A program made the position numbers and the translations under genes. Shown here in pieces: positions 1-63,946 of a stretch of 63,946 bases of DNA. The stretch comes from an uncultured Candidatus Saccharibacteria bacterium (GTDB lineage Bacteria > Patescibacteriota > Minisyncoccia > Phycocordibacterales > UBA918): assembly GCA_964390945.1 (NCBI GenBank), contig CAYMIV010000004.1, positions 1 to 63,946 on the forward strand, read 5' to 3'. The first letter of the stretch is position 1. Each line of letters starts with the position of its first letter. The notes beneath the pieces were generated by a model. The model ran no database searches and was not told the DNA's origin. It saw only the letters and a list, made by a program, of their open reading frames with translations.

Positions 1-133
1 CTTCAAGATAGTATCTGACACTACCCCGTAAAACATATGCTCTGCATATGTTTGGGTCCGACTTCTGGTCGCTTCGCGACCGGATTTAGGAGGAAAGACG
101 TAGCCAGGATAAGACAAAAGAAAGTGTTTGTCG

Positions 134-175
134 CTGATACAACAAAACCGCCACTCGGCGGTTTTGTTGTATCAG
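134..175. terminator. Perfect 19-bp-stem hairpin with a 4-nt loop. It is the second of two tandem hairpins downstream of minus-strand gene 219..581.
   Basis: ctgatacaacaaaaccgcc/actc/ggcggttttgttgtatcag was read directly. There is no clean T-run on either side, so a terminator function is tentative. Confidence 0.45.
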
Positions 176-196
176 AAAAAAGTGCAGAAGCACTTT
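176..196 (-). terminator. Rho-independent terminator of gene 219..581
   Basis: The minus strand reads AAAGTGC-TTCT-GCAC followed by TTTTTT. It lies about 22 nt after the stop codon at 219-221. Confidence 0.6.
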
Positions 197-218
197 AAGA
201 AAGTCACCCCATGATTAT

Positions 219-581
219 TTAGAGAATGTAATCAGGTTGTATCGGCGCAGCACCACCAATGCCGAGCATGGTAATGAGGAGATTCACAATACCCCAAAAT
301 GAAAAAAGAATCGCAAAGGCTGCCAAACTATACAATGCAAAACGCTTCGCGCGCTCACGTCCTTCTTCGCTCTCGCTCTGAATAATGAAATAGCGAGCGG
401 TGTTCCACACGAAGAAAAGAAAAGCAACCGCAAAGAGAAAGGGAACAATCGTGTTCGCAAAAGCGGTAATGTCGCGTAGATAGGCCTGGACCGTTCCTGC
501 TGTGGGGGAAGGCATATACGACCAGTATATCGCATAGAAACTCTTCAAAGGAGACGTTTTCCATATTGACAAAATAGTCAT
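219..581 (-). CDS. Small 2-TM membrane protein resembling TrbC/VirB2-like T4SS pilin proteins frequent in CPR genomes
   Basis: 120-aa ORF. Two hydrophobic helices (IVPFLFAVAFLFFVW and LYSLAAFAILFSFWGIVNLLI) are separated by the charged loop SESEEGRERAKR, which is the VirB2-type layout. The start is uncertain because the consensus promoter of the divergent operon overlaps the first codons. Confidence 0.6.
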   Translation of the reverse strand: MTILSIWKTSPLKSFYAIYWSYMPSPTAGTVQAYLRDITAFANTIVPFLFAVAFLFFVWNTARYFIIQSESEEGRERAKRFALYSLAAFAILFSFWGIVNLLITMLGIGGAAPIQPDYIL

Positions 582-593
582 ATATGCTATAAT
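566..593 (+). promoter_or_regulatory. Near-consensus sigma70-type promoter for the 642..1422 small-membrane-protein operon
   Basis: TTGACA (566-571), a 16-nt spacer ending in TGC (extended -10), then TATAAT (588-593). The leader to the ATG at 642 is about 42 nt and contains GGAG. Confidence 0.65.
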
Positions 594-641
594 AGAAACG
601 GATTTTGGTATTTTTGCATTTCAACTCACTGGAGAACGAAG

Positions 642-875
642 ATGGAAAACAACCTCATTGCACTCCTCTCCCGCGCGGTTGGCATCTGTGCCATGCTGCT
701 CGGGTTTCTGGGGATCTTCGGGCTCGATGATCCGAAGTTCGAAAATTCCCTCTGGCTCACCGCCACCACGGCACTCGGCGCGTTCGCGCTGATGTGGTTG
801 GGCTACTGGCTCTTCCGCCAGGGCGGCGGAGAATCCTTCATCGACCGCAATACGTTCAAGAATTTGCGGGGGTAG
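642..875 (+). CDS. Hypothetical small 2-TM membrane protein (77 aa)
   Basis: GGAG lies 7 nt upstream of the ATG. There are two hydrophobic segments. It is the first gene behind the consensus promoter. Confidence 0.65.
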   Translation: MENNLIALLSRAVGICAMLLGFLGIFGLDDPKFENSLWLTATTALGAFALMWLGYWLFRQGGGESFIDRNTFKNLRG

Positions 876-876
876 T

Positions 877-1134
877 ATGGACCCCCATGAGATTGAACGA
901 TTCCGAAGACGGAAGGCGGTGGAAGATTTCACCTTTCGGCTTCTTGGTAACAGTTTAACGGTCGGAGGGATTCTGACTCCGCTCGTTGCCATCCTCGAGG
1001 CGCAGACGGGCGCGACGTCATGGGCAACGCAGGTTGTTGTCTACGGCGTCGCCGTCACCCTGTTCCTCCTGGGTAACAACCTGAGAATCTGCGGAGGGAG
1101 ACGGTCGTTCTTTGATCCACCGTGGAAGGTGTGA
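877..1134 (+). CDS. Hypothetical small 2-TM membrane protein (85 aa)
   Basis: The ATG lies 1 nt after the upstream stop, which suggests translational coupling. The protein has a basic N-terminus followed by two hydrophobic segments. Confidence 0.6.
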   Translation: MDPHEIERFRRRKAVEDFTFRLLGNSLTVGGILTPLVAILEAQTGATSWATQVVVYGVAVTLFLLGNNLRICGGRRSFFDPPWKV

Positions 1135-1138
1135 AAGT

Positions 1139-1161
1139 GGCCGAGCGTTTCGCGCTCGGCC
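1139..1161 (+). other. GC-rich intercistronic stem-loop
   Basis: ggccgagcg/tttcg/cgctcggcc, a perfect 9-bp stem, sits between gene 877..1134 and the next ORF. No T-run follows it. It may be an mRNA stability or processing element. Confidence 0.45.
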
Positions 1162-1182
1162 ATGTTACTGAAGGAAGTTCAA

Positions 1183-1422
1183 ATGCTCAAAACTTTTTTT
1201 GAACTACTCAAGAAGGAGTTGCGGGCACTCTGCTTTTGGACGGGTATAACTACGCTCGTTCTAAGCGCCCTCACACTCTTTGTGCTCGTCGACCCCATCA
1301 CAAAGGAGGGAATGAGTGAGAACGTTGCGTTTCCGCTTCTCCTGTCGCTCGTCGGGCTCATTGGAGGCAATCTCCTCTGGGTACTTGCGGGCGAACACAC
1401 CATTTTCAAGCAGGAGGATTGA
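1183..1422 (+). CDS. Hypothetical small 2-TM membrane protein (79 aa from ATG 1183; the ORF track starts it at 1162)
   Basis: AAGGAAG lies 5 nt upstream of ATG 1183. ATG 1162 abuts the hairpin and has no SD. There are two hydrophobic helices. Confidence 0.6.
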   Translation: MLKTFFELLKKELRALCFWTGITTLVLSALTLFVLVDPITKEGMSENVAFPLLLSLVGLIGGNLLWVLAGEHTIFKQED

Positions 1423-1445
1423 TATTGAAAAAAGAAACAAGTTGA

Positions 1446-1480
1446 CCCCGGCGCATCTCCGCGCCGGGGCTCTTTTATTT
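1446..1480 (+). terminator. Rho-independent terminator of the 642..1422 operon
   Basis: ccccggcgc/atctcc/gcgccgggg (1446-1469) is followed by ctcttttatttct. Confidence 0.8.
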
Positions 1481-1603
1481 CTATTCTTCCTCCTTTTTTT
1501 TCGACTTTGTACTCGTGTGTTCCGGGTACATCAACCGCTCGTACGCCGTCATGATGATGGTGCGCCAGAATTCGTGAAGTGCGGCAAACCACTCTCGAAC
1601 CAT
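1481..1603 (-). CDS. Possible 40-aa protein (MVREWFAALHEFWRTIIMTAYERLMYPEHTSTKSKKKEEE)
   Basis: GGAG lies 8 nt upstream of ATG 1603. The longer 75-aa track ORF would begin inside the upstream terminator hairpin. No family was recognised. Confidence 0.25.
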   Translation of the reverse strand: MVREWFAALHEFWRTIIMTAYERLMYPEHTSTKSKKKEEE

Positions 1604-1695
1604 GATATTGCTCCTCGAGACATTAGGGAACTCCCAATGCAAGTATGCGCTTATTATGCTGTGTGTCAAAAGTGGTCGGCAATTAACATATAAAT

Positions 1696-1720
1696 ACGCC
1701 GGGAACATAGTCCCCGGCGT
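1696..1720 (-). terminator. Hairpin terminator downstream of gene 1733..1975
   Basis: acgccggg/9-nt loop/cccggcgt. On the minus strand it is followed by atttatatg. Confidence 0.45.
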
Positions 1721-1732
1721 TCGTCGTATCGC

Positions 1733-1975
1733 TCAATCCTTCTTGCGCGGTCTGGTCTTGTACTTGCCGCGAATGAAGCCGCGGAGACGGCGATTCCATG
1801 CCGCGTTGGTTTTCGTGGAGCGATGTGCCCTGCGAAACTCACGCTTCCCGGACGAGCGAATGATGCACGGTTTGACGAAAAGCAATTGTGCCTCCTCGAT
1901 GTTAGCCGCGTTGATGCGACCACAGTGAAGAGTAGCGCATCGGCACCTCTTGTGCAACAAGCGATGATTTCTCAA
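1733..1975 (-). CDS. Small very basic protein, possibly 30S ribosomal protein S21-like
   Basis: TTG start with GAGGGA 8 nt upstream. The segment NIEEAQLLFVK...SGKREFRRAHRS loosely matches the S21 pattern (E.AL.RFKR...G...E.RKREFYEKPS). It has its own terminator. The function call is weak. Confidence 0.45.
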   Translation of the reverse strand: MRNHRLLHKRCRCATLHCGRINAANIEEAQLLFVKPCIIRSSGKREFRRAHRSTKTNAAWNRRLRGFIRGKYKTRPRKKD

Positions 1976-2089
1976 ACACGAAATCCCTCAAAAAATTTGC
2001 CATTTCGTACCGCCCTAAGAAATTCAATTCTTGTTCCTTATAGAAACCGTAAATCTTCGAAATATTTAGTCACCTCGTACCACACTTTG

Positions 2090-2162
2090 TGCGCGTTCAA
2101 GGGGTCGAACCTTGGACCTTTCGAGTATCAGTCGAATGCTCTACCAACTGAGCTAAACGCGC
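2090..2162 (-). tRNA. tRNA-Ile (anticodon GAU), 73 nt, CCA not encoded
   Basis: It was folded by hand. Acceptor stem GCGCGTT/AACGCGC. D arm GCTC-AGTTGGTA-GAGC. Anticodon arm TTCGA-CTGATAC-TCGAA. Variable loop AGGTC. T arm CAAGG-TTCGACC-CCTTG. Discriminator A. Confidence 0.95.
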
Positions 2163-2330
2163 ACAAAGCGAACTACGTGCCTCATATAATTACACAAAAC
2201 ACCATCGATGCAAAATCTTCGAACGGCACGCCATTCCTGCAGGAAATCAGTCGAATTTCTTACAGAAACTGTACACCTTTCGCAACGACTGCTCAAGGTC
2301 TTGCGGAAGTCCCCCGGACTCCCTCACTCC

Positions 2331-2366
2331 ACCAACTGAGCAAAACGCGCACAAAGCGAACTACGT
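2331..2366 (-). repeat. Duplicated copy of the tRNA-Ile 5' leader plus the first ~20 nt of the tRNA (tRNA 5' fragment, not a functional tRNA)
   Basis: The 36 nt at 2331-2366 equal 2143-2178 with one mismatch (accaactgagc[a/t]aaacgcgcacaaagcgaactacgt). Downstream of the fragment there is no anticodon arm, T arm or 3' acceptor strand. Confidence 0.8.
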
Positions 2367-2434
2367 TCTTCCATTCAGTGCAGGGATACTACCAAAATAC
2401 GGTATTTTGGGCAACGGCAGTACTCGGTATACGA

Positions 2435-2463
2435 AAACACCCCACCTAAAGAGTGGGGTGTTT
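2435..2463 (-). terminator. Rho-independent terminator of gene 2470..2658
   Basis: aaacaccccac/ctaaaga/gtggggtgttt, an 11-bp stem. On the minus strand it is followed by ttttcg. It starts 7 nt after the stop. Confidence 0.7.
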
Positions 2464-2469
2464 CGGGAA

Positions 2470-2658
2470 TCATTTCGGAACAGGATTCGCCACCTCAATT
2501 TCATCGAGACGTAGTTCAAGGCGTTCAATGCCGGAACTGATATCGTCGAGCTCTTCTTCAAAACGCATAGTGAGTGCGTATGTGAAAAGCGCGAAGCCAA
2601 TGAACAATATCCATGCAATGTACGGAAATATTTTGTACGATTCTAATGTGTGTCCCAT
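2470..2658 (-). CDS. Hypothetical 62-aa membrane-anchored protein with an acidic coiled C-terminus
   Basis: One N-terminal TM segment (IFPYIAWILFIGFALFTYAL) followed by EEELDDISSGIERLELRLDEIE. It has its own -10 element and terminator. Confidence 0.6.
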   Translation of the reverse strand: MGHTLESYKIFPYIAWILFIGFALFTYALTMRFEEELDDISSGIERLELRLDEIEVANPVPK

Positions 2659-2666
2659 ATCAGAGA

Positions 2667-2675
2667 ATTATAGCA
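2667..2675 (-). promoter_or_regulatory. Extended -10 element TGCTATAAT, 8 nt upstream of ATG 2658 (possible leaderless transcript)
   Basis: The minus strand reads TGCTATAAT-tctctgat-ATG. No SD and no good -35 element are present. Confidence 0.35.
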
Positions 2676-2705
2676 GGTGTGCGTTTTTGGGCTATGGGGT
2701 GGTGT

Positions 2706-3278
2706 TTAAAATAATCTGTCAAAGACGCTCAGAAAACCGAATGCATACATTGTTTGATTCAAAATGGTCCCGAGCATGAGCGGAAAGATAATGTGAGAAT
2801 AACGATATCCCATAAGCCCAAGCGGTATAAGCATCGCTTCGTTGGGAATTGGCATACATGCTGCGTACAGAAAGATGCCGGGGAGTATGAGACGATGATG
2901 CTTTTGTTTTAGAGAAACGAGTTGCTCATGAAATTTGGGAAAGTGTGCCGCCGTCGAACGCTTCCCCCACCGACCGATTTGGTATCCAAGCAAATCGGCA
3001 AGCATGGTTCCCAACACGAGAGCTCCGACAATCGTTATCATGGAAAAATGTGCTGCAACGAAGACCGGAGTAAAAGATGCGGCTGGAACGGGGACTGCGA
3101 GGTTGAGTCCGCCCACAAAGGCAATTACAACCATTCCGAAAACACCATATTGTCCAACAAGCGAACGAGCAGCTTCATTTGTGGTTATGTATTCCGCAAG
3201 AAAGAACGCACTCGTAATAATGGTGATTATCAGCAAAACGAGCCCCACAAATTCGATGGTGTGTCGAAGTCGCGCCAT
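2706..3278 (-). CDS. DedA / VTT (SNARE-associated) family membrane protein
   Basis: 190 aa and multi-TM. The glycine-rich loop and helices (GVFGMVVIAFVGGLNLAVPVPAASFTPV ... LGYQIGRWGKR) are typical of DedA-family proteins. Confidence 0.8.
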   Translation of the reverse strand: MARLRHTIEFVGLVLLIITIITSAFFLAEYITTNEAARSLVGQYGVFGMVVIAFVGGLNLAVPVPAASFTPVFVAAHFSMITIVGALVLGTMLADLLGYQIGRWGKRSTAAHFPKFHEQLVSLKQKHHRLILPGIFLYAACMPIPNEAMLIPLGLMGYRYSHIIFPLMLGTILNQTMYAFGFLSVFDRLF

Positions 3279-3339
3279 AAAAGAAGTGTACCATGAGTGA
3301 GTTTTGCGGGTTCCGTCGTCGTGCTATGATGCCCAAACC

Positions 3340-4782
3340 ATGGAGCATTGGAAGAATTACTTTCGGGGCAAAAAAATAACTGTCATGGGACTCGGGCTTT
3401 TGGGTCGCGGTGTTGGTGACGTTGCCTTTCTCGCCGAATGCGGGGCGGAACTCATTGTAACTGATAAAAAAACAAAGGAAGAACTCAAAGAGTCTCTCGA
3501 CAAACTGTCAGCGTATACCGATATTCACTTCGTACTCGGCGAACACCGTGAAGAAGATTTTAGAAACCGGGACCTCATCCTCGTTGCAGCGGGGGTACCA
3601 CTTGATTCTCCGTATCTTGTGGTGGCGCGTGAGACGGGTGTGCCGCTTGCGATGAGTGGTGCATTGTTTGCAAAACTTTCCGGTATTCCGATTATCGGTG
3701 TCACCGGCACGCGAGGAAAATCGACGGTGACCCATATGATTCACCATGTGCTCTGTGCCATTACAGATTCACAAAAACTGGATGACCTAAGCCTAAACCA
3801 TTCCGAAGGAATGGTCGGCCCTAGAGCGACCGCGCTCGGGTTAGCTCCAACAACTCCACGGTGTGGAGTTGTTTTAGGTGGTAATGTGCGTGGCGTCTCA
3901 AATTTGCAACTGCTCAAAGATGTAGAGGAAGATTCAATTGCGGTGATGGAACTTGATTCGTGGCAGCTTCAGGGATTTGGATGGGAGGGTATCAGCCCCC
4001 ACATCGCGGTGTTCACTTCTTTTATGGAGGACCATATGAACTATTACCACCACGACATGGCTGCGTACTTTGCTGACAAGGCAAACATTTTCGTAAACCA
4101 GAAAGAAAGCGACGTTTTCATCACTACACCGGAGGTGTTTGAACGAGCGAAAGTGTTTGCGCGAGGAAGGGGTATCACGCTCGGACAAGAAGTCATTCTT
4201 GCAGACTCGTCGCTACTTCCCGATGACTGCATACTCGCGATGCCCGGTGAACATAATCGCCTCAATGCCGCGCTCGCATACGAGGCGCTCAAAGCGACTG
4301 GGCTTTCCGATGAAGAGATTTTTGAAGGACTTGCGACATTTCCCGGAGTACCAGGGCGGCTCGAGTACTTGGGCGAGAAAGATGGTGTAAAAATATACAA
4401 CGACAACAATGCAACAACACCGACCGCAGCGCGCGCGGGAGTTTTGGCGGTCGCGAGTGGAAGGAATGTCATACTCATTATGGGCGGAGCAGGGAAGGAA
4501 CTCGATATGTCACCACTCCTTGAAATCATTCCTGAATACTGCAAAAAAATTATCTTACTTCCCGGAACCGGAACCGACTCCTTCATAAAATTGATGGGTG
4601 ACACTATTCCAGTTAACTGGAATAGTGTCACTACGCTCGAGGAGGCAATTAATAGTGCTCTCAAAGATGCTGAACCAAAAGATGTTGTTCTCTTTTCGCC
4701 TGCGTTTGCGTCATTCGGGATGTTTAAAAATGAATATGACCGCAACGATCAGTTCGTCGACGCGGTGCGTCGAGTACTATAA
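3340..4782 (+). CDS. murD: UDP-N-acetylmuramoyl-L-alanine--D-glutamate ligase
   Basis: N-terminal Rossmann motif VMGLGLLGRG, Mur ligase P-loop GVTGTRGKSTV, GGNVRG, and the C-terminal NDNNATTP motif region. ATG 3340 is preferred over the TTG at 3304. Confidence 0.92.
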   Translation: MEHWKNYFRGKKITVMGLGLLGRGVGDVAFLAECGAELIVTDKKTKEELKESLDKLSAYTDIHFVLGEHREEDFRNRDLILVAAGVPLDSPYLVVARETGVPLAMSGALFAKLSGIPIIGVTGTRGKSTVTHMIHHVLCAITDSQKLDDLSLNHSEGMVGPRATALGLAPTTPRCGVVLGGNVRGVSNLQLLKDVEEDSIAVMELDSWQLQGFGWEGISPHIAVFTSFMEDHMNYYHHDMAAYFADKANIFVNQKESDVFITTPEVFERAKVFARGRGITLGQEVILADSSLLPDDCILAMPGEHNRLNAALAYEALKATGLSDEEIFEGLATFPGVPGRLEYLGEKDGVKIYNDNNATTPTAARAGVLAVASGRNVILIMGGAGKELDMSPLLEIIPEYCKKIILLPGTGTDSFIKLMGDTIPVNWNSVTTLEEAINSALKDAEPKDVVLFSPAFASFGMFKNEYDRNDQFVDAVRRVL

Positions 4783-4800
4783 TCGTTGCGGTCAGTAGTG

Positions 4801-4968
4801 CTAGCCGGCGATGAACTGCACGGCTTTCCAGAGGGCCCACATGAGACCTGCGGCGGCGACCATGATGGCGATGGCATTGCGTGCGCCAATCATCGCCCCC
4901 AGACCACTCGGGTGGTCTGGTGACAGTTCGGGGCTAGGATCGTCCCCGATGAACCAGTTGCTCTTCAT
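4801..4968 (-). CDS. Unlisted 55-aa membrane protein (MKSNWFIGDDPSPELSPDHPSGLGAMIGARNAIAIMVAAAGLMWALWKAVQFIAG)
   Basis: It falls below the 60-aa cut-off of the ORF track. AGGAGA lies 5 nt upstream of the ATG. A consensus promoter lies 30 nt upstream. There is a C-terminal TM helix. The translation was checked codon by codon. Confidence 0.55.
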   Translation of the reverse strand: MKSNWFIGDDPSPELSPDHPSGLGAMIGARNAIAIMVAAAGLMWALWKAVQFIAG

Positions 4969-4997
4969 GTTTCTCTCCTGTGCTATGAACCTGTTTT

Positions 4998-5025
4998 ATT
5001 ATAGCACATCAATAAAATTTGTCAA
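4998..5025 (-). promoter_or_regulatory. Near-consensus sigma70-type promoter for small ORF 4801..4968
   Basis: The minus strand reads TTGACA (5025-5020), a 16-nt spacer ending in TGC, then TATAAT (5003-4998). Confidence 0.6.
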
Positions 5026-5097
5026 ACTTACATTATCCAAGGCAAGCATTAGAAAATAGCCGTCACAAAAATGTAACGGCTTCAATCCATCGGGTCT

Positions 5098-5904
5098 TCA
5101 TGTCCTTCGGGTGACCACAATCATGTTCTGGCCTGGACGATTCGCACGCACACTCGCTGTCCGAGCGTCGCTATAGGTATCGATTCCATCGTGCACGATG
5201 CATTCTCGCTGAACGCCGCCGTATTCCTCGAGTTGTCTCAAAACAAGTTCTTTGAGGTCAATGGTTTGTCGTTCATTGTCGGGAACCACCGCCTCACCCC
5301 ATGCCTTCCGAAGCGCTGCACAGATTTCCGGGTAATAATTGTTCGGAAAATGTTCCGCCGCGATACCGGTGGTTATGACGCCGCGAAGCGATGTTGTCTC
5401 AATCCCCAACTTCCGCATTTCGAGAAGCACATTTTGAATAACGCTTTCCCCGACCCCTTCGCCTCCCGCATTGTGAAGTTGATCCCTTCCGCAATGTGCA
5501 ACTGCGACCGGTCCCTCGGAATCGTTCCACAGAACAAGGGTCGGGCAATCCCGCGTCATCGTCACGACGCTGATTTCTAATGAATCAAGTACTGTGGCGT
5601 CTGCGCGAATGAATTCACTGTTCATGACCACCCACCCCCGAGCATGCGCCATTGTGAGATTGTTGATATGTACAACTTTGCGCGAGGCACTTTTGTGAGT
5701 GTGACTAGGAAGTCTTTGCCAAATGATACGCTTCGGCAGGTTTTGCTTACTCCAGGAAGAGCGAATGAGCGTGGCTATTTCCGATAGAATTGCCACGATG
5801 TGCGGCATTTGCGGTTCATCCTTTAGCACGCCCCCAAAACTGTGTATCGCCACGCGACCTGTGTGGTATTCAAAGATACATTCAGACATGTTGTGTCCTT
5901 TCAT
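5098..5904 (-). CDS. YfiH/PgeF-like (DUF152, laccase-domain) protein
   Basis: ADATV...VVTMTRDCPTLVL...VAVAHCGRDQL matches the family pattern aDa..T....tADC.P.....aHAGWRG. The start is taken at ATG 5904 (MKGHNMSECIF). The longer track ORF would run into the murC promoter. Confidence 0.75.
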   Translation of the reverse strand: MKGHNMSECIFEYHTGRVAIHSFGGVLKDEPQMPHIVAILSEIATLIRSSWSKQNLPKRIIWQRLPSHTHKSASRKVVHINNLTMAHARGWVVMNSEFIRADATVLDSLEISVVTMTRDCPTLVLWNDSEGPVAVAHCGRDQLHNAGGEGVGESVIQNVLLEMRKLGIETTSLRGVITTGIAAEHFPNNYYPEICAALRKAWGEAVVPDNERQTIDLKELVLRQLEEYGGVQRECIVHDGIDTYSDARTASVRANRPGQNMIVVTRRT

Positions 5905-5911
5905 GCTTTGG

Positions 5912-5940
5912 TTACAAATTTTCTGATTTGATACTATACT
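5912..5940 (+). promoter_or_regulatory. Putative murC promoter
   Basis: TTACAA (5912-5917), 17-nt spacer, TATACT (5935-5940). The ATG lies 11 nt after the -10 element, so the leader would be very short. Confidence 0.35.
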
Positions 5941-5951
5941 GCACGTGCGCC

Positions 5952-7256
5952 ATGTCAAATAGAACCGCTCCCACACTTGATGATTTCACCGCCATTCACT
6001 TCGTCGGTATTGGGGGTATCGGCATGTCCGCACTTGCACGATTTTGTCTTGGCGAGAAGAAAATCGTGAGCGGTTCTGATCGTGCGCCGTCGGACATTAC
6101 GCGAGCACTCGAAAAGGAAGGCGTGAAAACGTACCCATCGCAAATTGCCGCAAACATCACCGATGACGTTGACCTTGTCGTTTACACCGAGGCGATGCCA
6201 CAAGACCACGAAGAACTTGAGGCGGCACGTGTGCGGGGAATACCGATGATGAATTATTTTGACGCGCTCGGCATGGTCGCGAACGAGTACTATCTCATTG
6301 CGATTGCGGGGAGTCACGGCAAGACAACGACGACCGCGATGCTCATCGACATTTTAGAGGATGCGGAATTCGACCCGTCAGCGGTCGTCGGCTCACTTCG
6401 TTCGCGAACGAAATCAAATTTCAGGGCAGGGAAGAGCAAGTATTTCATCGTCGAGGCATGCGAGTATAAACGCGACTTCCTCTCGCTCACGCCCGATATT
6501 CTCGTCATTACGAACATCGAATACGAGCATGTCGATTACTATAAAACCCTCCGCGATGTGCAGGAGGCGTTTCGGGAATTTGCTGCGCAGGTCAGAGAGG
6601 GTGGGGTAGTCATTCTGAATTTTGGCGGCGAAAACATGGCGCCCATCCTTGAGGGGCTTTCCGCACCCATCATCGATTATGGAAAATATTTTGATCCCAC
6701 ACTCAAACTCAGGGTGCCCGGGGTACACAATCAGTTAAATGCCGCGGCGGCTACAGCCGCCGCGGCACACGCAGGCGTATCTCGCGATATCATAAAGTCC
6801 TCACTTGAGAATTTTAAAGGCACGTGGCGACGATTTGAGTATAAGGGCGAAGTGAACGGTGCGAAGGTATATGACGATTACGGACATCACCCGACCGAAA
6901 TACGCGCGACTATCCAGGGTGCGCGCGAAATGTATCCCGATAAAAAAATAACGCTTGTATTTCAACCGCACACATATACGCGCGCCGCGGAACTCTTTGA
7001 TGATTTTGTGACAGAATTAGGGAAGGCGGATCGCGTACTCATGGCACCTATATACGCGGCGCGCGAACAGAACACACTCGGGGTTTCAAGTGAGAAAATT
7101 ACGGAACACATCAATTCTCAGGGCGGAAACGCGACAACACACAATTCATTCGACAACATTGTTGCGGTTCTGAAGCGCGAAAGTACTGAAAACGACCTCG
7201 TTCTCATTATGGGGGCGGGCGATATTATCAATATCTCGAAACAACTTTTTGTATGA
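5952..7256 (+). CDS. murC: UDP-N-acetylmuramate--L-alanine ligase
   Basis: HFVGIGGIGMSALA, GSHGKTTTTAM and the HPTE region are present. ATG 5952 (MSNRTAPTLDD) is preferred over the upstream track start at 5790. Confidence 0.95.
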   Translation: MSNRTAPTLDDFTAIHFVGIGGIGMSALARFCLGEKKIVSGSDRAPSDITRALEKEGVKTYPSQIAANITDDVDLVVYTEAMPQDHEELEAARVRGIPMMNYFDALGMVANEYYLIAIAGSHGKTTTTAMLIDILEDAEFDPSAVVGSLRSRTKSNFRAGKSKYFIVEACEYKRDFLSLTPDILVITNIEYEHVDYYKTLRDVQEAFREFAAQVREGGVVILNFGGENMAPILEGLSAPIIDYGKYFDPTLKLRVPGVHNQLNAAAATAAAAHAGVSRDIIKSSLENFKGTWRRFEYKGEVNGAKVYDDYGHHPTEIRATIQGAREMYPDKKITLVFQPHTYTRAAELFDDFVTELGKADRVLMAPIYAAREQNTLGVSSEKITEHINSQGGNATTHNSFDNIVAVLKRESTENDLVLIMGAGDIINISKQLFV

Positions 7257-7942
7257 GCGGACTCCTCTCAGTTGTTGCAACGCCGATTGGCAATCTTGAA
7301 GATATTACGCTTCGGGCACTTCGTGTGCTGGAAGGAGCGGAGTATGTGCTGTGCGAAGATACGCGGGTGACGGGGAAGCTCCTCGCGCACTACGACATCA
7401 AAGCGAAGCTCAAACGATATGACGCGCACGCTTCAGACAAAGTGCACGCAGATATCATTCGCGACCTTGAAGAAGGAAAACATATCGCGCTCGTTTCGGA
7501 CGCCGGGACACCCGGAATTTCCGACCCGGGGGTATTCCTTGTTGCGCGAGTTCGGGAAGCGCGAGTAGCGCGCATTGACGCCATCCCTGGCCCTTCCGCA
7601 CTCACTGCGGCATTCTCCATCGCAGGCATTGCCGGAAATGAATTTATTTTCCTCGGCTTCGTGCCGCAGAAAAAAGGTCGCGAGACCTTCTTCAAAAGTC
7701 TTGCAGCATATGAGGTGCCGGTCATCTTCTATGAGTCTCCGCATCGCATCATGAAAACACTTGAATCGCTTGTGAGCACCGGCGCGACTATTCCGGTTAA
7801 CTGGAACATCAGTGTGGCGCGCGAGCTGACAAAAATACATGAGGAAGTGGTGGCAGGAACGCCCGAGGAAGTACTTCAGTACTTCAAAGACCACACCGAC
7901 CACGTTCGCGGAGAGTTTGTTGTGTTGGTGAAGAAAGATTAA
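7253..7942 (+). CDS. rsmI: 16S rRNA (cytidine1402-2'-O)-methyltransferase
   Basis: LSVVATPIGNLEDITLRALRVLEGAEYVLCEDTRVTGKLL is the RsmI signature. There is an ATGA overlap with the murC stop. Confidence 0.92.
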   Translation: MSGLLSVVATPIGNLEDITLRALRVLEGAEYVLCEDTRVTGKLLAHYDIKAKLKRYDAHASDKVHADIIRDLEEGKHIALVSDAGTPGISDPGVFLVARVREARVARIDAIPGPSALTAAFSIAGIAGNEFIFLGFVPQKKGRETFFKSLAAYEVPVIFYESPHRIMKTLESLVSTGATIPVNWNISVARELTKIHEEVVAGTPEEVLQYFKDHTDHVRGEFVVLVKKD

Positions 7943-7972
7943 GTTTTCCACATTTTCGCGAAACATTCGTTT

Positions 7973-8269
7973 GTGCGTTATACTAGCGAAATGTCACGCG
8001 AATCATCCGTTTTTCTCTTGGGAATGTTGGTATTTCTTACACCGTTTCTGGGCGTGCCAAATGACTGGAAGGAGAAAGTTTTTATTGTCTCCGGCGCGTT
8101 TCTAATGGTGCTTGGATACAGTTTGCGGCGCACCGCTTTTCTTCACTCAATCGATGGAGGGAATGGGGAGAGAAAGACCGACACTTTTGTTGAAAGCCAC
8201 CGTGTTCGGGAAAATCCAATGGAAACAAAATCAGACGCAGCACCTGAAGAAGTTTCCGTGACAGAATAA
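7973..8269 (+). CDS. Hypothetical small 2-TM membrane protein
   Basis: 98-aa ORF (alternative ATG at 7991). Two hydrophobic helices and an acidic tail. No family was recognised. Confidence 0.5.
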   Translation: MRYTSEMSRESSVFLLGMLVFLTPFLGVPNDWKEKVFIVSGAFLMVLGYSLRRTAFLHSIDGGNGERKTDTFVESHRVRENPMETKSDAAPEEVSVTE

Positions 8270-8280
8270 TTGTTTGCACT

Positions 8281-9573
8281 ATGTATCGATACGGTGTTGT
8301 CGCTTTGGGAACGGTGGGGATATTTGCGCTCTCGCAGTATGTACTCACGAATGCGGCGCGATATGAATACACTGTTCGTTCCGCACCTGAGCCAACGGAA
8401 GTGGCAACAACAACAGAACAGGAGCGGGAACCGCAGGACACGAGGAAAGCCATCACGCATGTTCCGCTTCCCGAAGTGGTGAAGGCAATATACATGACGT
8501 CGTGTGTCGCCGGAACAACTGATTTTCGAAACCGCCTCGTATCGCTCATAGACGAAACCGAAATCAACGCGGTGGTCATTGATGTCAAAGATTACTCTGG
8601 CACCATTTCATTCCCACCGATTTCTGAGGACTGGAAGCCGGCCTGGCAAAATGCACGGTGTGGCACAAGTGATATGGAAGCATTCATTGCCTCACTCCAT
8701 GAACGGGGGATATTCGTCATCGCTCGCATTACAGTTTTCCAAGACCCGTTCTATGCGCCACTGCACTCTGAATTGGCGGTACAGAAGCGGGATGGGAGCG
8801 TATGGCGCGACAACAAGGGACTCGCGTTCATTGATGTTGGTGCCAAGCAATACTGGGATCATATTCTTGAGTTATCAATCAACTCATACAATATTGGATT
8901 CGACGAACTCAACTTCGATTACGTTCGATATCCTTCAGATGGTCCGATGCAGGACATTGTTTTTCCAAAAAGTATGGCGAGCGAGTATGGAAGTGATAAA
9001 CAAGCAAACCTCGAAGCGTTCTTCAAATATCTCAATGAGCGCCTCGATGACGAATCACTCTTTGCATCAGTGCGCCATGAAAATACCGGGCGATCGTCGA
9101 CGACCCCTTGGACATCGGTTGACCTCTTTGGTATGACAACGACGAATTTTGATGACCTTTCAATAGGGCAGGTGCAAGACAGAGCTGCCCCATACTTTGA
9201 TTTTGTGGCACCCATGGTATACCCGTCCCACTACCCGAAGACATTCCTCGGACTCGGGAATCCGAATGACTATCCGTACAAGGTGGTTCACTACGCAATG
9301 AGTGAGGGAGTGAAACGAATGACGTCTACGACGACACCCACGCAAGGATTTCTTCATGAGCGTTTAGGCACAAGCACTCCTGCAGTGTACATAAAGCCCG
9401 CATACACTGCGGATAAATTCCGTACCTGGATTCAGGATTTCGATTACGGCGGCGACTATGATGCGGCAGACGTGCGCGCGCAAATTCAGGCGAGCGTCGA
9501 TGCGGGGGTCAAAAGTTATATGATTTGGGCGCCGAGCAACATATACACAAAAGAAGCACTCACACCTGAATAG
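8281..9573 (+). CDS. Membrane-anchored putative glycoside hydrolase (DUF4015 / GHL10-like TIM barrel)
   Basis: N-terminal TM segment followed by VKAIYMTSCVAGT...INAVVIDVKDYSGTISF and FDELNFDYVRYP. This resembles the DUF4015 family as I recall it. Confidence 0.7.
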   Translation: MYRYGVVALGTVGIFALSQYVLTNAARYEYTVRSAPEPTEVATTTEQEREPQDTRKAITHVPLPEVVKAIYMTSCVAGTTDFRNRLVSLIDETEINAVVIDVKDYSGTISFPPISEDWKPAWQNARCGTSDMEAFIASLHERGIFVIARITVFQDPFYAPLHSELAVQKRDGSVWRDNKGLAFIDVGAKQYWDHILELSINSYNIGFDELNFDYVRYPSDGPMQDIVFPKSMASEYGSDKQANLEAFFKYLNERLDDESLFASVRHENTGRSSTTPWTSVDLFGMTTTNFDDLSIGQVQDRAAPYFDFVAPMVYPSHYPKTFLGLGNPNDYPYKVVHYAMSEGVKRMTSTTTPTQGFLHERLGTSTPAVYIKPAYTADKFRTWIQDFDYGGDYDAADVRAQIQASVDAGVKSYMIWAPSNIYTKEALTPE

Positions 9574-9640
9574 GGCTACCCTCTGGACAAAACAATCATA
9601 CTATTGTACCGTCTGTAAAGATTCCAGAGAGGAGGCAATC

Positions 9641-9886
9641 ATGAGTCAGACTTCCATTCACGGTATTGCAGCAGGAACACCGGCCCGGGACATGGGGGAC
9701 AACGACCTCATTTTCTTGTGGTCGCAGGCACTTCGGAATCGTGGTCAGAATGACGAGACCATCAACGCGGTCTTGGACATCGTGCGCGGCAAACGCGACG
9801 CGGTGTCGGTGGTTGAAGAGCGTCTCGCGGATATCGCAAGACAGATGGCGGAGCGCAATCTCTTTGCCGCCCACTGTATCGCTTGA
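9641..9886 (+). CDS. Hypothetical 81-aa protein
   Basis: A strong SD (GAGGAGG) lies 6 nt upstream of the ATG, and the gene has its own terminator. No family was recognised. Confidence 0.6.
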   Translation: MSQTSIHGIAAGTPARDMGDNDLIFLWSQALRNRGQNDETINAVLDIVRGKRDAVSVVEERLADIARQMAERNLFAAHCIA

Positions 9887-9900
9887 CGTTCCGTAACCCC

Positions 9901-9930
9901 AGAGTCCCGTACGTCGGGGCTCTTTCTTTT
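9901..9930 (+). terminator. Rho-independent terminator of gene 9641..9886
   Basis: agagtccc/gtacgtc/ggggctct (8 bp including one G-U pair) followed by ttcttttg. Confidence 0.6.
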
Positions 9931-9944
9931 GTTATACTTTTTGT

Positions 9945-11939
9945 ATGTCCTTTGATCCAAACAAAGTCACGTTTTTTGCGCGTACCGATGCGCGGGGAAA
10001 AAATGTCACCTTCGGTATTAAAGCGAAAGACCGCCAGCGCCATGTATACGTCATCGGAAAGACGGGCATGGGTAAATCAACCATGCTTGAAAATATGGCG
10101 ATTCAAGATATTCAAAACGGCGAGGGGATGGCATTCATCGACCCGCACGGCTCCGCCGCCGAAAAATTGCTGAACTATATCCCCGAGAACCGCATCAATG
10201 ACGTGCTCTATTTTGCGCCGTTCGATACTGGATATCCTGTGTCGTTCAACATTATGGAAGACGTCGGTCCCGACCGCCGCCACCTTGTCGTGTCGGGGCT
10301 TATGTCGGTCTTTGAAAAGATATGGGTCGATGCATGGTCGGCACGCATGGCATACATTCTCCAAAACACGCTCATGGCGCTTCTCGAATATCCCGACTCA
10401 ACTTTGCTCGGAGTAAACCGCATGCTCTCCGACAAGGAGTATCGCAAGAAGGTTGTCGAGAATGTAAAGGATCCGGGAGTGAAAGCGTTCTGGGTTGATG
10501 AATTTGCAAAATACAATGAGCGGTACATGCAGGAGGCGGGTGATGCCATAAAAAACAAGATTGGGCAATTCACCGCAAATCCCATCATTAGGAACATTAT
10601 CGGACAGCCCAAATCCTCATTCGACATTCGGAAAATAATGGATGAGAAAAAAATCATCATCATGAACCTTTCGAAAGGCCTCATTGGTGAAACGAACGCA
10701 AACCTTCTCGGATCCATGCTCACGACCCGTGTCTACTTGGCGGCAATGAGTCGCGCCGACCTCTCGCCGTTTGAGATGGATAAAACGCCCAACTTCTATT
10801 TTTATGTTGACGAATTCCAATCTTTTGCAAACGCAACATTCGCAAACATTCTTTCCGAAGCGCGCAAGTACCGCCTCAATCTCACCATCGCGCACCAATA
10901 TATAGAGCAGATGGAAGAGGAGGTGCGGAACGCCGTTTTCGGAAACGTGGGATCCATCATCTCGTTTCGCGTGGGACCGTTTGACGCAGAAACTCTCGAG
11001 ACGATTTTCTCGCCGCAATTTTTAGCGACCGATATCGTGAATCTTGGATTCGCGCAAATCTACCTCACTCTCATGATTGACGGCATCGGCTCAACGCCGT
11101 TTTCCGCAACAACGCTTCCTCCGATTGAGCCACCCACCATGTCATGCAAAGACATGGTTATTGCGGCAAGCCGTCGACAATTTTCACACCCGCGCTCGGA
11201 TGTCGAGGAGCAGATACACAAATTCCACGAGCCCGTTATCCCCATAAAGCACGCACCTCTTCAGGAAAAAAATTCGGTCGAGAGGCGCTTCGTTCACACC
11301 GAAAAAGAGTCACGAGAAACGAATGCGTCGCACGTGCAGCAGCATCGCGCCGAATCATCTGCGCCCACAATGCCGCTACGGGGCGAGGTGGCGAAATCTG
11401 AGAGGGCAATTGCGAAAACCAACACGAACGTGATGCGCTCGAACGGACAAGAACGAAGAGAGGAACAAAAAATTCACTCCGAGCGCCATGAAGAGAAACA
11501 GCGTCTGGAGCAGGGTGGGACTCCTCGCGAGCACCACCCAAAAAAGGCGCACCTCGGTGATCTTCGCTCGGTCCTAAAGAATATCGTTCAAACCGAAAAA
11601 ACAAACAATGTCCAGAAAGCAGATCCTCGCGCATCGGAAAAGGAGGAGAAGTTTAAGGAGTCTCGCGGAGAGTTGCGGAATCTTTTGCAGGATGCGTTGA
11701 AGACGCAGGCTCACACTGCACCAACACCTGCGTCTCACCCCACCCTCGAAACCAAACCAGACATTACGCCAGTGCCCATGATGCGGGTGCCTGAAATAGA
11801 ACGGAAAGAGCCTCCTCTCGAGCCACCTCAGAGTGCCTCACAACAGCCGTATCAAGACGATGGCGCAAAACACTCCATTACTCCCCGCGAACTTGAACGC
11901 ATGATGCGGGTTGGAACAAACGATAAACCCCCGCTCTGA
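9945..11939 (+). CDS. VirD4/TraD-like (T4SS coupling protein type) P-loop ATPase with a long disordered C-terminal tail
   Basis: Walker A GKTGMGKST, Walker B FYFYVDEFQSF, and LTIAHQYIEQM. The last ~230 aa are low-complexity and rich in K/E/R/Q/H/P. Confidence 0.8.
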   Translation: MSFDPNKVTFFARTDARGKNVTFGIKAKDRQRHVYVIGKTGMGKSTMLENMAIQDIQNGEGMAFIDPHGSAAEKLLNYIPENRINDVLYFAPFDTGYPVSFNIMEDVGPDRRHLVVSGLMSVFEKIWVDAWSARMAYILQNTLMALLEYPDSTLLGVNRMLSDKEYRKKVVENVKDPGVKAFWVDEFAKYNERYMQEAGDAIKNKIGQFTANPIIRNIIGQPKSSFDIRKIMDEKKIIIMNLSKGLIGETNANLLGSMLTTRVYLAAMSRADLSPFEMDKTPNFYFYVDEFQSFANATFANILSEARKYRLNLTIAHQYIEQMEEEVRNAVFGNVGSIISFRVGPFDAETLETIFSPQFLATDIVNLGFAQIYLTLMIDGIGSTPFSATTLPPIEPPTMSCKDMVIAASRRQFSHPRSDVEEQIHKFHEPVIPIKHAPLQEKNSVERRFVHTEKESRETNASHVQQHRAESSAPTMPLRGEVAKSERAIAKTNTNVMRSNGQERREEQKIHSERHEEKQRLEQGGTPREHHPKKAHLGDLRSVLKNIVQTEKTNNVQKADPRASEKEEKFKESRGELRNLLQDALKTQAHTAPTPASHPTLETKPDITPVPMMRVPEIERKEPPLEPPQSASQQPYQDDGAKHSITPRELERMMRVGTNDKPPL

Positions 11940-11940
11940 T

Positions 11941-11969
11941 TTGACAGAAAGACAAAATTTCGCTCTAAT
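11941..11969 (+). promoter_or_regulatory. Putative promoter of gene 12015..12464
   Basis: TTGACA (11941-11946), 17-nt spacer, TCTAAT (11964-11969). Confidence 0.3.
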
Positions 11970-12014
11970 AGTGGGCAGATATAGTTTCTCTACATCATAG
12001 CCAGAAAGGCTTAT

Positions 12015-12464
12015 ATGGAACAGGTTCAAAAGGGCTTCCTTGGCTTTTCCGAGGCAGAAACTCCCGTAACAACCAAGCCAAACTCGGCCGCTCACGAATC
12101 CCCCAGGTTGGTGGTGAAAGAGTTCACCTTTAGCGAGGCATGGTGCGAACTCTTTTTTAGAATCAGCGGTGACAAGAACTTCAAATTCCACCATTCGAGT
12201 GGTTACGGAATTGTGCAGGGGACCGCAATACTCACTCAGATGGGAACAATGGTGAGCGAGGTGATGCCTGGATACGTGCCGGTTGACTTCTTGGGAACGT
12301 TTCCAAACTGGGTACACATCGGCGAAACTATCACCATCACCATGGAGCGCCTCGATCATGGTCGCGCCAAGACCAGGGTTCGCTTTACGACCCGCGTCCT
12401 GGACTGCATCGTTTCGACGTGCGAAGCAACCCTTGTCTCCAACAGGGTGACCGGACTCAAATAA
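12015..12464 (+). CDS. MaoC-like (hotdog fold) dehydratase domain protein
   Basis: FFRISGDKNFKFHH...GYGIVQGTAILTQMG fits the MaoC pattern F...SGD.NP.H......G.I..G. The gene is monocistronic, with a promoter-like site and a strong terminator. Confidence 0.75.
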   Translation: MEQVQKGFLGFSEAETPVTTKPNSAAHESPRLVVKEFTFSEAWCELFFRISGDKNFKFHHSSGYGIVQGTAILTQMGTMVSEVMPGYVPVDFLGTFPNWVHIGETITITMERLDHGRAKTRVRFTTRVLDCIVSTCEATLVSNRVTGLK

Positions 12465-12483
12465 GGTTTGGAGAGCGAACTTC

Positions 12484-12522
12484 AGGTCGCACGACGCACC
12501 GCGTTTAGTGCGACCTTTTTTC
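12484..12522 (+). terminator. Rho-independent terminator
   Basis: aggtcgcac/15-nt loop/gtgcgacct followed by tttttt. Confidence 0.8.
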
Positions 12523-12548
12523 ATTTATTTTTGTTACTATAGGGAATT

Positions 12549-14000
12549 ATGACAGCGCGGAAAACGATACTTGTTACAGGCGGGGCTGGTTTTATTGGCT
12601 CGCATCTTTGTGAGCGGCTTGTACTTGACGGTCACCGCGTTATCTCGCTCGATAACTATTTCACCGGTTCGATAGAGAACCATGTGTCCGGTGTCGAGTA
12701 CCGCACCGGCCACACGAAGGATATTGCGGTCCACATTCCTGAGACACCAGACATCATCTATCACCTCGGGGAGTATGCACGCGTAGAAAAAAGTTTTGAA
12801 GATATTGAATTTGTGTGGGATCTCAATAAGCTCGGGACATTCGCGGTACTTGAATTTTGGCGACGCACCATGTGTAAGCTTGTGTACGCAGGTTCAAGTA
12901 CTAAATTTGCAGATGACGGAGAAGGAAGGGATCAGAGCCCCTATGCATGGTCAAAAGCAACCAATACTGAGCTTGTAAAAAATTATGCTGAATGGTTTGG
13001 TTTAAGATACGCAATCACCTATTTTTACAATGTGTACGGTCCGCGTGAAATGGCAGGTTCATTCGGTTCTCTTATTGGAATTTTTTCACAGCTCTATAGA
13101 AATGGCCAGCCACTTACCGTAGTGTCTCCTGGTACTCAAAAACGAAATTTTACACATGTGTTTGATATCGTCGACGGCCTCACGCTTGTAGGCGAACGTG
13201 GGGTGGGGGATAGTTTTGGTATCGGGGCTGATGATGCCTACTCTGTACGTGAAGTGGCAGACTTCTTTGGAGGAGAAGTGCTTATGATGCCGGAGCGTAG
13301 GGGGAATAGAGCGACTTCTTCTGTCGATAATGCCCGGACAAAAGAGCTCGGATGGTCTTCCAAACATTCTCTTCCTGGATACATTGAAAGTATAAAGAAA
13401 GACATTGTAGTCACACCCCCACAAGAGCGTCGAGTCTTAGTATTTTCAACGACATTTTTTCCAGATGCTGGAAAGGCTGAATATGCGCTCTGCGATCTTA
13501 TGAGTGCAATGCCGAATGTTCACTTTGATGTTATTACGACAAAATTCTCTAAGACAGCAGGAAAGGAATGTCCGGTGCAGAACGCCACACTCCACCGTGT
13601 CGGTTTTGGAAATAGTTTCGATAAGTACCTGCTTCCGTTTATGGGAGCAAAAATCGCACGACGACTTCAGAAGCAACATTCATATCTTTTTAGATGGGCA
13701 CTTTTTGCGAGCTATGGAGCACTCGCCGCACTTTTCTCACGTACCTCTAAGAAGCTTCCACTCCTTATCACTATCGCTGATCAGAAATTTGCAAACATCC
13801 CACTCCCGACCCGCATGGTACTCAGTCATATTCTCGGAAGGGCAGACCAAGTATATGCAGACGACACACATGAGGTGAAAGCAGCACTGTCACTCTCAAA
13901 GCGAATGACGATGATTCGATCGATTGGTAAAGGCGATGCGTTTGCAAACCAGATTCGTTTTGCGTATAGCACGATGCTAAAAAAACGCACCACGCTATGA
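12549..14000 (+). CDS. Fusion protein: NAD-dependent NDP-sugar epimerase/dehydratase (extended SDR) joined to an orphan N-terminal Rossmann half of a GT4 glycosyltransferase
   Basis: VTGGAGFIGSHL and YAWSK (YxxxK) define the SDR. Residues ~295-483 (RRVLVFSTTFFPDAGKAEYA...LLITIADQKF) are clearly paralogous to residues 1-190 of the next gene. The Glycos_transf_1 catalytic half is absent. Confidence 0.85.
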   Translation: MTARKTILVTGGAGFIGSHLCERLVLDGHRVISLDNYFTGSIENHVSGVEYRTGHTKDIAVHIPETPDIIYHLGEYARVEKSFEDIEFVWDLNKLGTFAVLEFWRRTMCKLVYAGSSTKFADDGEGRDQSPYAWSKATNTELVKNYAEWFGLRYAITYFYNVYGPREMAGSFGSLIGIFSQLYRNGQPLTVVSPGTQKRNFTHVFDIVDGLTLVGERGVGDSFGIGADDAYSVREVADFFGGEVLMMPERRGNRATSSVDNARTKELGWSSKHSLPGYIESIKKDIVVTPPQERRVLVFSTTFFPDAGKAEYALCDLMSAMPNVHFDVITTKFSKTAGKECPVQNATLHRVGFGNSFDKYLLPFMGAKIARRLQKQHSYLFRWALFASYGALAALFSRTSKKLPLLITIADQKFANIPLPTRMVLSHILGRADQVYADDTHEVKAALSLSKRMTMIRSIGKGDAFANQIRFAYSTMLKKRTTL

Positions 14001-15148
14001 AACACAATCGCATTCTCATTTTTTCAACAGATGACCACCTCTATCCTGCGGGTGGGGCGGAGCAGGCAATGGGAAATATCACAGAGCGACTTCCCGATAT
14101 TCAGTTTGACCTCATCTGTGCGAAGCTGCGAAAAGGTGTTAAAAGTTTTGAGAGGATAAAAAATGTAAACATTTATAGAATGGGTTTTGGGATTCCCAAA
14201 ATCGACGGAATTATCCTTGCGCTCATCGGGCACATTGTTGCGCGGCGGCTTATGAAGAAATATCAATATGACCTTATCTGGTCAATCATGGCGAGCTATG
14301 GTGCGTTTGCAGCAGTGCGTGTAAAGAAGAAAACAGGTTTGCCATTTCTTCTTACACTCCAGGAAGGAGATTCGTTTGAATATATCTACAACAGAGTGAA
14401 ATATGTGCGTAGGCAGTTTAACGAAATTTTTGCCGTAGCGGATGGCATCCAGGCAATTTCACACTACCTTCTTAAGTGGGGTCGAGATATGGGATATAGA
14501 GGAAATTATGGAAAGGTTATTCCGAACGGAGTCGCAATTGAGGCTTTTGCACAGCCACGTTCGGCGGAGGATGTTCACCGTACCCGTGCCACATTCGGTT
14601 TCCCTGATAATGCCACAATTCTCTTTACGAGCTCGCGTCTTGAAAAGAAAAATGGTGTGAAAGACGTCATAGAGGCGCTGGCGCTTCTCCCTGACACAGT
14701 ATGTTTTGTCATTTGTGGAAGCGGTTCGCTGGAGGGTGAATTGAGAACGCTCGTTGAAAAGTACAATCTTCAGCAACGGGTCAAGTTCATGGGTTTCGTT
14801 GACCCGTCAGAATTACCGCTTCTCATGAAAGCGTCAGATATCTTCATTCGACCCTCTCTCACTGAAGGGCTCGGAAACGCATTTCTTGAAGCAATGGCAG
14901 CACGTATGGTGGTAATCGGGACTGCGGCTGGAGGCATTCCGGACTTCCTCACTGATGGGGAGACTGGGTTTGTGGTTGGCATTGAAGACCCCGACAGTAT
15001 CAGGAGCACCGTGCTCAAAGTTATTTCACTCGATGCTCATGCAAAAGAGGACCTGCTGCATCGTGCAGAGGAAATGGTTCGGGAAAGGTACGAATGGAAT
15101 TGCATCAGTCGCGAAATGGAAACACTCTTTAATGCACTTGCACCATGA
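13997..15148 (+). CDS. GT4-family glycosyltransferase
   Basis: ILIFSTDDHLYPAGGAEQ at the N-terminus. The C-terminal half has FIRPSLTEGLGNAFLEAMAARMVVIGTAAGGIPDF (EX7E region). There is an ATGA overlap with the upstream gene. Confidence 0.9.
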   Translation: MKHNRILIFSTDDHLYPAGGAEQAMGNITERLPDIQFDLICAKLRKGVKSFERIKNVNIYRMGFGIPKIDGIILALIGHIVARRLMKKYQYDLIWSIMASYGAFAAVRVKKKTGLPFLLTLQEGDSFEYIYNRVKYVRRQFNEIFAVADGIQAISHYLLKWGRDMGYRGNYGKVIPNGVAIEAFAQPRSAEDVHRTRATFGFPDNATILFTSSRLEKKNGVKDVIEALALLPDTVCFVICGSGSLEGELRTLVEKYNLQQRVKFMGFVDPSELPLLMKASDIFIRPSLTEGLGNAFLEAMAARMVVIGTAAGGIPDFLTDGETGFVVGIEDPDSIRSTVLKVISLDAHAKEDLLHRAEEMVRERYEWNCISREMETLFNALAP

Positions 15149-16347
15149 CGTCCGCAATTATTCTTGATAGTCATCTGAAGAGCGCGCTTTCTGCGGTGCG
15201 GTCACTCGGTGCGGCCGGAATCTTTGTCTCTGCCGGTGCGGAACGAGGTACCGCCATGGCGCTCCATTCAAAATATTCGAAAACGCGATTCATCTACCCC
15301 TCACCGCTTAAAGACACCGCAGGTTTCATTGGGGCGGTGAAAGAGGAGGCCATCCGAATGGCGAAACGGCCAGTCGTGTATGCTTTTTCCGATGCGACAT
15401 ACCTCACGCTCTTTGCGCACCGCGAGCGACTCGCCGACTCAATGATACTCGTGTTCCCTGAACTCTCGTCCGTTGAAATTGCATTCGATAAGGCAGCAAC
15501 CTATTCGCTTGCAAAAGTGTCTGGAATACCAACCATCACCACGTACACACCCGAATTAAAGGAGGAGGTCGAGCATCTCGGAACAACACTCACATTTCCT
15601 GCTGTGGTAAAACCGCGACGCAGCGTCGCCTGGGTAAACAATGTTGGAAAAACCGGTACGGCGTCGTTCGTTCACTCAAGGCGGCAACTCATAAAAAATT
15701 TTTTCGCTCTCAAAGAACGATTCGGCGAATCACCGCTCGTGCAGGATTTGCTCATCGGCGAGGAGTATGGCGTTGAAATGCTCGCCTACAAGGGTGTGGT
15801 ACACGCCATCGTCACGCACCACCGCATTCGCTCACTCTCACCAACCGGAGGCGCATCGGTCCTCAAGGAGACGGTTCAGTCGGGTGAACTAAAAAATTCC
15901 CTCGAAACGTATGCAAAAATTCTTGTCGAGAAACTCTCCTGGTCGGGCCCCATCATGGTGGAATTCAAGGTGGACAGCGATTCGCGCGAACCAAAACTCA
16001 TGGAGGTAAACGGTCGGTTTTGGGGCTCCCTCCCGCTCTCCGTTGCGGCGGGTGTTGACATGCCGCACCTCTATTACTATCTTGCGACGGGAAGCGGACT
16101 TCCCGAGAATGCAGTCACTGCGCGTGATGGGGTGATAACGCGGCACTTTCTTGGCGATATCCGGCACCTCCTTCGCGTACTTTTCGTTCCAAATGCGATG
16201 CGAAAAATTCTTTACCCGAAACGAAGCAAAGCGCTTGCTGATTTTTTCTCGATTCCACGGGGGACGAAAAGCGACGTGTGGTCCCGCTCTGACATGAAGC
16301 CCACACTCATGGAATTTGTTGATGTGTTTCTAAAAGCACTGCACTAA
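15145..16347 (+). CDS. ATP-grasp enzyme (COG3919-like carboxylate-amine ligase), copy 1
   Basis: FPAVVKPRRSVAW and MVEFKVD...KLMEVNGRFWGSLPLSVAAGVDMP are typical ATP-grasp motifs. It is a paralog of 18879..20036. Confidence 0.88.
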   Translation: MTSAIILDSHLKSALSAVRSLGAAGIFVSAGAERGTAMALHSKYSKTRFIYPSPLKDTAGFIGAVKEEAIRMAKRPVVYAFSDATYLTLFAHRERLADSMILVFPELSSVEIAFDKAATYSLAKVSGIPTITTYTPELKEEVEHLGTTLTFPAVVKPRRSVAWVNNVGKTGTASFVHSRRQLIKNFFALKERFGESPLVQDLLIGEEYGVEMLAYKGVVHAIVTHHRIRSLSPTGGASVLKETVQSGELKNSLETYAKILVEKLSWSGPIMVEFKVDSDSREPKLMEVNGRFWGSLPLSVAAGVDMPHLYYYLATGSGLPENAVTARDGVITRHFLGDIRHLLRVLFVPNAMRKILYPKRSKALADFFSIPRGTKSDVWSRSDMKPTLMEFVDVFLKALH

Positions 16348-16381
16348 TACCTCTCTTTATCGCACCGCTCGCTTTGCGCAC

Positions 16382-16421
16382 ACTACGTTAATCTTCCACG
16401 GTCGTATAGAATTAACGTAGT
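16382..16421 (+). promoter_or_regulatory. Stem-loop element U: perfect 11-bp stem and an 18-nt loop containing ACGGTCGTA. It abuts the start codon of 16422..17000.
   Basis: actacgttaat/cttccACGGTCGTAtaga/attaacgtagt, followed immediately by ATG. The loop-to-arm junction also reads TAGAAT, which is -10-like. Confidence 0.6.
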
Positions 16422-17000
16422 ATGAAAAATGTGAAGATTAATAGCAAAGCATTTCAGAAAGGAAGCAGGGTCCATGTTGAGGGGGTAATCCTCAAGACCC
16501 TTGCTGTTGCGGGGTTGGTAAGCATAGCCGTATTGGCTCCGAATGCATTACAACTTCTCAAATATCTTGATGGCGGAAGACGCAGAATGAAGGAACCGAG
16601 ATTCATAATGAATGAGGCACTATTGCGACTGCAATCAAAGAAACTCATTGTTGTTTCCAAAGACGGTAAGTACCGTCTTACAAAAGAGGGTGAACAACAG
16701 TTGCACCGCATTGAATTCGGAACACTCCCTCTCCCGAATGAAAAGTGGGATACAAAATGGAGAATTGTCTCTTTTGATGTGAGTGAGAAACGGAGAAAAT
16801 CACGAGACCAACTGAGGTTACTGCTTCGCCAGGTTGGTTTTGTGCGCCTTCAGGATAGTGTATGGGTCTACCCGTATGATGTGAGGGAGGTGGTAGAACT
16901 CATTAAAACAGCAAACTTTCTCGACAAGGAGGTCTTGTATATGACTGTGTACACGACCGGGAACGACAAAGTACTCAAGTCCCACTTCAAACTCTCATAG
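16422..17000 (+). CDS. PaaX-like regulator (winged-helix N-terminal part plus a Cas2/VapD-fold C-terminal domain)
   Basis: KWDTKWRIVSFDVSEKRRKSRDQLRLLLRQVGFVRLQDSVWVYPYD matches the PaaX-family pattern W.g.W..v.f.i.e..R..Rd.lr..L...GF..l...vWv.P. The N-terminal part (ALLRLQSKKLIVVSKDGKYRLTKEGEQQL) looks like a wHTH. Confidence 0.7.
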   Translation: MKNVKINSKAFQKGSRVHVEGVILKTLAVAGLVSIAVLAPNALQLLKYLDGGRRRMKEPRFIMNEALLRLQSKKLIVVSKDGKYRLTKEGEQQLHRIEFGTLPLPNEKWDTKWRIVSFDVSEKRRKSRDQLRLLLRQVGFVRLQDSVWVYPYDVREVVELIKTANFLDKEVLYMTVYTTGNDKVLKSHFKLS

Positions 17001-17006
17001 GAACAA

Positions 17007-17044
17007 TTACCTTTATTTTCAACGGTCGTACAAAATAAAGGTAA
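17007..17044 (+). promoter_or_regulatory. Stem-loop element D: perfect 13-bp stem and a 12-nt loop containing ACGGTCGTA, 6 nt after the stop of 16422..17000
   Basis: ttacctttatttt/caACGGTCGTAc/aaaataaaggtaa. It is homologous to element U, with the same loop core and arms that differ but are each perfectly paired. Confidence 0.6.
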
Positions 17045-17073
17045 TAACCAAGGTAATAACCAAGGCGATAAAC
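17038..17073 (+). repeat. Three tandem 12-bp repeats (iteron-like) immediately upstream of the PHP gene
   Basis: aaggtaataacc / aaggtaataacc / aaggcgataaac. The first unit overlaps the right arm of element D. Confidence 0.7.
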
Positions 17074-17109
17074 GTGTGGTGGTTTCTGTCTTTCGTGTAT
17101 ACTTTCGCT

Positions 17110-17910
17110 ATGGAAATACAAGGATTATTGCACTGCCATTCCAGTTACTCATATGACGCAAAACTTTCACTTCGGGAACTCCGCGAATTGTGCATACAAA
17201 ACGGAATTCACTTCGCTTGCATGACTGAACACACGGATGAGCTCACGAAGGAGCGTGCGGAAGAATTCGTGCGCGAGTGCGAAGCATTATCCGACGAGTC
17301 ATTCCGTTTCATTCCTGGATTCGAAGTGCCGTACAAAAATGCGCACATCCTGATGATCGGCGCACGAGAATTTGTCGTGAATTATGCGCCAACACTCCCG
17401 GTGCTCGATGAGTGGATAAAAAAAGCGCAATTTGTCGTGCTCGCTCATCCGGTTAGAAACAAGTTTATCGCCGAGGACGCGCTCGCAGAGCGCCTCGACG
17501 GCATTGAGGTCTGGAATCAACAATATGAGGGCAAGCGCGTTCCTCGACCGCGCTCAATCCGATTGTTTGAAACATTGAGAAAAAGAAAATCAACACTCGT
17601 TGCAACGGGCGGCATCGATTTGCACCGAGATGAACACATGGGTTCTCCGGTCGTGACACTTTCCGTCGATGCGCCGAATGAAGCAGCGATTATTGAAAAA
17701 CTCAAATTGGGAATCTTTGCGGTATCGTCCCCGCACGCGCGATTTTTCGGACTCCTCACCAATGCCGACGAACTTATGCGGAAGCATCGCTTCGAAAGCA
17801 TAATCTCCGTCGCTGTTATTGGCGCTGGCAAATTCACCAATAAAACACTGGCGTATTTGGGATTGACGTTACCCGCGTCACTCAAACGCGCGGTGCGCCG
17901 CTCGCTCTAA
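17110..17910 (+). CDS. PHP-domain metal-dependent phosphoesterase, copy 1
   Basis: LLHCHSSYSYD, ACMTEHTDEL and LDGIEVWNQQYEG (PHP-associated C-terminal part). ATG 17110 is preferred over GTG 17074. It is a paralog of 20033..20779. Confidence 0.85.
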   Translation: MEIQGLLHCHSSYSYDAKLSLRELRELCIQNGIHFACMTEHTDELTKERAEEFVRECEALSDESFRFIPGFEVPYKNAHILMIGAREFVVNYAPTLPVLDEWIKKAQFVVLAHPVRNKFIAEDALAERLDGIEVWNQQYEGKRVPRPRSIRLFETLRKRKSTLVATGGIDLHRDEHMGSPVVTLSVDAPNEAAIIEKLKLGIFAVSSPHARFFGLLTNADELMRKHRFESIISVAVIGAGKFTNKTLAYLGLTLPASLKRAVRRSL

Positions 17911-17944
17911 TTGTGTTACAATTTCCGGACGTAAATACTCCTGA

Positions 17945-18898
17945 ATGCTAGAAACGAATTCAAAAAAGGGCACGGTGGTTATTTCTGTGGACCTTGAACT
18001 GTCGTGGGGAAGTGGGGGAAAGCATAGTTACGTGCCGCTCCACGAAAAAGAACGGGAGATTTTAAATCGGTTTCTTGCGCTGTGCAATCAATATAGTATT
18101 TCTTGCACGTGGGCAACGGTCGGAAATCTTCTTCTCAAAAATCGCGAGGAGGCGAAACGCCGAGGCATCGTTCTCTACGGGAGAGCGCCCCATATATATG
18201 AACAAGTTATCGGTACCGGGAATTCAGCAGAGCACCTATGGTTTGGCGAAGACATTGTGCAGAGCGTTATTGATTCACCCGTTCATCAAGAATTGGCAAG
18301 CCACTCCTTCTTTCATACACGCGCACCTGAGGCAAATCGATTAGATTATAAACATGAACTTATTCAGGTAAGACAGCTAGCGAAAGACAAGTTCGGAATC
18401 GATATCGTGTCCTATGTTCACCCCCGAAATTTGATAGGACACCTCGATGTGCTTAATGAGGTTGGTTTTAAAAATTACCGAGGCAACGATCGAATCAGTT
18501 CACTGCCCAAGATTCTTGGCGCGGGCGGAATTACGCGCCTTATAGAGGTTGGTCTCGGTCTCGCAATTCCTCCCGCACAACCACATGTCGTTGATTCCGG
18601 ACTCGTGAATGTACCCGCGAGTTACTTTTTGGCAACGACTCTCTTTAAGGAAGTACATCCTCCGGTGTGGCGTACCGTATCTCAATGCAGAAAAAGTATC
18701 GAAGAAACAAAAGGGGGAGGAATTTTTCACCTCTGGTTTCACCCGCACAACATTGCACGAAATCAACCCCACTGGTTTTCTGTTCTTGAGCAACTCTTTT
18801 CGTATATATCGCAAAAACAAAAAGAGGGAAGCGTTGCGGTGATGACTATGGGTGAAGTAACACGAAGGGTAAGCGAATATGATGGTACTCATTCTTGA
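17945..18898 (+). CDS. Polysaccharide deacetylase (CE4-like), copy 1
   Basis: VVISVDLELSWGS, SHSFFH and HLWFHPHN. It is a paralog of 21585..22586 (VVTLDFELFWG, GNHTFSHF, HLWWHPHN). Confidence 0.82.
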   Translation: MLETNSKKGTVVISVDLELSWGSGGKHSYVPLHEKEREILNRFLALCNQYSISCTWATVGNLLLKNREEAKRRGIVLYGRAPHIYEQVIGTGNSAEHLWFGEDIVQSVIDSPVHQELASHSFFHTRAPEANRLDYKHELIQVRQLAKDKFGIDIVSYVHPRNLIGHLDVLNEVGFKNYRGNDRISSLPKILGAGGITRLIEVGLGLAIPPAQPHVVDSGLVNVPASYFLATTLFKEVHPPVWRTVSQCRKSIEETKGGGIFHLWFHPHNIARNQPHWFSVLEQLFSYISQKQKEGSVAVMTMGEVTRRVSEYDGTHS

Positions 18899-20036
18899 CG
18901 CTGAAACAAGAAGCGCACTCGCTGCTCTCCGCTCGCTTTCGCGGCGAGGAATTGATGTTGTTGCGGGTTCTTCGAATAAAAACGCTCTCTCCTTTTCTTC
19001 TCGGATGTGCACAAAGCGATTTCTCCACCCCCATCCCGGCAAAGACAGGAAAGCATTCATCGGTGCGATTGAAAAATTTCTCAAAGAGAACTCGGACACG
19101 CTCTGTATGAGTTTTACCGACATTACCACCGATGCGCTACGCGATTGCGCAGATACGGAAACTTTCGGACATAATTTTGTTGTTCCGCAATCGCAACAAT
19201 TTTTTCAAGCAACAAATAAGCGCATCCTTGCGGAAATCGCCAGCTCGGTTGATATTCCCACACCCGAAGAAATCAATCCTGAATGTTTTACTGACCCCGC
19301 GAGAGTGGCAGACATTACCTATCCGGTCATTATAAAACCAGCACGCTCCGTTTCCTGGAAGGAAGGGAAAGCGCACAAGGATACTGCACGAGTGATACAT
19401 ACCGCAAAGGATCTGCTTGAACAACGCGACTACTTTATGAAGCATGCTTCAGACGTTCCTCTCACGCAAAAAATGCTCTCTGGTGATGAATTTGGAGTTT
19501 CGGTATTGGCTGATCATGGGGTTCTCAAGGCGTGTTTTGCGCACAGGCGACTTCGTTCCATTACCCCGCATGGGGGAGTTAGCACGCTTCGAGAAAGCAT
19601 TTTTCTCACCGAAGAGATGAAAGACATTGCAGAAAAACTTACCAAAGTCCTCGAGTGGAACGGGGTCATGATGATAGAGCTGAAACGAAACAATGAGACA
19701 GGCAGGCTTACGCTCATTGAAATCAATGCGCGTTTTTGGGGGTCGCTTTTTTTAGCCATTCAGTCTGGGGTGGATTTTCCATACCTTCTCTACCTTCAGT
19801 GGTCGGGCAGGGGTAGTGAAATTCAATCACCTTCGTATACCGTCGGTACACGCGCACGGCATTTAATCACCGACTTCAGCCACTTCTACGCATTACGATG
19901 GGGTGCCTTCTCACCCAAAAAAATTAAGGAGTTCTTTACCTTCTTTGGAAAAAATCTATACTTTGATGTGTGGTCACTCAATGACCCCCTGCCGGGATTT
20001 GTCGAGCTGTTTCAATTTATGAAAAACAAACTATGA
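18879..20036 (+). CDS. ATP-grasp enzyme, copy 2
   Basis: YPVIIKPARSVSW and MMIELKRN...LIEINARFWGSLFLAIQSGVDFP. There is a 20-nt overlap with the upstream gene. Confidence 0.88.
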   Translation: MMVLILDAETRSALAALRSLSRRGIDVVAGSSNKNALSFSSRMCTKRFLHPHPGKDRKAFIGAIEKFLKENSDTLCMSFTDITTDALRDCADTETFGHNFVVPQSQQFFQATNKRILAEIASSVDIPTPEEINPECFTDPARVADITYPVIIKPARSVSWKEGKAHKDTARVIHTAKDLLEQRDYFMKHASDVPLTQKMLSGDEFGVSVLADHGVLKACFAHRRLRSITPHGGVSTLRESIFLTEEMKDIAEKLTKVLEWNGVMMIELKRNNETGRLTLIEINARFWGSLFLAIQSGVDFPYLLYLQWSGRGSEIQSPSYTVGTRARHLITDFSHFYALRWGAFSPKKIKEFFTFFGKNLYFDVWSLNDPLPGFVELFQFMKNKL

Positions 20037-20779
20037 TAGTACGCGGTGTGTATCATGCGCACTCTCGATTTTCGGGTGACGGGCATTTTTTATTGTCAGA
20101 ACTGAAAGAAGAGTTTAAAAAGAGGGGCCTTCGATTCGTCATAATGACAGAGCATGCAGAAGACCTGACTCCCGAACGTTACCGAGCGTTTTACAGCGAG
20201 TGCGCAGCACAGAGCGATGAAACATTTCTATTCATTCCGGGTCTCGAGGTTCCTTTTGAAGGAAAAATACATGTCGGTTGTTTTCCAGCTGCGCCCGCAT
20301 ATGACGCGGTGCCGCTCTTTGCTCCAGGTATCGCCGCCATGCGAGAACATGGCGCAATCACTATTTTCCACCACCCGTCAAAACAAAGTTATTTTATGAC
20401 GCCGGATTTCAGGCGTCTTCTCGACGGGGTTGAGGTATGGAATTCACGATATGAAGGAGTCTGTGCCCCGAGCAGGCGAACGATTGAATTTGCCAAGGAA
20501 CACTTCAAAGACAACCTGTTCCTCGGGGGCCTTGATCTTCACCGAGAACAGCAGTTTGGCGGTCCCTGTCTCGAGGTTCGTGTCGAATCGCCCACGGTTG
20601 GAGAAATAACCGACGCCATTCGGTGCGGTAATTTTGCGCTTGCGGGACGATTTTATCGTTTTGATAAAAAGACATTCCTACGTCCGAGCAATAGAGTGTG
20701 GTATCTTTTGGTTCGATACTGCTATGAAGTGTTGCGGTATCTTCGAAACGCAGTGACACGATTACTTCGCGGGCGATAA
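20033..20779 (+). CDS. PHP-domain metal-dependent phosphoesterase, copy 2
   Basis: VYHAHSRFSGDG, IMTEHAEDL and LDGVEVWNSRYEG. There is a 4-nt overlap with ATP-grasp copy 2. Confidence 0.85.
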   Translation: MIVRGVYHAHSRFSGDGHFLLSELKEEFKKRGLRFVIMTEHAEDLTPERYRAFYSECAAQSDETFLFIPGLEVPFEGKIHVGCFPAAPAYDAVPLFAPGIAAMREHGAITIFHHPSKQSYFMTPDFRRLLDGVEVWNSRYEGVCAPSRRTIEFAKEHFKDNLFLGGLDLHREQQFGGPCLEVRVESPTVGEITDAIRCGNFALAGRFYRFDKKTFLRPSNRVWYLLVRYCYEVLRYLRNAVTRLLRGR

Positions 20780-20800
20780 CAGAGGTTTCCGGAAATATAC

Positions 20801-21584
20801 ATGAACGCATCACAATTCAAAAAAATCATATTTTCCCTCACTCGACTGATTACGTCTCCCTTACGAAGTCTTTCGTGGGTGCGTCGGGGGCACCTGCTTG
20901 TCGATCGTTCAATTATCGACACCACATATTGGTTTCAGGGGAATCTTTTACGGCGATCACTCATTGATGTGGTTCCGGAAACGAAGAAGGCGGAAGTTAT
21001 CTTACCGCGGGCATTCGACAGAACATTCGGCACTTCTATTACGACGCACGAGGCGTGCGCACTTGCCGCAATTGTGCGTGCACTGCATCCTGCAAAAGTT
21101 CTTGAAATTGGGACTTTTGACGGAAATACGACGCTCTTGTTTGCGGCAAATCTTGAAGGAGATGGTTCGGTCGCAACTGTTGATTTGCCCCCGGATTTTG
21201 ATTCAAAACGTGATCGCGGGAAGCTCGGGCACGATGGCGTAAAGATCAATTTGACCCCGCGCACTCTTGTCGCTGGGCAATATCGCGAAGATCCGCGAGC
21301 GCAAAAAATCACACAGATTTTTGGCGATAGCGCGTCGCTCGATTGGAAAACGTTCGGCGGTCCATTCAACCTCATTTTTATCGATGGGTGTCATACAGAG
21401 ATATATGTACGTACCGATTCACAAAACGCAGTTTCGGTGATTGCGCCCGGCGGCGCAATCGTGTGGCATGATTACGGAGTGATACCCGACGTGTCTCGTG
21501 CCGTTGACGCATTTGCACTTGAACACCCCGAGTTTACGATGTGTGTGATTGAGGGAACTCGTCTTGCGCTCGGTATTAGAAAGG

Positions 21585-21592
<8 letters not shown>
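20801..21592 (+). CDS. Class I SAM-dependent methyltransferase (Methyltransf_24 / O-methyltransferase-like)
   Basis: VLEIGTFDGNTTLLFA...VATVDLPPD...IFIDGCHTEIYV...GGAIVWHDY. Confidence 0.82.
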
Positions 21593-22586
<994 letters not shown>

Positions 22587-22666
22587 GTGCCTACTATACC
22601 CCAGTTTTAAAGGCAAAACAGCGTATCCTGCGTCAGTTTCTGTGTGTTAAAGTAACTGTCGTTTCC

Positions 22667-23677
22667 ATGAAAGCAAAACCAACAACAAAAAAGAACGTGC
22701 TCATAATTGGTGGGGGGACCGGGACACACACTGTTCTACGGGGACTTAAGCGATATACGGATAGCATTAATTTAAAAGCGATTGTCACCATGGCGGATTC
22801 TGGAGGTTCGACAGGAAGACTCCGCGACGAATTTGGTTTTCTTCCGGTTGGTGATGCGCGAATGGCACTTGTTGCGCTCGCGCGCGATGGCGGAGAATAC
22901 GACCATATTTTGCGAAAACTATTTCTCTATCGTTTCCATAAAGGAAACGGACTTTCCGGACATACGTTTGGAAATCTGCTCCTCGTTGCACTCACGGATA
23001 TTTTGGGGAGTGAAGAATCCGCCATACATGCGGCATCCACAATCCTCGCCTCAAGTGGCGAAGTGATACCAGTGACTGCCGATAAGGTGAATTTGAAAGC
23101 CGTATACGATGACGGGCGAGTTGTGGTGGGAGAACATGAAATTGATATCGGTCTTGGCTCTGAAACTGGTAGTAAAATCCAGCACATATCGCTCGAACCG
23201 GCAGCGCGACCGAATGCTCGAGCGCTCGCGGCGATAGCCGAGGCGGACCTCATTGTGCTCGGTCCGGGTGATCTATACACAAGCATCCTCGCCGCCTGCA
23301 TCGTTGACGGAGTTGCCTATGCGCTCCGGCATACACGAGCACACATTGCGTATGTTTCGAATCTTATGACACGAAACGCCCAAACGAATACAATGGGAAC
23401 TCGAGAACATGTCGCTGAACTTGGTCGGTACATCGGTAGATCGCCGAATTCGGTACTTGTGAATACCGCTCCGTTTCGAGAAGATCTTATTGCGCTGTAT
23501 CGCGAAGAGAATGAACATCCTGTTACGCATAATCTTACCGACAGCAGTCTCAATATAATAACGGGGGATTTTCTTGCGAGTGAAAACATCGTCCGAGAAA
23601 AGGGCGATGTGGTAAGGCGAAGTCTGATTCGCCACGACCCTGAAAAATTGGCTCGTGGTATTATGCGACTGATATAA
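22667..23677 (+). CDS. YvcK / CofD-family (UPF0052) protein
   Basis: IGGGTGTHTVLRGLK...IVTMADSGGSTGRLRDEFGFLPVGDARMALVALA is the family signature. Confidence 0.88.
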   Translation: MKAKPTTKKNVLIIGGGTGTHTVLRGLKRYTDSINLKAIVTMADSGGSTGRLRDEFGFLPVGDARMALVALARDGGEYDHILRKLFLYRFHKGNGLSGHTFGNLLLVALTDILGSEESAIHAASTILASSGEVIPVTADKVNLKAVYDDGRVVVGEHEIDIGLGSETGSKIQHISLEPAARPNARALAAIAEADLIVLGPGDLYTSILAACIVDGVAYALRHTRAHIAYVSNLMTRNAQTNTMGTREHVAELGRYIGRSPNSVLVNTAPFREDLIALYREENEHPVTHNLTDSSLNIITGDFLASENIVREKGDVVRRSLIRHDPEKLARGIMRLI

Positions 23678-23679
23678 AT

Positions 23680-24813
23680 ATGCGACTCTGTATTGCGACA
23701 CCACTCACCGCACCCGATATCGGTGGTCCGGCAACATATACCGCCTTTCTTCAAAAACACGCTTCCGCGATTGGGGTGACACTCACAACGGTTTCATTCA
23801 GAGATGTCAGGTCGTTGCCAAAGTATATTCGACACGTTCTCTATTTCATGAAACTTCTGTGGCACGGAAAATCGTGTGATGTTATCTATGCGCTCGATAC
23901 GGTGAGTGTCGGTTTTCCGGCACTCATCGCTTCAATCATGCTCCGTAAGCCGTTCCTCCTCCGCGTTCCAGGTGATTACGCATGGGAACAGGGGAGGCAG
24001 CGGTTCGGTCTCACCGAGACTCTTGATGAATATCTCGTTCCCGAGGTCCGACCGAGGAGTGTACGACCCTGGAGTGTACGGATGCTTGCCTCTATACAAG
24101 CGTACGTCGCTCGACGTGCAGTACGTGTTGTTGTCCCGAGTGAGTACTTGAGAAATGTTGTCATGATGTGGGGTGTACCGAATGAAAAAATCATACGAAT
24201 ATACAGCGCGCTGAAAGTCATTCCGGTCGTCGAAAAAAAAGAAGACCTTCGAGCCGAATTTAAATATGAAGGTTTTGTCGTCGCAACTGCGGGACGACTC
24301 GTACCGTGGAAAGGTGTCGATGAACTAATTGCTGCAATACAAATTCTTCGGACTCAAGGAATGCACGTGCGGCTTGAAATCTTCGGCGAGGGTCCGGAAG
24401 AAACACACCTGAAAAATCATGTTCATGAACTCAACCTTGAATCATTGGTCACGTTTCATGGCAGCGTTGATCGCGGCGCGCTCGGGAGGCGACTCGTTGC
24501 GTCGGATGTTTTTGTTCTCAACACCTCATACGAAGGACTTTCGCATCAAATACTCGAGGTGATGAACCTCGGTACACCGGTTGTCACGACTCCCGTTGGT
24601 GGAAATCCCGAATTGATTTGCGATGGAGTTGAGGGACTTTTTGTTCCCGTCAATGACACGACCGCGCTCGCCGCAGCGCTCGCACGGGTTGGTGGCGACG
24701 AGGTTCTTCGAGACACCCTCATCGAGAATGCGCGTAAACGCGTGTGCGGTTTTCATGAAGATGTCGTTATCCGAGAATTTGCCGCCCTTCTCAAAACATT
24801 TGTATGCACATAA
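23680..24813 (+). CDS. GT4-family glycosyltransferase
   Basis: IATPLTAPDIGGPATY at the N-terminus, with VLNTSYEGLSHQILEVMNLGTPVVTTPVGGNPEL in the C-terminal half. Confidence 0.9.
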   Translation: MRLCIATPLTAPDIGGPATYTAFLQKHASAIGVTLTTVSFRDVRSLPKYIRHVLYFMKLLWHGKSCDVIYALDTVSVGFPALIASIMLRKPFLLRVPGDYAWEQGRQRFGLTETLDEYLVPEVRPRSVRPWSVRMLASIQAYVARRAVRVVVPSEYLRNVVMMWGVPNEKIIRIYSALKVIPVVEKKEDLRAEFKYEGFVVATAGRLVPWKGVDELIAAIQILRTQGMHVRLEIFGEGPEETHLKNHVHELNLESLVTFHGSVDRGALGRRLVASDVFVLNTSYEGLSHQILEVMNLGTPVVTTPVGGNPELICDGVEGLFVPVNDTTALAAALARVGGDEVLRDTLIENARKRVCGFHEDVVIREFAALLKTFVCT

Positions 24814-25916
24814 TCACATTGAGCATCGGGCGAAATATCCTCAAGAAGGGAAGCAGAGAGCGCGCCCGTATGCACCTGTATGCGACACATCTCGACGCGC
24901 TCCACATCGTCATACTCTCTCGAAAGGAGCATGGGTTTTCCGGCGAGCGACACGAGGAAAATCTGCACCTCTATCCGACCAATTCGCGCTCGCGAGTGGG
25001 AATGCTTTTTGATGCATACCGTATCGGGAAGAACATACGAGCGAATATGCGAGGCACAGAGAATTGTGTTGTGTCTGCGCAAGACCCGTTCGCACTTGGT
25101 CTTATTTCGTATCTCTTGTGCTTAGTCACTCATGCGCAATTTCACGTACAAGTACACGGTGATTATTTTTCACCGCACTGGGGCACAAACCCAATGCTTC
25201 GCGGTTTTTGGCGTATCGTTGCCCGATTTCTTTTTACCCGTGCAATCCGAATTCGTGTTGTTTCCGAACGCATAAAAAATTCTCTCATTAATAAAGGGAT
25301 TCACAAGTCGCGTATCACCGTGTTGCCGATACGACCTGAATTAGAATCTTTCTTGAAATCTCCTCGCTTTGAACGGGGGGGCAACGTCCTGACGTTTTTA
25401 GCAATGAGCAGATTCTCTTCTGAAAAGAACATACCGCTCATCGTTGACGCATTTTCTGTCCTTCATAATGAGTATCCCAACATTCGTCTGCGTCTTGTCG
25501 GTGATGGTCCAGAAAAGGCGTATGTCGAGAAATACATTCAGAACGGCGGAGCGGCAGAGGCGGTCACCATTCTTCCCTGGACTGAAGATGCTGTCGGGGA
25601 AATGCAAAAAGCTGATATTTTCCTTCTCGCCTCAAGGCACGAAGCGTACGGACTCACACTCGTGGAAGCGATGGCATCGGGTCTTCCGATAATAACAACC
25701 GATGTCGGCTGTGTGGGAGAACTCGTGAAGAATGGCGTTCATGGCATTGTCACTCGCGTGAATGATAGAAACGCATATGTTTTGGCTATGAAACGCATGG
25801 TAACTCATGAAGATTTTCGCAGTGCGTGCGGCAGGGCGGGAAGAGAGACTGCGGAGATTGTGGCGCGCACGAGCGCTCACGAATATGCGAAGGCGTGGGT
25901 AGCATCACTTTCTTGA
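24804..25916 (+). CDS. GT4-family glycosyltransferase
   Basis: LLASRHEAYGLTLVEAMASGLPIITTDVGCVGELV. There is a 10-nt overlap with the upstream gene. The N-terminal half is paralogous to 25942..27366. Confidence 0.88.
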   Translation: MHIITLSIGRNILKKGSRERARMHLYATHLDALHIVILSRKEHGFSGERHEENLHLYPTNSRSRVGMLFDAYRIGKNIRANMRGTENCVVSAQDPFALGLISYLLCLVTHAQFHVQVHGDYFSPHWGTNPMLRGFWRIVARFLFTRAIRIRVVSERIKNSLINKGIHKSRITVLPIRPELESFLKSPRFERGGNVLTFLAMSRFSSEKNIPLIVDAFSVLHNEYPNIRLRLVGDGPEKAYVEKYIQNGGAAEAVTILPWTEDAVGEMQKADIFLLASRHEAYGLTLVEAMASGLPIITTDVGCVGELVKNGVHGIVTRVNDRNAYVLAMKRMVTHEDFRSACGRAGRETAEIVARTSAHEYAKAWVASLS

Positions 25917-25941
25917 CGTTGAGGCGGGCTATAATAGAGAA

Positions 25942-27366
25942 ATGGGAAGTGTACCTCGCATTGGTGACGAATTTCCACCTGACTCCGCCGATAGCGCGGT
26001 GGACGTGCTTAATTCAGCACTCCATGAACGACCGGCATATCAAGTCAGGAAACTCCAGAAATTGAAGCAACATGAAGCAGTTTTGCCAGAGGCGTCGGAG
26101 GTTTCCAAGCTCGCCGAACAACCCACCACTGAAGAGCGCGAAGTGCAAGTTGAAGTTCATCAAGCCCTTACAAGCGAACCGCTCATCGAACACTCTTCAA
26201 ACAGAAGTAGACTTCGACTTCTCATACTCACACGTGACCTCTCAATACTCAAAACACAAGATATCGCACAGCGTCGGCTTCTTGAACTCGCGGGGCGATT
26301 TGATGAGGTTCATGTCATTCTGCTTTCGGGTCGGGGCGAGGGTTCCCGCATCACGGTTCGTCTCGGGCATAATATTTGGATATACCCGACCTATTCTCGG
26401 TACTGGTGGCAGTGCGGTATCGATGCATATCGAATCGCAAGAGAACAACTGGCGTTTGCCCAAGGATTTCGAGCCGACATTATTATTGCAGAAGATCCAT
26501 TTGAGAGCGGCGTGGTTGCTTGTCTCGTTGCCGAGAAGTACGGTCGCCCTGTCCAGATACATGTTCTTGAAGACATCTACGATCCTGGATTCACACTTCT
26601 CGACGAACACAATGGATTGCGCCTCTTTCTCGCGATGTATACATTTTGGAACGCAGATTCTGTTCGCACGATTTCCGGATCACTTCAAGAGAAAATCATG
26701 AAACGATATCCGAGCCTTGCACAAGTTACCGAGCCAATTCCGCTCTACTACAATCTCTCCGCATGGCGAGATTTTATTCCAGTATTTGACCTCCATGTGC
26801 GGTATCCGCAGTTCAAGTTCATCATGCTTCATTTTTCACGCATGACCGCACTCTCTCATACCGACAAGGTCATCGCCGGCGTAGCGGAAGCACTCAAACA
26901 ATATCCGCTCATAGGACTCGTTGTGGTCGGAACCGGGCCATTCCGCCAAGTTTATGAGAAACAGGTAATCGCGCTCGGGCTTCAAAATCAAATTCTCTTT
27001 GAACCGATGCCGCACGCTTTGACATCTCACATGAAAACAGCAGACGTACTCATCCATGTTTCAGAAGACCGTGATGAAGAAGACCTCATTCTTCAGGCTG
27101 CAGCAACAAAACTTCCCCTCATTGCCGGAGCGCGAAGCATCGCGGGCGAACTTTTCTTGGACGGCGATTCGGCATATATTTGTACGGAAACCGATACGGG
27201 GTGTCTTAAAAGCAAAGTAATGCTCTGTCTCCATGACAGTGGACGGCTTGAACACATGTCCCTCATGGCGCAGCAGACCGTATTCGAGCGAATTGAGCAG
27301 GATTTCGGGGTTTATGTTGAGGCGTTTCAAAAAAGCATAGAACGAGGTCTCGTTTCGGTGAGTTAA
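25942..27366 (+). CDS. GT4-like glycosyltransferase with a ~95-aa disordered N-terminal extension
   Basis: The core is RLLILTRD...IIAEDPFESG...VVVGTGP...IHVSEDRDEEDLILQAAATKLPLIAG. The N-terminus is rich in E/Q/S/P. Confidence 0.78.
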   Translation: MGSVPRIGDEFPPDSADSAVDVLNSALHERPAYQVRKLQKLKQHEAVLPEASEVSKLAEQPTTEEREVQVEVHQALTSEPLIEHSSNRSRLRLLILTRDLSILKTQDIAQRRLLELAGRFDEVHVILLSGRGEGSRITVRLGHNIWIYPTYSRYWWQCGIDAYRIAREQLAFAQGFRADIIIAEDPFESGVVACLVAEKYGRPVQIHVLEDIYDPGFTLLDEHNGLRLFLAMYTFWNADSVRTISGSLQEKIMKRYPSLAQVTEPIPLYYNLSAWRDFIPVFDLHVRYPQFKFIMLHFSRMTALSHTDKVIAGVAEALKQYPLIGLVVVGTGPFRQVYEKQVIALGLQNQILFEPMPHALTSHMKTADVLIHVSEDRDEEDLILQAAATKLPLIAGARSIAGELFLDGDSAYICTETDTGCLKSKVMLCLHDSGRLEHMSLMAQQTVFERIEQDFGVYVEAFQKSIERGLVSVS

Positions 27367-27373
27367 AGTGTGC

Positions 27374-28390
27374 ATGAGACTTTTGATTACCACGCAGGCG
27401 ATTGATAGAAATGATCCCATCATGGGTTTTTTTCACAATTGGGTCGCCGAACTGGCGCGGCATTTTGAACACATTCATGTTATCTGTCTTAAGGAAGGTG
27501 AACATGACCTCCCTCCAAACGTGCAGGTACATTCTCTCGGGAAGGAACACGGAGAAAATCGTTTGAAGTACCTCCGTTTGTTTTTTTTATACGCATGGAC
27601 GTTGCGGCATGAGTATGATGTCGTCTTTTCACACATGAATCCTCACTACATCGTATCCGCGGGGTGGTTGTGGACGGTGCTTGGAAAGCGAATGTTTTTT
27701 TGGAGAAACCACGCAAAGATGAATGTGCTGACACGCATCGCGGCGTTTTTTTCTCATCGTGTCTTCTACACGTCGCCTTTTGCATGCACTCGGGTTTTTA
27801 AACATGCGCTGCAGATGCCGGTTGGCATTGACACACGAGTATTCATGCCCGACACGTCGGTGGTGAGAAAAGAACACTCGGTTCTTCTCTTGGGCAGACT
27901 TTCCCCGGTAAAACGACCGGAGATTTTCATGGAAGCGGCAGCATATCTTCAAGCATATGACTTTCATTCCTACGGTGATGATATGACCCCAGCTCGCGCA
28001 TATGCGAGAGAACTCAACAAGAAGGCGGGGGGGAGAGTGACATTCCATCCCGCGATTCCAAACCACGAAACACCGAAGGTATACAGTGCATTCGATGTGT
28101 ACGTGAACCTCACGCCCGACGGGAGCATGGACAAGACCGTGCTTGAGGCGGCGGCATGCGGAGCTCTCGTCCTTGTGGCGAATCGCTCCTATGAAACGTA
28201 TGTGCCGAGCGAATGCATGATTCAGGAATCTTCGCCGCGCGCGCTTTCGGAGGGCATTCGAAAACTCGCAGAAATGCCTGAATCACAAAAATCTGCGTAT
28301 AGAAATCAGCTCCGCGATATGGTAGAACGTGAACATTCGCTCGAAAAACTCTCGGAGAAATTAGTAACAATTTTCAATGATGGAAACTAA
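27374..28390 (+). CDS. GT4-like glycosyltransferase
   Basis: MRLLITTQAIDRNDPIMGFFHNW...LLLGRLSPVKRP...NLTPDGSMDKTVLEAAACGALVLV. The ORF track begins at GTG 27368. Confidence 0.8.
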   Translation: MRLLITTQAIDRNDPIMGFFHNWVAELARHFEHIHVICLKEGEHDLPPNVQVHSLGKEHGENRLKYLRLFFLYAWTLRHEYDVVFSHMNPHYIVSAGWLWTVLGKRMFFWRNHAKMNVLTRIAAFFSHRVFYTSPFACTRVFKHALQMPVGIDTRVFMPDTSVVRKEHSVLLLGRLSPVKRPEIFMEAAAYLQAYDFHSYGDDMTPARAYARELNKKAGGRVTFHPAIPNHETPKVYSAFDVYVNLTPDGSMDKTVLEAAACGALVLVANRSYETYVPSECMIQESSPRALSEGIRKLAEMPESQKSAYRNQLRDMVEREHSLEKLSEKLVTIFNDGN

Positions 28391-28466
28391 CACCCCAATT
28401 CACTTCACCGGACTTAATAATTGAGTCACACAGTTACATACACTATGAATTTCAAATTTGATTATC

Positions 28467-29303
28467 ATGATTAATTTTATTGGGGTCGGCGCTCAAAAAA
28501 GCGGTACATCGTGGGTATATGCGTGTCTCTATGAACATCCCGAAATCTGCGCACCGATAAAGGAAATCCATTTTTTCAGCAGACCACGTTTCAGCGAAGG
28601 CAAAGAATGGTATGAGCAACATTTTCGGAACTGCGACCCGGGGAAGATTCGGGGGGAGTTCTCGACCTCATACCTCTACGCGAAAGAGGCATCGAATCGC
28701 ATCCATGACTATTATCCTGGGGTGAAAGTCATTGCAATTTTAAGAAATCCCATTGAGCGCGCATATTCACAATATAGAAATGCCATTAAGGCGGGCGAGA
28801 TCACCGAGGCGTTGTCGTTTGAGGAGTACGCCGACCGCGAACCAAGTGTCCGCGAGCAGGGGCTTTACGCGGAACAACTTGACCGGTACCTCGCGCTCTT
28901 CCCAAGGGAGCAACTGCTTATCTGCATATACGAAGACATAAAAAAGGATTCGGTTGGGTTTATGAAGCGCATCTATCAATTTCTCGGAGTTGATGACTCG
29001 TTTGTTTCAAGCATGGTCCACGATGAAATCAACGTTGCGCGTACGCCGAAATTCATCGGTCCCGAACGCGTGATGCATCACGCGGCTGAATTTCTTCGCC
29101 GACACGGTCTTGATCGCTTAGTACATGTGATACGGAAGGCGGGAATTCCCGACATGCTCCGTTCTTTCAATACAAAAACTGAAAATGGGAAACAGGAAAA
29201 ACCTCCGTATAATCGTGATGAGCTTGCTCTGTATTTTGTTGACGATGTTGTCGCACTCTCTCGAATCGTCGGGCGCGATATGCGCGGGGAATGGAATATA
29301 TGA
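28467..29303 (+). CDS. Sulfotransferase-family protein (PAPS-dependent)
   Basis: 5'-PSB-like motif GAQKSGTSW and 3'-PB-like motif ILRNPIERAYSQY. ATG 28467 lies within the track ORF that starts at TTG 28458. Confidence 0.82.
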   Translation: MINFIGVGAQKSGTSWVYACLYEHPEICAPIKEIHFFSRPRFSEGKEWYEQHFRNCDPGKIRGEFSTSYLYAKEASNRIHDYYPGVKVIAILRNPIERAYSQYRNAIKAGEITEALSFEEYADREPSVREQGLYAEQLDRYLALFPREQLLICIYEDIKKDSVGFMKRIYQFLGVDDSFVSSMVHDEINVARTPKFIGPERVMHHAAEFLRRHGLDRLVHVIRKAGIPDMLRSFNTKTENGKQEKPPYNRDELALYFVDDVVALSRIVGRDMRGEWNI

Positions 29304-30130
29304 ATCAAACGCACAAACACAGCCTCCACACACTCCGTGATGTCATCATCTTTTTCTTCTCGATAACCGGCATTGCGCATGTCTATCGAGCACTGCTGGG
29401 CAGGAAGGGACCGCTTGTCCGCGTCGTGGTCTTCCACGATGTGCCAGACGCCGTGTGGTTTGAGTCGATGATTCGTACGCTTACCGCAAATTATTGTATT
29501 GTGTCGCCTGATAATTTTAGAGCGGGTCATTTTCACGACGGCTGCACCAATGTGCTCGTTACGTTCGACGATGGATATGATACGTGGCTCTCGATTGCGG
29601 CGCCTCTTTTAAAAAAATACCGCGTACAGGCACTTTTTTTCATTAACTCGGGACTTCTCGATGTTGCAACAGATGATGGGGCAACAAACGCCTACATGCG
29701 CTCCCAGCTCTCCGTATCACCGAAAAAGCCGTTAACGTGGGAAGGGCTCGCCAAGCTCGCGGGCGAGGGGCACGCAATCGGCGGTCATACTCGCATGCAT
29801 GAAAATCTATCCGAACTCGACGACCACATGCTCGATGCAGAAATTGCATATGATAAGGATCAGCTCGAAGCACATCTTGGGAAACCAATCACTGACTTTG
29901 CGTATCCTTTTGGAACTGTGGTACACATATCCGAATCCGGTATCGACGCGGCAAAACGGGCAGGGTACGCTCGCGCATACACGGCAATAAGCCGTTTCGT
30001 GCCGGCGGGTGAAACTTTCCGCATTCCCCGAATGTGCATAGAAACAGGTCTTTCGCCCCGCTCGCTCAAGCGCTGGGTGGACGGTGCGTATGACCTACTC
30101 GATATGCTTAAAGACCTATGTGTGCGATAA
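29291..30130 (+). CDS. Polysaccharide deacetylase (CE4, NodB-type)
   Basis: VLVTFDDGYDTW (TFDDG motif) and GGHTRMHENL. Confidence 0.85.
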   Translation: MEYMNQTHKHSLHTLRDVIIFFFSITGIAHVYRALLGRKGPLVRVVVFHDVPDAVWFESMIRTLTANYCIVSPDNFRAGHFHDGCTNVLVTFDDGYDTWLSIAAPLLKKYRVQALFFINSGLLDVATDDGATNAYMRSQLSVSPKKPLTWEGLAKLAGEGHAIGGHTRMHENLSELDDHMLDAEIAYDKDQLEAHLGKPITDFAYPFGTVVHISESGIDAAKRAGYARAYTAISRFVPAGETFRIPRMCIETGLSPRSLKRWVDGAYDLLDMLKDLCVR

Positions 30131-31950
30131 ACGGCATCACGACAGAGGACGTTCTCCTCGTTGAGCGAATGAACGCGAAAACCGCCCACCGCGGACCCGA
30201 TGGCACTCGTGTTTGGCGCGGGAGGGGAGTGACGCTTGGTCACAACCGTCTCGCCATCATCGATCTCTCCGATGCGGCGCTTCAACCGATGCAGAGCAAC
30301 GACGGTCGATACACCATCGTTTTTAATGGTGAGATATACAACTATCGTGAATTGCGCGCGGAACTCGAAGGTGCGTATGCGTTCAAAACCCAGAGCGACA
30401 CTGAAGTACTGATTGCGGCTTATGCCGCGTGGGGCGAACGCATGTTCTCCCGCCTTCGGGGAATATTTGCGTTCGGTATATGGGATGCACAAGATTCTTC
30501 ACTCATGCTCGCCCGCGACCACATGGGTGTAAAGCCGCTCTACTACCGTGAAGCAGACGGTGCTCTCGCGTTTTCGTCGGAGTTGCCGGCAGTACGGGAG
30601 AGCATGGAAACCGTCCGCCTCGACACTGAAAGTCTTGCCTTCTACCTCTCAATGGAGTATGTGCCGAGCTCGCGAACGCTCGTTTCGGGGATTGAAAAGT
30701 TGCCGCCCGGACACCTGCTCACATTCAAAAATGGCGTGCGGGAAGTACGTTCTTTTTTGGAACCGATTCCGGAGAAAGCACCCGTTTCTCACACAGACAT
30801 CTATACCGCCATTGATGCGGCGGTACATCGACAACTTGTTTCAGATAGACCGGTGGGCGCCTATCTTTCCGGTGGTTTCGATTCTTCCATCGTCGTACAC
30901 CACATGACGAAACACTCACCGCACACACGCACCTACTCGATTAATTTTGAGGCGGTGAAGGGTGAGGAGGGAGACAGTGAAAAATTCAACGCCGATGCTG
31001 AGCTCGCTTTCAAAACCGCAGCGCATTTCAATACGGAACACAAAACCAAGACGGTAACGCTTGAGGAGGTGCGCAGAGCCATACCGATTGCCGCCGCCTC
31101 GGTGAGCGAACCAATTGCAAATTCAACCGCCATTACCCAGTACCTCTTGAGCGACTTCGTGCGTAAGGATGGCGTCATCGTCGTCTTGGGCGGCGACGGC
31201 GGGGACGAACTCTTCGGAGGTTACACACGCCACCGCATCGCAATGGGAGCATACCTCTACCAAAAACTTCCCGCTATTTTGCAACGATTTGCCGCCTCCA
31301 CGAGCCCTCGCGTCGGTAAACTCGGGATGCCGTTCGGCTCGGCACTCCATCGCACGCTCATGGTGAAGAATGAGAAGAAACTCATGCCGTTCCTTCGGGA
31401 GTCACTCAATGCCGACGCACTTACGACGGCGTTTTTCGATCGCGAGTATGCCCGTGAGCCACACCAAGACGTACACCCGCTCGATACCTTTATGCGAGTT
31501 GATCGCCGTACATGGCTTCCCGACGAGTGTTTTCTCCGCTCCGACTATGCATCAATGGCGCACGGCATCGAACTTCGGGTCCCTTTCGTCGACATTGATG
31601 TCGTTGCACTCTCCGATAAAATTTCTGTTTGGAAAAAAACTCTCCCGCATGAAGGGAAGCGCATCATTCGTTCCGTGTACAAGCAGCACCTCCCCCCGCA
31701 CCTTTATGGTCAGCCGAAACGCGGCTGGCTTTCACCTGCCGCCAAGTGGTTTCGCGACCCGGTGGTGAACGCATTCGCAGAGGAGGTTTTTTCATCAGGA
31801 TATTACAGCGGTCTCGATGCGATTTTTGATTGGGAAAAGGTGCGGACTCTTTTGGAGGCACATGTTGAAAAAAAGGGATATTACCTGTATCCTCTCTGGA
31901 ATATTCTGGTTCTCCAGGTGTGGGCACAGAAGCACGGAGTCAAGGCTTAG
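30118..31950 (+). CDS. Asparagine synthase (glutamine-hydrolysing)-family amidotransferase
   Basis: N-terminal nucleophile MC(A)INGI, HRGPDG, YNYRELRAELE and the PP-loop YLSGGFDSS. Confidence 0.9.
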   Translation: MCAINGITTEDVLLVERMNAKTAHRGPDGTRVWRGRGVTLGHNRLAIIDLSDAALQPMQSNDGRYTIVFNGEIYNYRELRAELEGAYAFKTQSDTEVLIAAYAAWGERMFSRLRGIFAFGIWDAQDSSLMLARDHMGVKPLYYREADGALAFSSELPAVRESMETVRLDTESLAFYLSMEYVPSSRTLVSGIEKLPPGHLLTFKNGVREVRSFLEPIPEKAPVSHTDIYTAIDAAVHRQLVSDRPVGAYLSGGFDSSIVVHHMTKHSPHTRTYSINFEAVKGEEGDSEKFNADAELAFKTAAHFNTEHKTKTVTLEEVRRAIPIAAASVSEPIANSTAITQYLLSDFVRKDGVIVVLGGDGGDELFGGYTRHRIAMGAYLYQKLPAILQRFAASTSPRVGKLGMPFGSALHRTLMVKNEKKLMPFLRESLNADALTTAFFDREYAREPHQDVHPLDTFMRVDRRTWLPDECFLRSDYASMAHGIELRVPFVDIDVVALSDKISVWKKTLPHEGKRIIRSVYKQHLPPHLYGQPKRGWLSPAAKWFRDPVVNAFAEEVFSSGYYSGLDAIFDWEKVRTLLEAHVEKKGYYLYPLWNILVLQVWAQKHGVKA

Positions 31951-31979
31951 TGCTTCGGCTCGTGATTTAGTTTTGCAAT

Positions 31980-32957
31980 ATGAAAATCGGATTTATTGGA
32001 CAGGGGTTCGTAGGAAAAAACATCGCGAACGACATTGAGGCGCGCGGGTATTCTGTTGTGCGATATTCGCTCGAAGAGGAGTACAGGACGAATCGAGAAC
32101 TGATACGGGAGTGCGACATTGTATTTGTTGCCGTACCAACTCCCACCACCCCCTCCGGATTTGACCACCGTCTCGTTGAAGAAAATCTCTCCCTCGTTAA
32201 AGATGGCGGTATCGTCGTGATTAAATCCACACTCCTTCCCGGCACAACGAAAAAATTACAAGATGCATTCCCGCACCTCGCGGTACTTTTTTCACCGGAA
32301 TTTTTGTGCGAAGCGACTGCGGCATATGATGCAGCGCACCCTATATTCAACATCATCGGTCTCTCGTATGATTCCGCCTCGCATCGCATGAGTGCCGAGC
32401 TCGTTCTGCGCATACTCCCGCGCAGCGACCACAACTTTATTATTCGCGCGCATGCGGCGGAACTTTTCAAATACACGCATAATCTTCAGGGGTATTTTCG
32501 CGTCATGCTCTCGAACATTCTGTATGATGCCGCGGAAGCAATCGGTGCGGACTGGGCTGATATAAAACTTATTATGGATGTCGATCCCATGATGTCGCCA
32601 TACTACAATATGCCGGTGCACAAGGGCGGGCGTGGTGCCGGTGGAAATTGCTTTGTGAAAGACATGGCGGCATTTCGAATGCTCTACGAACAGATTCGAG
32701 ATACCGACAAAAAAGGCATCGCAATCCTGAAGGCGCTCGAAGCAAAAAATTTGGAACTGCTCACCGGAACGGGTAAAAGTCTGGATATCGTTCGCGGAGT
32801 ATACGGCGAACCAAAGAGCTCGGATGACGCGTCGCTCCAGGCGGTTCTCGCCGAACTGAAGAAGCGAGAAATGAAATCGGCGAGCGAATGGAATCACGAG
32901 GACGACACTGATGGCGGTCGAGGTACAAATCCAAATCCCGATGAAAACAGATATTAA
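31980..32957 (+). CDS. NDP-sugar (UDP-glucose/GDP-mannose family) dehydrogenase, short form
   Basis: MKIGFIGQGFVGK Rossmann motif, FSPEFLCEATA, and the catalytic-Cys motif GGNCFVKD. The C-terminal 50 aa are acidic and low-complexity. Confidence 0.82.
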   Translation: MKIGFIGQGFVGKNIANDIEARGYSVVRYSLEEEYRTNRELIRECDIVFVAVPTPTTPSGFDHRLVEENLSLVKDGGIVVIKSTLLPGTTKKLQDAFPHLAVLFSPEFLCEATAAYDAAHPIFNIIGLSYDSASHRMSAELVLRILPRSDHNFIIRAHAAELFKYTHNLQGYFRVMLSNILYDAAEAIGADWADIKLIMDVDPMMSPYYNMPVHKGGRGAGGNCFVKDMAAFRMLYEQIRDTDKKGIAILKALEAKNLELLTGTGKSLDIVRGVYGEPKSSDDASLQAVLAELKKREMKSASEWNHEDDTDGGRGTNPNPDENRY

Positions 32958-34119
32958 TCTGCTCTACGTGGTCAATGCCCATCTCCCGAATGATCGGGCA
33001 AATGGGGTGCAAATAGCACACACGTGTGGAGCCGTGGGGAAGCACGTCCACCTCACTCTCGCGACGCGTATGACCCACGGTGAAACCGCGGATAGTGTGG
33101 AACGGTATGGTATTCAACAGACCTTCATACACAAGAAACTCTTCTGCATTGATGTTCCGGGAATGCCGCTCCGATACGCAGTGCGGAACGCATCATTCTT
33201 TTTCTCGGTAAACGTTTACGCGCTTTGGTTTTTCCTAAAATATTTTTTCTCAGGAAGAAGGGCAGCACTGTACGTGCGCGGGGAAGTCATTCTCGCGCTC
33301 ATCCCCCTCTCGCTCATCGTTCCGGTATTTTTTGAAACTCACCAGATTAGAAACTTTGCATGGTTGTACCGAATTGCCTTACGTCTCTCAAGGGGTGTTG
33401 TTGTCGTGACCGAAAGGCTCAAAGTTAAATTTGTTGAAGAATATGGCATTCCGTCAGAAAAAATTCTTGTGGCGCGAGATGCGGTTGATGCGGGGTCATT
33501 TAGCACCCTTACGTCCGACCCACCGCTCTGGTCTCGTTATCGAATACCGCACGGTAAAAAAGTTGTTCTCTATGCCGGCACACTTGCGCCCGAAAAAGGG
33601 GTAGACACGCTCGCAGAGGCGGCTCTGCTCTTGCCGGATACCGTTCACGTCGTATTTCTTGGCGGTACTGATGCGCAGGTACAATCCTTTCGCTCCCTAT
33701 ACGGGAAGCACCAAAATGTTTCAATAGTCGGACGCGTTCTGCATACCGAAGTGCCGCGACACATCGTTTCCGCCGATGTTTTGGTGCTTCCCGATTCCGC
33801 TGAGTATACCTACAGCAACTTGTACACTTCTCCCATGAAACTCTTCGAATACATGGCGAGCGGCAGACCGATAGTTGCGTCCGACGTGCCTTCGCTCCGC
33901 GAGGTGCTCACCGATGATTCAGCTTTCTTTTTCAAACCCGATTCACCGGAAGCGCTACAAAAAACAATAAACCAGGCACTCGAAAATCCTGAAGATGCCC
34001 TCACTCGTGGTACTCGTGCGAAGGAAATGGTAACTGCATACACCTGGGAAAATCGTGGCTCAAATATTTACCGTCATATAACGAAATTGCTCAAAATGGA
34101 GTACTATAGAACACCATGA
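32941..34119 (+). CDS. GT4-family glycosyltransferase
   Basis: YVVNAHLPNDRANGVQ at the N-terminus, with the C-terminal motif SPMKLFEYMASGRPIVASDVPSLREV. ATG 32941 lies within the track ORF that starts at 32911. Confidence 0.88.
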   Translation: MKTDINLLYVVNAHLPNDRANGVQIAHTCGAVGKHVHLTLATRMTHGETADSVERYGIQQTFIHKKLFCIDVPGMPLRYAVRNASFFFSVNVYALWFFLKYFFSGRRAALYVRGEVILALIPLSLIVPVFFETHQIRNFAWLYRIALRLSRGVVVVTERLKVKFVEEYGIPSEKILVARDAVDAGSFSTLTSDPPLWSRYRIPHGKKVVLYAGTLAPEKGVDTLAEAALLLPDTVHVVFLGGTDAQVQSFRSLYGKHQNVSIVGRVLHTEVPRHIVSADVLVLPDSAEYTYSNLYTSPMKLFEYMASGRPIVASDVPSLREVLTDDSAFFFKPDSPEALQKTINQALENPEDALTRGTRAKEMVTAYTWENRGSNIYRHITKLLKMEYYRTP

Positions 34120-34721
34120 ATGGAACATACGCCGAACAAATCTATACAAGAAATGGAATTGTGAAAGCGAACATTTTCACACACGGAGAGAAGGTGCTCC
34201 ACATCGGTTCCGGCTCCAAACCGCTTCCTGGCGCAAAAACCATTGACATACTCAACCTTCCCGGCGTCGATATCGTTCACAATCTCGACAGCCTCCCGTG
34301 GCCTTTTCAAGATAACGAATTCGATCTCATATACGCGCACAATGTTTTTGAGCACCTCGACGATCAAATCGCGGTTATGGGTGAGATGTGGCGGCTATTA
34401 AAATGCGGAGGGCGACTTGTGATTACCGTGCCGCACTTCCGGTCAGTTGACGCATACACCGATTCCACGCATCGACATTTTTTTACTTCAAAATCACTCG
34501 ACTACTATATACGCGGAAAGAAACTTTCCGGATATCGATACACCGAAAAACAGTTCGCTGAAAAAGGATTTTGGTTTGGTTGGCCGCAGGTGCCAATGAA
34601 TCCGATTCGAAGACTGTTCAAGTGGTTCATTACGCGCTACCCCGGTTTCTATGACTCTCACCTCTCGCTTTTCATTCCAGTCAAAATTGTTGTGTGGGAG
34701 CTCGAAGCAATCAAAGAATGA
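34116..34721 (+). CDS. Class I SAM-dependent methyltransferase (Methyltransf_11-like)
   Basis: VLHIGSGSKPLPG...FDLIYAHNVFEHLDD...GGRLVITVP. There is an ATGA overlap with the upstream gene. Confidence 0.85.
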   Translation: MNGTYAEQIYTRNGIVKANIFTHGEKVLHIGSGSKPLPGAKTIDILNLPGVDIVHNLDSLPWPFQDNEFDLIYAHNVFEHLDDQIAVMGEMWRLLKCGGRLVITVPHFRSVDAYTDSTHRHFFTSKSLDYYIRGKKLSGYRYTEKQFAEKGFWFGWPQVPMNPIRRLFKWFITRYPGFYDSHLSLFIPVKIVVWELEAIKE

Positions 34722-34722
34722 T

Positions 34723-35817
34723 ATGCGCATCGGCATCATCATGCATCCATGCGGGAACCAATCAAAAGGTCTCGAGCAATATGTGTTAGAGAGTACGGTT
34801 TCAATAATCCGGGAAGCAGACCCCAAAACCAAATTCACTGTTTTTGTGAAAGGGTATCCCGACACGAGCAGAATCCCACCGGGGACAATCGTGGTCAATC
34901 TCCCCAACACGTTTTACTGGACGCTCCACCTCCTTCTGTGGCGATCTCGGATTGATACCTTTGTCTTTTTTACGGAAACGGCTCCCTTTTTTCTTTGGAA
35001 AAAGAGCGTCATCGTGTTTTTCGACGCAGCGTACTACTACTTCGGCTCAAAAAATCTTTTTGCACGCATCAAAAGAAGGATTCGAATAGGATGGCGAAGA
35101 CAGATGCTCCGCGCTGCGCGGCACGTTGTGGCAATTTCCCAAGCGTCGAAAAAGGACCTCCTTGAAAAATTCTCCATCCCCGATAGTCATGTATCCGTCG
35201 TGTACCCGGGATTCAGGTCTTTGACGAAGCCAACCGGAACAGGCACACATGACATCGCCCCCTCTCGTCCATACTTTCTCGCCGTTGGTCCGATGAAAGA
35301 ACGCAAAAACACACTCGCAATTGTTGAGGCATTCATACGGCTTCGTAAGACGACCCGCCACACGCACTCACTCGTATTTGTGGGAAGAATGGTTGGCGGT
35401 CTCTATGAAAAACGGGTGAGAGAAGTTGTTGTTGCGAGCGGTCTTCGCGACGCAATACAGATTAAAACCAATGTTGAAGACGATGAGTTATCGTCTCTGT
35501 ACACCCATGCCGACGCACTCGTGTATCCGAGTCTCCTTGAAGGGTTTGGGTTTCCGATTCTCGAAGCACTCTCACTCGGGTGCCCGGTCATCACATCGGT
35601 AGCCACCGCAACAGAGGAGGTGGCTGGAAATGCGGGAATACTCGTCGATCCCCACAACACCGAAGAGATTACTGATGCAATGATTCAAGTTGCGGAAAAG
35701 AAATATGACCGTGAAATTTTTCTCAAACATGCCGAAGCACAGTGCGCACAATTTAGTTGGATTACTTCCGGAAAAGTTTGGAAAAAAATAATCACTGATT
35801 CACTTTATGAAACTTAA
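34723..35817 (+). CDS. GT4-family glycosyltransferase
   Basis: YPSLLEGFGFPILEALSLGCPVITSVATATEEVAG. ATG 34723 lies 2 nt after the upstream stop. Confidence 0.88.
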   Translation: MRIGIIMHPCGNQSKGLEQYVLESTVSIIREADPKTKFTVFVKGYPDTSRIPPGTIVVNLPNTFYWTLHLLLWRSRIDTFVFFTETAPFFLWKKSVIVFFDAAYYYFGSKNLFARIKRRIRIGWRRQMLRAARHVVAISQASKKDLLEKFSIPDSHVSVVYPGFRSLTKPTGTGTHDIAPSRPYFLAVGPMKERKNTLAIVEAFIRLRKTTRHTHSLVFVGRMVGGLYEKRVREVVVASGLRDAIQIKTNVEDDELSSLYTHADALVYPSLLEGFGFPILEALSLGCPVITSVATATEEVAGNAGILVDPHNTEEITDAMIQVAEKKYDREIFLKHAEAQCAQFSWITSGKVWKKIITDSLYET

Positions 35818-36967
35818 ACTTAAGGCGTGTTGGATATTGTGTCTCGTGACACTAAGGTTTTTGCTTCACGGCAGGGCGAACGATACCGGTCGAGAAATAA
35901 AGAAAATTCTTATCCTGCACGGCGGAAAACTTGGTGATATGATTTGCGCAACACCCGTTTTTCGTGCAATCAAAGAAAAATACCCACAGGCGAAAATTGT
36001 GGTAGTCGGGAACACGACAAACAAAATCACGCTCGAATACAATCCCGATGTCGATTCCTACATAGAGCTCAATGAATACAAAATTTTTGACACAATAGCA
36101 AAAATAAAAAAGGAAAATGCTGATTTTGGATGTATCGTCTCACCTGGAGCGGTTGGTCTTGCAATTTTATTCCTCGCGGGGATACCTCTCATTACGGCCC
36201 CGAGGGTCATACAGGGCTGGAGTCCCTATGAAACAAAGTCGTATAAGTTGATGTCTCATTTTGTCGTTACAAAGGGTTTTGCGGTAGGACAGTATATGCC
36301 ACGACAGTACTTGAAATTACTTGAACCAATTGGAATTTTTACCGATTCAACCAAGAAATATGTTTACTTTAGCACCCAAGCAGATGCAAAGATGGAGGAA
36401 CTCACTTCCTCCGTTAAGGTGAAATATAAATTGCTCGTTGGAGTTATGCCGGGAGCGGGAAATAAAATTAAACAGTGGCCCGCCGAACGCTTTGCGGAAG
36501 TTGCAAATCATCTCATCGAGAAGCATGGCGCTCGCATCTTCATCATCGGAAACGAGTCAAACAGGAAAGAGATAGACACCATGCGTGCCGGCGTGCGAGG
36601 ACAAGAGCACATTACCGACGCCACCAAGCTCTCGCTTGATGAACTTAAAGCGCTTATTTCCAAACTCGATATGACGGTGAGCGTTGATACCGGCCCTGTC
36701 TTTATCGCAGAGGCGCGGGGCATTCCCACCATAGACATAGGAGGAGTTATTCACGCTCATGACCAGGCGCCAAATGACGGCAAATTCCATATCCTCATTA
36801 CCTACGACGGCGAACCGCTTTTATGGTCAATGAACTGTCGAGTCTACGATTATGAAAAAGTCAGAAAGGGAATAGAAAGTATAACCGCTTCAGTTGTTAC
36901 GAATGCGGTTGACGAACTTGTGAAAAAGATAGAGGAAAAGAGAAAATTGACAGACACTTTAATTTGA
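35807..36967 (+). CDS. GT9-family glycosyltransferase (heptosyltransferase-like)
   Basis: ILILHGGKLGDMICATPVFRAIKEKYPQAKIVVVG and VSVDTGPVFIAEARGIPTIDIGG match the GT9 patterns (GD....P....lk...P, DtGp.HlA.A.g.P). Confidence 0.82.
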   Translation: MKLKLKACWILCLVTLRFLLHGRANDTGREIKKILILHGGKLGDMICATPVFRAIKEKYPQAKIVVVGNTTNKITLEYNPDVDSYIELNEYKIFDTIAKIKKENADFGCIVSPGAVGLAILFLAGIPLITAPRVIQGWSPYETKSYKLMSHFVVTKGFAVGQYMPRQYLKLLEPIGIFTDSTKKYVYFSTQADAKMEELTSSVKVKYKLLVGVMPGAGNKIKQWPAERFAEVANHLIEKHGARIFIIGNESNRKEIDTMRAGVRGQEHITDATKLSLDELKALISKLDMTVSVDTGPVFIAEARGIPTIDIGGVIHAHDQAPNDGKFHILITYDGEPLLWSMNCRVYDYEKVRKGIESITASVVTNAVDELVKKIEEKRKLTDTLI

Positions 36968-37034
36968 CGCAAGATTGCGGAAGATGTTGTTCGAAATGCG
37001 TTGAAATCAAACCACTCATTTTGGGAGAACGATA

Positions 37035-38570
37035 GTGAAAACCGCTAAGGTTTTGCTGGTGTACCCACCGACGCAGCTCATGCCGACGGAAATGCCGAGA
37101 CCCGATGGATCGCTCGGGCTCCTGTATCTTGCGGGGGCGCTCCTGCGCGCCAGCATCAAGACCGATGTGCTCGATGCAACGGTGGGCACTCCAGAACACA
37201 AGCTTGAGGAAACCTTTTACCGCAGAATTATGCAGGAGAATGGTCTCGTCAAAATTGGCCTGTCTGAAGACGAGCTCACTGAAATCATCGCGAGAGGCGG
37301 CTACAACATCGTTGGAATTAGTTGTCTCTTTACCCCGCAAACCAAGATGGCGCTCATGGTGGCGAGGGCTGCCAAGCGCGCGTCCGAAGACATTCTCGTG
37401 GTGGCCGGCGGTGTGAATGCTCGTAGCCTCCCGAAGATGTTTTTCGATGCAGGGGTGGACGTAATTTGCACTACCGAAGGAGAGGAAGTAATCGTAAACC
37501 TAGTTCGAGCATTCGAGCGGGGTGAACGTCTCCGAGTCTCTGGAACGATGGTGCGGGAACATGGCATGACCATTCGCCTGCCTGCGTCGAAGGATGACGT
37601 ACACAGCGATTTGGACCTGCTCCCGTTCCCGGCCTGGGAAAAACTCCCGTTTTTGCACTACGATACTCTTCGAGGTGGCGGTCGAGCGCAGAATCGGAGT
37701 GTCGAACGCACCGCATCAGCAATGTTTTCGCGGGGATGTCCGTTCGAGTGTCTCTTTTGTCACATCTCGAACGAAAAAGAACACCCGGAGGAATCGGGAG
37801 ACATCGGCAAGCTTCGACTGAAGTCAGAGGCTCGGGTGGTTGCGGAGCTCATACGTCTGCGAGAACTCGGTGTTCGCATGGTCTACCTTGAAGATGACTC
37901 GCTCCTCGCAAAGAAGGCGAGAATCAAGAGAATCTTTGCGCACCTCCGAGAGGTTGGCATTACGCTCAAGGATGTAAACGGGGTCAATCTTGTCCACTTT
38001 CTTAAGGGGAGGGGGCAAGGAGAGAAACCAAGCATTGATCGGGAACTCCTTGAACTTCTCTACGAAGCGGGCATGAACGAAATCGTGTTTCCCGTAGAGT
38101 CAGCGAGCCAACGAGTAATCGAGAAGTATGCAACAGGAAAGTTGAACCACGACATACTCGATGTTGTCGAGCTCGTCAGGGTTGCAGGTGAGGTTGGTAT
38201 CACGACACCGATTAACATGATGATTGGATTTCCGGATGAAACAGAGGAGGAAATCCAGCAGTCAATCGAACTCGGTCGTTGCCTCGTCGAGGCCGGAGCG
38301 CCGTACTGTTCGCTCTATATCCCCATCCCGTTCCCGGGCAGCCGCCTTTTCGAAATCGCAATCAATCAAGGGTACTTGAGAAAGGACTTTAACCCCGACG
38401 ATTTCAACTGGCGAAGGGCGGTGATGCAAAACACAACCGTCCCGCCCCGAAGAATCGAAGAGTTGCAGCGAGAGGGGTGGATGAACATTAATCCGCAAGA
38501 CTATGTTCAGAAGCGTCTCGCAATGAACGTTGTCGATCGGTGGAAGAGCGGTGAACCTGAAGTGCAGTAA
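37035..38570 (+). CDS. B12-binding-domain radical SAM protein
   Basis: N-terminal B12-binding-like domain (VLLVYPP...GISCLFT) and the radical SAM cluster motif RGCPFECLFCHI (CxxxCxxC). GTG start with GGGAGA upstream. Confidence 0.88.
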   Translation: MKTAKVLLVYPPTQLMPTEMPRPDGSLGLLYLAGALLRASIKTDVLDATVGTPEHKLEETFYRRIMQENGLVKIGLSEDELTEIIARGGYNIVGISCLFTPQTKMALMVARAAKRASEDILVVAGGVNARSLPKMFFDAGVDVICTTEGEEVIVNLVRAFERGERLRVSGTMVREHGMTIRLPASKDDVHSDLDLLPFPAWEKLPFLHYDTLRGGGRAQNRSVERTASAMFSRGCPFECLFCHISNEKEHPEESGDIGKLRLKSEARVVAELIRLRELGVRMVYLEDDSLLAKKARIKRIFAHLREVGITLKDVNGVNLVHFLKGRGQGEKPSIDRELLELLYEAGMNEIVFPVESASQRVIEKYATGKLNHDILDVVELVRVAGEVGITTPINMMIGFPDETEEEIQQSIELGRCLVEAGAPYCSLYIPIPFPGSRLFEIAINQGYLRKDFNPDDFNWRRAVMQNTTVPPRRIEELQREGWMNINPQDYVQKRLAMNVVDRWKSGEPEVQ

Positions 38571-38579
38571 AAGAACCTG

Positions 38580-38608
38580 GGCGGAGTGCAAACTCCGCCT
38601 TATTTTTT
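38580..38608. terminator. Bidirectional rho-independent terminator between convergent genes
   Basis: ggcggagt/gcaa/actccgcc followed by ttatttttt. It sits between the stops at 38570 (+) and 38610 (-). Confidence 0.85.
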
Positions 38609-38609
38609 A

Positions 38610-39422
38610 TTACGCAAAAAACCTTGTGAGAAGTCCTTTCGTTTTCTTCGGAACCTCTTCTCCACGGATGATAAATTTTTCAATCACGTGCGCAACCCCA
38701 TCATTGTCGACTGTGGGTGCAACATAATCGGCTTCCACCTTAAGTTTGTCGTCGGCATTTCCCATCGCCACCTTAAGACCACAGACTTCAAAAAGTGGCA
38801 TATCGTTTCGTGAGTCACCGACAGCGATAATCTCATTTTGGTTGAGACCACGCATACGTATGAGTTCCTGCACCGCATGTTGCTTGTTTGCTCCGGCATG
38901 AGTAATATACACCTCCTGTCGATACTCTCTGTTTTTGTCCCAGGAGTAGAATTTGTGGCAGGAAATATCAGGGATTGACTGAAGTTCTTTGAGGCACTCA
39001 TCGGAATCTTCTTTTGATGCAAAGTAACTTAGCTGCACCGCGAGCGGTTTATATATCGGATGGTCTTTTGGATTTTTGAACTCGACCCCATTGTCATTGA
39101 TGGTAAAAGAACCGATGTCGCGCGCATCTATGAGCGCAAGGATTCGGTCGATGCCTTCCCTGGTAATGGGTTGTTCCCAGAGAACCTCATGGGTTTTCGG
39201 GTCAACAATTTGTGAGCCACCGTTAATGACACAGGGCTTGTCCAGGTTGAGTGAACTAAAAGTCTCCTTGAGCCAATCGAGCGGGCGTCCGGAAACAAGG
39301 TGAACACCGACGGAATCTCTGATTTGATTCACCGCGTTTTGTACCACTTTTGACGGAATTGTGTGCGGACCGACCGGTACAAGAGTCCCATCGACATCCA
39401 GGAGCAATGATTTATACTTCAT
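38610..39422 (-). CDS. HAD-IIB (Cof-type) sugar phosphatase
   Basis: LLLDVDGTL (motif I) and AVGDSRNDMPLFEVCGLKVAMGNADDKLK (motif IV). ATG 39422 (MKYKSLL) is preferred. Confidence 0.88.
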   Translation of the reverse strand: MKYKSLLLDVDGTLVPVGPHTIPSKVVQNAVNQIRDSVGVHLVSGRPLDWLKETFSSLNLDKPCVINGGSQIVDPKTHEVLWEQPITREGIDRILALIDARDIGSFTINDNGVEFKNPKDHPIYKPLAVQLSYFASKEDSDECLKELQSIPDISCHKFYSWDKNREYRQEVYITHAGANKQHAVQELIRMRGLNQNEIIAVGDSRNDMPLFEVCGLKVAMGNADDKLKVEADYVAPTVDNDGVAHVIEKFIIRGEEVPKKTKGLLTRFFA

Positions 39423-39442
39423 ATTTTGAGAAACATAATAGC

Positions 39443-40399
39443 ATGGCAAATCGAGAGACTACACAAAAATTCAAAAACACTAAAGTTCTCCTCATCGGGG
39501 ATACCATTGTTGATGTGTATACCTACTGCAATATTGTCTGTGAAGCTCCGTACGCGCCCATTTATGAAACTGAAAAAATTTCTTCCCAAGTATCATTCGG
39601 GGGTAACTCGCTTGTTGCTAATAATATGCTCGAACTCGGGGGTGAGGTTACCTTTATTTCAGTTATTGGAGACGACGCTGAAGCAAAGTACTATGACAGG
39701 TTTACGCATCCTAAGTTAAAGAAATTGTTCTTTACAGACAAGACAAGAAAGACCACTGTGAAAGAGCGCTGGTTTGCGGACGGCAAGGCACTTCTCCAGG
39801 TGAATCAGGTGGACAATCATGACCTTGGAAAAGATCTCGAAGAAAAGATTATGAAAGCTGTGGAACGCGAAGCAAAAAAAGTTGATGTGATTGTTGTTAT
39901 GGACCCGCAACATGGCGTGCTCACGAGAAATATCATTCAAAAACTTCTTACCGTGAGCAAGAAGTTTAATAAACCGCTCTATGTTGACGTGCAGGTATCG
40001 CACCGCAAGAGCAGACATCACTTATACAAGGGTGCAGATGCTTTTTTTCTTAATCAAAATGAGGCGAGTGCAGTGTACGCGCGCTTTGATCCGTCGAAAA
40101 CAACGACATTGCTCCAGATTGCCCGAAAACTTAATACGCGAAGGGTTGTTGTGAAGCTTGGAGAGCGGGGGTCTATTGCCTACATTGAGGGACGGCTCAT
40201 CAAAACCCCGCCGCATCCCGTTGAGGCGGTAGACGTTTGCGGGGCGGGAGATGCGTTTCTCGCCGCATTTTCTATCGCTCAAAGTCTTAGTATTGAAGAG
40301 TTGTTGCATCGTGCAAATGTGTGGGCCGGTCTTTCGACGACCATTCACGGGACTATACCTCCAAAGCGCAGAGATCTTCATAAGGCGCTTGGTCTGTAA
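39443..40399 (+). CDS. PfkB-family sugar kinase, RfaE/HldE domain-I-like (heptose-7-phosphate kinase-like)
   Basis: VLLIGDTIVDVYTYC..CEAPYAP.. compares with RfaE vGD.mlD.y..G...R.SPEAPVPV. GAGDAF is present near the C-terminus. ATG 39443 lies only 20 nt from the divergent HAD start. Confidence 0.8.
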   Translation: MANRETTQKFKNTKVLLIGDTIVDVYTYCNIVCEAPYAPIYETEKISSQVSFGGNSLVANNMLELGGEVTFISVIGDDAEAKYYDRFTHPKLKKLFFTDKTRKTTVKERWFADGKALLQVNQVDNHDLGKDLEEKIMKAVEREAKKVDVIVVMDPQHGVLTRNIIQKLLTVSKKFNKPLYVDVQVSHRKSRHHLYKGADAFFLNQNEASAVYARFDPSKTTTLLQIARKLNTRRVVVKLGERGSIAYIEGRLIKTPPHPVEAVDVCGAGDAFLAAFSIAQSLSIEELLHRANVWAGLSTTIHGTIPPKRRDLHKALGL

Positions 40400-40490
40400 T
40401 TTTCACTCCACTGCGATATACTGACCAGTGGAACTTCTTTCCGGAGTGGCTAGTTTTAATCATCGTCGAATTTCATCGCGAGAGGCAACT

Positions 40491-41225
40491 ATGGAAATCA
40501 AGACACTGAAACAGCATTTGAAAATCAAACTGTTTGCCGATGGTGCAGACCTCGTTGCAATCAAGGAAATGGCGTCGAATCCGCTTGTCGAGGGTTTTAC
40601 GACAAACCCGTCGCTCATGAGAAAGGCGGGCGTCGCCGACTACCGTGAATTTGCCCGCGCCGCACTCAACGTCATTGGTGACCGACCGATTTCATTCGAG
40701 GTCTTTGCCGATGAGTTCGGCGAGATGGAGAAACAAGCACTTGCCATCGCGTCATGGGGAGAGAACGTATACGTGAAGATTCCGGTGACGAATACGAAGG
40801 GAGAGTTTTCAGGTGAACTCATCCGGCGCCTGTCGAAACGAGGTGTGCGGCTCAATGTGACCGCTCTCATGACACTTGATCAGGTGAAACGCGTGACAGA
40901 GTGTCTCACCAAGGAAACGCCCGCTGTCATCTCGGTCTTTTGCGGCCGAATTGCCGACACCGGTGTTAACCCTGTGCCGACCATGATGGAAGCCGCCAAG
41001 GTTATGGCTGTCATGCCGAAGGCGGAACTTCTCTGGGCAAGTCCGCGGGAGCTCCTCAACGTGTTTGAGGCAGATGGGGCGGGGTGCCACATCATCACCG
41101 CAACCACGGATGTTCTGAAGAAACTTTCCCTTGTCGGGAAAGACTTGGATGAATATTCGCTCGAGACGGTACAGATGTTCTACAATGACGCACAGGCGGC
41201 TGGTTATACGATTGCAACTCAATAG
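40491..41225 (+). CDS. Transaldolase-family protein (TalC / fructose-6-phosphate aldolase type)
   Basis: KLFADGADLVAIKEMASNPLVEGFTTNPSLMRKAG and VYVKIPVT. ATG 40491 has GAGAGG upstream. Confidence 0.85.
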   Translation: MEIKTLKQHLKIKLFADGADLVAIKEMASNPLVEGFTTNPSLMRKAGVADYREFARAALNVIGDRPISFEVFADEFGEMEKQALAIASWGENVYVKIPVTNTKGEFSGELIRRLSKRGVRLNVTALMTLDQVKRVTECLTKETPAVISVFCGRIADTGVNPVPTMMEAAKVMAVMPKAELLWASPRELLNVFEADGAGCHIITATTDVLKKLSLVGKDLDEYSLETVQMFYNDAQAAGYTIATQ

Positions 41226-41284
41226 CGAAGTGTTAGATTCAAATGGCCGCTCATTCGTTTGGGCGGTCTTTTCAATGGATTATA

Positions 41285-41794
41285 ATGATTCCCATGAATA
41301 ATGACCGCACCAAGATAGTTTCGCTCGAAGTGCTTGCCACTATTGTGGAGAGATTAAGAGCAGAGGGAAAAAAGATTGTCAGCACAAACGGCACATTTGA
41401 CCTTCTTCATGTTGGGCACGTGAGGGGGCTTAAAGAGGCAAAGAATTTGGGCGACGTGCTCATTGTTGGACTAAACTCTGATTCCTCGGTGAGGGAATAT
41501 AAATCGCCGCTTCGCCCAATCATTCCAGAAGCAGAGCGAGCAGAAATGCTTGCTTCGCTCACCTGCGTCGATTATGTGGTGATTTTTGAAGAGACAGACC
41601 CAATTCGTTTCCTCGAAATTGTTAAGCCCGATATTCACGCAAAGGGTGAGGAATACGACCTGGAAAACCTCAAGGAAACACCCACAGTCAAAGCCAATGG
41701 GGGAGTCGTACGAAGCATCACTCGTGTGGGTTCGGAAGACGGAGTTAAATCAACATCAAAGATTATCGAGAAGATACTCAAAGCGTACGGATAG
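41285..41794 (+). CDS. Cytidylyltransferase-fold nucleotidyltransferase, RfaE/HldE domain-II-like (heptose-1-phosphate adenylyltransferase-like)
   Basis: TNGTFDLLHVGHVRGLKEAKNLGDVLIVGLNSDSSVR...RPI...ERAEMLASLTCVDYVVIFEETDP...VKPDIHAKGEEY matches the RfaE-II pattern almost motif for motif. Confidence 0.88.
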   Translation: MIPMNNDRTKIVSLEVLATIVERLRAEGKKIVSTNGTFDLLHVGHVRGLKEAKNLGDVLIVGLNSDSSVREYKSPLRPIIPEAERAEMLASLTCVDYVVIFEETDPIRFLEIVKPDIHAKGEEYDLENLKETPTVKANGGVVRSITRVGSEDGVKSTSKIIEKILKAYG

Positions 41795-42920
41795 GCTCGG
41801 TAGTGTATATCAACAAAGTCGTCTCACTCATGTTTCTCACGGTCACCCCTGTGTTCGGCGTAATGAGAAATTCATTATTGCCCTCGAGTGAAAGGGGATT
41901 GTCGTTAAGTTCACCTTGACCGCTCCACAAAATCCCGGCTTGCGGGGTTTCTTTTTTTGGAACGATGAGGGTTCTGCCCGGTGGAACTTCCCATCCTTCA
42001 CCATAGAACATGTCAAAGAAAATTTGGTATCGCGTTCCCTCATTCCCGTGCTCTATTATTTTTGGTGCGTGGAAATATTTATCCTTGAGCCCCTGGTCTG
42101 TCGTATGTTCCCAATTGGTCGCTGTATCGATAAATTGGTCGGGGTCTTCCATACCGTCTCGCATAACGTGTTCGCTGTATTTGCTGGCGCGTTCCGCATC
42201 CTCTAATCGTTCGCCAAGCCGCCAGGAAGCATTCGCGTAGTCATCAGCCGGACGCTGTATTTCGAATGTTACATACGGACCCGGGGCATGGAGCGTTTTT
42301 TCAAGAACGGTCCACCCCGTGTTTGGTTCAATTTGGAATTCATTGAGGAGCTCAAACATCGAATCATCCTGCCCAAAACGCACAAGTCGTCTTTTAAACT
42401 CTTCTCTGGTCACGCCACTCTTTAAGCCAATTCGTGTGATGGCGCCGGTCTCGTCGCTCTTATTATATGGAGGCACATTCGTGGGTGGAAAAAAGTACGC
42501 CTCGGTTTTGTGGGGATGTACGTGCACGGGGATTGGGGGCACCTCTTTTGTTCCAAAACTTGTTTCTATGGGCGTTCCGCCGATATCAAGAATTTTCGTG
42601 AGAGGCCACGCATCGACATAATTTCCAAAAATTGACGATCCTGCGACAGATGCGAGCTCTTTGAGCGTCACCCACTCATTCCCAATCTGAATGTTTGTCA
42701 TTCCTTCTCCTTCCACTCGAATTGTGTTTTCCGCCCCGACCATTGACATAATCCAGAGCTCAACGGGGACATAACCGCGCGAATCGGCATTGGCGAGGGA
42801 ACTGTTCTTCGCGATGATGTCATTTCCGAAATAGGTATTTCGGTACACCAGCGCGCTTCGTGCGGTGAGAACCCCCCGTTTTTCATTCAGCCATTTTTCC
42901 ACCTCATTTTGTGTGACCAT
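41778..42920 (-). CDS. Cupin-type sugar-phosphate isomerase, type I phosphomannose-isomerase-like
   Basis: VPVELWIMSMVG compares with the PMI motif ELWMGAHP, and PIPVHVHPHKTEAYFF with the PMI motif QVHP. It is 380 aa. The 3' end overlaps the convergent gene by 17 nt. The function call is moderate. Confidence 0.6.
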   Translation of the reverse strand: MVTQNEVEKWLNEKRGVLTARSALVYRNTYFGNDIIAKNSSLANADSRGYVPVELWIMSMVGAENTIRVEGEGMTNIQIGNEWVTLKELASVAGSSIFGNYVDAWPLTKILDIGGTPIETSFGTKEVPPIPVHVHPHKTEAYFFPPTNVPPYNKSDETGAITRIGLKSGVTREEFKRRLVRFGQDDSMFELLNEFQIEPNTGWTVLEKTLHAPGPYVTFEIQRPADDYANASWRLGERLEDAERASKYSEHVMRDGMEDPDQFIDTATNWEHTTDQGLKDKYFHAPKIIEHGNEGTRYQIFFDMFYGEGWEVPPGRTLIVPKKETPQAGILWSGQGELNDNPLSLEGNNEFLITPNTGVTVRNMSETTLLIYTTEPIRTL

Positions 42921-43063
42921 GTTTCTTTGATGATACTATACCCGTCGATTTCAATCCAAATAAAGGTCTTTTCCGAATGTCATCCTCCACTTGCGTGGGT
43001 TATAATAAGTAACTATTATACGAATGGGGCGGTTTTATCGGGGTAAAACAAACAATACAGAGG

Positions 43064-43279
43064 ATGGGACTTAAAGAATCATGGGTGGGACGCCTGTTTT
43101 GGGACAAAAAATTTTTCCACTACACGTGGATTGGTCTTCTCGTGTCCGCCTCAAACGTATTTCTCCTGTGGCTTTTTATTGACATAATGGGCATCCCAAC
43201 CATAATTTCGGGTATTATCGTCGTGGGTATTACGTTTATTGTTCGCTACCTTCTCCTCATTTTCTTTAAGATTTTTTAA
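43064..43279 (+). CDS. 71-aa 2-TM protein resembling one half of a GtrA-family protein
   Basis: KFFHYTWIGLLVSASNVFLLWLFIDIMGIP...ITFIVRYLLLIFFKIF resembles a single GtrA repeat unit. It lies directly upstream of the GT2 gene. Confidence 0.5.
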   Translation: MGLKESWVGRLFWDKKFFHYTWIGLLVSASNVFLLWLFIDIMGIPTIISGIIVVGITFIVRYLLLIFFKIF

Positions 43280-43288
43280 TCAATTACC

Positions 43289-44212
43289 ATGATTTCGATA
43301 GTAATACCGGTTTTCAATGAAGAGGGAAGTGTTGCAACACTGCACGCCGAATTACTCTCTGCACTCAAAGGGCTCGGGGTCCCCTTTGAAATCATTTTTG
43401 TCGATGATGGCTCAACCGACGGGACGCTCAATGAACTTAAAAAGTTGCGTCCTGCCCACGTCATTTCGTTTTCGCGAAACTTTGGAAAATCACAGGCGCT
43501 TCAGGCAGGCTTCCGCGCTGCCAAGGGAGAACTGATTTTTACGATGGATGGCGATTTGCAGGACGATCCCAAAGAAATACCGAATTTCATTCACGAACTT
43601 GAAGAGGGAAACTACGATCTCGTCTGCGGGTGGAAGGAGCGGCGCCTCGACAGCGGCGCAAAACGTGCTGTATCTAAAATAGCAAATACACTCACGGGAT
43701 TTTTTACCGGCACCAGAGTGCACGACATGAACTGCGGCTTCAAACTCTATAGAAAACAGGTGGTCGATACGATTGATCTCTATGGCGATATGCATCGGTA
43801 TATTCCGGCGCTCGTTGCGTCGTCGGGCTTTCGTATCGGAGAGGTTTCAATCAACCATCGCAAACGCGTTCACGGAGTTTCCAAGTACGGCAACTTTAGG
43901 CGTCTTCCCAAAAGCGCCTTTGATTTCATAACGCTTCTTCTCATGCGGCGATTCATGGATCGCCCGATGCATTTTTTCGGTATTATGGGGACAGTTTTTG
44001 GTCTTGCGGGCGTCATAATACTTGCTGACCTCGCCTATGTGAAGATTGTGAACGGTGAAGCAATCGGACACCGACCACTCCTCATGCTCGGGGTATTGCT
44101 CCTCGTAATCGGCGTACAACTTTTTTCATCTGGTTTTCTCGGAGAACTTCTCATCCGTCAGGGCAATCGGAGAAAGATATACACCATTCGTGAAGAAATT
44201 GACGAAAAATAG
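43289..44212 (+). CDS. GT2 polyprenyl-phosphate glycosyltransferase (GtrB/ArnC/DPM1-like) with two C-terminal TM helices
   Basis: ISIVIPVFNEEGS...FEIIFVDDGSTDGT...MDGDLQDDP, plus C-terminal hydrophobic helices. Confidence 0.9.
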   Translation: MISIVIPVFNEEGSVATLHAELLSALKGLGVPFEIIFVDDGSTDGTLNELKKLRPAHVISFSRNFGKSQALQAGFRAAKGELIFTMDGDLQDDPKEIPNFIHELEEGNYDLVCGWKERRLDSGAKRAVSKIANTLTGFFTGTRVHDMNCGFKLYRKQVVDTIDLYGDMHRYIPALVASSGFRIGEVSINHRKRVHGVSKYGNFRRLPKSAFDFITLLLMRRFMDRPMHFFGIMGTVFGLAGVIILADLAYVKIVNGEAIGHRPLLMLGVLLLVIGVQLFSSGFLGELLIRQGNRRKIYTIREEIDEK

Positions 44213-44219
44213 CCCTGCC

Positions 44220-44804
44220 ATGTCGACCGATAATTATAAAAAGCACACCTCAAAAAATTTTCTCCAGAAATTTCTCATTGAGCGTTTTTTTAAGGCGCTT
44301 ACCGAAGAGGTAATCGCTCTCAATCCCGTACGTATTCTCGATGCCGGATGCGGAGAAGGTTTTACCCTTAAGAGACTTTTGAGTAAGGGTGTAGGAGAAG
44401 TTCTTGAGGGAATTGATGTTCAGGCGGAGGCGGTCAATCTCGGTAAAAAATCACACCCCGAGCTCAATTTGCGCGAGGGAAGCGTCTACGCTCTCCCGTA
44501 CGAAGATGGTTCGTTTGATGTTGTTCTCTGTACTGAAGTACTCGAACATCTTGCGCGACCCGAAGATGCACTCAAAGAACTTCATCGCGTCTCAAGCAAG
44601 TACGTAATCGTCACGGTACCCAATGAGCCATTTTTTCAAGCCGCTAATTTCCTTAGGGGAAAGAATCTTGCGCGGTGGGGTAACGACATCGAACACATTC
44701 AGCATTGGTCAACGCGCGGCATTGCAAAATTGGTCGGGAAACATTTTAAGGTGCGAAAGACGAGAGCGCCGTTCCCGTGGTCACTCATCGTTGCTGAAAA
44801 ATGA
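44220..44804 (+). CDS. Class I SAM-dependent methyltransferase
   Basis: ILDAGCGEGFTL...FDVVLCTEVLEHL. The alternative GTG start at 44190, used by the ORF track, would overlap the GT2 gene. Confidence 0.82.
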   Translation: MSTDNYKKHTSKNFLQKFLIERFFKALTEEVIALNPVRILDAGCGEGFTLKRLLSKGVGEVLEGIDVQAEAVNLGKKSHPELNLREGSVYALPYEDGSFDVVLCTEVLEHLARPEDALKELHRVSSKYVIVTVPNEPFFQAANFLRGKNLARWGNDIEHIQHWSTRGIAKLVGKHFKVRKTRAPFPWSLIVAEK

Positions 44805-45253
44805 TAGTCTCAAACTTCAAAGGACGCGATCTGTTTCAAATCATAAAGTACGGTATCAGCGGAGTAACCGGCGCACTCATTCAAATGGGCAGTTTTTACG
44901 TCTTGGTAGATTTTTTTGGTGTATGGTATCTCTACGGCGTTGTTTTGGCATTTGTGCTATCGCTCATTATCACCTTCATGCTTCAAAAATTCTGGACGTT
45001 TGAAGATTATTCGACAAATAAGCTTAAGCGCCAATCATTCATGTACGGAGTGATTGCTGTTTGCGCACTCATTCTCAATGTCGGTTTTATGTACCTGCTT
45101 GTGGATGTGCTCGATTTTTGGCACATCACCTCACAGATTGTTGTCGTCCTCACGGTTGGTACGCTCACGTTTCTCATGAATCGTTTTCTCACATTTGCTG
45201 CGACCAAAACAGTAGTTGCCGATACGGCAACTGAGTTGAACACACCATCTTAA
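44801..45253 (+). CDS. GtrA-family membrane protein
   Basis: FQIIKYGISGVTGALIQMGSFYVLV...ITFMLQKFWTF...LTFLMNRFLTF, with 4 TM segments. There is an ATGA overlap with the upstream gene. Confidence 0.85.
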   Translation: MIVSNFKGRDLFQIIKYGISGVTGALIQMGSFYVLVDFFGVWYLYGVVLAFVLSLIITFMLQKFWTFEDYSTNKLKRQSFMYGVIAVCALILNVGFMYLLVDVLDFWHITSQIVVVLTVGTLTFLMNRFLTFAATKTVVADTATELNTPS

Positions 45254-45261
45254 CGGCGCGT

Positions 45262-45987
45262 TTATTTTTCTCTCTTCAGCTCGTAGAGGTGTTTGCGAAG
45301 AATCCAAGGCACGATGAGACCCTCATAAATAATGTGGTTTGAAATTTTTGATGTCCCATCAATTCTATTTTTGAAGAGAATCGGCACTTCTTTGATTTTT
45401 GCGCCAAGTCCGTGGGAAAACATTTTTATTTCCATGAGGAATGCAAATCCAGTCGCAGTTACTTTTTGTAAAAGTTTGTGCCTTAGCAAATCTGCGCGAA
45501 AACACTGATACCCAGTCGTGAGATCATTGATTGGAATTCCACTGACTATTCGGGCGTATAAATTTCCCCCTCTCGAAAGCATAAGGCGCCAGAGCTGCCA
45601 GTTTTGAATCCCGCCGCCTTTTACATAGCGCGAACCGAGAACAAGGTCGTGAGTTTCAATTTCCTTAAGCATTGTGCCGATAACGACCGGGTCGTGAGAG
45701 AGATCTGCATCCATGCTGATAATTGAACGGATATCCGAATGAGTATCGAGAAGGTGTCGAAACGTTTCAAGGTAGGCGCTCGCCAGACCGAGCTTCCCCG
45801 AACGCTCGCGCAGGTACAGGTTGGGAAATTTACCTTGAAGTTCCCGCACGACATCGGCGGTTTTATCCGGTGAATTATCATCAACCACCATAACGTTAAT
45901 TGTCGGATACAATGAAAAAATTTTCTCTACGAGCGTTCGTATGTTGTTCCGTTCATTGTAGGTTGGCGTGACTATAAAATCTTTCAT
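45262..45987 (-). CDS. GT2 polyprenol-monophosphate mannose/glucose synthase (Dpm1/Ppm1-like), soluble form
   Basis: VTPTYNERNNI...VMVVDDNSPDKT...MDADLSHDP. Confidence 0.9.
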   Translation of the reverse strand: MKDFIVTPTYNERNNIRTLVEKIFSLYPTINVMVVDDNSPDKTADVVRELQGKFPNLYLRERSGKLGLASAYLETFRHLLDTHSDIRSIISMDADLSHDPVVIGTMLKEIETHDLVLGSRYVKGGGIQNWQLWRLMLSRGGNLYARIVSGIPINDLTTGYQCFRADLLRHKLLQKVTATGFAFLMEIKMFSHGLGAKIKEVPILFKNRIDGTSKISNHIIYEGLIVPWILRKHLYELKREK

Positions 45988-46631
45988 TTTGGCAACTCTA
46001 AGATTATGATGCCAAGCGGAAATGGTTGCAAGAAATGTATTCGGGCTGACGGTGTTATTTTTTTGCCAATCTCAAGTAACTGCTTTTTTGTATAAAAAAT
46101 TTGTTCAGTCCACGGCCAAAGTGGACGAAGAAATCGTGGACGGGTGAGTTTATACCAGAGGGTGTGGTATGAGTATCGGTAGGGAATACTGAGGAGTGCA
46201 ATACCTCCCGGCTTTACCGCCTTGTAGTGTTCGCTCGCGACCTTAACCGGATCGTCAAAGTGTTCCATGAGCCCTTGGCTCCAGACAACATCAAATTCAT
46301 TTTCATATTGGAGTGCAAGACAGTCGCCAAGCTCGAAGGTGCTGTTCTCCACGCCCCCGTCTCTCGCGCGTTTCCTTGAAAGTTCGAGGGCTGCTTCAGC
46401 ATTGTCGACCCCGACAAGCTCACGAATTTCTCCTGCAAGGGAAAGCGAAAGTGACGCGGTTCCACAACCAACCTCGAGGAATCGTGTGTTTTTAGAAATG
46501 AACTTTCGTAAATATCGACGGAAAAACCAATTGTAGATTTGACGACCCGCATCCACGATGGTCGTAATGATTCCTCGTCGCTTCCAAATATCTTGCCATT
46601 CCTCCCTTTGGTGTGTCAGATGATGTCGCAT
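45984..46631 (-). CDS. Class I SAM-dependent methyltransferase
   Basis: FLEVGCGTASLSLSLA...FDVVWSQGLMEHF...GGIALLSIP. There is a 4-nt overlap with the downstream GT2 gene. Confidence 0.85.
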   Translation of the reverse strand: MRHHLTHQREEWQDIWKRRGIITTIVDAGRQIYNWFFRRYLRKFISKNTRFLEVGCGTASLSLSLAGEIRELVGVDNAEAALELSRKRARDGGVENSTFELGDCLALQYENEFDVVWSQGLMEHFDDPVKVASEHYKAVKPGGIALLSIPYRYSYHTLWYKLTRPRFLRPLWPWTEQIFYTKKQLLEIGKKITPSARIHFLQPFPLGIIILELPK

Positions 46632-46724
46632 ATTTCATTCAGTACGCCACAAAGTGTATCATACCGCCCTTTTTGTAACTGAATTCGTGACAGAAAAGCC
46701 CCGCATTCGCAAGATTGCGGGGTT

Positions 46725-48536
46725 ATGATGGCTCGAGTACAATGTGCACGTTTTTGTATGCGGAAAAAACTCGTTGCACTGGCGCTCGTCGCAACAATTG
46801 TGCCTATTTTTTACGTGATTGATCGGGTCGGCAGTATTGATGGTTGGCAGGGAGTGCCACCGCAGGGTATCACCGACAGTCTTCTTTACTACGCTCGGAT
46901 GCACGAGGTGGCGGATGGGCATCCGCTCATCGGTAATCCATTCATTTATGAGTATCGAGACAGCAGTTACGCGCCAGGATCATTTATTCCAGACATCCTC
47001 TCTGCGCTACCGCTTCTTTTTGGATTGTCATTCACCGCTACGATTATCCTCAACCTCTTTGTCTGGTCATTTCTCTTTCTCTTTCTAACCACGAAACTCC
47101 TTGCGCGGCTCGATGTTCATGTGCAGTGGGTTCTTCCAATCACCATACTTACGTATGTGAGCGCGTATGCATTCATGCTGCGACCGACCATCATGCAGGT
47201 TATCTACCCGCTCTTCATTTTTTTTCTCATCGCGCTCATTTCGTTCCTTCACGAACCGCTCTCTCGGAAGCGGGCACTCATCCTCGCGGTAGCATCGGCA
47301 CTCACGTTCTATGCATATAATTTCCTCGCATTCATAGTCTTTTTTTCCTGCGTATTTATTTTTATTTGGTTCCTCATACGCAAACAATTCAAAGAACTCC
47401 GTGCACTCATTATGGTTGGGCTTTATACGACAGTATTTCTTATCCCGTTCCTCATCTTCTCATTTCATCAAATGGACGGATCACTCTATACCGAAACACT
47501 CATTCGTATCGGCATGGTCCACACGCACATTCCCGCGATTGAAGCCTTCTTCTTCGGGCGCTGGGTTGTGATAGGGCTCTGTGCGTTTCTTGTTCTCGCA
47601 TACGCGCTCATTCGGAAAGAGGGTCAGTTCGCAGTAGAGCGCATTTTTTGGGTGGCTACAGGACTTTCCCTCGTGACGTGTCTTTTTCTCAACGTCATTA
47701 CAGGTGTGGAGTTTACGCTCGCGATTCACATCGGTCGGTTTGTCGTCGTGTGGGTGGCGCTTCTTTTCGGGGTTCTTTTGCATGGATGGTACACCGTATA
47801 TTTCAGCAAAGTACGACAACCAACAATGGCGCATGTTGCTCTTGGTTTTTTTGTAATGCTTCTTGCACTCGGTGTTGCAAAAAATTTACCTCGAGCAACT
47901 GGATTTTTTAGTTCTGACAACCGCGAGGCAACGTATAGAGAAGTACAAATGTACGCTGCGCCACTCGGGTGGCTACGTGAACACGCAAAGGAGGAGTCGG
48001 TAATTTGGTCCAATCTTTCCATTGGTGGGTACATCCCGATTCTGACACAGCATTATCCGCTTTTTATCGATTCCGCGAGCTCACACGTAGTCTCGGATGA
48101 AGAACTTCGAGAGCGCTATTTACTCTGGAAGAGTTTTGAGCATGTTGATTTAAGTCATATGAAGGGTGACTTCGGAAAATTAGGTGCCGGCAGAGAAAAA
48201 GAACAGCCTCTTGCGTTTAACAACCGAGTGAGGTTTTGCAATATCCTCAAGAAAATACGCGAAATACAGTGCCCGGCAATGACCGACTCAATTACGTTCC
48301 AGGGTAAAGAATATTTTGAGACCCTTGTTGAAGATTTTGGCGTGGTGAAGGGGGCGCGAGAAGACCTCTTCAGGAAGTACGGCGTTGATTACTTTGTGGT
48401 TGATACACTTCGGGACACCACCTCATTACCGTTTTCAACGAGCACTGCCGTGTATAACGACGGCAGGTTTGTCATTTACCCGATGAGCGCGTTTGGTGAG
48501 CAGAGCATGTTCGCCTCCCGCACAGATAATCGATAA
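46725..48536 (+). CDS. Large polytopic membrane protein, GT-C-like (putative polyprenyl-phosphate-sugar-dependent glycosyltransferase), paralog A
   Basis: 603 aa, with about 11 or more hydrophobic helices and a ~200-aa C-terminal soluble domain. The first loop carries ARMHEVADGHP at residues 57-67, as in paralog B. The family is not firmly recognised. Confidence 0.75.
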   Translation: MMARVQCARFCMRKKLVALALVATIVPIFYVIDRVGSIDGWQGVPPQGITDSLLYYARMHEVADGHPLIGNPFIYEYRDSSYAPGSFIPDILSALPLLFGLSFTATIILNLFVWSFLFLFLTTKLLARLDVHVQWVLPITILTYVSAYAFMLRPTIMQVIYPLFIFFLIALISFLHEPLSRKRALILAVASALTFYAYNFLAFIVFFSCVFIFIWFLIRKQFKELRALIMVGLYTTVFLIPFLIFSFHQMDGSLYTETLIRIGMVHTHIPAIEAFFFGRWVVIGLCAFLVLAYALIRKEGQFAVERIFWVATGLSLVTCLFLNVITGVEFTLAIHIGRFVVVWVALLFGVLLHGWYTVYFSKVRQPTMAHVALGFFVMLLALGVAKNLPRATGFFSSDNREATYREVQMYAAPLGWLREHAKEESVIWSNLSIGGYIPILTQHYPLFIDSASSHVVSDEELRERYLLWKSFEHVDLSHMKGDFGKLGAGREKEQPLAFNNRVRFCNILKKIREIQCPAMTDSITFQGKEYFETLVEDFGVVKGAREDLFRKYGVDYFVVDTLRDTTSLPFSTSTAVYNDGRFVIYPMSAFGEQSMFASRTDNR

Positions 48537-48545
48537 TTCAATTGT

Positions 48546-50333
48546 ATGCACTCACTCAAAGTTTTTCTCCAGGGGCATAAAGCAGCAATTGCGTTGGCAA
48601 TTCTCACCTCTCTCATTATTGCGTTTCCGCAAATCTACTTCCGTATTGACCACAAGGAACTGTACCAGGAGGGAATTGAAGCAATTGAAATGCTCCCTGA
48701 TTCGCCATGGTCTGCACGCGCTCGCGAAGTGCAAGACGGGCACCCAAAGTTGGGGGGCATTTACTATAGGGACGGAAAGGACGACCCATATATATTCCAA
48801 CCGCTCGGGTCAAACATAGTTGCCTACACGGGTAAGATTTTCGGCCTTGGCATCAACGATACGCTTCTTCTTGCGCGAATCGTATATCCGTTCGTTACGT
48901 TCATGCTCATTTACTTATTCGTCTACTCCCTCTCAAAGTATAAGCGGGCTGCACTCGCGAGCGCTTCGGTTGTATTACTCGCCGAGCCTATTCTTAGCCC
49001 CGTTGGCCTCAAGCGTTTTTTCGACGGATCACTCTGGAGCGGGACCGTACCCGTTAATTTCTTGGAACTTACAGCACCTGTCAATCCGGCAATGATTTTT
49101 ATTTTCCTCTTCGGATTTTTGGTCGTGTTTTGGAAATACTATCAAAAGCGAACATGGCAATGGGGAATCGCGAGCGCACTTCTCCTCGGGCTCAATGTGT
49201 ATACATATTTTTATGCCGCAACCTACTTATTTGCGTTCCTCGGAGTACTTGGGCTATGTTTCCTCGTCCAGAAAAAATGGAACGAGGTGCGCTCGCTCGC
49301 ATACGTTTTCTTTGGCGGTATTCTACTCGCTATTCCGTACGCCTGGAATCTCTATCAGGCATCGCTCTATCCTTCGTATGAAGAGGTGGCGCGAAGACTG
49401 GCACTCCTCGTTTCTCACGAGCCGCAATTCATCGGGATTGTTGCACTCGGTGGCATTATCGTTTTCTTCCTCGGGTTTCCGCGTGATGATAAGAGAAAAT
49501 ACATATTCGGTCTCTCACTCCTCCTTACCCCCCTCGTAACGCTCAATCAACAGGTTGTCACGGGAAAAGTTTTGCAGGCAGGACATTATCACTGGTACAT
49601 GCACCGACCGATTGCGGTGATTTTTGCAATCATCACCGCATTCTATCTTCTTCGTCGATGGAACACGCCCCAGCACTACACAAAAATACTGGCTGTTCTC
49701 ATGATTGCGGTGAGCTTTGTCGTCGGATTAAAGGTGCAGATGCTCGCATATTCGGTAGATCGCAAGGGTGGGGATGGTGGTCAGGTTGCAATTGAGCGTC
49801 AAAAATACGCTCCGGTGATGGCTTGGCTCAATGCACATGCGGCGAAAGAGGCAGTTGTCTTTGCGAATGAGGAAATATCCCGCATTGTCGGTATTTACAC
49901 ACCGCTCAACGTGTTCCATCTTCAGGTCGCACACGCAACCTTGGCCGCAACCGATGCTCGGATACGCGAGCAGATGTTTGCGTTCTATAGACTTCGCAAT
50001 GTGGACATCGAAAATGTGAGAGAGACATTCTATCGAGAACGCGCCTTTATTTCCGCACAACTCTATGGGCTCTACTATCGAGAAAAAAGCGGTCGCGACG
50101 ACGATATTCCCGATGAGATTATCGACAATATTGTGAGCGATTATGAATCAACGCTCTCTAAGCCGATTGGAGAGTGGCTCTACAGCACGTGGAGCAAGCA
50201 CCGTGTTGAGTATGTGGTGTGGAACACGGAGGCAGATCCTACATGGAACCTCGATCGATTTCTTTTTCTTACGAAAGAGGCAACTTTCGGCAACATCACC
50301 ATATATTCTTTTCCCGGAATGAAACTTCGGTAA
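48546..50333 (+). CDS. Large polytopic membrane protein, GT-C-like, paralog B
   Basis: 595 aa with the same architecture as paralog A. It carries ARAREVQDGHP at residues 57-67. Confidence 0.75.
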   Translation: MHSLKVFLQGHKAAIALAILTSLIIAFPQIYFRIDHKELYQEGIEAIEMLPDSPWSARAREVQDGHPKLGGIYYRDGKDDPYIFQPLGSNIVAYTGKIFGLGINDTLLLARIVYPFVTFMLIYLFVYSLSKYKRAALASASVVLLAEPILSPVGLKRFFDGSLWSGTVPVNFLELTAPVNPAMIFIFLFGFLVVFWKYYQKRTWQWGIASALLLGLNVYTYFYAATYLFAFLGVLGLCFLVQKKWNEVRSLAYVFFGGILLAIPYAWNLYQASLYPSYEEVARRLALLVSHEPQFIGIVALGGIIVFFLGFPRDDKRKYIFGLSLLLTPLVTLNQQVVTGKVLQAGHYHWYMHRPIAVIFAIITAFYLLRRWNTPQHYTKILAVLMIAVSFVVGLKVQMLAYSVDRKGGDGGQVAIERQKYAPVMAWLNAHAAKEAVVFANEEISRIVGIYTPLNVFHLQVAHATLAATDARIREQMFAFYRLRNVDIENVRETFYRERAFISAQLYGLYYREKSGRDDDIPDEIIDNIVSDYESTLSKPIGEWLYSTWSKHRVEYVVWNTEADPTWNLDRFLFLTKEATFGNITIYSFPGMKLR

Positions 50334-50371
50334 GTAGTGTAGAATAACCACTAATATTTCAGAAAATATAC

Positions 50372-51127
50372 ATGGAAAAAGAAAGCACCTTCAATAAATA
50401 TGCGACGCGTGGCAGTTACCACTGGCGTGAGATGAATCGAAGGGACATCAGGGCTTTCAACGCGTACCATCAGGCACACTATGATTGGATTTTGAGACGT
50501 GCAGGCGACCTTACGGGAAAGAAAGTCCTCGATGTCGGCTGCGGTGATGGCGCACTCTCGTTTTTGCTTGCGCGAGCGGGTGCTTCAGTTACCGGGCTCG
50601 ATAATGACGAACACGGTCTCGCATTCGCACACGAGAACCTCGAGCGCGAAAAAGAAAAAAACCAATCTCTCACCTACAGTTTCGTAAATGCATCGGCATA
50701 TGAAATGCCATTTGAAGACGAGACATTCGACGTTGTGGTTTCGTGTGAAGTTATTGAGCACGTTCAAAAACCGGAGCAACTTCTCAAGGAGGCGCACCGG
50801 GTACTGAAAAATGGAGGTCAGATTATTCTCACCACCCCGTATCGTCTTACCGAGGTTCCGCTCGATACCAATCATGTGAAGGAGTATTATCCCGGGGAAT
50901 TAGAAACCCTTCTTAAGGAGCAATTCAAGGATGTTTCGACAAAACTAACCCACCATGTTTTTTGGTACGGCATATATACAATGGGAGGGCTCGGCAATCG
51001 ACCGATTGGGAGATGGTTCATCAACATGCTCGTTTTCCTGTTCGGGTGGAACCCTTTCATGATTGATTACTCGAAGCCCAAGAAATTCGATTTCTTTTCC
51101 GGTATCTGCGCCTCCGGACGCAAATAA
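50372..51127 (+). CDS. Class I SAM-dependent methyltransferase
   Basis: VLDVGCGDGALSFLLARAGASVTGLDND...FDVVVSCEVIEHV...GGQIILTTP. Confidence 0.88.
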   Translation: MEKESTFNKYATRGSYHWREMNRRDIRAFNAYHQAHYDWILRRAGDLTGKKVLDVGCGDGALSFLLARAGASVTGLDNDEHGLAFAHENLEREKEKNQSLTYSFVNASAYEMPFEDETFDVVVSCEVIEHVQKPEQLLKEAHRVLKNGGQIILTTPYRLTEVPLDTNHVKEYYPGELETLLKEQFKDVSTKLTHHVFWYGIYTMGGLGNRPIGRWFINMLVFLFGWNPFMIDYSKPKKFDFFSGICASGRK

Positions 51128-51183
51128 GCAACGTTTCTTTTGGTGTTTCTTTTGAGTTAGACTAAACACGGCACTACATACGC

Positions 51184-51831
51184 ATGGGTTACCTCTACAA
51201 TATTTCAAGAATCTTGTTGCAAGAGCGCATTGCGGTATTTGGCCACTATGTGCGGGGCAGGGTGCTTGACGCGGGGAGCGGAAGTTATGATCGCTATAGC
51301 CACCTCTTCTCTTCGGATAGTGTGGTACATCTCGATATCAAAGAAGGACCGAATGTTGATGTCGTGGGGAATATTGAGAATTTGCCGTTTCAAGACTCGG
51401 AATTTGATTCCCTCATTTCCTCGCAGGTACTCGAGCACGTTGAATATCCGGAGAAGGCCGTGATGGAAATGTGTCGCGTGCTTAAAACAGGAGGACATGC
51501 TCTCGTCAGTGTCCCGCAGTGGAATGAATTACATGAAGAACCCTATGATTTTTGGCGCTACACGCGCTATGGTATTGAGTCGCTCTTCACAAGAAACGGG
51601 TTTACCGTCGTCGAGTACGCACAACTGGGCGGGTTCTTCGCAAACCGCGCTCGCATGACACACCGATACCTTACCGACCGATTCCGGCTCCACAATCGTT
51701 CGTGGGCGCGCATTGCTTCGTTCTTCTTTCGGATTTCCGGGACTCTCGCCCTCTTGCGGGACAGGTGCGACGCGAGCGCGGCAAACCGAAAGCACACGAT
51801 TGGTTGGGTGTTCGTATTGCAAAAGAAATGA
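51184..51831 (+). CDS. Class I SAM-dependent methyltransferase (Methyltransf_11-like)
   Basis: VLDAGSGSYDRY...FDSLISSQVLEHV...GGHALVSVP. Confidence 0.85.
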   Translation: MGYLYNISRILLQERIAVFGHYVRGRVLDAGSGSYDRYSHLFSSDSVVHLDIKEGPNVDVVGNIENLPFQDSEFDSLISSQVLEHVEYPEKAVMEMCRVLKTGGHALVSVPQWNELHEEPYDFWRYTRYGIESLFTRNGFTVVEYAQLGGFFANRARMTHRYLTDRFRLHNRSWARIASFFFRISGTLALLRDRCDASAANRKHTIGWVFVLQKK

Positions 51832-53078
51832 AAATTGTATTTTTACAAGATGATTTTCCGCCCCACAGTCAGGGAGGTGCAGGATTTTCCACGTGCGATA
51901 TCGCGAGAGGAATGGCGGGGCGCGGACACGACGTATCGGTGATTACGACGTGCAGAGAAGGTTCCCTGGCCGGTGAAACCGATTATCACGGGATGAGAAT
52001 TTATACAATTGCTACAAACTACGATGTTCGCTGGCGTGCATACACGAGTCTCTACAATAGAAAGGCGGTACGGAACGTTGCTCGCATTCTCAAACAAATA
52101 CAGCCCGATGTGGTTCACGTGAATAACATTCACACCTATCTTTCGTACCATAGTTTAAAACTCTCAAAACGATATGCGAAAGCAGTCGTGTTTACCGCGC
52201 GCGACACCATGGCGTTTACCTATGGAAAACTAAATACTCAAAAGTATCTCAAAGAATTCGACGCACACATCTCATGGCGCACCAACTTCGCACAAGGAAA
52301 GAAGGGGTATAACCCTCTCCGAAATTTCTTCATACGACGATATCTGCGCTACGTTGACAAAATTGTTGCCGTTTCTGAATCGCTTGCCCGCGCCTTTGCA
52401 GACAATGGCATACCCGGCGTGGGGGTCATTCACACGGGTGCCGATACGGATGAGTGGAATGTTGCCGAATCAGACGTGCAAGTCTTCAAAGAGCGTCACG
52501 GACTCACGAATAAGAAGATTATTTTTTTTGGAGGGAGGCTCGGTGAGGGGAAGGGGGGCGGAAAAGCACTTGAATCATTTTCACTTATTATTCAAAAAAT
52601 TCCCGACACGGTACTCCTGGTTGCGGGAAAGGAAAATGCCTACACGGGGCATATGCATGAATCAGCAGATACCCCAGACATTCGCAGCCACATCGTCTAC
52701 ACCGGCTGGATGGATCGCGATGCGCTCCGGGTTGCGTATGCTGCATCGGACGTTGTGCTTGTTCCTTCACTCTATCTCGACCCATTCCCGCGAATTGTGA
52801 TTGAGGGGATGGCTGCCGGAAAACCTGTTGTGGGTTCTCGCTACGGTGGAACTCCTGAAATACTCGAAGATGGCGCCACCGGATACGTAGTCAATCCCTT
52901 CGCTGTTTCGGAGATGTCTGAAAAAGTCCTCGCGCTCCTTCGAGATCCGAATCAAGCCGTGCGGTACGGAGAAGCCGGACGGTTGAGAATCAAAAAATTT
53001 TTCAGTATTGAAAAAACCGTCGAAGCGTATGAGACATTGTATAGAAGTCTTCTAGACACAAATAGTGCCCGCCGATAG
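51828..53078 (+). CDS. GT4-family glycosyltransferase
   Basis: MKIVFLQDDFPPHSQGGAGF...VVLVPSLYLDPFPRIVIEGMAAGKPVVGSRYGGTPEIL. ATG 51828 forms an ATGA overlap with the upstream stop. The track ORF starts at 51702. Confidence 0.9.
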   Translation: MKIVFLQDDFPPHSQGGAGFSTCDIARGMAGRGHDVSVITTCREGSLAGETDYHGMRIYTIATNYDVRWRAYTSLYNRKAVRNVARILKQIQPDVVHVNNIHTYLSYHSLKLSKRYAKAVVFTARDTMAFTYGKLNTQKYLKEFDAHISWRTNFAQGKKGYNPLRNFFIRRYLRYVDKIVAVSESLARAFADNGIPGVGVIHTGADTDEWNVAESDVQVFKERHGLTNKKIIFFGGRLGEGKGGGKALESFSLIIQKIPDTVLLVAGKENAYTGHMHESADTPDIRSHIVYTGWMDRDALRVAYAASDVVLVPSLYLDPFPRIVIEGMAAGKPVVGSRYGGTPEILEDGATGYVVNPFAVSEMSEKVLALLRDPNQAVRYGEAGRLRIKKFFSIEKTVEAYETLYRSLLDTNSARR

Positions 53079-53088
53079 GGCGGGCACT
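53064..53088. terminator. GC-rich 10-bp hairpin spanning the stop codon of 51828..53078
   Basis: agtgcccgcc/gatag/ggcgggcact. There is no clear T-run on either strand, so the terminator role is tentative. Confidence 0.4.
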
Positions 53089-53101
53089 CGTTCACGTGAC
53101 C

Positions 53102-53317
53102 TCACGGAGTCACCGGGAGACTCAGACCGCAATCGTCGTAGACGCGCAAGTAATAGTCGTTCTCTGCCGCCGCCGAAGACTCGTTGTGTTCCCTCGCTGT
53201 ACGGAGGGCGGTCTCCATATCAGCAAAATCATCTTCGTGCGTGAGTTCATTGCCGAAGCCATGAACTCCCACAACTCGAAACATACCCGATGGAGCCTTC
53301 AAGTCGACTGTTTCCAC
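53102..53317 (-). CDS. Hypothetical small acidic protein (71 aa from GTG 53317; the track ORF extends to TTG 53383)
   Basis: AAGGAGG lies 4 nt upstream of GTG 53317. A TTGACA (53383-53378) with a 16-nt spacer and TACTCT promoter-like site would overlap the longer start. No family was recognised. Confidence 0.45.
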   Translation of the reverse strand: METVDLKAPSGMFRVVGVHGFGNELTHEDDFADMETALRTAREHNESSAAAENDYYLRVYDDCGLSLPVTP

Positions 53318-53494
53318 TGGACCTCCTTTCGTATAGTGCGTACAAGTCAGCCAATAGAGTACAAGTTTTTTTGGACATGTCAAATTGTTTATGTCCAGGG
53401 GGCAAATTCAGGAAATTGGTGGTATCGTGTATCCTACTCTGAAACCTTTCAGGAAACACATGGGTTTTAGTCCGAAAGAATAATTTAGATAAAC

Positions 53495-54262
53495 ATGGCA
53501 GACGGCAAAATACTTGGAATAATCCCCGCACGTATCGGCTCAACGCGAATACCGAATAAAATGCTCAAGGACATATGCGGAAAGACGCTCATTGAGCGTA
53601 CGTATGAGCGAACCAAGGAAGCGAAATCGCTCGATGCGATTGTCATTGCAACTGATTCTGACGAAATAGAAAAGGTGGCGCGCTCATTCGGTGCGCAGGT
53701 GATACGTTCAATCAATGATCACAAAAACGGAACAGAACGCGCGGGAGAGGCGACGCGACTATTTACTGATTTTGAGCCGGACATTGTGGTGACGGTCTGG
53801 GGAGATGAGCCGCTCTATCCTGCGACCGCTATCGATCGATGTGTTGCCATGCTCAAAGAGCAACCAAACCTCCAAGCAGCAACTGCCGCTGACCGTATTA
53901 CGAATGAAGCGATGATTCACGCAGACAGCGTTGTCGAGGTGGTTACCAATAAACACGACCACGCGCTTTACATTTCCCGGGCTGCAATCCCGTATTCATA
54001 TACTGACCACAAGTTTGACTACTATCATGTAATCGGAGCAATGGCGATGCGTCGCGATTTCCTCTTTCAATATATTGAGATGGAACAGACCCCACTTGAA
54101 AAGGCAGAGAGTGTCGAGCAATTACGCATCATTGAGAATGGATACAATCTCGGGATTGTGAAGGGTGATTTTGAAAATCTCGGCGTGAATACTCCCGGCG
54201 AGTACGAAGCAGTCGTCAAAATTTTTGAAAAAAGAATTGCTGAAGGAAAGTTGAAGTCGTAG
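53495..54262 (+). CDS. kdsB: CMP-Kdo synthetase-like cytidylyltransferase (3-deoxy-manno-octulosonate cytidylyltransferase family)
   Basis: ILGIIPARIGSTRIPNKMLKDICGKTLIERTYERT...AIVIATDSDEI matches the KdsB pattern IIPAR..S.R.P.K.L..i.GkpmI..v.e. The exact sugar substrate cannot be told from the sequence. Confidence 0.8.
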   Translation: MADGKILGIIPARIGSTRIPNKMLKDICGKTLIERTYERTKEAKSLDAIVIATDSDEIEKVARSFGAQVIRSINDHKNGTERAGEATRLFTDFEPDIVVTVWGDEPLYPATAIDRCVAMLKEQPNLQAATAADRITNEAMIHADSVVEVVTNKHDHALYISRAAIPYSYTDHKFDYYHVIGAMAMRRDFLFQYIEMEQTPLEKAESVEQLRIIENGYNLGIVKGDFENLGVNTPGEYEAVVKIFEKRIAEGKLKS

Positions 54263-54265
54263 GCC

Positions 54266-54904
54266 ATGACAAAACTTGAAGCGTTCATGCAGGAAAAAGC
54301 CCCGACCATCAAAGAGTTTTGGTTTGATGTCGACGGAGTGATGACACCACAGGGCGCCATAACAATTTACGATGTGCGCGACGGAGGCGCACTTATTGGT
54401 TTTGAGCGCAAAGACGGTATTACGAGTACACGACTCGTTCCGTGCGATGAACATGGCACGCCACGCGCAAATATCGTCGAGTGCATCGCCGGATATGGGG
54501 ATGAGCCAATCATGGAGGGGTACCGATTCGACCCCCGTGATGGAAAGGTCGTTGAATACCTTGTCGAGAACGGATTCCCGGTCTACTTCATTAGCGGCAG
54601 GGATTCAGCATGCGTCCGAAAGCGCGCTCTTGCGCTCGGAGCCACGCCCCTCCTCGGTGTAAAAGACAAACTTGCGCTCATCCGGGAAAAAGCGAATTCA
54701 GCGCTCGGAGAGATTATGTTCATTGGAGATGGGATTCAGGACGTGGAGACGCTTCGTGCCGTCGGTTTTTCTGTCGCACCGAAAGACGCGTCACCCGAGG
54801 CGCTCTTCGCTGCGCACGTGTGCACTGATGCGAGGGGCGGAGAAGGCGTACTTTCTGAAGTTATTACATTATTTCTCAAAACACGAGGCCTCTGGCCGGC
54901 GTGA
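54266..54904 (+). CDS. HAD-IIIA phosphatase, KdsC (Kdo-8-phosphate phosphatase)-like, with a ~45-aa insertion
   Basis: FDVDGVMT (motif I), FISGRDS, FIGDGIQDVETLRAVGFSVAPKDA and ARGGEGVLSEV. The insertion lies between motif I and the RDG region. Confidence 0.78.
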   Translation: MTKLEAFMQEKAPTIKEFWFDVDGVMTPQGAITIYDVRDGGALIGFERKDGITSTRLVPCDEHGTPRANIVECIAGYGDEPIMEGYRFDPRDGKVVEYLVENGFPVYFISGRDSACVRKRALALGATPLLGVKDKLALIREKANSALGEIMFIGDGIQDVETLRAVGFSVAPKDASPEALFAAHVCTDARGGEGVLSEVITLFLKTRGLWPA

Positions 54905-54908
54905 CGTC

Positions 54909-55958
54909 TTACGGTGGGGTTGGACTTTCGAGGTCCCTAAATTCTGCAATGCGCTCCGCGAGCGTTTGCAGTTCGAGAATCGTAATATGCTGTCCCGTAT
55001 CGGTGAGCGAATCGCCGACTTCTATGAGAAGCCCGTCGTAGAGGTATTCATCCGCAGAAGTTTTAATACGCAAGGCGTCGATCGTTTTATCGACGATGTG
55101 GTCTCGCATGATTGTGCCGAAGGTGTGTGAAGGATCAAAGAAGACCCGAACTCCAATATCGTCTTTCACCCGTTTAGCCGCATCGTGAACAGGCAAGTTT
55201 CGATGTTCTCCTTTTTCCGCCACATCAACCCCGCGCTGGATCATAACGAGTTTGTTTTCGAGCGTCTTGATATCGCCACCCGCCGCATAGTGTGCGAGAC
55301 CTACCCATGTTTTTTCCATCGTACTCATACCCGATTCGGGAACGGCACCGAGCCATTTTCCGTTTTTTATGCCCACACCCCAGCCGTTTCGGAGTGCAAA
55401 CTTTCCCATAACCGCAGCTTGGTATCCGAGTTGATTCACCGCAGGGTTCCACACAAAAAATTTGTTCTTCGGCAGTATTCGCTCGTACGGGGGAAGTTGA
55501 ATGGTCGGATCGACGACTTCGGTTGCGGCAATCAAACCCGTTTCTCGAATAAGCCGATTGGCAATATGAACGCTCGGGGGGATTTCAAACTGTCCCGGTC
55601 CCTCACCGTTAATATAACGATTCAGATTTCTTTGATACGCAGGAAAATCCATGCCCATACCAACACCGCTCGCCTCCATTGAAGTGCGCGACTTGAGTCC
55701 CACCACGCGGAGTCCCCAAATTGCAGGTCTTTTTTCTCCGCCTTTTGACGGAGCGGCAATACGCGCAATATCAAACAGTTGCCCCTGGTTGTCCTCGTTT
55801 ATCGAACAGGGACCCGCAATAATTGTTACGGCTTTATTTTTCATACAGGTAACGTTCTTTATAACACACGCGGGGTGGTTGAGGTATCGATTCGTACATA
55901 CTTCGTGAGGGTTGATATTGACAATTTCAATATTTTCCACTACAATGATTCGTGGCAT
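54909..55958 (-). CDS. DAHP-synthase-I / KDO8P-synthase family PEP aldolase (KdsA-like, divergent)
   Basis: VTIIAGPCSINE, GLIAATEVVDP, FFDPSHTFG and YDGLLIEVGDSLTDTGQH correspond to the family motifs IAGPCS.E, TEv.d, DPSH and GlmiEvH...A.SDg.Q. Confidence 0.78.
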   Translation of the reverse strand: MPRIIVVENIEIVNINPHEVCTNRYLNHPACVIKNVTCMKNKAVTIIAGPCSINEDNQGQLFDIARIAAPSKGGEKRPAIWGLRVVGLKSRTSMEASGVGMGMDFPAYQRNLNRYINGEGPGQFEIPPSVHIANRLIRETGLIAATEVVDPTIQLPPYERILPKNKFFVWNPAVNQLGYQAAVMGKFALRNGWGVGIKNGKWLGAVPESGMSTMEKTWVGLAHYAAGGDIKTLENKLVMIQRGVDVAEKGEHRNLPVHDAAKRVKDDIGVRVFFDPSHTFGTIMRDHIVDKTIDALRIKTSADEYLYDGLLIEVGDSLTDTGQHITILELQTLAERIAEFRDLESPTPP

Positions 55959-55981
55959 ATTTTTTCTCGAGGCGGCGTAAA

Positions 55982-56407
55982 ATGGACAGATGCAACACGC
56001 ACGGCGACATCGGCTTCTGGATGAGGCCCGTGTACTGGGAAGGAATGAGGGCGGGAACGATTACAACGCTCGTGCGTGAGGGTGATCGTTCAAATTCTAA
56101 TGACACACGCACGGCGCCTGCCGGCGTCGATCTCGCTGTTCGGTTCATAAGAAAGACCGGCGATTCTTCACGTGGAATCAAAGCGGAGCTGTATCCGGAT
56201 GACGGCATGACGGTGCGCCGCATCGGCATGGTGGTGAAGAAAATCAAGGACCTTACGCAGGAAGACCTGCGCGGCACCGCCCCCGACCAGTCGACCCCTG
56301 ATTTGGTACGTTACCACCTCGCTATGATCGGCAACACGGAACTCCCATCGCCGGAGGATGTCGTGACGGTGTGGAAGATTGAATACAGACCCTTCGTCAC
56401 TGATTGA
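55982..56407 (+). CDS. ASCH-domain-like small protein
   Basis: WMRPVYWEGMRAGTITTLVREGDR...VVKKIKDLTQEDL resembles the ASCH/PUA-like fold pattern. This is a weak call. ATG 55982 is preferred over GTG 55952, which overlaps the divergent start. Confidence 0.55.
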   Translation: MDRCNTHGDIGFWMRPVYWEGMRAGTITTLVREGDRSNSNDTRTAPAGVDLAVRFIRKTGDSSRGIKAELYPDDGMTVRRIGMVVKKIKDLTQEDLRGTAPDQSTPDLVRYHLAMIGNTELPSPEDVVTVWKIEYRPFVTD

Positions 56408-56422
56408 CGTGTGACCCGGGGC

Positions 56423-56449
56423 GACCACTCGAAAGGGTGGTCTTTTTTT
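56423..56449 (+). terminator. Rho-independent terminator
   Basis: gaccac/tcgaaagg/gtggtc followed by ttttttt. Confidence 0.8.
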
Positions 56450-56477
56450 ATAGATTCTGTATCGTAATATCATTGCT

Positions 56478-58247
56478 ATGAAGAAGGAATCAACGCTCAT
56501 AATTTTTGGTACCGCGCTCCCACAAAAACCGGATATCTGGTGGAAGCAATTCGACACCGTCGTTGCGGGCACTTCGCTCCGTACTCTGATTGAGGCGAGG
56601 GAGTGTGCATGGGTTGATTTTGATATGTTCGTGAAACCGGGAAGCATTTATGAAGCGACAGAGCATCTTCATGAACTTGCGCTTCTCACACTTCCCGATG
56701 GAACCCCGCTCACAAAATCAGCCATGTACAGGGGATATGAACTCTGGTGGATACACCACACAGACCTCTTTCTTCACTTCTGTTTGCCGCTCACGCAGTA
56801 TAGAGCGCTCCTCGAATATGCGCGGGAGTTCGGGTCGGTGTATTTATTCGAACCGCTCTATCGAGACCTCTTCAAGAGTTATCTTGTTGCACACAAACGT
56901 ACGGTACACATCGAATCATCGAGAGCGATTCGCACACGGCTGCCACTTGGGGCACTCCTCCAAGCGCTGCTTACGCTCGTATTTCTCCCCGCCCTCGTAA
57001 TACGGCGAAAAGCCATCTTAGTTTTTACCAGCGATAAATTTTATGACTACGATTTTAGATTGAAGTTCATTTATGAAGAACTTCGGGGAAGGAAACTGGC
57101 GTTCATGGAGTGTGTTCGGAGCGTACAGCCGTGGCACATCGTTCTCAAACACGCGTTTCTGCGCAGGCGCGCAGTCATATACCCGGTTGGCGTCGCGCTC
57201 ATTGCGCGCTTCATAAGCACTCTTACGAAGGCAAATGACAAATTCCGCAGCCGGTATGACCGATTGGTCGAATCACTTGAAGACCCGGAGAAGCGCTTTA
57301 AGTTTACCGCCGCAACAATGTACGTAAAAAATGCCGGCAATGATATCTGGGCAATCCGTACCATGGAGTTAATCCTCTCCCTCATTGGCGTAAAAACAGC
57401 ATTTATTCCTGCGGCGAACGAACGGAGTTTGCACACCGTGCTTGCGTCTAAACTCAAGCACATACCGACCGTCGGCATTCTTCACGGCTTTGCTTCTCGA
57501 AATTACAATACGTACGATTTCATGCTCGGTTACAGTGGCGATTTGATGATGTCAGTCGACACGTACGGAGTTTGGAGTGAGTGGTGGAGGGAGTATTACC
57601 TCACGCACAGCAAAGCGTATCGCCCAAAACAACTCGTTGTCTCTGGTGTCATGCGACCGGTTGCTCCAGCAAACAGCGTATCGAAAGATACTCGACCGAA
57701 TGATACAACACACGTGCTCTTTGTGTCTGAAATTGTCGCACTCCCAACTGAAGTCATTCCGTATCTTGATAAACTTCTTCTCGCTCCCGCTCTGTCGGTG
57801 TCGATTAAATTCCGAGCCACGAATGATTCGTTTGAGGCATGGCTTACAAAACACCGTCCCGACATTCTCACGAAAGTCGGCATCCTCAAGGGCACGATGG
57901 CTGAAGCAATCGCTGCGTGTGATGTTGTTGTCGGCTCACAGAGCACCGGGGTCATCGAAGCGACACTGCAACACAAACCCTTCGTGCTTTTTAATACTGA
58001 AAAGTGGGGAGATTACTACGATATGCGGAGCGTCAATGTCGGATACACACTGTTTGCGGAAAACCCCGATGAGTTTGTGGAGTGTGTACGAAATGTGAGC
58101 GGTGTTCCTGAAACGATTCTTGAGGACTTACGAAACAAATTCTTCGGTAATCCGCATAAAAACGGAAGCGCGTGGGTGGTGGATCAACTTGTGCAGAACC
58201 TAAAGAGCACTCACTCTTCGCCAAAGCCAGATGTTGAGAATAAGTGA
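56478..58247 (+). CDS. 589-aa protein of unknown family; the C-terminal half looks GT-B / capsule-biosynthesis-like (candidate CMP-sugar or Kdo transferase)
   Basis: PTVGILHGFASRNYNTYDF...HVLFVSEIVALP...ACDVVVGSQSTGVIEATLQHKPFVLFN resembles HG/HP plus S-S-type motifs of GT-B sialyl/Kdo/glycerophosphate transferases. No firm family assignment is possible by eye. Confidence 0.7.
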   Translation: MKKESTLIIFGTALPQKPDIWWKQFDTVVAGTSLRTLIEARECAWVDFDMFVKPGSIYEATEHLHELALLTLPDGTPLTKSAMYRGYELWWIHHTDLFLHFCLPLTQYRALLEYAREFGSVYLFEPLYRDLFKSYLVAHKRTVHIESSRAIRTRLPLGALLQALLTLVFLPALVIRRKAILVFTSDKFYDYDFRLKFIYEELRGRKLAFMECVRSVQPWHIVLKHAFLRRRAVIYPVGVALIARFISTLTKANDKFRSRYDRLVESLEDPEKRFKFTAATMYVKNAGNDIWAIRTMELILSLIGVKTAFIPAANERSLHTVLASKLKHIPTVGILHGFASRNYNTYDFMLGYSGDLMMSVDTYGVWSEWWREYYLTHSKAYRPKQLVVSGVMRPVAPANSVSKDTRPNDTTHVLFVSEIVALPTEVIPYLDKLLLAPALSVSIKFRATNDSFEAWLTKHRPDILTKVGILKGTMAEAIAACDVVVGSQSTGVIEATLQHKPFVLFNTEKWGDYYDMRSVNVGYTLFAENPDEFVECVRNVSGVPETILEDLRNKFFGNPHKNGSAWVVDQLVQNLKSTHSSPKPDVENK

Positions 58248-59462
58248 GATTATATTGATGGATATACCTGCGGCGATGAGTCCCGCGAGCCCGCCCCAGA
58301 CGCCGAGTACCACATAGAGAACCACATTGATGATGCTTTGAGCAAACGCGCGGTTGCGGAGCACCTTCGACATTCGCTGTGAAGAGAGGAGAAGACTGAT
58401 GTATCGGTTCGGGATTGCAAAGATAAAAATGAGCGCAAACCACTGCGAATACACCACCCCGTCAACATATTGGGGAAGCACGTACCGATAGAGATACGGG
58501 GCAACCGCAATGTATGCGAGTGAAACAAAAAAACCAATGAGAATACCCTGAACGATCCGCTTATAGAATACTGCGTTCAACATTTCCGGCGTCTTTACGG
58601 AAAACTTCGGAAATCCGATGTTGACCAAACTCTTCATAAATAGAATCACCCGATTCGGAAGCGCTGTTGCAAGCGAGTAGATAGCGAGTTGCGCAGGTCC
58701 CCAGAAGTGTCCGATAACAATCTTATCTATCTGTGACGCTATCGGGTCGATGAATTTTAAATATGTCAGTTCCCGGGCGAACGCGATGGTTTCTGTCGCG
58801 TCTGTCGTTTGTGGAGGAGCAAAGGTTCGCACGGTATAGAGATAAAATAATAGCGAGGTGAAAAGCGTGGTCAGTGCATAGGCGATAATAAGCCCGAGTA
58901 TTTCTCCATTCAAAAAAATTGCCACCAACGTACCTACTACATAAAGTGCTGTCGAGATGACCCGCATGATATTGAGGATTCTAAATTCCTTCTTTCCCTC
59001 AAGGTATGCCCCGCTTGTATTGAACGCGATTGAGGCGGGGATGCAGGTGCCGAGTATCAAAAACGAGAGTCCCAACATCGCATCTCCTTGCACATAGTAG
59101 TATCCACTTACCGCAAGAAACCCCGCGAGCATGAGGGTATTCCACCGAAGTTGATACCCTATGGTCGATTGCAGTATCTCGTCACCTCTCGCCACGGAGC
59201 GGGAAAGGGCAGTGCTCATTCCCGTGAGTGTACAAATGTTCAAAACACTCGCTATGGAAAGGATGTAGCGGTATGAACCGTATGTTTCCTTGGGAAGCAT
59301 ATTTGCAAACGCAACGAGGAGTCCGAGAGACAGCACCCCGTTCAACACTTGACTGAACATGGTCCAGAAACTGCCACGCGCCACATAGAGCATGTCGATG
59401 TGGGTATATCGCTGACTCCACAAAAGTAGGTGAGTTATTTTTCCTTGGGCTTTCTTAATCAT
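58200..59462 (-). CDS. Wzx-type oligosaccharide flippase (MOP / polysaccharide biosynthesis protein family)
   Basis: About 12 or more TM helices. The N-terminal region ARGSFWTMFSQVLNGVLSLGLLVAFANMLPKETYGSYRY is typical of PST-family flippases. ATG 59462 is preferred. The 3' end overlaps the convergent gene by 48 nt. Confidence 0.82.
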   Translation of the reverse strand: MIKKAQGKITHLLLWSQRYTHIDMLYVARGSFWTMFSQVLNGVLSLGLLVAFANMLPKETYGSYRYILSIASVLNICTLTGMSTALSRSVARGDEILQSTIGYQLRWNTLMLAGFLAVSGYYYVQGDAMLGLSFLILGTCIPASIAFNTSGAYLEGKKEFRILNIMRVISTALYVVGTLVAIFLNGEILGLIIAYALTTLFTSLLFYLYTVRTFAPPQTTDATETIAFARELTYLKFIDPIASQIDKIVIGHFWGPAQLAIYSLATALPNRVILFMKSLVNIGFPKFSVKTPEMLNAVFYKRIVQGILIGFFVSLAYIAVAPYLYRYVLPQYVDGVVYSQWFALIFIFAIPNRYISLLLSSQRMSKVLRNRAFAQSIINVVLYVVLGVWGGLAGLIAAGISINIISLILNIWLWRRVSAL

Positions 59463-59679
59463 GCGACAGTATGGTGTGCGCATCAGGTTTCCGCACATTA
59501 ATAAAATACCACGTAACGATACCCGGCGCCTTGTGTAACAAGGTTCGAAAGATAATAGTTAAATAACGGTATGGCGACAGTAATTATCGGCAAGCACTCC
59601 AAGGTCTCCATGCGGATTCGTTGAGTGCTCGCTCATTTGCTATGATGGGAGTGGTTAATTTTATTTCTATTGGATTTGT

Positions 59680-60702
59680 ATGAAAAAAGCGCTTATCACC
59701 GGCATCTCGGGTCAAGATGGTTCATACCTTGCGCCACTCCTCCTCGATAAGGGATATGAAGTGCACGCGATATTGCGCCGCACAAGCAGGGACCCACGCT
59801 TTGACATTGATGAATTTACCGGCGGCAGGAACATTCGTTTCCATGACGGTGATATTCGAGACCTCAATAGAGTCACGACCATTATGAACGAGGTGGTTCC
59901 CGACGAGGTGTACAATCTGGCGGCACAATCTCATGTCGGCACTTCCTTCACCTGTGTTGAGGAGACATGGGATATTAACTACTATGGGCTCGGTCGCGTG
60001 GTGAACGAGGCGCTTCGCGTCAATCCCGCAGTACGCATTTACCAAGCATCGACGAGCGAGATGTTTGGTAACTCACCGGCTCCGCAGAGCGAAGAAACAC
60101 CCTTTGATCCCCAAAGTCCGTACGCGGAAGCGAAGTTGCGCGGTCACGAAGACTTCATAGTAAATAAACGAAAGACACAGAATGCCTTCGCGGTCTCCGG
60201 TTTTCTTTTCAACCACGAATCGCCTCGGCGGGGCAAACAATTTGTCACGCGGAAAATCACCTACTCGTTGGCTCGCATCATCGCCGGAAAGCAAAAGGTT
60301 CTGCAACTCGGTAACTTAAATGCTATACGCGACTGGGGATATGCCGGCGACTACGTTGAGGCGATGCATATGTTGCTGCAGCAGGAGAAGCCTCGCGATT
60401 ATGTCATTGCTTCGGGTGAGGCGCACACGGTTCGGGAGTTCGTTGAAATCGCCGCGGGATATTTTGACCTTGCGATACGATGGGAAGGCGAAGGTCAGCA
60501 AGAGGTCGGCTATGATGCAAAGAGCGGAAACCCACTCATTATCGTGAGCCCCGAATTTTACCGGCCGCGAGAAGTGAACTATCTCAAGGGAGATGCTACG
60601 AGAGCAAAAATCGAGCTCGGTTGGAAGCCGAAGCACTCATTCATCGAACTCGTTGAAATGATGGTGAAATCCGACCAGGAATTGGTATCGCGCGGGTTAT
60701 AG
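59680..60702 (+). CDS. gmd: GDP-mannose 4,6-dehydratase
   Basis: ALITGISGQDGSYLAPLLLDKGYEVHAILRRTS, SPYAEAKL, FNHESPRRG and GNLNAIRDWGYAGDYVEAM are classic Gmd motifs. Confidence 0.93.
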   Translation: MKKALITGISGQDGSYLAPLLLDKGYEVHAILRRTSRDPRFDIDEFTGGRNIRFHDGDIRDLNRVTTIMNEVVPDEVYNLAAQSHVGTSFTCVEETWDINYYGLGRVVNEALRVNPAVRIYQASTSEMFGNSPAPQSEETPFDPQSPYAEAKLRGHEDFIVNKRKTQNAFAVSGFLFNHESPRRGKQFVTRKITYSLARIIAGKQKVLQLGNLNAIRDWGYAGDYVEAMHMLLQQEKPRDYVIASGEAHTVREFVEIAAGYFDLAIRWEGEGQQEVGYDAKSGNPLIIVSPEFYRPREVNYLKGDATRAKIELGWKPKHSFIELVEMMVKSDQELVSRGL

Positions 60703-61656
60703 GACAGCGGGTAGTACGCGGAGCAGTCCCCTAACATCGTCTGAATCTCGTAGTGTCGCATACATATTGAAGTAGCGAATGTTGCGGTGCTCTTCGTACG
60801 CGGTTTCAGTTGCGGGTGTTAATGTAATCGATTCCTCACCATGCGTGGAGTGTGTCGGATCGTAGGTCTCTTCGATAATATAGAAAGAATAACCGAACGG
60901 TCGAAGGTATGCCTCAATTGCATGCGCCGCACGGAGATTGTCTTTGTAGGGAAGGCTGATTTCATAAATAATGTCACGCGGTGCGGCGTGTGTGCACATG
61001 CGCTCCGCACCGCGCAGTGCGTTGAGTTCGTATCCTTCGACGTCCAGAAAAATAAGGTCTATGGAATCAATGCGGTGCTCCATACAGTACGAGTCAATGG
61101 TTGTTATTGGTACCGTAGTGGTTTGAAGTCCCTTGCCGACATGCGCACTTGCCACAATGCGCGAGCGAATTCTATCTTCAGTCATTGTGACGGTTCCCGG
61201 GACGTCCCCGAGCGCGCTGTGGGTGAGGTGTATGCGTCCAAGGTTTTTATTCTGTTCGAAATTTTTCTGCGCAATCCGAAAGAGGTGGGGAATCGGTTCA
61301 AACGCATGGATGTCTCCCGACGGTCCCAGTGCCTTTCTCGCATAGAGTACCGTCAGCCCGATGTGCGCACCCGCAATAAAGACGTGCCGTGCTCCTGGCA
61401 GAAGTCGTTCGAGAAGTTTGGTTGTCGCCGGTTCCCAAAAATACCTTTTTTTCCTCCCATAGAAAAGCGCGAGACGCCCCAATTGATCACCGAGGTAAGC
61501 GTGCACCGTAAAACCCGCTTCAAGCGGCAGGGGCTCGTTGTAATCTTCCCCAAGAATTCTTGTTGCGAGTGGCCACATGAAGAGGTCGCGCACACGCTCC
61601 GGAAGGCGAATGGCGTGAAAAAGAAACGAGGTGATGCGTATGAAGAGTTTTTTCAT
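60697..61656 (-). CDS. FkbM-family methyltransferase
   Basis: FIAGAHIGL...FEPIP...IDLIFLDVEGYELNALRGAERM. ATG 61656 forms an ATGA overlap with the upstream GT4 stop. Confidence 0.85.
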   Translation of the reverse strand: MKKLFIRITSFLFHAIRLPERVRDLFMWPLATRILGEDYNEPLPLEAGFTVHAYLGDQLGRLALFYGRKKRYFWEPATTKLLERLLPGARHVFIAGAHIGLTVLYARKALGPSGDIHAFEPIPHLFRIAQKNFEQNKNLGRIHLTHSALGDVPGTVTMTEDRIRSRIVASAHVGKGLQTTTVPITTIDSYCMEHRIDSIDLIFLDVEGYELNALRGAERMCTHAAPRDIIYEISLPYKDNLRAAHAIEAYLRPFGYSFYIIEETYDPTHSTHGEESITLTPATETAYEEHRNIRYFNMYATLRDSDDVRGLLRVLPAVL

Positions 61657-62885
61657 ACAGTTTTTTTCATGAGGGCATCGAGATTGTCGCCGATGCACTT
61701 GAGGTACGTCTCTTCTGAAAATAGTTTCTGTGAAGCGAGAATCGCCTCGCGTGATAATTGTGCGCGCAATTTTGCATCTCTAAGTTTTCCGAGCGCCTCA
61801 ACAAACGCCTCTGCGGTCGGCTCCGGGGTGAGGAGGTGTACTCCATCGTGGAGTGGATACCCGGCAAGCACGCGGGGGGAAGTGATGGTGGGTATGCCAC
61901 GTACAATCGGCTCGAACACTTTCTGTTGCATACCCTCGCCTATGAGCGAGGGGGAGATTGCAATATCCATATCGTTGAGTGCTGTTTCAAGGTCTGGTAC
62001 AAAACCATGGTAAACAACCCCATTGTGCATGTGTGGGGAGACAAGCGCCTCATCATGTCCGTGCATATTTTTTCCACCGATGATGTGGAGCGTAAAGGTG
62101 TTGGGAAACCGTTTCTGAAGAAGTGAATTAACCTCATTGAGTACAAAAAGAAGTCCACGACGCATGTGGGGAACATGAAAGTTGGAACCGATGAAATACA
62201 CATTGAGTTTTGGCCGACTATGCACTGTTGAATTCCTCCCTATATAAGCGCTCAATCGCCTCAGGGGGAGCGTCACGACTTTCGTTGTGCCCAATGTTTC
62301 GTATGTGGCTTTTTCTTTGGGAGTAATCGCGAATACTAGGTCGCTCTTTATAAGCATCCGGCGTTCCCCGAACGCTTTCGCTCCATACTTCAAGTAATCA
62401 ACGGGTGTGTGCTTTGATTGGTTGAGGTAGTGGTCCGGTTCGTAGTTTATTGAACGGGTTACGATTGGAATGTGCGCCTTTCGCACAATGTCATAGAGCG
62501 GCCACAAGTTTGAATAATCAAACCAGACAACGTCGGGAGAAAAGTCACGAATCTGCTTTTTCAACTCGTCACGGATGGGTCGGTTTCTGTACTCAAAAGA
62601 AGCCCCATCCCAAAATATCGGCACGCATGCCTGAATAATGCGCGATACGCACCGCTCAATAGATGTTTTATAAAACCGCGAGTAGAGCACCGGTATAATT
62701 GTCGCCCCGGTCTCTTCTTCGGCACTTCGCACTTCGGAGCGGTGCTTCGGGTAACACATGGTAATAACGCGTACTTCATACCCGAGTTTTTTGAGAAGGT
62801 GCATGCCCTCTATCCGGTCTTGCTCGCATGCGCCTCTCCGTATACCAAACGGGAAGCGCGTGGTAACCACAAGAATTTTTTTCAT
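61653..62885 (-). CDS. GT4/GT1-like glycosyltransferase
   Basis: MKKILVVTTRFPF...ISPSLIGEGMQQKVFEPIVRGIPTITSPRVLAG. Confidence 0.85.
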   Translation of the reverse strand: MKKILVVTTRFPFGIRRGACEQDRIEGMHLLKKLGYEVRVITMCYPKHRSEVRSAEEETGATIIPVLYSRFYKTSIERCVSRIIQACVPIFWDGASFEYRNRPIRDELKKQIRDFSPDVVWFDYSNLWPLYDIVRKAHIPIVTRSINYEPDHYLNQSKHTPVDYLKYGAKAFGERRMLIKSDLVFAITPKEKATYETLGTTKVVTLPLRRLSAYIGRNSTVHSRPKLNVYFIGSNFHVPHMRRGLLFVLNEVNSLLQKRFPNTFTLHIIGGKNMHGHDEALVSPHMHNGVVYHGFVPDLETALNDMDIAISPSLIGEGMQQKVFEPIVRGIPTITSPRVLAGYPLHDGVHLLTPEPTAEAFVEALGKLRDAKLRAQLSREAILASQKLFSEETYLKCIGDNLDALMKKTV

Positions 62886-62981
62886 AGGTAGAGTTTGCTA
62901 TTTCAGATTAATCAGAATGTCGAATGATAATACCACACGCCCATTAAACCTTTATTTCACCGGCTTTGTTAAAGAGGTGGT

Positions 62982-63710
62982 ATGAACAAAAAGATAAAAA
63001 AGAAAAGAATCGCCATTTCGGGCGGTTTTGATCCGATTCATCCAGGACATATCGCCATGATTGAATCCGCTGCTCTCTATGGCGAGGTGCACATTATTGT
63101 GAACAGCGACGACTGGCTCGTTAGAAAAAAGGGCTTCTTCTTTCAGCCGTGGATTGATCGAAAAAAGATACTCGAGGCGTATACGCCGCATATCCATGCT
63201 GTTGACGATACGGATGGAACGGTGTGCGAGGCGCTTCGGCGCATCAAGCCGGATTATTTCGGCAATGGCGGAGATCGGGTAAAGACAAATACCCCCGAAC
63301 TTTCCGTGTGCGAAGAACTCGGCATCGAACCCGTATTTGAACTCGGTGGGGGAAAATATTCTTCAAGTTCAGCATTGAATGCAAAACAGCGGGTTGCCAC
63401 CAGGTGGGGGTGGTATGACGTTATTCTCGACATGCATCAACTCAAAGTAAAAATGCTTCACCTTGAACCCGGTAAATCGCTCTCCTTACAGCGTCACAGC
63501 GACCGAAGTGAATTCTTCTTCATGCCGAACGGGGAAGTGCGTGTGAATTTGCCCGGTGTGTGGCATGTCCTCGAGGCACCGCTCGAGAGCGCTCTCGATG
63601 TGCTCGAGGTGCAGGTTGGTCCCTCCGCGGAGGAAGATATTGAAAAGATTTACGAACACGAAAACCACTTCAGTGTAGAGAGAAAAAAAAGAATCGCGCT
63701 GAACAAATAG
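62982..63710 (+). CDS. Fusion protein: cytidylyltransferase-fold nucleotidyltransferase (HxGH) joined to a type II PMI-like cupin domain
   Basis: N-terminal part IAISGGFDPIHPGHIAMI...HIIVNSDDWLVRKKG. C-terminal part RWGWYDVILDMHQLKVKMLHLEPGKSLSLQRHSDRSEFFF compares with the ManC C-terminal pattern RPWG.y.vl....kvK.i.v.PG..lSlQ.H..R.E.W. Confidence 0.85.
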   Translation: MNKKIKKKRIAISGGFDPIHPGHIAMIESAALYGEVHIIVNSDDWLVRKKGFFFQPWIDRKKILEAYTPHIHAVDDTDGTVCEALRRIKPDYFGNGGDRVKTNTPELSVCEELGIEPVFELGGGKYSSSSALNAKQRVATRWGWYDVILDMHQLKVKMLHLEPGKSLSLQRHSDRSEFFFMPNGEVRVNLPGVWHVLEAPLESALDVLEVQVGPSAEEDIEKIYEHENHFSVERKKRIALNK

Positions 63711-63833
63711 TCAATACACCCGTCGACACGCAACTCTCGTATCAGTGAGATGTGCGGGTAACTTTTTTTGGAAAGTTCGGTTATACTTCCTGTGTTTAAA
63801 AGTGTTATCGAGAGCGTTCATAATGCAAGAATA

Positions 63834-63946
63834 ATGCAAGAAGCAGAAAAAAACGACGACATCCTCACGCTCCCACGCCTTAACCTCGCGGGGAGAGTGC
63901 TCCACGACCTCGAGGTAATGCTCGTGGGCGGATTCGTGCCCGTCCG
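63834..63946 (+). CDS. 5' end of a probable sulfate adenylyltransferase (ATP sulfurylase)-like gene, truncated by the window edge
   Basis: MQEAEKNDDILTLPRLNLAGRVLHDLEVMLVGGFVPV resembles the N-terminal Sat motif L....DLELL..GGFSPL.GF. The start is uncertain (in-frame GTG at 63792 and TTG at 63768). Only 37 codons are visible. Confidence 0.4.
   Translation, partial: MQEAEKNDDILTLPRLNLAGRVLHDLEVMLVGGFVPV

Follow-up and report, generated by a model that had tools for sequence, protein, structure and literature searches.

A minimal PaaX-like gene between two 40-bp palindromes, candidate operators of its own product, in an uncultured Saccharibacteria bacterium

A stretch of 63,946 nucleotides from an uncultured Candidatus Saccharibacteria bacterium, referred to here as the window, contains a small gene (gene X) that is bracketed by two related palindromic elements, U on the upstream and D on the downstream side. 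An earlier note proposed that the elements could be operators or recognition hairpins of the encoded PaaX-like protein, the ends of a small inserted cassette, or elements of RNA processing or translation control. The question is which of these the pair represents.

The palindromes and the gene between them

The coordinates of the features are collected in Table 1. In U, the left arm ACTACGTTAAT (16382-16392) and the right arm ATTAACGTAGT (16411-16421) enclose an 18-nt centre, and the symmetry reaches 16379-16424 (14 bp with 1 mismatch), ATG included. The axis of U falls within ACGGTCGT (16398-16405). Since ACGGTCGT is itself dyad-symmetric (ACG-GT-CGT), each element is a 40-bp interrupted palindrome rather than a stem with an unstructured loop. 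D begins 5 nt past the gene X stop codon TAG (16998-17000). The perfect stems of 11 bp (U) and 13 bp (D) described in the earlier note were verified in position and sequence, the latter extending to 14 bp when the A:T pair 17006/17045 is counted, as was the end of U at an ATG (16422) with no GGAGG-type Shine-Dalgarno (SD) sequence upstream.

Table 1. Positions of the palindromes, gene X and adjoining features in the window.
Feature	Position	Strand	Description
U box	16382..16421	.	40-bp interrupted palindrome; outer stem 11 bp, perfect
U conserved centre CGGTCG	16399..16404	.	dyad axis between 16401 and 16402
TATAGAAT	16405..16412	+	-10-like stretch in the right half of U, 9 nt before the ATG; read from the sequence, putative promoter role
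Gene X	16422..17000	+	192-aa minimal PaaX-like protein: putative N-terminal winged-helix region and Cas2-like (PaaX_M) domain, without PaaX_C
D box	17006..17045	.	40-bp palindrome; 14-bp perfect outer stem and inner ACG/CGT pairs
D conserved centre CGGTCG	17023..17028	.	dyad axis between 17025 and 17026
Tandem 12-mers, AAGGTAATAACC twice, then AAGGCGATAAAC	17038..17073	+	repeat the right outer half-site of D
TATACT-N6-ATG	17098..17112	+	conserved leaderless-type start of the downstream PHP gene

Both elements carry the 9-mer ACGGTCGTA, which had been described as a shared loop core. The 63.9 kb contain two exact copies of it, at 16398 and 17022 and both on one strand, so that the suspicion of a frequent word matching by chance was not borne out, and its one-mismatch variants occur at chance level (15 versus 12.4 expected in the window). 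Orthologs substitute GCTATAGC, and the 9-mer is therefore not universal. A repeat search paired U and D as direct repeats of 39 nt, 77% identical and spaced 624 nt. Among the 178 centre motifs in the window, the dyad-symmetry score was 14/18 for U and 16/18 for D, all others scoring at most 12, and the folding z-scores of the elements ranged from -2.2 to -6.1. A covariance model whose training set included U and D themselves found nothing besides these two at E < 0.05 in the whole window. The stems are AT-rich (28-39% GC) and agree with the ortholog consensus ATTACYTTWAT; they do differ from one another, as had been claimed, at 3 positions that are all compensated, yet the arms are related, with 8 of 11 positions identical. 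The occurrence of U and D as paired palindromes is far from chance.

The gene X product matched Pfam PaaX_M (PF20803) over residues 107-176 (E=1.9e-19; 70 bits against a cutoff of 24), and the best fold matches obtained with Foldseek were PaaX (8a39) and Rv0674 (3kfw), followed by Cas2. NCBIfam cas2 (TIGR01573) scored 30.5 bits, over its cutoff of 24.5, and Pfam CRISPR_Cas2 scored 22.2 bits, under its cutoff of 23.8. The N-terminal domain had no Pfam match; TIGR02277 aligned residues 65-167 to model positions 39-140 with 41.8 bits against a cutoff of 264.6. The AF2 model contains a helix (59-72), a beta hairpin (76-86) and a second helix (88-98) with pLDDT > 89, residues 1-56 being poorly modelled. 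A hydrophobic N-terminal stretch in the poorly modelled region is, by its pattern, more likely to form winged-helix helices 1-2 than a membrane anchor. PaaX_C, the phenylacetyl-CoA effector domain, was not matched, and the protein stops at residue 192 directly past the Cas2-like domain.

The family comprises 662 clusters at 50% identity (E <= 1e-30), and all 150 best representatives are ~170-260 aa long. Conserved residues concentrate in the Cas2-like domain and the putative winged helix-turn-helix (wHTH) region is variable. Every one of 149 representatives carries D119, a Cas2-type Asp located where beta-1 ends, a catalytic role thus being conceivable, and D119, S146 and Q144 of the Cas2 motifs FD[IV] and QxSVW are 99-100% conserved in the same set. 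Public annotation often labels the family proteins Cas2. No second family member was found within the window, and no description of the family or its boxes was found in the papers searched. A phage or defence link was rejected on the finding of no PHROG match, no relatives in viral contigs and only weak Cas2 matches from PADLOC.

Neighbouring genes in the window encode glycosyltransferases, ATP-grasp and PHP proteins and a deacetylase; in other loci the family genes adjoin aaRS, gyrase, SMC and other genes. DNA-topology and aaRS genes are many among these neighbours, in a sample biased toward long ORFs, and hence no theme is claimed. U is located 31 nt past the stop codon of the upstream ATP-grasp gene. 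The true start of the downstream PHP gene is likely 17110 rather than the GTG at 17074, and the tandem 12-mers insert 24 nt between D and the -10 of this gene. In four loci of the ortholog group, and at boxes standing alone before exo and dnaG, 27-40 nt separate the end of the box from a TATACT/TATAAT-N6-13-ATG start downstream; D keeps a conserved distance to the following gene in the ortholog group only and not family-wide. The order ATP-grasp, gene X, PHP is retained among orthologs at 63-72% amino-acid identity, and since this synteny is conserved the unit is not a recent insertion. The proposal of an inserted cassette is therefore unsupported for recent times, though over long times the position of the box-gene-box unit varies, homologous glycan clusters carrying it at differing sites and one lacking it.

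Boxes across the family

A set of 82 non-redundant related loci was compared, and the paired palindromes recur around the gene in many uncultured Patescibacteria. Up to 200 nt from the ends of the family gene, the density of long palindromes is 2.4-2.7 per kb versus ~0.15 per kb elsewhere, ~16-fold over background. The centre motif is carried by 72 of 83 near palindromes versus 7 of 82 far ones, and the symmetry threshold was reached by 5 of 1132 background centre motifs. A U box is present in 55 loci, a D box in 54 and both in 41. Model R1 found U and D (42.8 and 39.9 bits) at a non-orthologous member on which it had not been trained (L110). Within a locus the identity of U and D is 0.79, versus 0.42 between loci; the arms differ between paralogs of the same genome (L018 versus L056, L076 versus L081), and arm classes follow the recognition-helix subfamilies of the protein (partial Mantel r=0.19, p ~5e-4). 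The distance from the axis of U to the ATG has a mode of 17 nt, the start codon often lying within the arm. The U-D spacing, examined as a sign of looping, showed no helical phasing (Rayleigh p 0.1-0.5).

That copies accompany PaaX-like genes, as the earlier note had asked, holds across the 82 loci but not exclusively, since related metagenomic contigs also have solo boxes of the same class in further intergenic regions. The 64-kb window has 0 further copies, and ~5 were found in ~430 kb of flanks, a density of ~1 per 86 kb at a distance from the gene. Several solo boxes follow 3' ends or separate convergent genes, positions uncommon for operators; others lie between the divergent genes ung and exo, or downstream of truB, where another genome has the whole gene, and some are at orthologous positions in contigs of two metagenomes. 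One locus (L050) holds 4 box copies. Modules and solo boxes repeatedly adjoin gyrA, gyrB, topA, SMC, ligA and dnaG.

The boxes share a geometry of 6+28+6 bp, 40 bp in each of U and D, around a centre of the type CGGTCG, CGACCG, CGATCG or CTATAG (consensus R-C-K-R|Y-M-G-Y, here ACGG|TCGT, the bar marking the axis). Symmetry is sharply bounded ~20 bp on each side of the axis and peaks at positions 11-18, the least conserved between loci. Paired cells amount to 89.4% versus 49.5% in shuffles, with a covariation score of 0.918 versus 0.21, and the differences between U and D comprise 57 compensated and 84 single-arm changes where ~5 compensated ones were expected; the sites behind the symmetry profile and both of these sets of figures were selected for symmetry, and the values are inflated accordingly. 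When the inner N9 was left free in the search, it was complementary at 9 of 9 positions in 10 of 19 sites, and orthologous solo boxes differ solely by compensated changes (4 and 5, with 0 others). The earlier claim of selection on pairing rather than on arm sequence stands as to the compensated changes, which are real and strong, and fails in that sequence constraint also acts on the outer arms and on the centre.

The proposed operators and the alternatives

The boxes are best explained, with a confidence slightly above even, as the cognate DNA recognition sites of the protein encoded between them, a proposed minimal PaaX-type autoregulator. Among the three earlier options the operator is the best supported, based on the association over 82 loci, the arms shared in a subfamily-specific manner and the PaaX-box geometry. 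A dimer would read the 40-bp dyad, the Cas2-like domain providing dimerisation in a protein that has no ligand-binding C-terminal domain. The variable outer half-sites, at 13-18 bp from the axis (U, ACTACG/CGTAGT; D, ATTACC/GGTAAT), would be contacted by the winged helices, which are also variable, and the highly conserved Cas2-like core would be positioned over the conserved centre. U would lie across the core promoter and a start codon that has no SD sequence and is probably leaderless, so that binding at U would be expected to repress gene X. D may be a second operator that closes the module as roadblock, loop partner or insulator, and in the ortholog group it also lies just upstream of the leaderless-type promoter of the PHP gene. 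The solo boxes of the same class suggest that the protein may have a small regulon.

An action as RNA, the third of the earlier options, was disfavoured by several results. The orientation of the central GT/AC is mixed among boxes, mismatches of the G:T and A:C types are about equal (54 and 47), G:U pairs occupy 2.6% of cells, and the covariance model scores equally on both strands; without strand bias or an excess of G:U, an RNA element of one strand is unlikely. Rfam gave no match at the gathering threshold or at E <= 0.1, and no tRNA or tmRNA was found at the locus, so that a known RNA identity was rejected. Canonical promoters and terminators at U and D were likewise rejected: a terminator scan of 16200-17250 returned 0 sites, no canonical sigma-70 match was found at U, and the directional -10 signal in U is weak (12 loci versus 9).

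The palindromes are quite unlikely to act independently of the protein as RNA hairpins, separating a leaderless gene from its neighbours in the manner of bidirectional terminators, insulators or mRNA-end stabilisers. Such a role would suit the closeness of D and U to the preceding stop codons, the many solo boxes directly past 3' ends or between convergent genes, the pairing preserved by compensated changes, and one locus (L091) where CTATAG-centred palindromes are flanked by terminator-like A/T runs. The stems, however, are not GC-rich and lack a T-run, and canonical terminators are used elsewhere in these genomes; a conserved centre, the sharp 40-bp limit, the subfamily-specific arms and the 16-fold enrichment beside one gene family would also go unexplained. 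Binding by another factor, or a symmetric bidirectional promoter element for RNA polymerase/sigma with the PaaX-like gene as one target, is very improbable. The outer arms (TTAC.., ATAC..) do occupy a -35 position, TATAAT-like words occur in the inner arms on both strands, and the solo boxes between ung and exo would fit a divergent promoter, but a general promoter element would not cluster at both ends of one gene family, nor would its arms differ between same-genome paralogs and co-vary with the recognition helix of the protein, and the sigma-70 consensus is not matched.

The plain operator model leaves one feature unexplained, in that compensated changes exceed expectation and keep the symmetry perfect at non-conserved inner positions, which hints at cruciform/hairpin DNA or at template-switch correction. 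That the boxes work as extruded cruciforms or hairpins instead of plain duplex operators, the wHTH-Cas2 protein reading the stem base and the conserved loop, is considered improbable; the protein might act on extruded boxes, given that its invariant pair of Cas2 Asp residues would fall on the axis of symmetry. It is similarly unlikely that the Cas2 fold is a nuclease that binds the stem base and loop of such structures and nicks or cuts at the dyad, the unit being a REP/RAYT-like or self-mobilising cassette and the solo boxes scattered copies or remnants left by U x D recombination. A conserved centre as loop, a freely covarying mid-stem and a conserved stem base are typical of hairpin-recognising enzymes, and the near-invariant D119, S146 and Q144 and the NCBIfam cas2 score over cutoff point the same way. 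So do the differing sites of the unit in homologous glycan clusters, a paralogous ATP-grasp/PHP pair in the window that overlaps by 4 nt with no insert between, the boxes past truB and the 4 copies at L050. Against mobility stand the low copy number, the solo boxes at orthologous positions, the synteny kept down to 63% identity and the finding of no relatives in viral contigs or PHROGs; paralogs are ~40% identical with different arms, which argues for no recent spread. The nuclease activity of Cas2 is dispensable for its known role, and in PaaX the Cas2 fold is a dimerisation domain.

Little is known of gene regulation in Patescibacteria (CPR). The family is large and uniform, and in the operator reading its likely DNA target can be read from the flanks of each gene, which would provide many regulator-operator pairs that are orthogonal by nature and give access to regulons of uncultured species. 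A recurrent annotation error is also corrected, the label 'CRISPR-associated endonuclease Cas2' given to many of these proteins by public pipelines, through which CRISPR is overcounted in CPR genomes. Compensated changes that maintain perfect symmetry where positions are unconstrained offer a clean natural case for asking if bacterial operators are shaped by cruciform DNA or by template-switch correction. If the cruciform reading were true, the unit would be a supercoiling-sensing switch, in line with the repeated location of modules and solo boxes next to gyrA, gyrB, topA, SMC, ligA and dnaG, or a REP/RAYT-like system on a Cas2 fold, and a free-living Cas2 relative tied to cognate palindromic repeats would bear on the origin of Cas2 and CRISPR repeats.

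Comparison with known systems

The locus shares single features with several systems. Integron attC sites differ for each cassette, whereas U and D are alike; the attC cores RYYYAAC/GTTRRRY were absent from U and D on inspection, with no integrase among the neighbours. An intrinsic bidirectional terminator is likewise a dyad-symmetric hairpin immediately past a stop codon, but has the GC-rich stem and T-run that are lacking here, whereas the boxes are conserved in the sequence of centre and outer arms and tied to one gene family. CIRCE, bound by HrcA, is a long inverted repeat at the regulator's own operon and a few other promoters, and reportedly acts both as DNA and as RNA hairpin. The boxes also comprise a long inverted repeat at the regulator's own gene plus other sites; CIRCE is conserved across phyla and is not known to recur past the 3' end of its gene, whereas the arms described here are hypervariable, and the protein families differ.

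The REP/RAYT system (REPINs) resembles the locus in a gene located between two palindrome copies, solo intergenic copies elsewhere and hairpin-type covariation. The flanking is analogous only; the gene X product is of the wHTH and Cas2-like type and not an HUH/Y1 transposase. Copies are few (~1 per 50-90 kb in the sequence scanned) versus hundreds for REP, and the palindromes are near-perfect and AT-rich with solo copies at conserved orthologous positions. CRISPR Cas2 has in common with gene X the ferredoxin-like fold, the beta-1 Asp and the QxSV[FW] motif, and a tie to palindromic repeats of 30-40 bp. In gene X the domain is fused to a putative winged helix and matches PaaX_M with CRISPR_Cas2 under cutoff, and there are two repeats around a gene rather than an array with spacers. 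Of the genes called and annotated with Pfam in 12 homolog loci, none belonged to cas1 or another cas family, and nothing like a CRISPR array is present in the window, where no 20-mer has at least 3 copies.

The closest parallel to the proposed autoregulator is PaaX itself, known from E. coli and Pseudomonas. The E. coli protein, about 316 aa long, and the 8a39 chain of 305 residues exceed the gene X product, which lacks PaaX_C, and no paa (phenylacetate catabolic) genes lie nearby in the window. The spacer between the half-sites is here itself palindromic with a conserved centre, a box is found at each end of the gene, the motifs FD[IV] and QxSVW are nearer to true Cas2, and the host belongs to the Patescibacteria. 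Both proteins have a central Cas2-like domain (PaaX_M) preceded by an N-terminal winged helix, a putative one in the gene X product. The E. coli PaaX box, TGATTC-N27-GAATCA, spans 39 bp, and PaaX represses Px, the promoter of its own gene, through occlusion (PMC9493321). In both systems the operator, a putative one deduced in silico for gene X, consists of two 6-bp inverted half-sites ~27-28 bp apart with a span of ~39-40 bp, and U covers the start of gene X as the PaaX box does the promoter of its own regulator.

Palindromic boxes U and D and the protein between them

U and D, the boxes on the start-codon side of the regulator gene and past its stop, were each located in the window (table). 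The sequence and coordinates reported for U in an earlier note were confirmed, as was the ATG immediately 3' of the box without an upstream Shine-Dalgarno sequence. The palindrome which that note placed at 17007-17044 was also found, although the perfect outer stem of D is 14 bp rather than 13 bp and the box begins 5 nt rather than 6 nt past the TAG stop (16998-17000). Likewise, the outer stems are perfect as claimed, but the supposed loop core common to both boxes (ACG-GT-CGT) is itself dyad-symmetric, and U and D are therefore each a 40-bp interrupted palindrome with half-sites ACTACG-N28-CGTAGT (U) and ATTACC-N28-GGTAAT (D). Dyad symmetry scores were 14 (U) and 16 (D) of 18, against at most 12 for the other centre motifs (178 occurrences in the window). 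The outer arms differ at 3 of 11 positions and all three differences are compensated, in agreement with the matched arm changes previously noted. A repeat search of the window paired U with D, 624 nt apart, as a direct repeat (39 nt, 77% identity). A core frequent enough to suggest a chance match was not found, since ACGGTCGTA occurs in 63.9 kb only in U and D and its one-mismatch variants are no more numerous than expected by chance. No further box was detected in the window by a centre-motif symmetry scan or by R1, the covariance model built from the box alignment.

Features of the window and of related loci (L numbers, fetched loci)
Feature	Position	Sequence or remark
Palindrome	131-178	CTGATACAACAAAACCGCC...GGCGGTTTTGTTGTATCAG; 19-bp perfect stem, A-run and T-run flanks
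tRNA-Ile(GAT)	2089-2162, minus strand	
Direct repeat	2139-2183 and 2327-2371	45 nt, 91% identity, over 5' part of tRNA-Ile(GAT)
ORF	3304-4782	492 aa
Palindrome within this ORF	4598-4631	GTGACACTATTCCAGTT/AACTGGAATAGTGTCAC; 34 bp, perfect
First ATP-grasp gene	15145-16347	
U box	16382-16421	left arm ACTACGTTAAT / middle cttccACGGTCGTAtaga / right arm ATTAACGTAGT
TATAAT-like word	16405-16412	TATAGAAT, right inner arm of U
Regulator gene	16422-17000 (+)	192 aa
D box	17006-17045	
Repeat of right outer arm of D	17038-17061	AAGGTAATAACC x2
Copies of right half-site of D	17038-17073	12-bp tandem AAGGTAATAACC x2 plus AAGGCGATAAAC
TATACT to ATG, no SD	17098-17112	
First PHP gene	17110-17910	start probable
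Second ATP-grasp gene	18879-20036	
Second PHP gene	20033-20779	
Inverted repeat, L111	11205-11260	CCCCATTTACCGTATAT-N14-ATATACGGTAAATGGGG; 17-bp stem
Four box copies, L050	2785-4283	arms GGGGAATATAAT, centre GCGCGGTCG
Palindromes, L091	13395, 14108, 18049	CTATAG-centred, terminator-like flanks
Palindromes, L092 and L096	2948; 6023	arms GGATCTTAATTA, centres CGATAG and CGACAG

The encoded protein matched Pfam PaaX_M, the Cas2-like central domain of PaaX (E=1.9e-19), and scored slightly over the cutoff of NCBIfam cas2; the PaaX_C effector domain was absent. The AlphaFold model, poorly modelled over residues 1-56 and with pLDDT >89 from residue 61 onward (10-residue block means), comprises a helix, a beta-hairpin wing, a helix and then a ferredoxin-like domain. 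The top PDB fold matches were E. coli PaaX (8a39) and Rv0674 (3kfw), followed by many Cas2 proteins. A profile search (E <=1e-30) returned 662 clusters at 50% identity, nearly all of 170-210 aa. Family members belong to Patescibacteria (Paceibacteria/Parcubacteria) genomes wherever the source names the organism; viral contigs and PHROGs yielded no relatives. W109, D110, R114, D119, R128, Q144, S146, W148 and P151, each 99-100% conserved, cluster in the Cas2-like domain, and the winged-helix region varies. Since D119, the Cas2-type Asp, is invariant, the protein might have catalytic activity. Many family proteins (P0002, P0019, P0059, P0085, P0108 and others) are publicly named CRISPR-associated endonuclease Cas2 although they lie in loci without cas genes or arrays, so that Patescibacteria proteins have probably been mis-annotated systematically.

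Boxes across the family

The family was sampled in 80 loci from genomes and several from metagenomes, all encoding relatives, with boxes counted over 82 loci. The density of long palindromes was 2.4-2.7 per kb up to 200 nt from either gene end versus ~0.15 per kb elsewhere in the loci. The centre motif C[GT][GA][TC][CA]G was present in 72 of the 83 near palindromes and in 7 of the 82 far from the gene; just 5 of the 1132 background centre motifs had a symmetry score as high. A U box was found in 55/82 loci, a D box in 54/82 and both in 41/82. The association is a feature of the family at large and supports the earlier operator reading. The centres were CGGTCG, CGACCG, CGATCG and CTATAG, with a switch between CGGTCG and CTATAG among close orthologs of the window's gene. 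The arms vary from genome to genome but hardly between U and D of a given locus (identity of U versus D 0.79 within a locus, 0.42 between loci), and they are unlike between same-genome paralogs (L018 versus L056, L076 versus L081). Symmetry ends sharply ~20 bp from the axis; it falls to 0.68-0.80 at positions 5-9 and peaks (0.90-0.99) over positions 11-18, the part whose sequence is least conserved between loci. In an ungapped alignment of 109 boxes, paired cells amounted to 89.4% versus 49.5% when shuffled and 33-43% with the partner slid, and the covariation score was 0.918 versus 0.21, figures inflated because the boxes were picked for symmetry. The covariance model also found boxes on which it was not trained, namely both boxes of a non-orthologous member in L110 and solo boxes, which have no family gene beside them. 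L050 holds four copies of its own box, one preceding the gene and three downstream of it, spread over ~1 kb with few ORFs. Other palindrome families with unlike arms lie on the contigs of L091 and of L092 and L096 (two contigs of one metagenome), and may be boxes of other paralogs.

Recognition-helix subfamilies track arm classes: Q(K/R)EY..SSASKL occurs with ATACGTTATAAT, RRPSY(I/V)N.VVERL with ATGT(T/A)(A/G)AAATAG, and NPKYLIGNAFEKL with ATTATCTTA(A/G)C. Helix distance correlated with box distance when the Cas2-like domain was allowed for (partial r=0.19, permutation p ~5e-4), a correlation confounded by shared ancestry.

Metagenomes were scanned with ATTACYTT-N9-centre-N9-AARGTAAT, leaving the inner N9 free. 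This search of related DNA, of the kind proposed earlier, yielded more copies, and these do not always flank PaaX-like genes: only 3 of 18 loci had a family gene beside the box, and about ten of the others were perfect or near-perfect palindromes in other intergenic regions, including sites upstream of dnaG, between divergent ung and exonuclease genes, after truB, after nrdB and near gyrB. Of these sites, those at dnaG, ung-exonuclease and truB were each occupied in contigs of two different metagenomes. The inner N9 was complementary at 9/9 positions in 10 of 19 scanned boxes and at 8/9 in 2. Orthologous boxes differed at four paired positions (dnaG) and five (ung-exonuclease), all compensated and with no other change; by comparison, only 4 positions differ in the 52 nt beside the dnaG box. 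Between U and D of a locus, 57 differences were compensated and 84 confined to a single arm, with ~5 compensated expected if the arms changed independently.

Gene starts, neighbourhood and mobility

Across the family the axis of U most often lies 17 nt before the ATG, with the start codon frequently within the arm (...GTATGGG); in the window, pairing of the extended arm continues across the ATG. The directional signal of the TATAAT-like word in U is weak and a consensus promoter scan around U and D gave no match, and the leaderless promoter beneath U is therefore a putative one. D is keyed to the stop codon (median ~35 nt), its distance to the next gene being broad across the family. Among orthologs of the window's gene, the stretch from the end of D to the conserved TATACT-N6-8-ATG of the PHP gene is 27-30 nt (L002, L005, L105) or 40 nt (L001). 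The distance in the window is 52 nt because the right outer arm of D is tandemly repeated twice, the tandem 12-mers placing D 24 nt farther from the PHP -10 than in orthologs. TATACT or TATAAT followed after 6-13 nt by ATG without SD was also seen in L001, L002, L005, L094, L098, L103, L105 and L106, ahead of PHP, exonuclease, dnaG and many other genes. These genomes seem to make common use of leaderless-type starts, and 17110, rather than the GTG at 17074, is the probable start of the PHP gene.

The order ATP-grasp, regulator, PHP was kept in the six ortholog loci read for gene order (63-72% amino-acid identity). One glycan-type cluster of the window contains two paralogous ATP-grasp/PHP pairs; the second overlaps by 4 nt with no insert, and the first is split by the box-gene-box module. 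In a homologous glycan cluster of a complete Kaiserbacteria genome (CP064968.1) no regulator gene lies between ATP-grasp and PHP; the spacer there holds an unlike inverted repeat (L111). In another such cluster a different member of the family, flanked by boxes of its own, lies between the epimerase gene and a glycosyltransferase gene, and more distant relatives adjoin gyrA, gyrB, topA/parB, truB, SMC, aaRS and other genes. Synteny is thus kept among orthologs whereas places elsewhere vary, which marks the box-gene-box unit as self-contained and as having been relocated over evolutionary time. The inserted cassette proposed earlier stands as a movable module in this sense, not as a recent insertion. 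Genes for DNA topology and maintenance (gyrA, gyrB, topA, parB, SMC, ligA, recJ, dnaG, ung, nrdAB) were often seen beside modules (L016, L024, L037, L042, L049, L055, L075, L080, L088, L091) and solo boxes (L093, L094, L096, L098) in a neighbour sample biased to long ORFs.

Elsewhere in the window, the palindrome at 131-178, with an R1 score of only 24 bits, resembles a canonical bidirectional intrinsic terminator. The 45-nt direct repeat may have been left by a tRNA duplication or by an integration event at the tRNA.

Interpretation and comparison with known systems

On the best-supported reading, the minimal PaaX-type protein encoded between U and D would have these two as its cognate recognition boxes. 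U would be an autoregulatory operator over the start of the gene and D a second operator closing the module; the variable winged helices would read the variable outer half-sites, with the conserved Cas2-like dimer over the conserved centre. Because solo boxes of the same class occur in related contigs, the regulator may also control a few further sites. Several observations speak against the earlier alternative of RNA processing or translation-control elements. The central dinucleotide is GT or AC, sometimes unlike between U and D of one locus; mismatches show no G:T excess (G:T 54, A:C 47), G:U pairs are 2.6% of cells, model scores are alike on both strands, the boxes have no Rfam match, and U and D lack a GC-rich stem with a T-run. 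These data make a strand-specific RNA element unlikely and place the constraint on the duplex or equally on its two strands. Near-perfect symmetry at freely variable positions is not accounted for by a plain operator model. The bound form could be a cruciform or hairpin, or the arms could be steadily corrected by quasipalindrome template switching, a known mutational process.

No description of such a regulator family or its boxes was found in the literature searched, and the results matter for CPR biology and for the correction of genome annotation. The PaaX box (TGATTC-N27-GAATCA, 39 bp) has the same geometry as U and D, with N27 in place of N28, and PaaX also represses its own promoter (PMC9493321). 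Regulator and box are proposed to work like those of PaaX, although the regulator, with neither the effector domain nor paa genes, falls short of full PaaX-family membership. It is no CRISPR Cas2, since the window has no CRISPR-like array and the Pfam-annotated genes called in 12 homolog loci include no cas1 or other cas family, and the likeness to REP/RAYT is in layout only.

Follow-up and report, generated by a model that had tools for sequence, protein, structure and literature searches.

Activated heptose and Kdo are hallmarks of Gram-negative LPS, and a GT9 glycosyltransferase gene found together with genes for ADP-heptose and CMP-Kdo is the textbook signature of the LPS inner core. According to a published analysis (bioRxiv 10.1101/2021.05.31.446380), CPR bacteria belong to a clade with a single membrane (monoderm), and ADP-heptose biosynthesis has been annotated earlier in Paceibacteria (PMC9166423). 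In the stretch of DNA analyzed here (63,946 nucleotides; hereafter, the window), the reading that we favor, at a probability of roughly 55%, is a surface-glycan gene island of about 50 kb in a CPR (Patescibacteria) host, in which non-canonical enzymes make up two routes to nucleotide sugars. The closest named relatives of three window proteins, as judged by best-hit names, are Roizmanbacteria, Parcubacteria, Pacebacteria, and "Patescibacteria group", all of which are CPR; these sequence matches indicate that the host is probably a single-membraned CPR bacterium.

An earlier reading of this DNA from the sequence alone (the sequence-only reading) had pointed to GT9, nucleotide-heptose, and KdsB/KdsC modules combined in one locus, and this combination does recur in related loci. 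An independent contig (L090) presents gene-for-gene synteny with the window over the block running from GT4 through GT9 to GtrA (protein identity mostly 40–76%, lowest 28–29%), and genes for GT9, KdsB, and the DAHPS-like synthase again co-occur in three other loci (L007, L010, and L099); the grouping of heptose and Kdo genes is thus not due to chance. All genes called in that reading are real open reading frames, placed correctly or nearly so and with significant family matches, but its labels "KdsA" and "heptose pathway" need correction.

Putative genes for an activated heptose

35807–36967, plus strand: GT9-family glycosyltransferase, putative heptosyltransferase (PF01075)
37035–38570, plus strand: B12-binding radical SAM enzyme, class B methyltransferase-like (PF02310 and PF04055)
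38610–39449 (likely start, ATG at 39422), minus strand: Cof-type HAD-IIB sugar phosphatase (PF08282)
39443–40399, plus strand: HldA/RfaE-domain-I-like PfkB kinase, putative heptose-7-phosphate 1-kinase (TIGR02198)
40428–41225 (likely start, 40491), plus strand: transaldolase (TIGR02134)
41243–41794 (likely start, 41285), plus strand: HldC/RfaE-domain-II-like nucleotidyltransferase, putative heptose-1-phosphate nucleotidyltransferase (TIGR02199)
41778–42920, minus strand: 380-aa protein (u380) with a predicted type I phosphomannose isomerase (bicupin) fold (structure prediction)

The GT9 gene product matched PF01075 with 68 bits (Pfam cutoff 22; 8.8e-19) and scored about 69 bits with the NCBIfam models for WaaC/F/Q, below all of their cutoffs (135–467). 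It is 23% identical to E. coli WaaQ (tblastn, 1e-11), and its top PDB sequence matches were 3tov (a GT9; 1.5e-14) and 1psw (heptosyltransferase II); among its 404 homologues, those with names were CPR. The best NCBIfam matches of the adjacent B12-radical SAM enzyme were P- and C-methyltransferases, all far under cutoff; a copy with 74% identity adjoins GT9 in L090, L094 has a distant B12-radical SAM gene (22% identity) close to GT9, and the window's enzyme possibly modifies a sugar. Neither this gene nor those encoding the transaldolase, the Cof-type HAD phosphatase, and u380 had been listed in the sequence-only reading.

TIGR02198 was the best model for the PfkB kinase (163 bits, 1.1e-47, as compared to 67 bits for the ribokinase model), but its cutoff is 345; the HldC-like nucleotidyltransferase scored just under the TIGR02199 cutoff (168 bits, 9.4e-50; cutoff 181.5), and the KdsC-like protein described below likewise falls under its NCBIfam equivalog cutoff. 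The transaldolase exceeded the cutoff of TIGR02134 (345 bits vs. 282); its gene is located between the kinase and nucleotidyltransferase genes in both the window and L090 (75% identity), and it is likely the supplier of sedoheptulose-7-phosphate. The Cof-type HAD protein matched PF08282 (3e-39) and TIGR00099 (135 bits vs. a cutoff of 137); its gene is divergent from the kinase gene, a layout kept in L090 (70% identity), and the protein is a candidate substitute for GmhB. The order GT9, radical SAM, HAD, PfkB, transaldolase, HldC, u380 is the same in L090 as in the window. In L094, two GT9 genes are accompanied by a full HldE, a DUF89 phosphatase, a fusion of u380 to HldC, and an HldD homologue (36% identity, 4.5e-46), but by no SIS-domain gene. 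HldD is absent from the window, while GmhA and GmhB were undetectable by tblastn in the window and 100 related loci. The GT9 and the RfaE-I- and RfaE-II-like genes behind the previously suggested heptose pathway are real, but the pathway is not canonical; GmhA, GmhB, and HldD are missing from it, and we propose substitutes.

The u380 family had no match in Pfam, NCBIfam, or PDB sequences. The AlphaFold2 model of u380 (pLDDT 94.6) found phosphomannose isomerases in all of its best 17 Foldseek matches against the PDB (E-values from 1.6e-15 to 2e-11), and the family presents a cupin site, H-x-H-x4-E...H, in which H135, E140, and H211 are invariant and H133 is nearly invariant. Relatives of u380 are fused to HldC, to PfkB, or to both, or else to a DUF89 phosphatase, in some cases together with HldC; these fusions occur in several architectures and in both domain orders, and one architecture (P0368) recurs in a nine-member cluster across many contigs. 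The u380 gene also adjoins heptose genes in L090 and L094. Based on the predicted fold and the fusions, we propose that u380 is the missing sedoheptulose-7-phosphate isomerase, replacing GmhA; the reaction would be chemically the same ketose-to-manno-aldose conversion that phosphomannose isomerase carries out on fructose-6-phosphate. Because a homologue in Carboxydochorda is located within a sugar-catabolic cluster, the family appears to comprise sugar isomerases generally, not necessarily heptose-specific ones.

That same homologue, the type I phosphomannose isomerase fold itself, and the need of the island's GDP-mannose 4,6-dehydratase for GDP-mannose would also fit an enzyme feeding a GDP-mannose branch, either a mannose-6-phosphate isomerase or one that isomerizes or epimerizes another hexose or a nucleotide sugar, with GmhA encoded elsewhere. 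We consider this unlikely, since the fusions of u380 relatives to RfaE-domain-II-type nucleotidyltransferase, PfkB, and DUF89 domains suit a heptose route and not a phosphomannose isomerase/PMM/ManC route, the gene forms part of the heptose module in all three of the window, L090, and L094, and u380 does not detectably resemble ManA in sequence (TIGR00218, E = 0.12).

From family and fold assignments, gene neighborhoods, domain fusions, and phylogeny, we infer every catalytic step, which two sugars are made, and what finally accepts them. With u380 as the heptose isomerase, the transaldolase would provide sedoheptulose-7-phosphate, which u380 would isomerize to D-glycero-D-manno-heptose-7-phosphate; the HldA-like kinase would then phosphorylate C1, the Cof-type HAD enzyme would remove the 7-phosphate, and the HldC-like enzyme would form NDP-heptose. 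As HldD is missing, this heptose would probably have the D,D configuration. GT9 would transfer the heptose, which the neighboring B12-radical SAM enzyme may modify.

Putative genes for a CMP-activated ulosonate

53495–54262, plus strand: KdsB-family CMP-ulosonate (CMP-Kdo) synthetase (PF02348, NF003952)
54266–54904, plus strand: KdsC/YrbI-family HAD phosphatase with an inserted N-terminal segment (TIGR01670)
54909–55847 (previously called as 54909–55958), minus strand: metal-type PEP-aldolase of the DAHPS/KDO8PS superfamily, kdsB-linked clade (motifs, fold, and phylogeny)

KdsB had been correctly named in the sequence-only reading: the protein matched PF02348 (3.9e-47), passed the NF003952 cutoff (233 bits vs. 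193), and found only CMP-Kdo synthetases among its top 13 PDB sequence matches (best, 1gq9, 1.9e-40). The assignment of the KdsC-like phosphatase is plausible from its sequence; it presents the DxDGV motif, 33% identity to E. coli KdsC (1.5e-9), and 80 bits on TIGR01670 (1.3e-22; cutoff 107), and it also matched a KDN-9-P phosphatase model. Pfam scans identified no NeuB-type synthase in the window, and KdsD was absent from the window and from every related locus examined.

Homologues of the synthase are about 311 aa long, so the true start is taken as M38. The label "KdsA-like" did not hold for this protein, which scored below the cutoff for Pfam DAHP_synth_1 (23.4 vs. 25.5), gave no tblastn match to E. 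coli KdsA at E ≤ 1e-3, and belongs to a largely shikimate-linked family. Its invariant motifs are IIAGPCS, GLKSRT, RGVD, FDPSH, LxE, and TDTxQH, with every metal and PEP ligand conserved; K-S-R-T resembles the KPRT of DAHP synthases, as opposed to the KANRS of Kdo8P synthases. By fold, DAHPS type I-beta (1rzm, 2.4e-11) and KDO8PS (3stc, 5e-11) were near-equal matches, while the family profile matched only DAHPS among PDB sequences, weakly. A canonical Kdo8P synthase was rejected on the basis of the KSRT motif, the E. coli KdsA search, and the DAHPS-like family.

The synthase family is a divergent DAHP-synthase group, mostly from CPR bacteria, whose members head complete shikimate operons in about half of the related loci examined; in 45 of 89 loci, three or more shikimate genes lie no farther than 10 kb away. 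The possibility, raised in the sequence-only reading, that the protein is a shikimate-pathway DAHP synthase thus has some basis in its relatives and its KSRT motif, but the window copy falls in a distinct clade (98% bootstrap). Members of this clade adjoin kdsB in five independent loci, either convergent after kdsC (the window, L006, and L007) or in tandem after kdsB (L010 and L099), with 52–62% identity to the window copy, and none of the members with known context is shikimate-linked. Just three positions distinguish the clade from shikimate-linked members, and a nested subclade (L011 and L100) is found among housekeeping genes and not kds genes. As the clade is distinct and repeatedly linked to kdsB, a Kdo-like role is the better reading, and a Kdo-like product is likely. 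The synthase may still use erythrose-4-phosphate, because the DAHPS-type KSRT is kept and the clade-specific positions are so few.

It is doubtful that the gene encodes the host's shikimate-pathway DAHP synthase, its proximity to kdsB and kdsC being meaningless and KdsB activating an acid made or scavenged otherwise. The many relatives heading shikimate operons, the DAHPS-like motif and weak sequence matches, the very few clade-specific residues, and the finding of two synthase copies in none of the 80 GTDB species representatives listed all agree with such a role; kdsB adjacency in five independent loci and two arrangements, the well-supported clade without shikimate links where context is known, and the lack of any other ulosonate synthase in the kdsB-linked loci argue against it.

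It seems improbable that the synthase still acts on erythrose-4-phosphate and that the product is a CMP-activated 3-deoxy-heptulosonic acid (dephosphorylated DAHP), i.e., a seven-carbon Kdo analogue serving as a glycan unit. The invariant DAHPS-type motif, the absence of KdsD (arabinose-5-phosphate isomerase) noted above, and the ability of the island's transaldolase to interconvert erythrose-4-phosphate and sedoheptulose-7-phosphate are consistent with this idea. However, the scores of KdsB are those of a genuine CMP-Kdo synthetase, we know of no CMP-activated heptulosonate, and KdsD may be encoded elsewhere in the genome or replaced by another isomerase. In the preferred Kdo-like route, the recruited DAHPS-like synthase would condense PEP with an aldose phosphate, which for a Kdo8P product would be arabinose-5-phosphate; the product would then lose its phosphate through the KdsC-like enzyme and be activated with CMP by KdsB.

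Glycan assembly and the question of LPS

43289–44212: GT2 (Pfam)
within 43289–53078, between this GT2 and GtrA: methyltransferase (Pfam)
44801–45253: GtrA (Pfam)
45262–45987, minus strand: second GT2 (Pfam)
within 43289–53078, between the second GT2 and the polytopic pair: methyltransferase (Pfam)
46725–48536 and 48546–50333: two polytopic membrane proteins (hydropathy scan; 11 and 7 predicted transmembrane segments)
within 43289–53078, between the polytopic pair and GT4: two methyltransferases (Pfam)
51702–53078: GT4 (Pfam)
55952–56407, plus strand: conserved 151-aa ORF (homologues)
56478–58247, plus strand: 589-aa protein with a glycosyltransferase-like C-terminus (homologues, weak NCBIfam)
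58200–59498, minus strand: Wzx-type (Polysacc_synt) flippase (PF01943, 7e-18)

An ordinary LPS inner core, with lipid A, WaaA, and Lpt/Bam genes elsewhere in a diderm genome, is highly implausible: the inner-core signature of the gene set and the visibility of just 64 kb of the genome speak for it, but the best named relatives are from the monoderm-placed CPR, GT9 is far under the WaaC/F/Q cutoffs, the genes sit in a Wzx/GtrA-type polysaccharide island beside murC and murD, and searches of the window and of 1.65 Mb of related loci turned up no Lpx, Lpt, Bam, WaaA, or WaaL. The earlier statement that no lipid A genes are in view holds for the window, in which Pfam scans of the ORFs found no lipid A or Lpt genes and a tblastn search of all six frames using E. 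coli LpxA/B/D, LptA/C, BamA, WaaA, and WaaL gave no match; the rest of the genome, beyond the visible 64 kb, could still encode GmhA, KdsD, and lipid A enzymes. Its description as "LPS-inner-core-like" fits the GT9, heptose, and Kds modules as an analogy only, as no Kdo transferase (GT30 or Pfam Capsule_synth of the KpsC/KpsS type), acceptor, or anchor could be identified in the window. The suggested Hep-Kdo glycoconjugate on a non-lipid-A anchor likewise stands as to the modules and the missing lipid A genes, but it needs revision as to the non-canonical heptose route and the DAHPS-like "KdsA".

The product is most likely a surface glycan exported by a flippase, not LPS, made by a variant of known pathways. 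Both sugars would become part of a glycan, heavily methylated and probably sulfated, that GT4 and GT2 enzymes would assemble without lipid A; the Wzx flippase would export it, and GtrA and the polytopic membrane proteins may handle it outside the membrane. Most genes of the 43289–53078 block were matched in L090 or L006, and a Wzx-type flippase is also found near the synthase in L006, L009, L010, and L099. The genes for the 151-aa and 589-aa proteins are divergent from the synthase gene and have homologues in L006 and L009 (48–65% identity), with weak NCBIfam matches to "BFO_1060 glycosyltransferase" and "surface carbohydrate biosynthesis protein"; the 589-aa protein is perhaps not specific to Kdo, since L091 encodes it too and has no Kds gene within 10 kb of it. 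The island, a Wzx/GtrA-type polysaccharide setting adjoining murC and murD, also encodes a GDP-mannose 4,6-dehydratase (TIGR01472, 382 bits vs. a cutoff of 415).

Putative heptose-arm enzymes and the PMI-fold protein

We propose, with a probability of roughly 40%, a joint reading in which a protein family with the fold of phosphomannose isomerase (PMI) is a hitherto unrecognised sedoheptulose-7-phosphate isomerase that replaces GmhA in CPR, DPANN archaea, some other bacteria, and some eukaryotes, in which one clade of a DAHP-synthase (DAHPS) family was recruited independently of KdsA for a Kdo-type sugar, and through which single-membrane bacteria would build heptose/Kdo surface glycans without lipid A. 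The heptose arm of the window, together with the relatives of its PMI-fold protein (u380) in two related loci (L090 and L094), includes the following features.

35807-36967, GT9 glycosyltransferase
39443-40399, PfkB-family kinase
between the kinase and the nucleotidyltransferase, transaldolase
41285-41794, HldC-like nucleotidyltransferase
41778-42920 (-), u380, the 380-aa PMI-fold protein
L090 15842-16981, relative of u380
L094 10001-11707, relative of u380

The GT9 gene named by the sequence-only reading is real, passing PF01075 at 68.2 bits (cutoff 22) and matching 3tov and 1psw among PDB sequences; it fails the NCBIfam equivalogs for WaaC, WaaF, and WaaQ (62-70 bits vs. cutoffs of 135-467). 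GT9 homologues are common in CPR (404 matches, including Parcubacteria, Pacebacteria, and Azambacteria). The kinase and the nucleotidyltransferase, previously described as RfaE-I- and RfaE-II-like, do have the two RfaE/HldE domains as their best NCBIfam models, TIGR02198 (best by far, 163 bits) and TIGR02199 (168 bits), and both scores fall below the respective cutoffs (345 and 181.5 bits). The transaldolase exceeds its cutoff on TIGR02134 (345 vs. 282 bits). The canonical (F/L)xxGxSTT (STTR5) motif was not found in the HldC-like protein, so this motif allows no prediction of NTP specificity. The predicted product of the arm is an NDP-heptose, putatively in the D,D configuration.

Several canonical partners of these enzymes were sought by six-frame tblastn (E ≤ 1e-3), with E. 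coli proteins as queries and the window plus 100 related loci (1.65 Mb in total) as targets. GmhA, the SIS-domain sedoheptulose-7-phosphate isomerase, had no match in the window or the 100 loci, and no SIS domain occurred in the scanned ORFs. GmhB, the HisB-type heptose-1,7-bisphosphate phosphatase, likewise had no tblastn match, and the sole phosphatase nearby is a Cof-type HAD-IIB protein. The best candidate for HldD (12549-14000) is 27% identical to E. coli HldD and reached only 57 bits on TIGR02197 (cutoff 275). Gene order is conserved in L090, where GT9, radical SAM, HAD, PfkB, transaldolase, HldC, and u380 genes follow one another exactly as in the window; L094 contains two GT9 genes, a full HldE, an HldD homologue, a DUF89 phosphatase, and a fusion of u380 to HldC, and GmhA was not found there either.

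A B12-binding radical SAM gene (class B methyltransferase-like) accompanies GT9 in the window (37035-38570) and in L090 (11246-12760, 74% identity), and a distant B12-binding radical SAM gene (22% identity) lies near GT9 in L094 (15889-17301); a possible role of the enzyme is methylation or another modification of the heptose or the glycan.

The u380 ORF lies directly after the nucleotidyltransferase gene, on the opposite strand. It gave no Pfam match at E ≤ 5 and no PDB-sequence match, and its score on the type I PMI model TIGR00218 (E = 0.12, 11.5 bits) does not place it in PMI_typeI/TIGR00218 by sequence. An AlphaFold2 model built from a 24-sequence input (pLDDT 94.6) adopts the bicupin PMI fold: the 17 best PDB matches in Foldseek are all type I phosphomannose isomerases (E = 1.6e-15 to 2e-11), with TM-scores of 0.55-0.58 when normalised by the query and up to 0.71 when normalised by the target. 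The family also keeps a cupin metal-site motif, H-x-H-x4-E...H, in which H135, E140, and H211 are invariant and H133 nearly so. The family is a small one, forming 282 clusters at 50% identity out of 1.84 billion representatives; the 234 homologues come from CPR, DPANN-type archaea, Verrucomicrobiota, Planctomycetes, Carboxydochorda, and several eukaryotes. The eukaryotic homologues stem from a sponge, Pelomyxa, and EukProt transcriptomes. Relatives of u380 occur as the following domain fusions.

P0282 and P0285, N-terminal RfaE-domain-II nucleotidyltransferase followed by the PMI-fold domain
P0295, PMI-fold domain followed by a C-terminal RfaE-domain-II nucleotidyltransferase
P0362, PfkB kinase, nucleotidyltransferase, and PMI-fold domain
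P0361, DUF89/ARMT1 phosphatase, nucleotidyltransferase, and PMI-fold domain
P0363, DUF89/ARMT1 phosphatase and PMI-fold domain
P0368 (a nine-member cluster) and P0399, PMI-fold domain and PfkB kinase

Across these fusions, the PMI-fold domain has as partners the other three enzymes of a four-step route (kinase, phosphatase, and nucleotidyltransferase). The chemistry needed, conversion of a 2-ketose phosphate to a manno-aldose phosphate, is that which PMI carries out on a six-carbon substrate. We therefore infer that the family provides the isomerase of the heptose route, with heptose specificity predicted for the loci described here. One homologue is placed in a sugar-catabolic cluster; the general function of the family is sugar isomerisation. 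Our literature search found no paper on a cupin-type sedoheptulose-7-phosphate isomerase. The PMI-fold protein is the element of most interest in this locus, a specific candidate for replacing GmhA non-orthologously. Such a role would account for heptose loci that seemingly contain no isomerase, and would give a function to a small family that extends into eukaryotes and is covered by no Pfam or NCBIfam model.

The putative Kdo arm and its DAHPS-like synthase

The Kdo arm consists of three genes.

53495-54262, KdsB
54266-54904, KdsC-like HAD phosphatase
54909-55847 (-), DAHPS-like synthase (ORF 54909-55958)

The sequence-only reading was borne out for KdsB, which passes NF003952 (233 bits, cutoff 193), lies just under the cutoff of TIGR00466 (148.6 vs. 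155.2 bits), and has only CMP-Kdo synthetases (KdsB/KpsU-type) as its top PDB matches. The adjacent HAD protein does belong to the KdsC/YrbI family, as proposed, being 33% identical to E. coli KdsC over 125 residues, and it scores below the TIGR01670 cutoff (80 vs. 107 bits). The label "KdsA-like" for the third gene was not confirmed. This ORF gave only a sub-threshold match to DAHP_synth_1 (23.4 vs. 25.5 bits); no KDO8PS match was obtained among NCBIfam models or PDB sequences, and E. coli KdsA gave no tblastn match. A profile search of PDB sequences returned DAHPS only, with marginal E-values. The gene belongs to a DAHP-synthase-like family of at least 589 homologues, whose named members are Roizmanbacteria or Patescibacteria; because these homologues are about 311 aa long, the true start is placed at M38 (coordinate 55847).

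The synthase family keeps the motifs IIAGPCS, GLKSRT, RGVD, FDPSH, LxE, and TDTxQH. C51, K89-S-R-T92, R242, H278, E313, and D320 (ORF numbering) are conserved, all but T92 being invariant, and in partial local alignments they match the GPC, ERG, DPSH, EV, and SD motifs of DAHP synthases from T. maritima and P. furiosus. The family motifs represent the metal (Cys/His/Glu/Asp) and PEP (KxRT/RG) ligands of metal-dependent DAHPS/KDO8PS; like DAHPS type I-beta and Kdo8P synthase, the protein is a TIM-barrel PEP aldolase. The AlphaFold2 model (pLDDT 82.5) matches the folds of DAHPS type I-beta and KDO8PS about equally, so that the fold search could not separate them, and sequence identity to solved structures is 13-22%. 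Unlike either group, the synthase is very divergent and has K-S-R-T, the four-residue DAHPS form, in place of KPRT or KANRS; its family is also found largely in CPR, and some contigs that carry it have Bacteroidota or Elusimicrobia labels. Since K-S-R-T is conserved throughout the family, the sequence gives no verdict on substrate, and only three alignment positions (Q22, W43, and D112, mature numbering) set the kdsB-linked clade apart from shikimate-linked members. The substrate may now be arabinose-5-phosphate, yielding Kdo8P, or may still be erythrose-4-phosphate, yielding a seven-carbon analogue.

Genomic context separates the clades of this family. On two long CPR contigs a synthase homologue heads a complete shikimate operon, and among 89 loci (80 GTDB species-representative loci and nine others) 45 have at least three shikimate genes within 10 kb; this association was not seen for the synthase of the window or its clade. 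Instead, its closest relatives (52-62% identity) adjoin kdsB. In L006 and L007, as in the window, the synthase gene follows kdsB-kdsC in convergent orientation; in L010 and L099 it stands in tandem directly after kdsB. The kdsB-adjoining synthases always lie within glycan loci, of which L006, L010, and L099 encode a Wzx flippase and L007, L010, and L099 a GT9 enzyme. In a neighbour-joining tree they fall in one clade that contains no shikimate-linked member (bootstrap 98% in 60 replicates; 98% for the core group of the window and 95% for L010 with L099); a nested subclade (L011, L100, and L013; 77%) is found among housekeeping genes. Phylogeny places the supposed KdsA in a family that is often shikimate-linked, within a distinct branch that is repeatedly kdsB-linked. 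A metagenome scan with a single synthase sequence recovered only four loci, all shikimate-linked distant relatives. KDO8PS is held to have arisen from a DAHPS-like ancestor; here, one synthase clade seems to have entered a kdsB/kdsC context by a recruitment separate from that of canonical KdsA. In our reading, the synthase belongs to a DAHP-synthase lineage mainly of CPR, one branch of which was recruited to a ulosonate pathway. This kdsB-linked clade is, after the PMI-fold protein, the element of most interest. Having shikimate-linked and kdsB-linked clades side by side within a single family could reveal how the substrate specificity of PEP aldolases evolves.

Two further steps of a Kdo pathway were sought. 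For KdsD, no SIS or CBS protein occurs in the window, and no tblastn match was found in the window or the related loci. For a Kdo transferase, the window contains no match to Pfam Glycos_transf_N (WaaA) or Capsule_synth (KpsC/KpsS) and no tblastn match to WaaA. A 589-aa protein beside the synthase was considered for this role and dropped as a specific candidate; it matched nothing in Pfam or among PDB sequences, even when a three-sequence profile was used, gave only faint NCBIfam matches, and it is present in L091 with no Kds gene within 10 kb.

Additional observations concern the wider synthase family. In many CPR genomes, with or without neighbouring shikimate genes, a PfkB-family kinase of about 300 aa is encoded immediately upstream of the DAHPS-like gene (L001 9082-9996; also L048, L056, L059, L066, L067, L072, L076, L088, L089, and others); this kinase might supply the aldose phosphate. 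Shikimate operons headed by a DAHPS-like gene of this divergent family also occur on Bacteroidetes- or Bacteroidia-labelled contigs and on a single Elusimicrobia-labelled one (L042, L044, L046, L047, L078-L080, L082, and L083; L057); if these labels are right, the family is not strictly confined to CPR. L013, L014, L016-L018, and about 25 further loci come from TPA assemblies titled "uncultured Gammaproteobacteria bacterium"; the DAHPS-like genes of these contigs share branches with Roizmanbacteria- or Patescibacteria-labelled ones; the titles look unreliable and were not used for taxonomy.

Envelope type and likeness to known systems

Heptose and Kdo are taken as hallmarks of the Gram-negative outer membrane, and nucleotide-heptoses act as agonists of innate immunity. 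For the synthase, GT9, and the PMI-fold protein, the nearest named relatives belong to CPR lineages, and Witwinowski et al. (bioRxiv 10.1101/2021.05.31.446380) assign CPR to a monoderm clade. For freshwater Paceibacteria, ADP-heptose biosynthesis has been described at the annotation level (PMC9166423), and our literature search found no paper on Kdo or heptosyltransferases in CPR. Six-frame tblastn with E. coli LpxA/B/D, LptA/C, and BamA as queries detected no lipid A or Lpt/Bam genes in the 64-kb window. The sequence-only reading had seen an LPS-inner-core-like Hep/Kdo glycan here; its observation was largely right, with one gene mislabelled and several missed, and its interpretation is partly supported by the present analysis.

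Like the LPS inner-core pathways of Gram-negative bacteria, the locus has an NDP-heptose and a CMP-activated 3-deoxy-ulosonic acid as predicted products, and shares with them a GT9 transferase, HldA- and HldC-like enzymes, KdsB, and a KdsC-family phosphatase. Unlike them, the window has no GmhA, GmhB, HldD, KdsD, canonical KdsA, WaaA, WaaL, lipid A, or Lpt genes; the proposed substitutes are a PMI-fold isomerase, a Cof-type HAD, and a DAHPS-derived synthase, and the genes lie in a Wzx/GtrA polysaccharide island of a probable monoderm. CMP-Kdo or nucleotide-heptose is also used in non-LPS surface polymers, in the E. coli group 2 capsule (KpsU, KpsF, KpsS/KpsC) and in heptose S-layer and capsule glycans, a use that is predicted here as well. 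The best PDB match of KdsB, 1gq9, is listed as a CMP-Kdo synthetase and is the capsule-specific KpsU. In contrast to the group 2 capsule, no Capsule_synth match, KpsF, or ABC exporter was found, and export appears to depend on Wzx. The glycan would be assembled in a Wzx/GtrA-dependent manner on a polyprenyl carrier and passed to a putative acceptor. The assignments to families and folds, the conserved gene order, the domain fusions, and the structure of the synthase clades are observed, whereas the enzyme activities and the identity of the ulosonate are predictions.

Nucleotide-heptose enzymes are known well beyond Gram-negative bacteria, as outlined in commentaries on Tang et al. 2024 (PMC11461863, PMC11573728). 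The route outlined there resembles the heptose arm in its four steps (isomerase, kinase, phosphatase, and nucleotidyltransferase), with mono-, di-, and tri-domain nucleotidyltransferases described; the available text of these commentaries names neither a cupin/PMI-fold isomerase nor fusions of one to PfkB, HldC, or DUF89. Type I PMI (ManA; 1pmi, 3h1y, 1qwr, and 1zx5) shares with u380 the bicupin fold, a metal-binding cupin motif, and an analogous proposed chemistry. In contrast, u380 shows no detectable sequence similarity to that group, its cupin metal motif is compact, and the genes and domains that accompany it are those of the heptose rather than the GDP-mannose pathway. The isomerase meant in the four-step route is presumably the SIS-type GmhA. 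Self-contained, non-canonical routes to heptose and Kdo in CPR, if true, would mean that these sugars are used more widely in surface glycans and that genome surveys scoring "LPS genes" could misread such organisms.

The surrounding glycan island

Pfam and NCBIfam scans, which covered nearly every window ORF longer than about 120 aa, together with the ORF listing, showed a single large glycan-biosynthesis island extending from about 12.5 kb to the right end of the window. It contains many GT4 and two GT2 glycosyltransferases, many SAM methyltransferases, one sulfotransferase, two polysaccharide deacetylases, an AsnB-type amidotransferase, a UDP-glucose-dehydrogenase-like gene, GtrA, a Wzx-type flippase, GDP-mannose 4,6-dehydratase, and several polytopic membrane proteins; no priming phosphoglycosyltransferase was identified within the window. 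Upstream of the island lie the following features.

2089-2162 (-), tRNA-Ile
3304-7256, murD and murC

A 208-aa ORF (1823-2449, +) overlaps the tRNA-Ile, has no family match, and is probably not a gene; another ORF (53096-53470) was treated as spurious, having no matches and an arginine-rich low-complexity sequence. Within the island, a block encoding a sulfotransferase, a polysaccharide deacetylase, an AsnB-type amidotransferase, and a truncated UDP-glucose-dehydrogenase-like protein (28458-32957) is conserved in L090 (4438-8852), so that the glycan may include a uronic-acid component that is sulfated and/or amidated; ATP sulfurylase/APS kinase is also encoded in L099. In a 242-aa protein (62982-63710, +) encoded near GDP-mannose 4,6-dehydratase (59680-60702), a cytidylyltransferase-like domain is joined to the C-terminal cupin of type II mannose-6-phosphate isomerase; the island thereby has a second pairing of a nucleotidyltransferase with a cupin. 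The segment 15145-20779 has a tandem duplication-like layout in which an ATP-grasp gene precedes a PHP-domain gene twice (15145-16347 with 17074-17910, and 18879-20036 with 20033-20779); a PaaX/Cas2-like gene (16422-17000) and an unmatched 317-aa ORF lie in between. Between the mur genes and the island, a further gene (9945-11939, +) encodes a type IV secretion coupling protein-like product (TrwB/VirD4/TraG-like).
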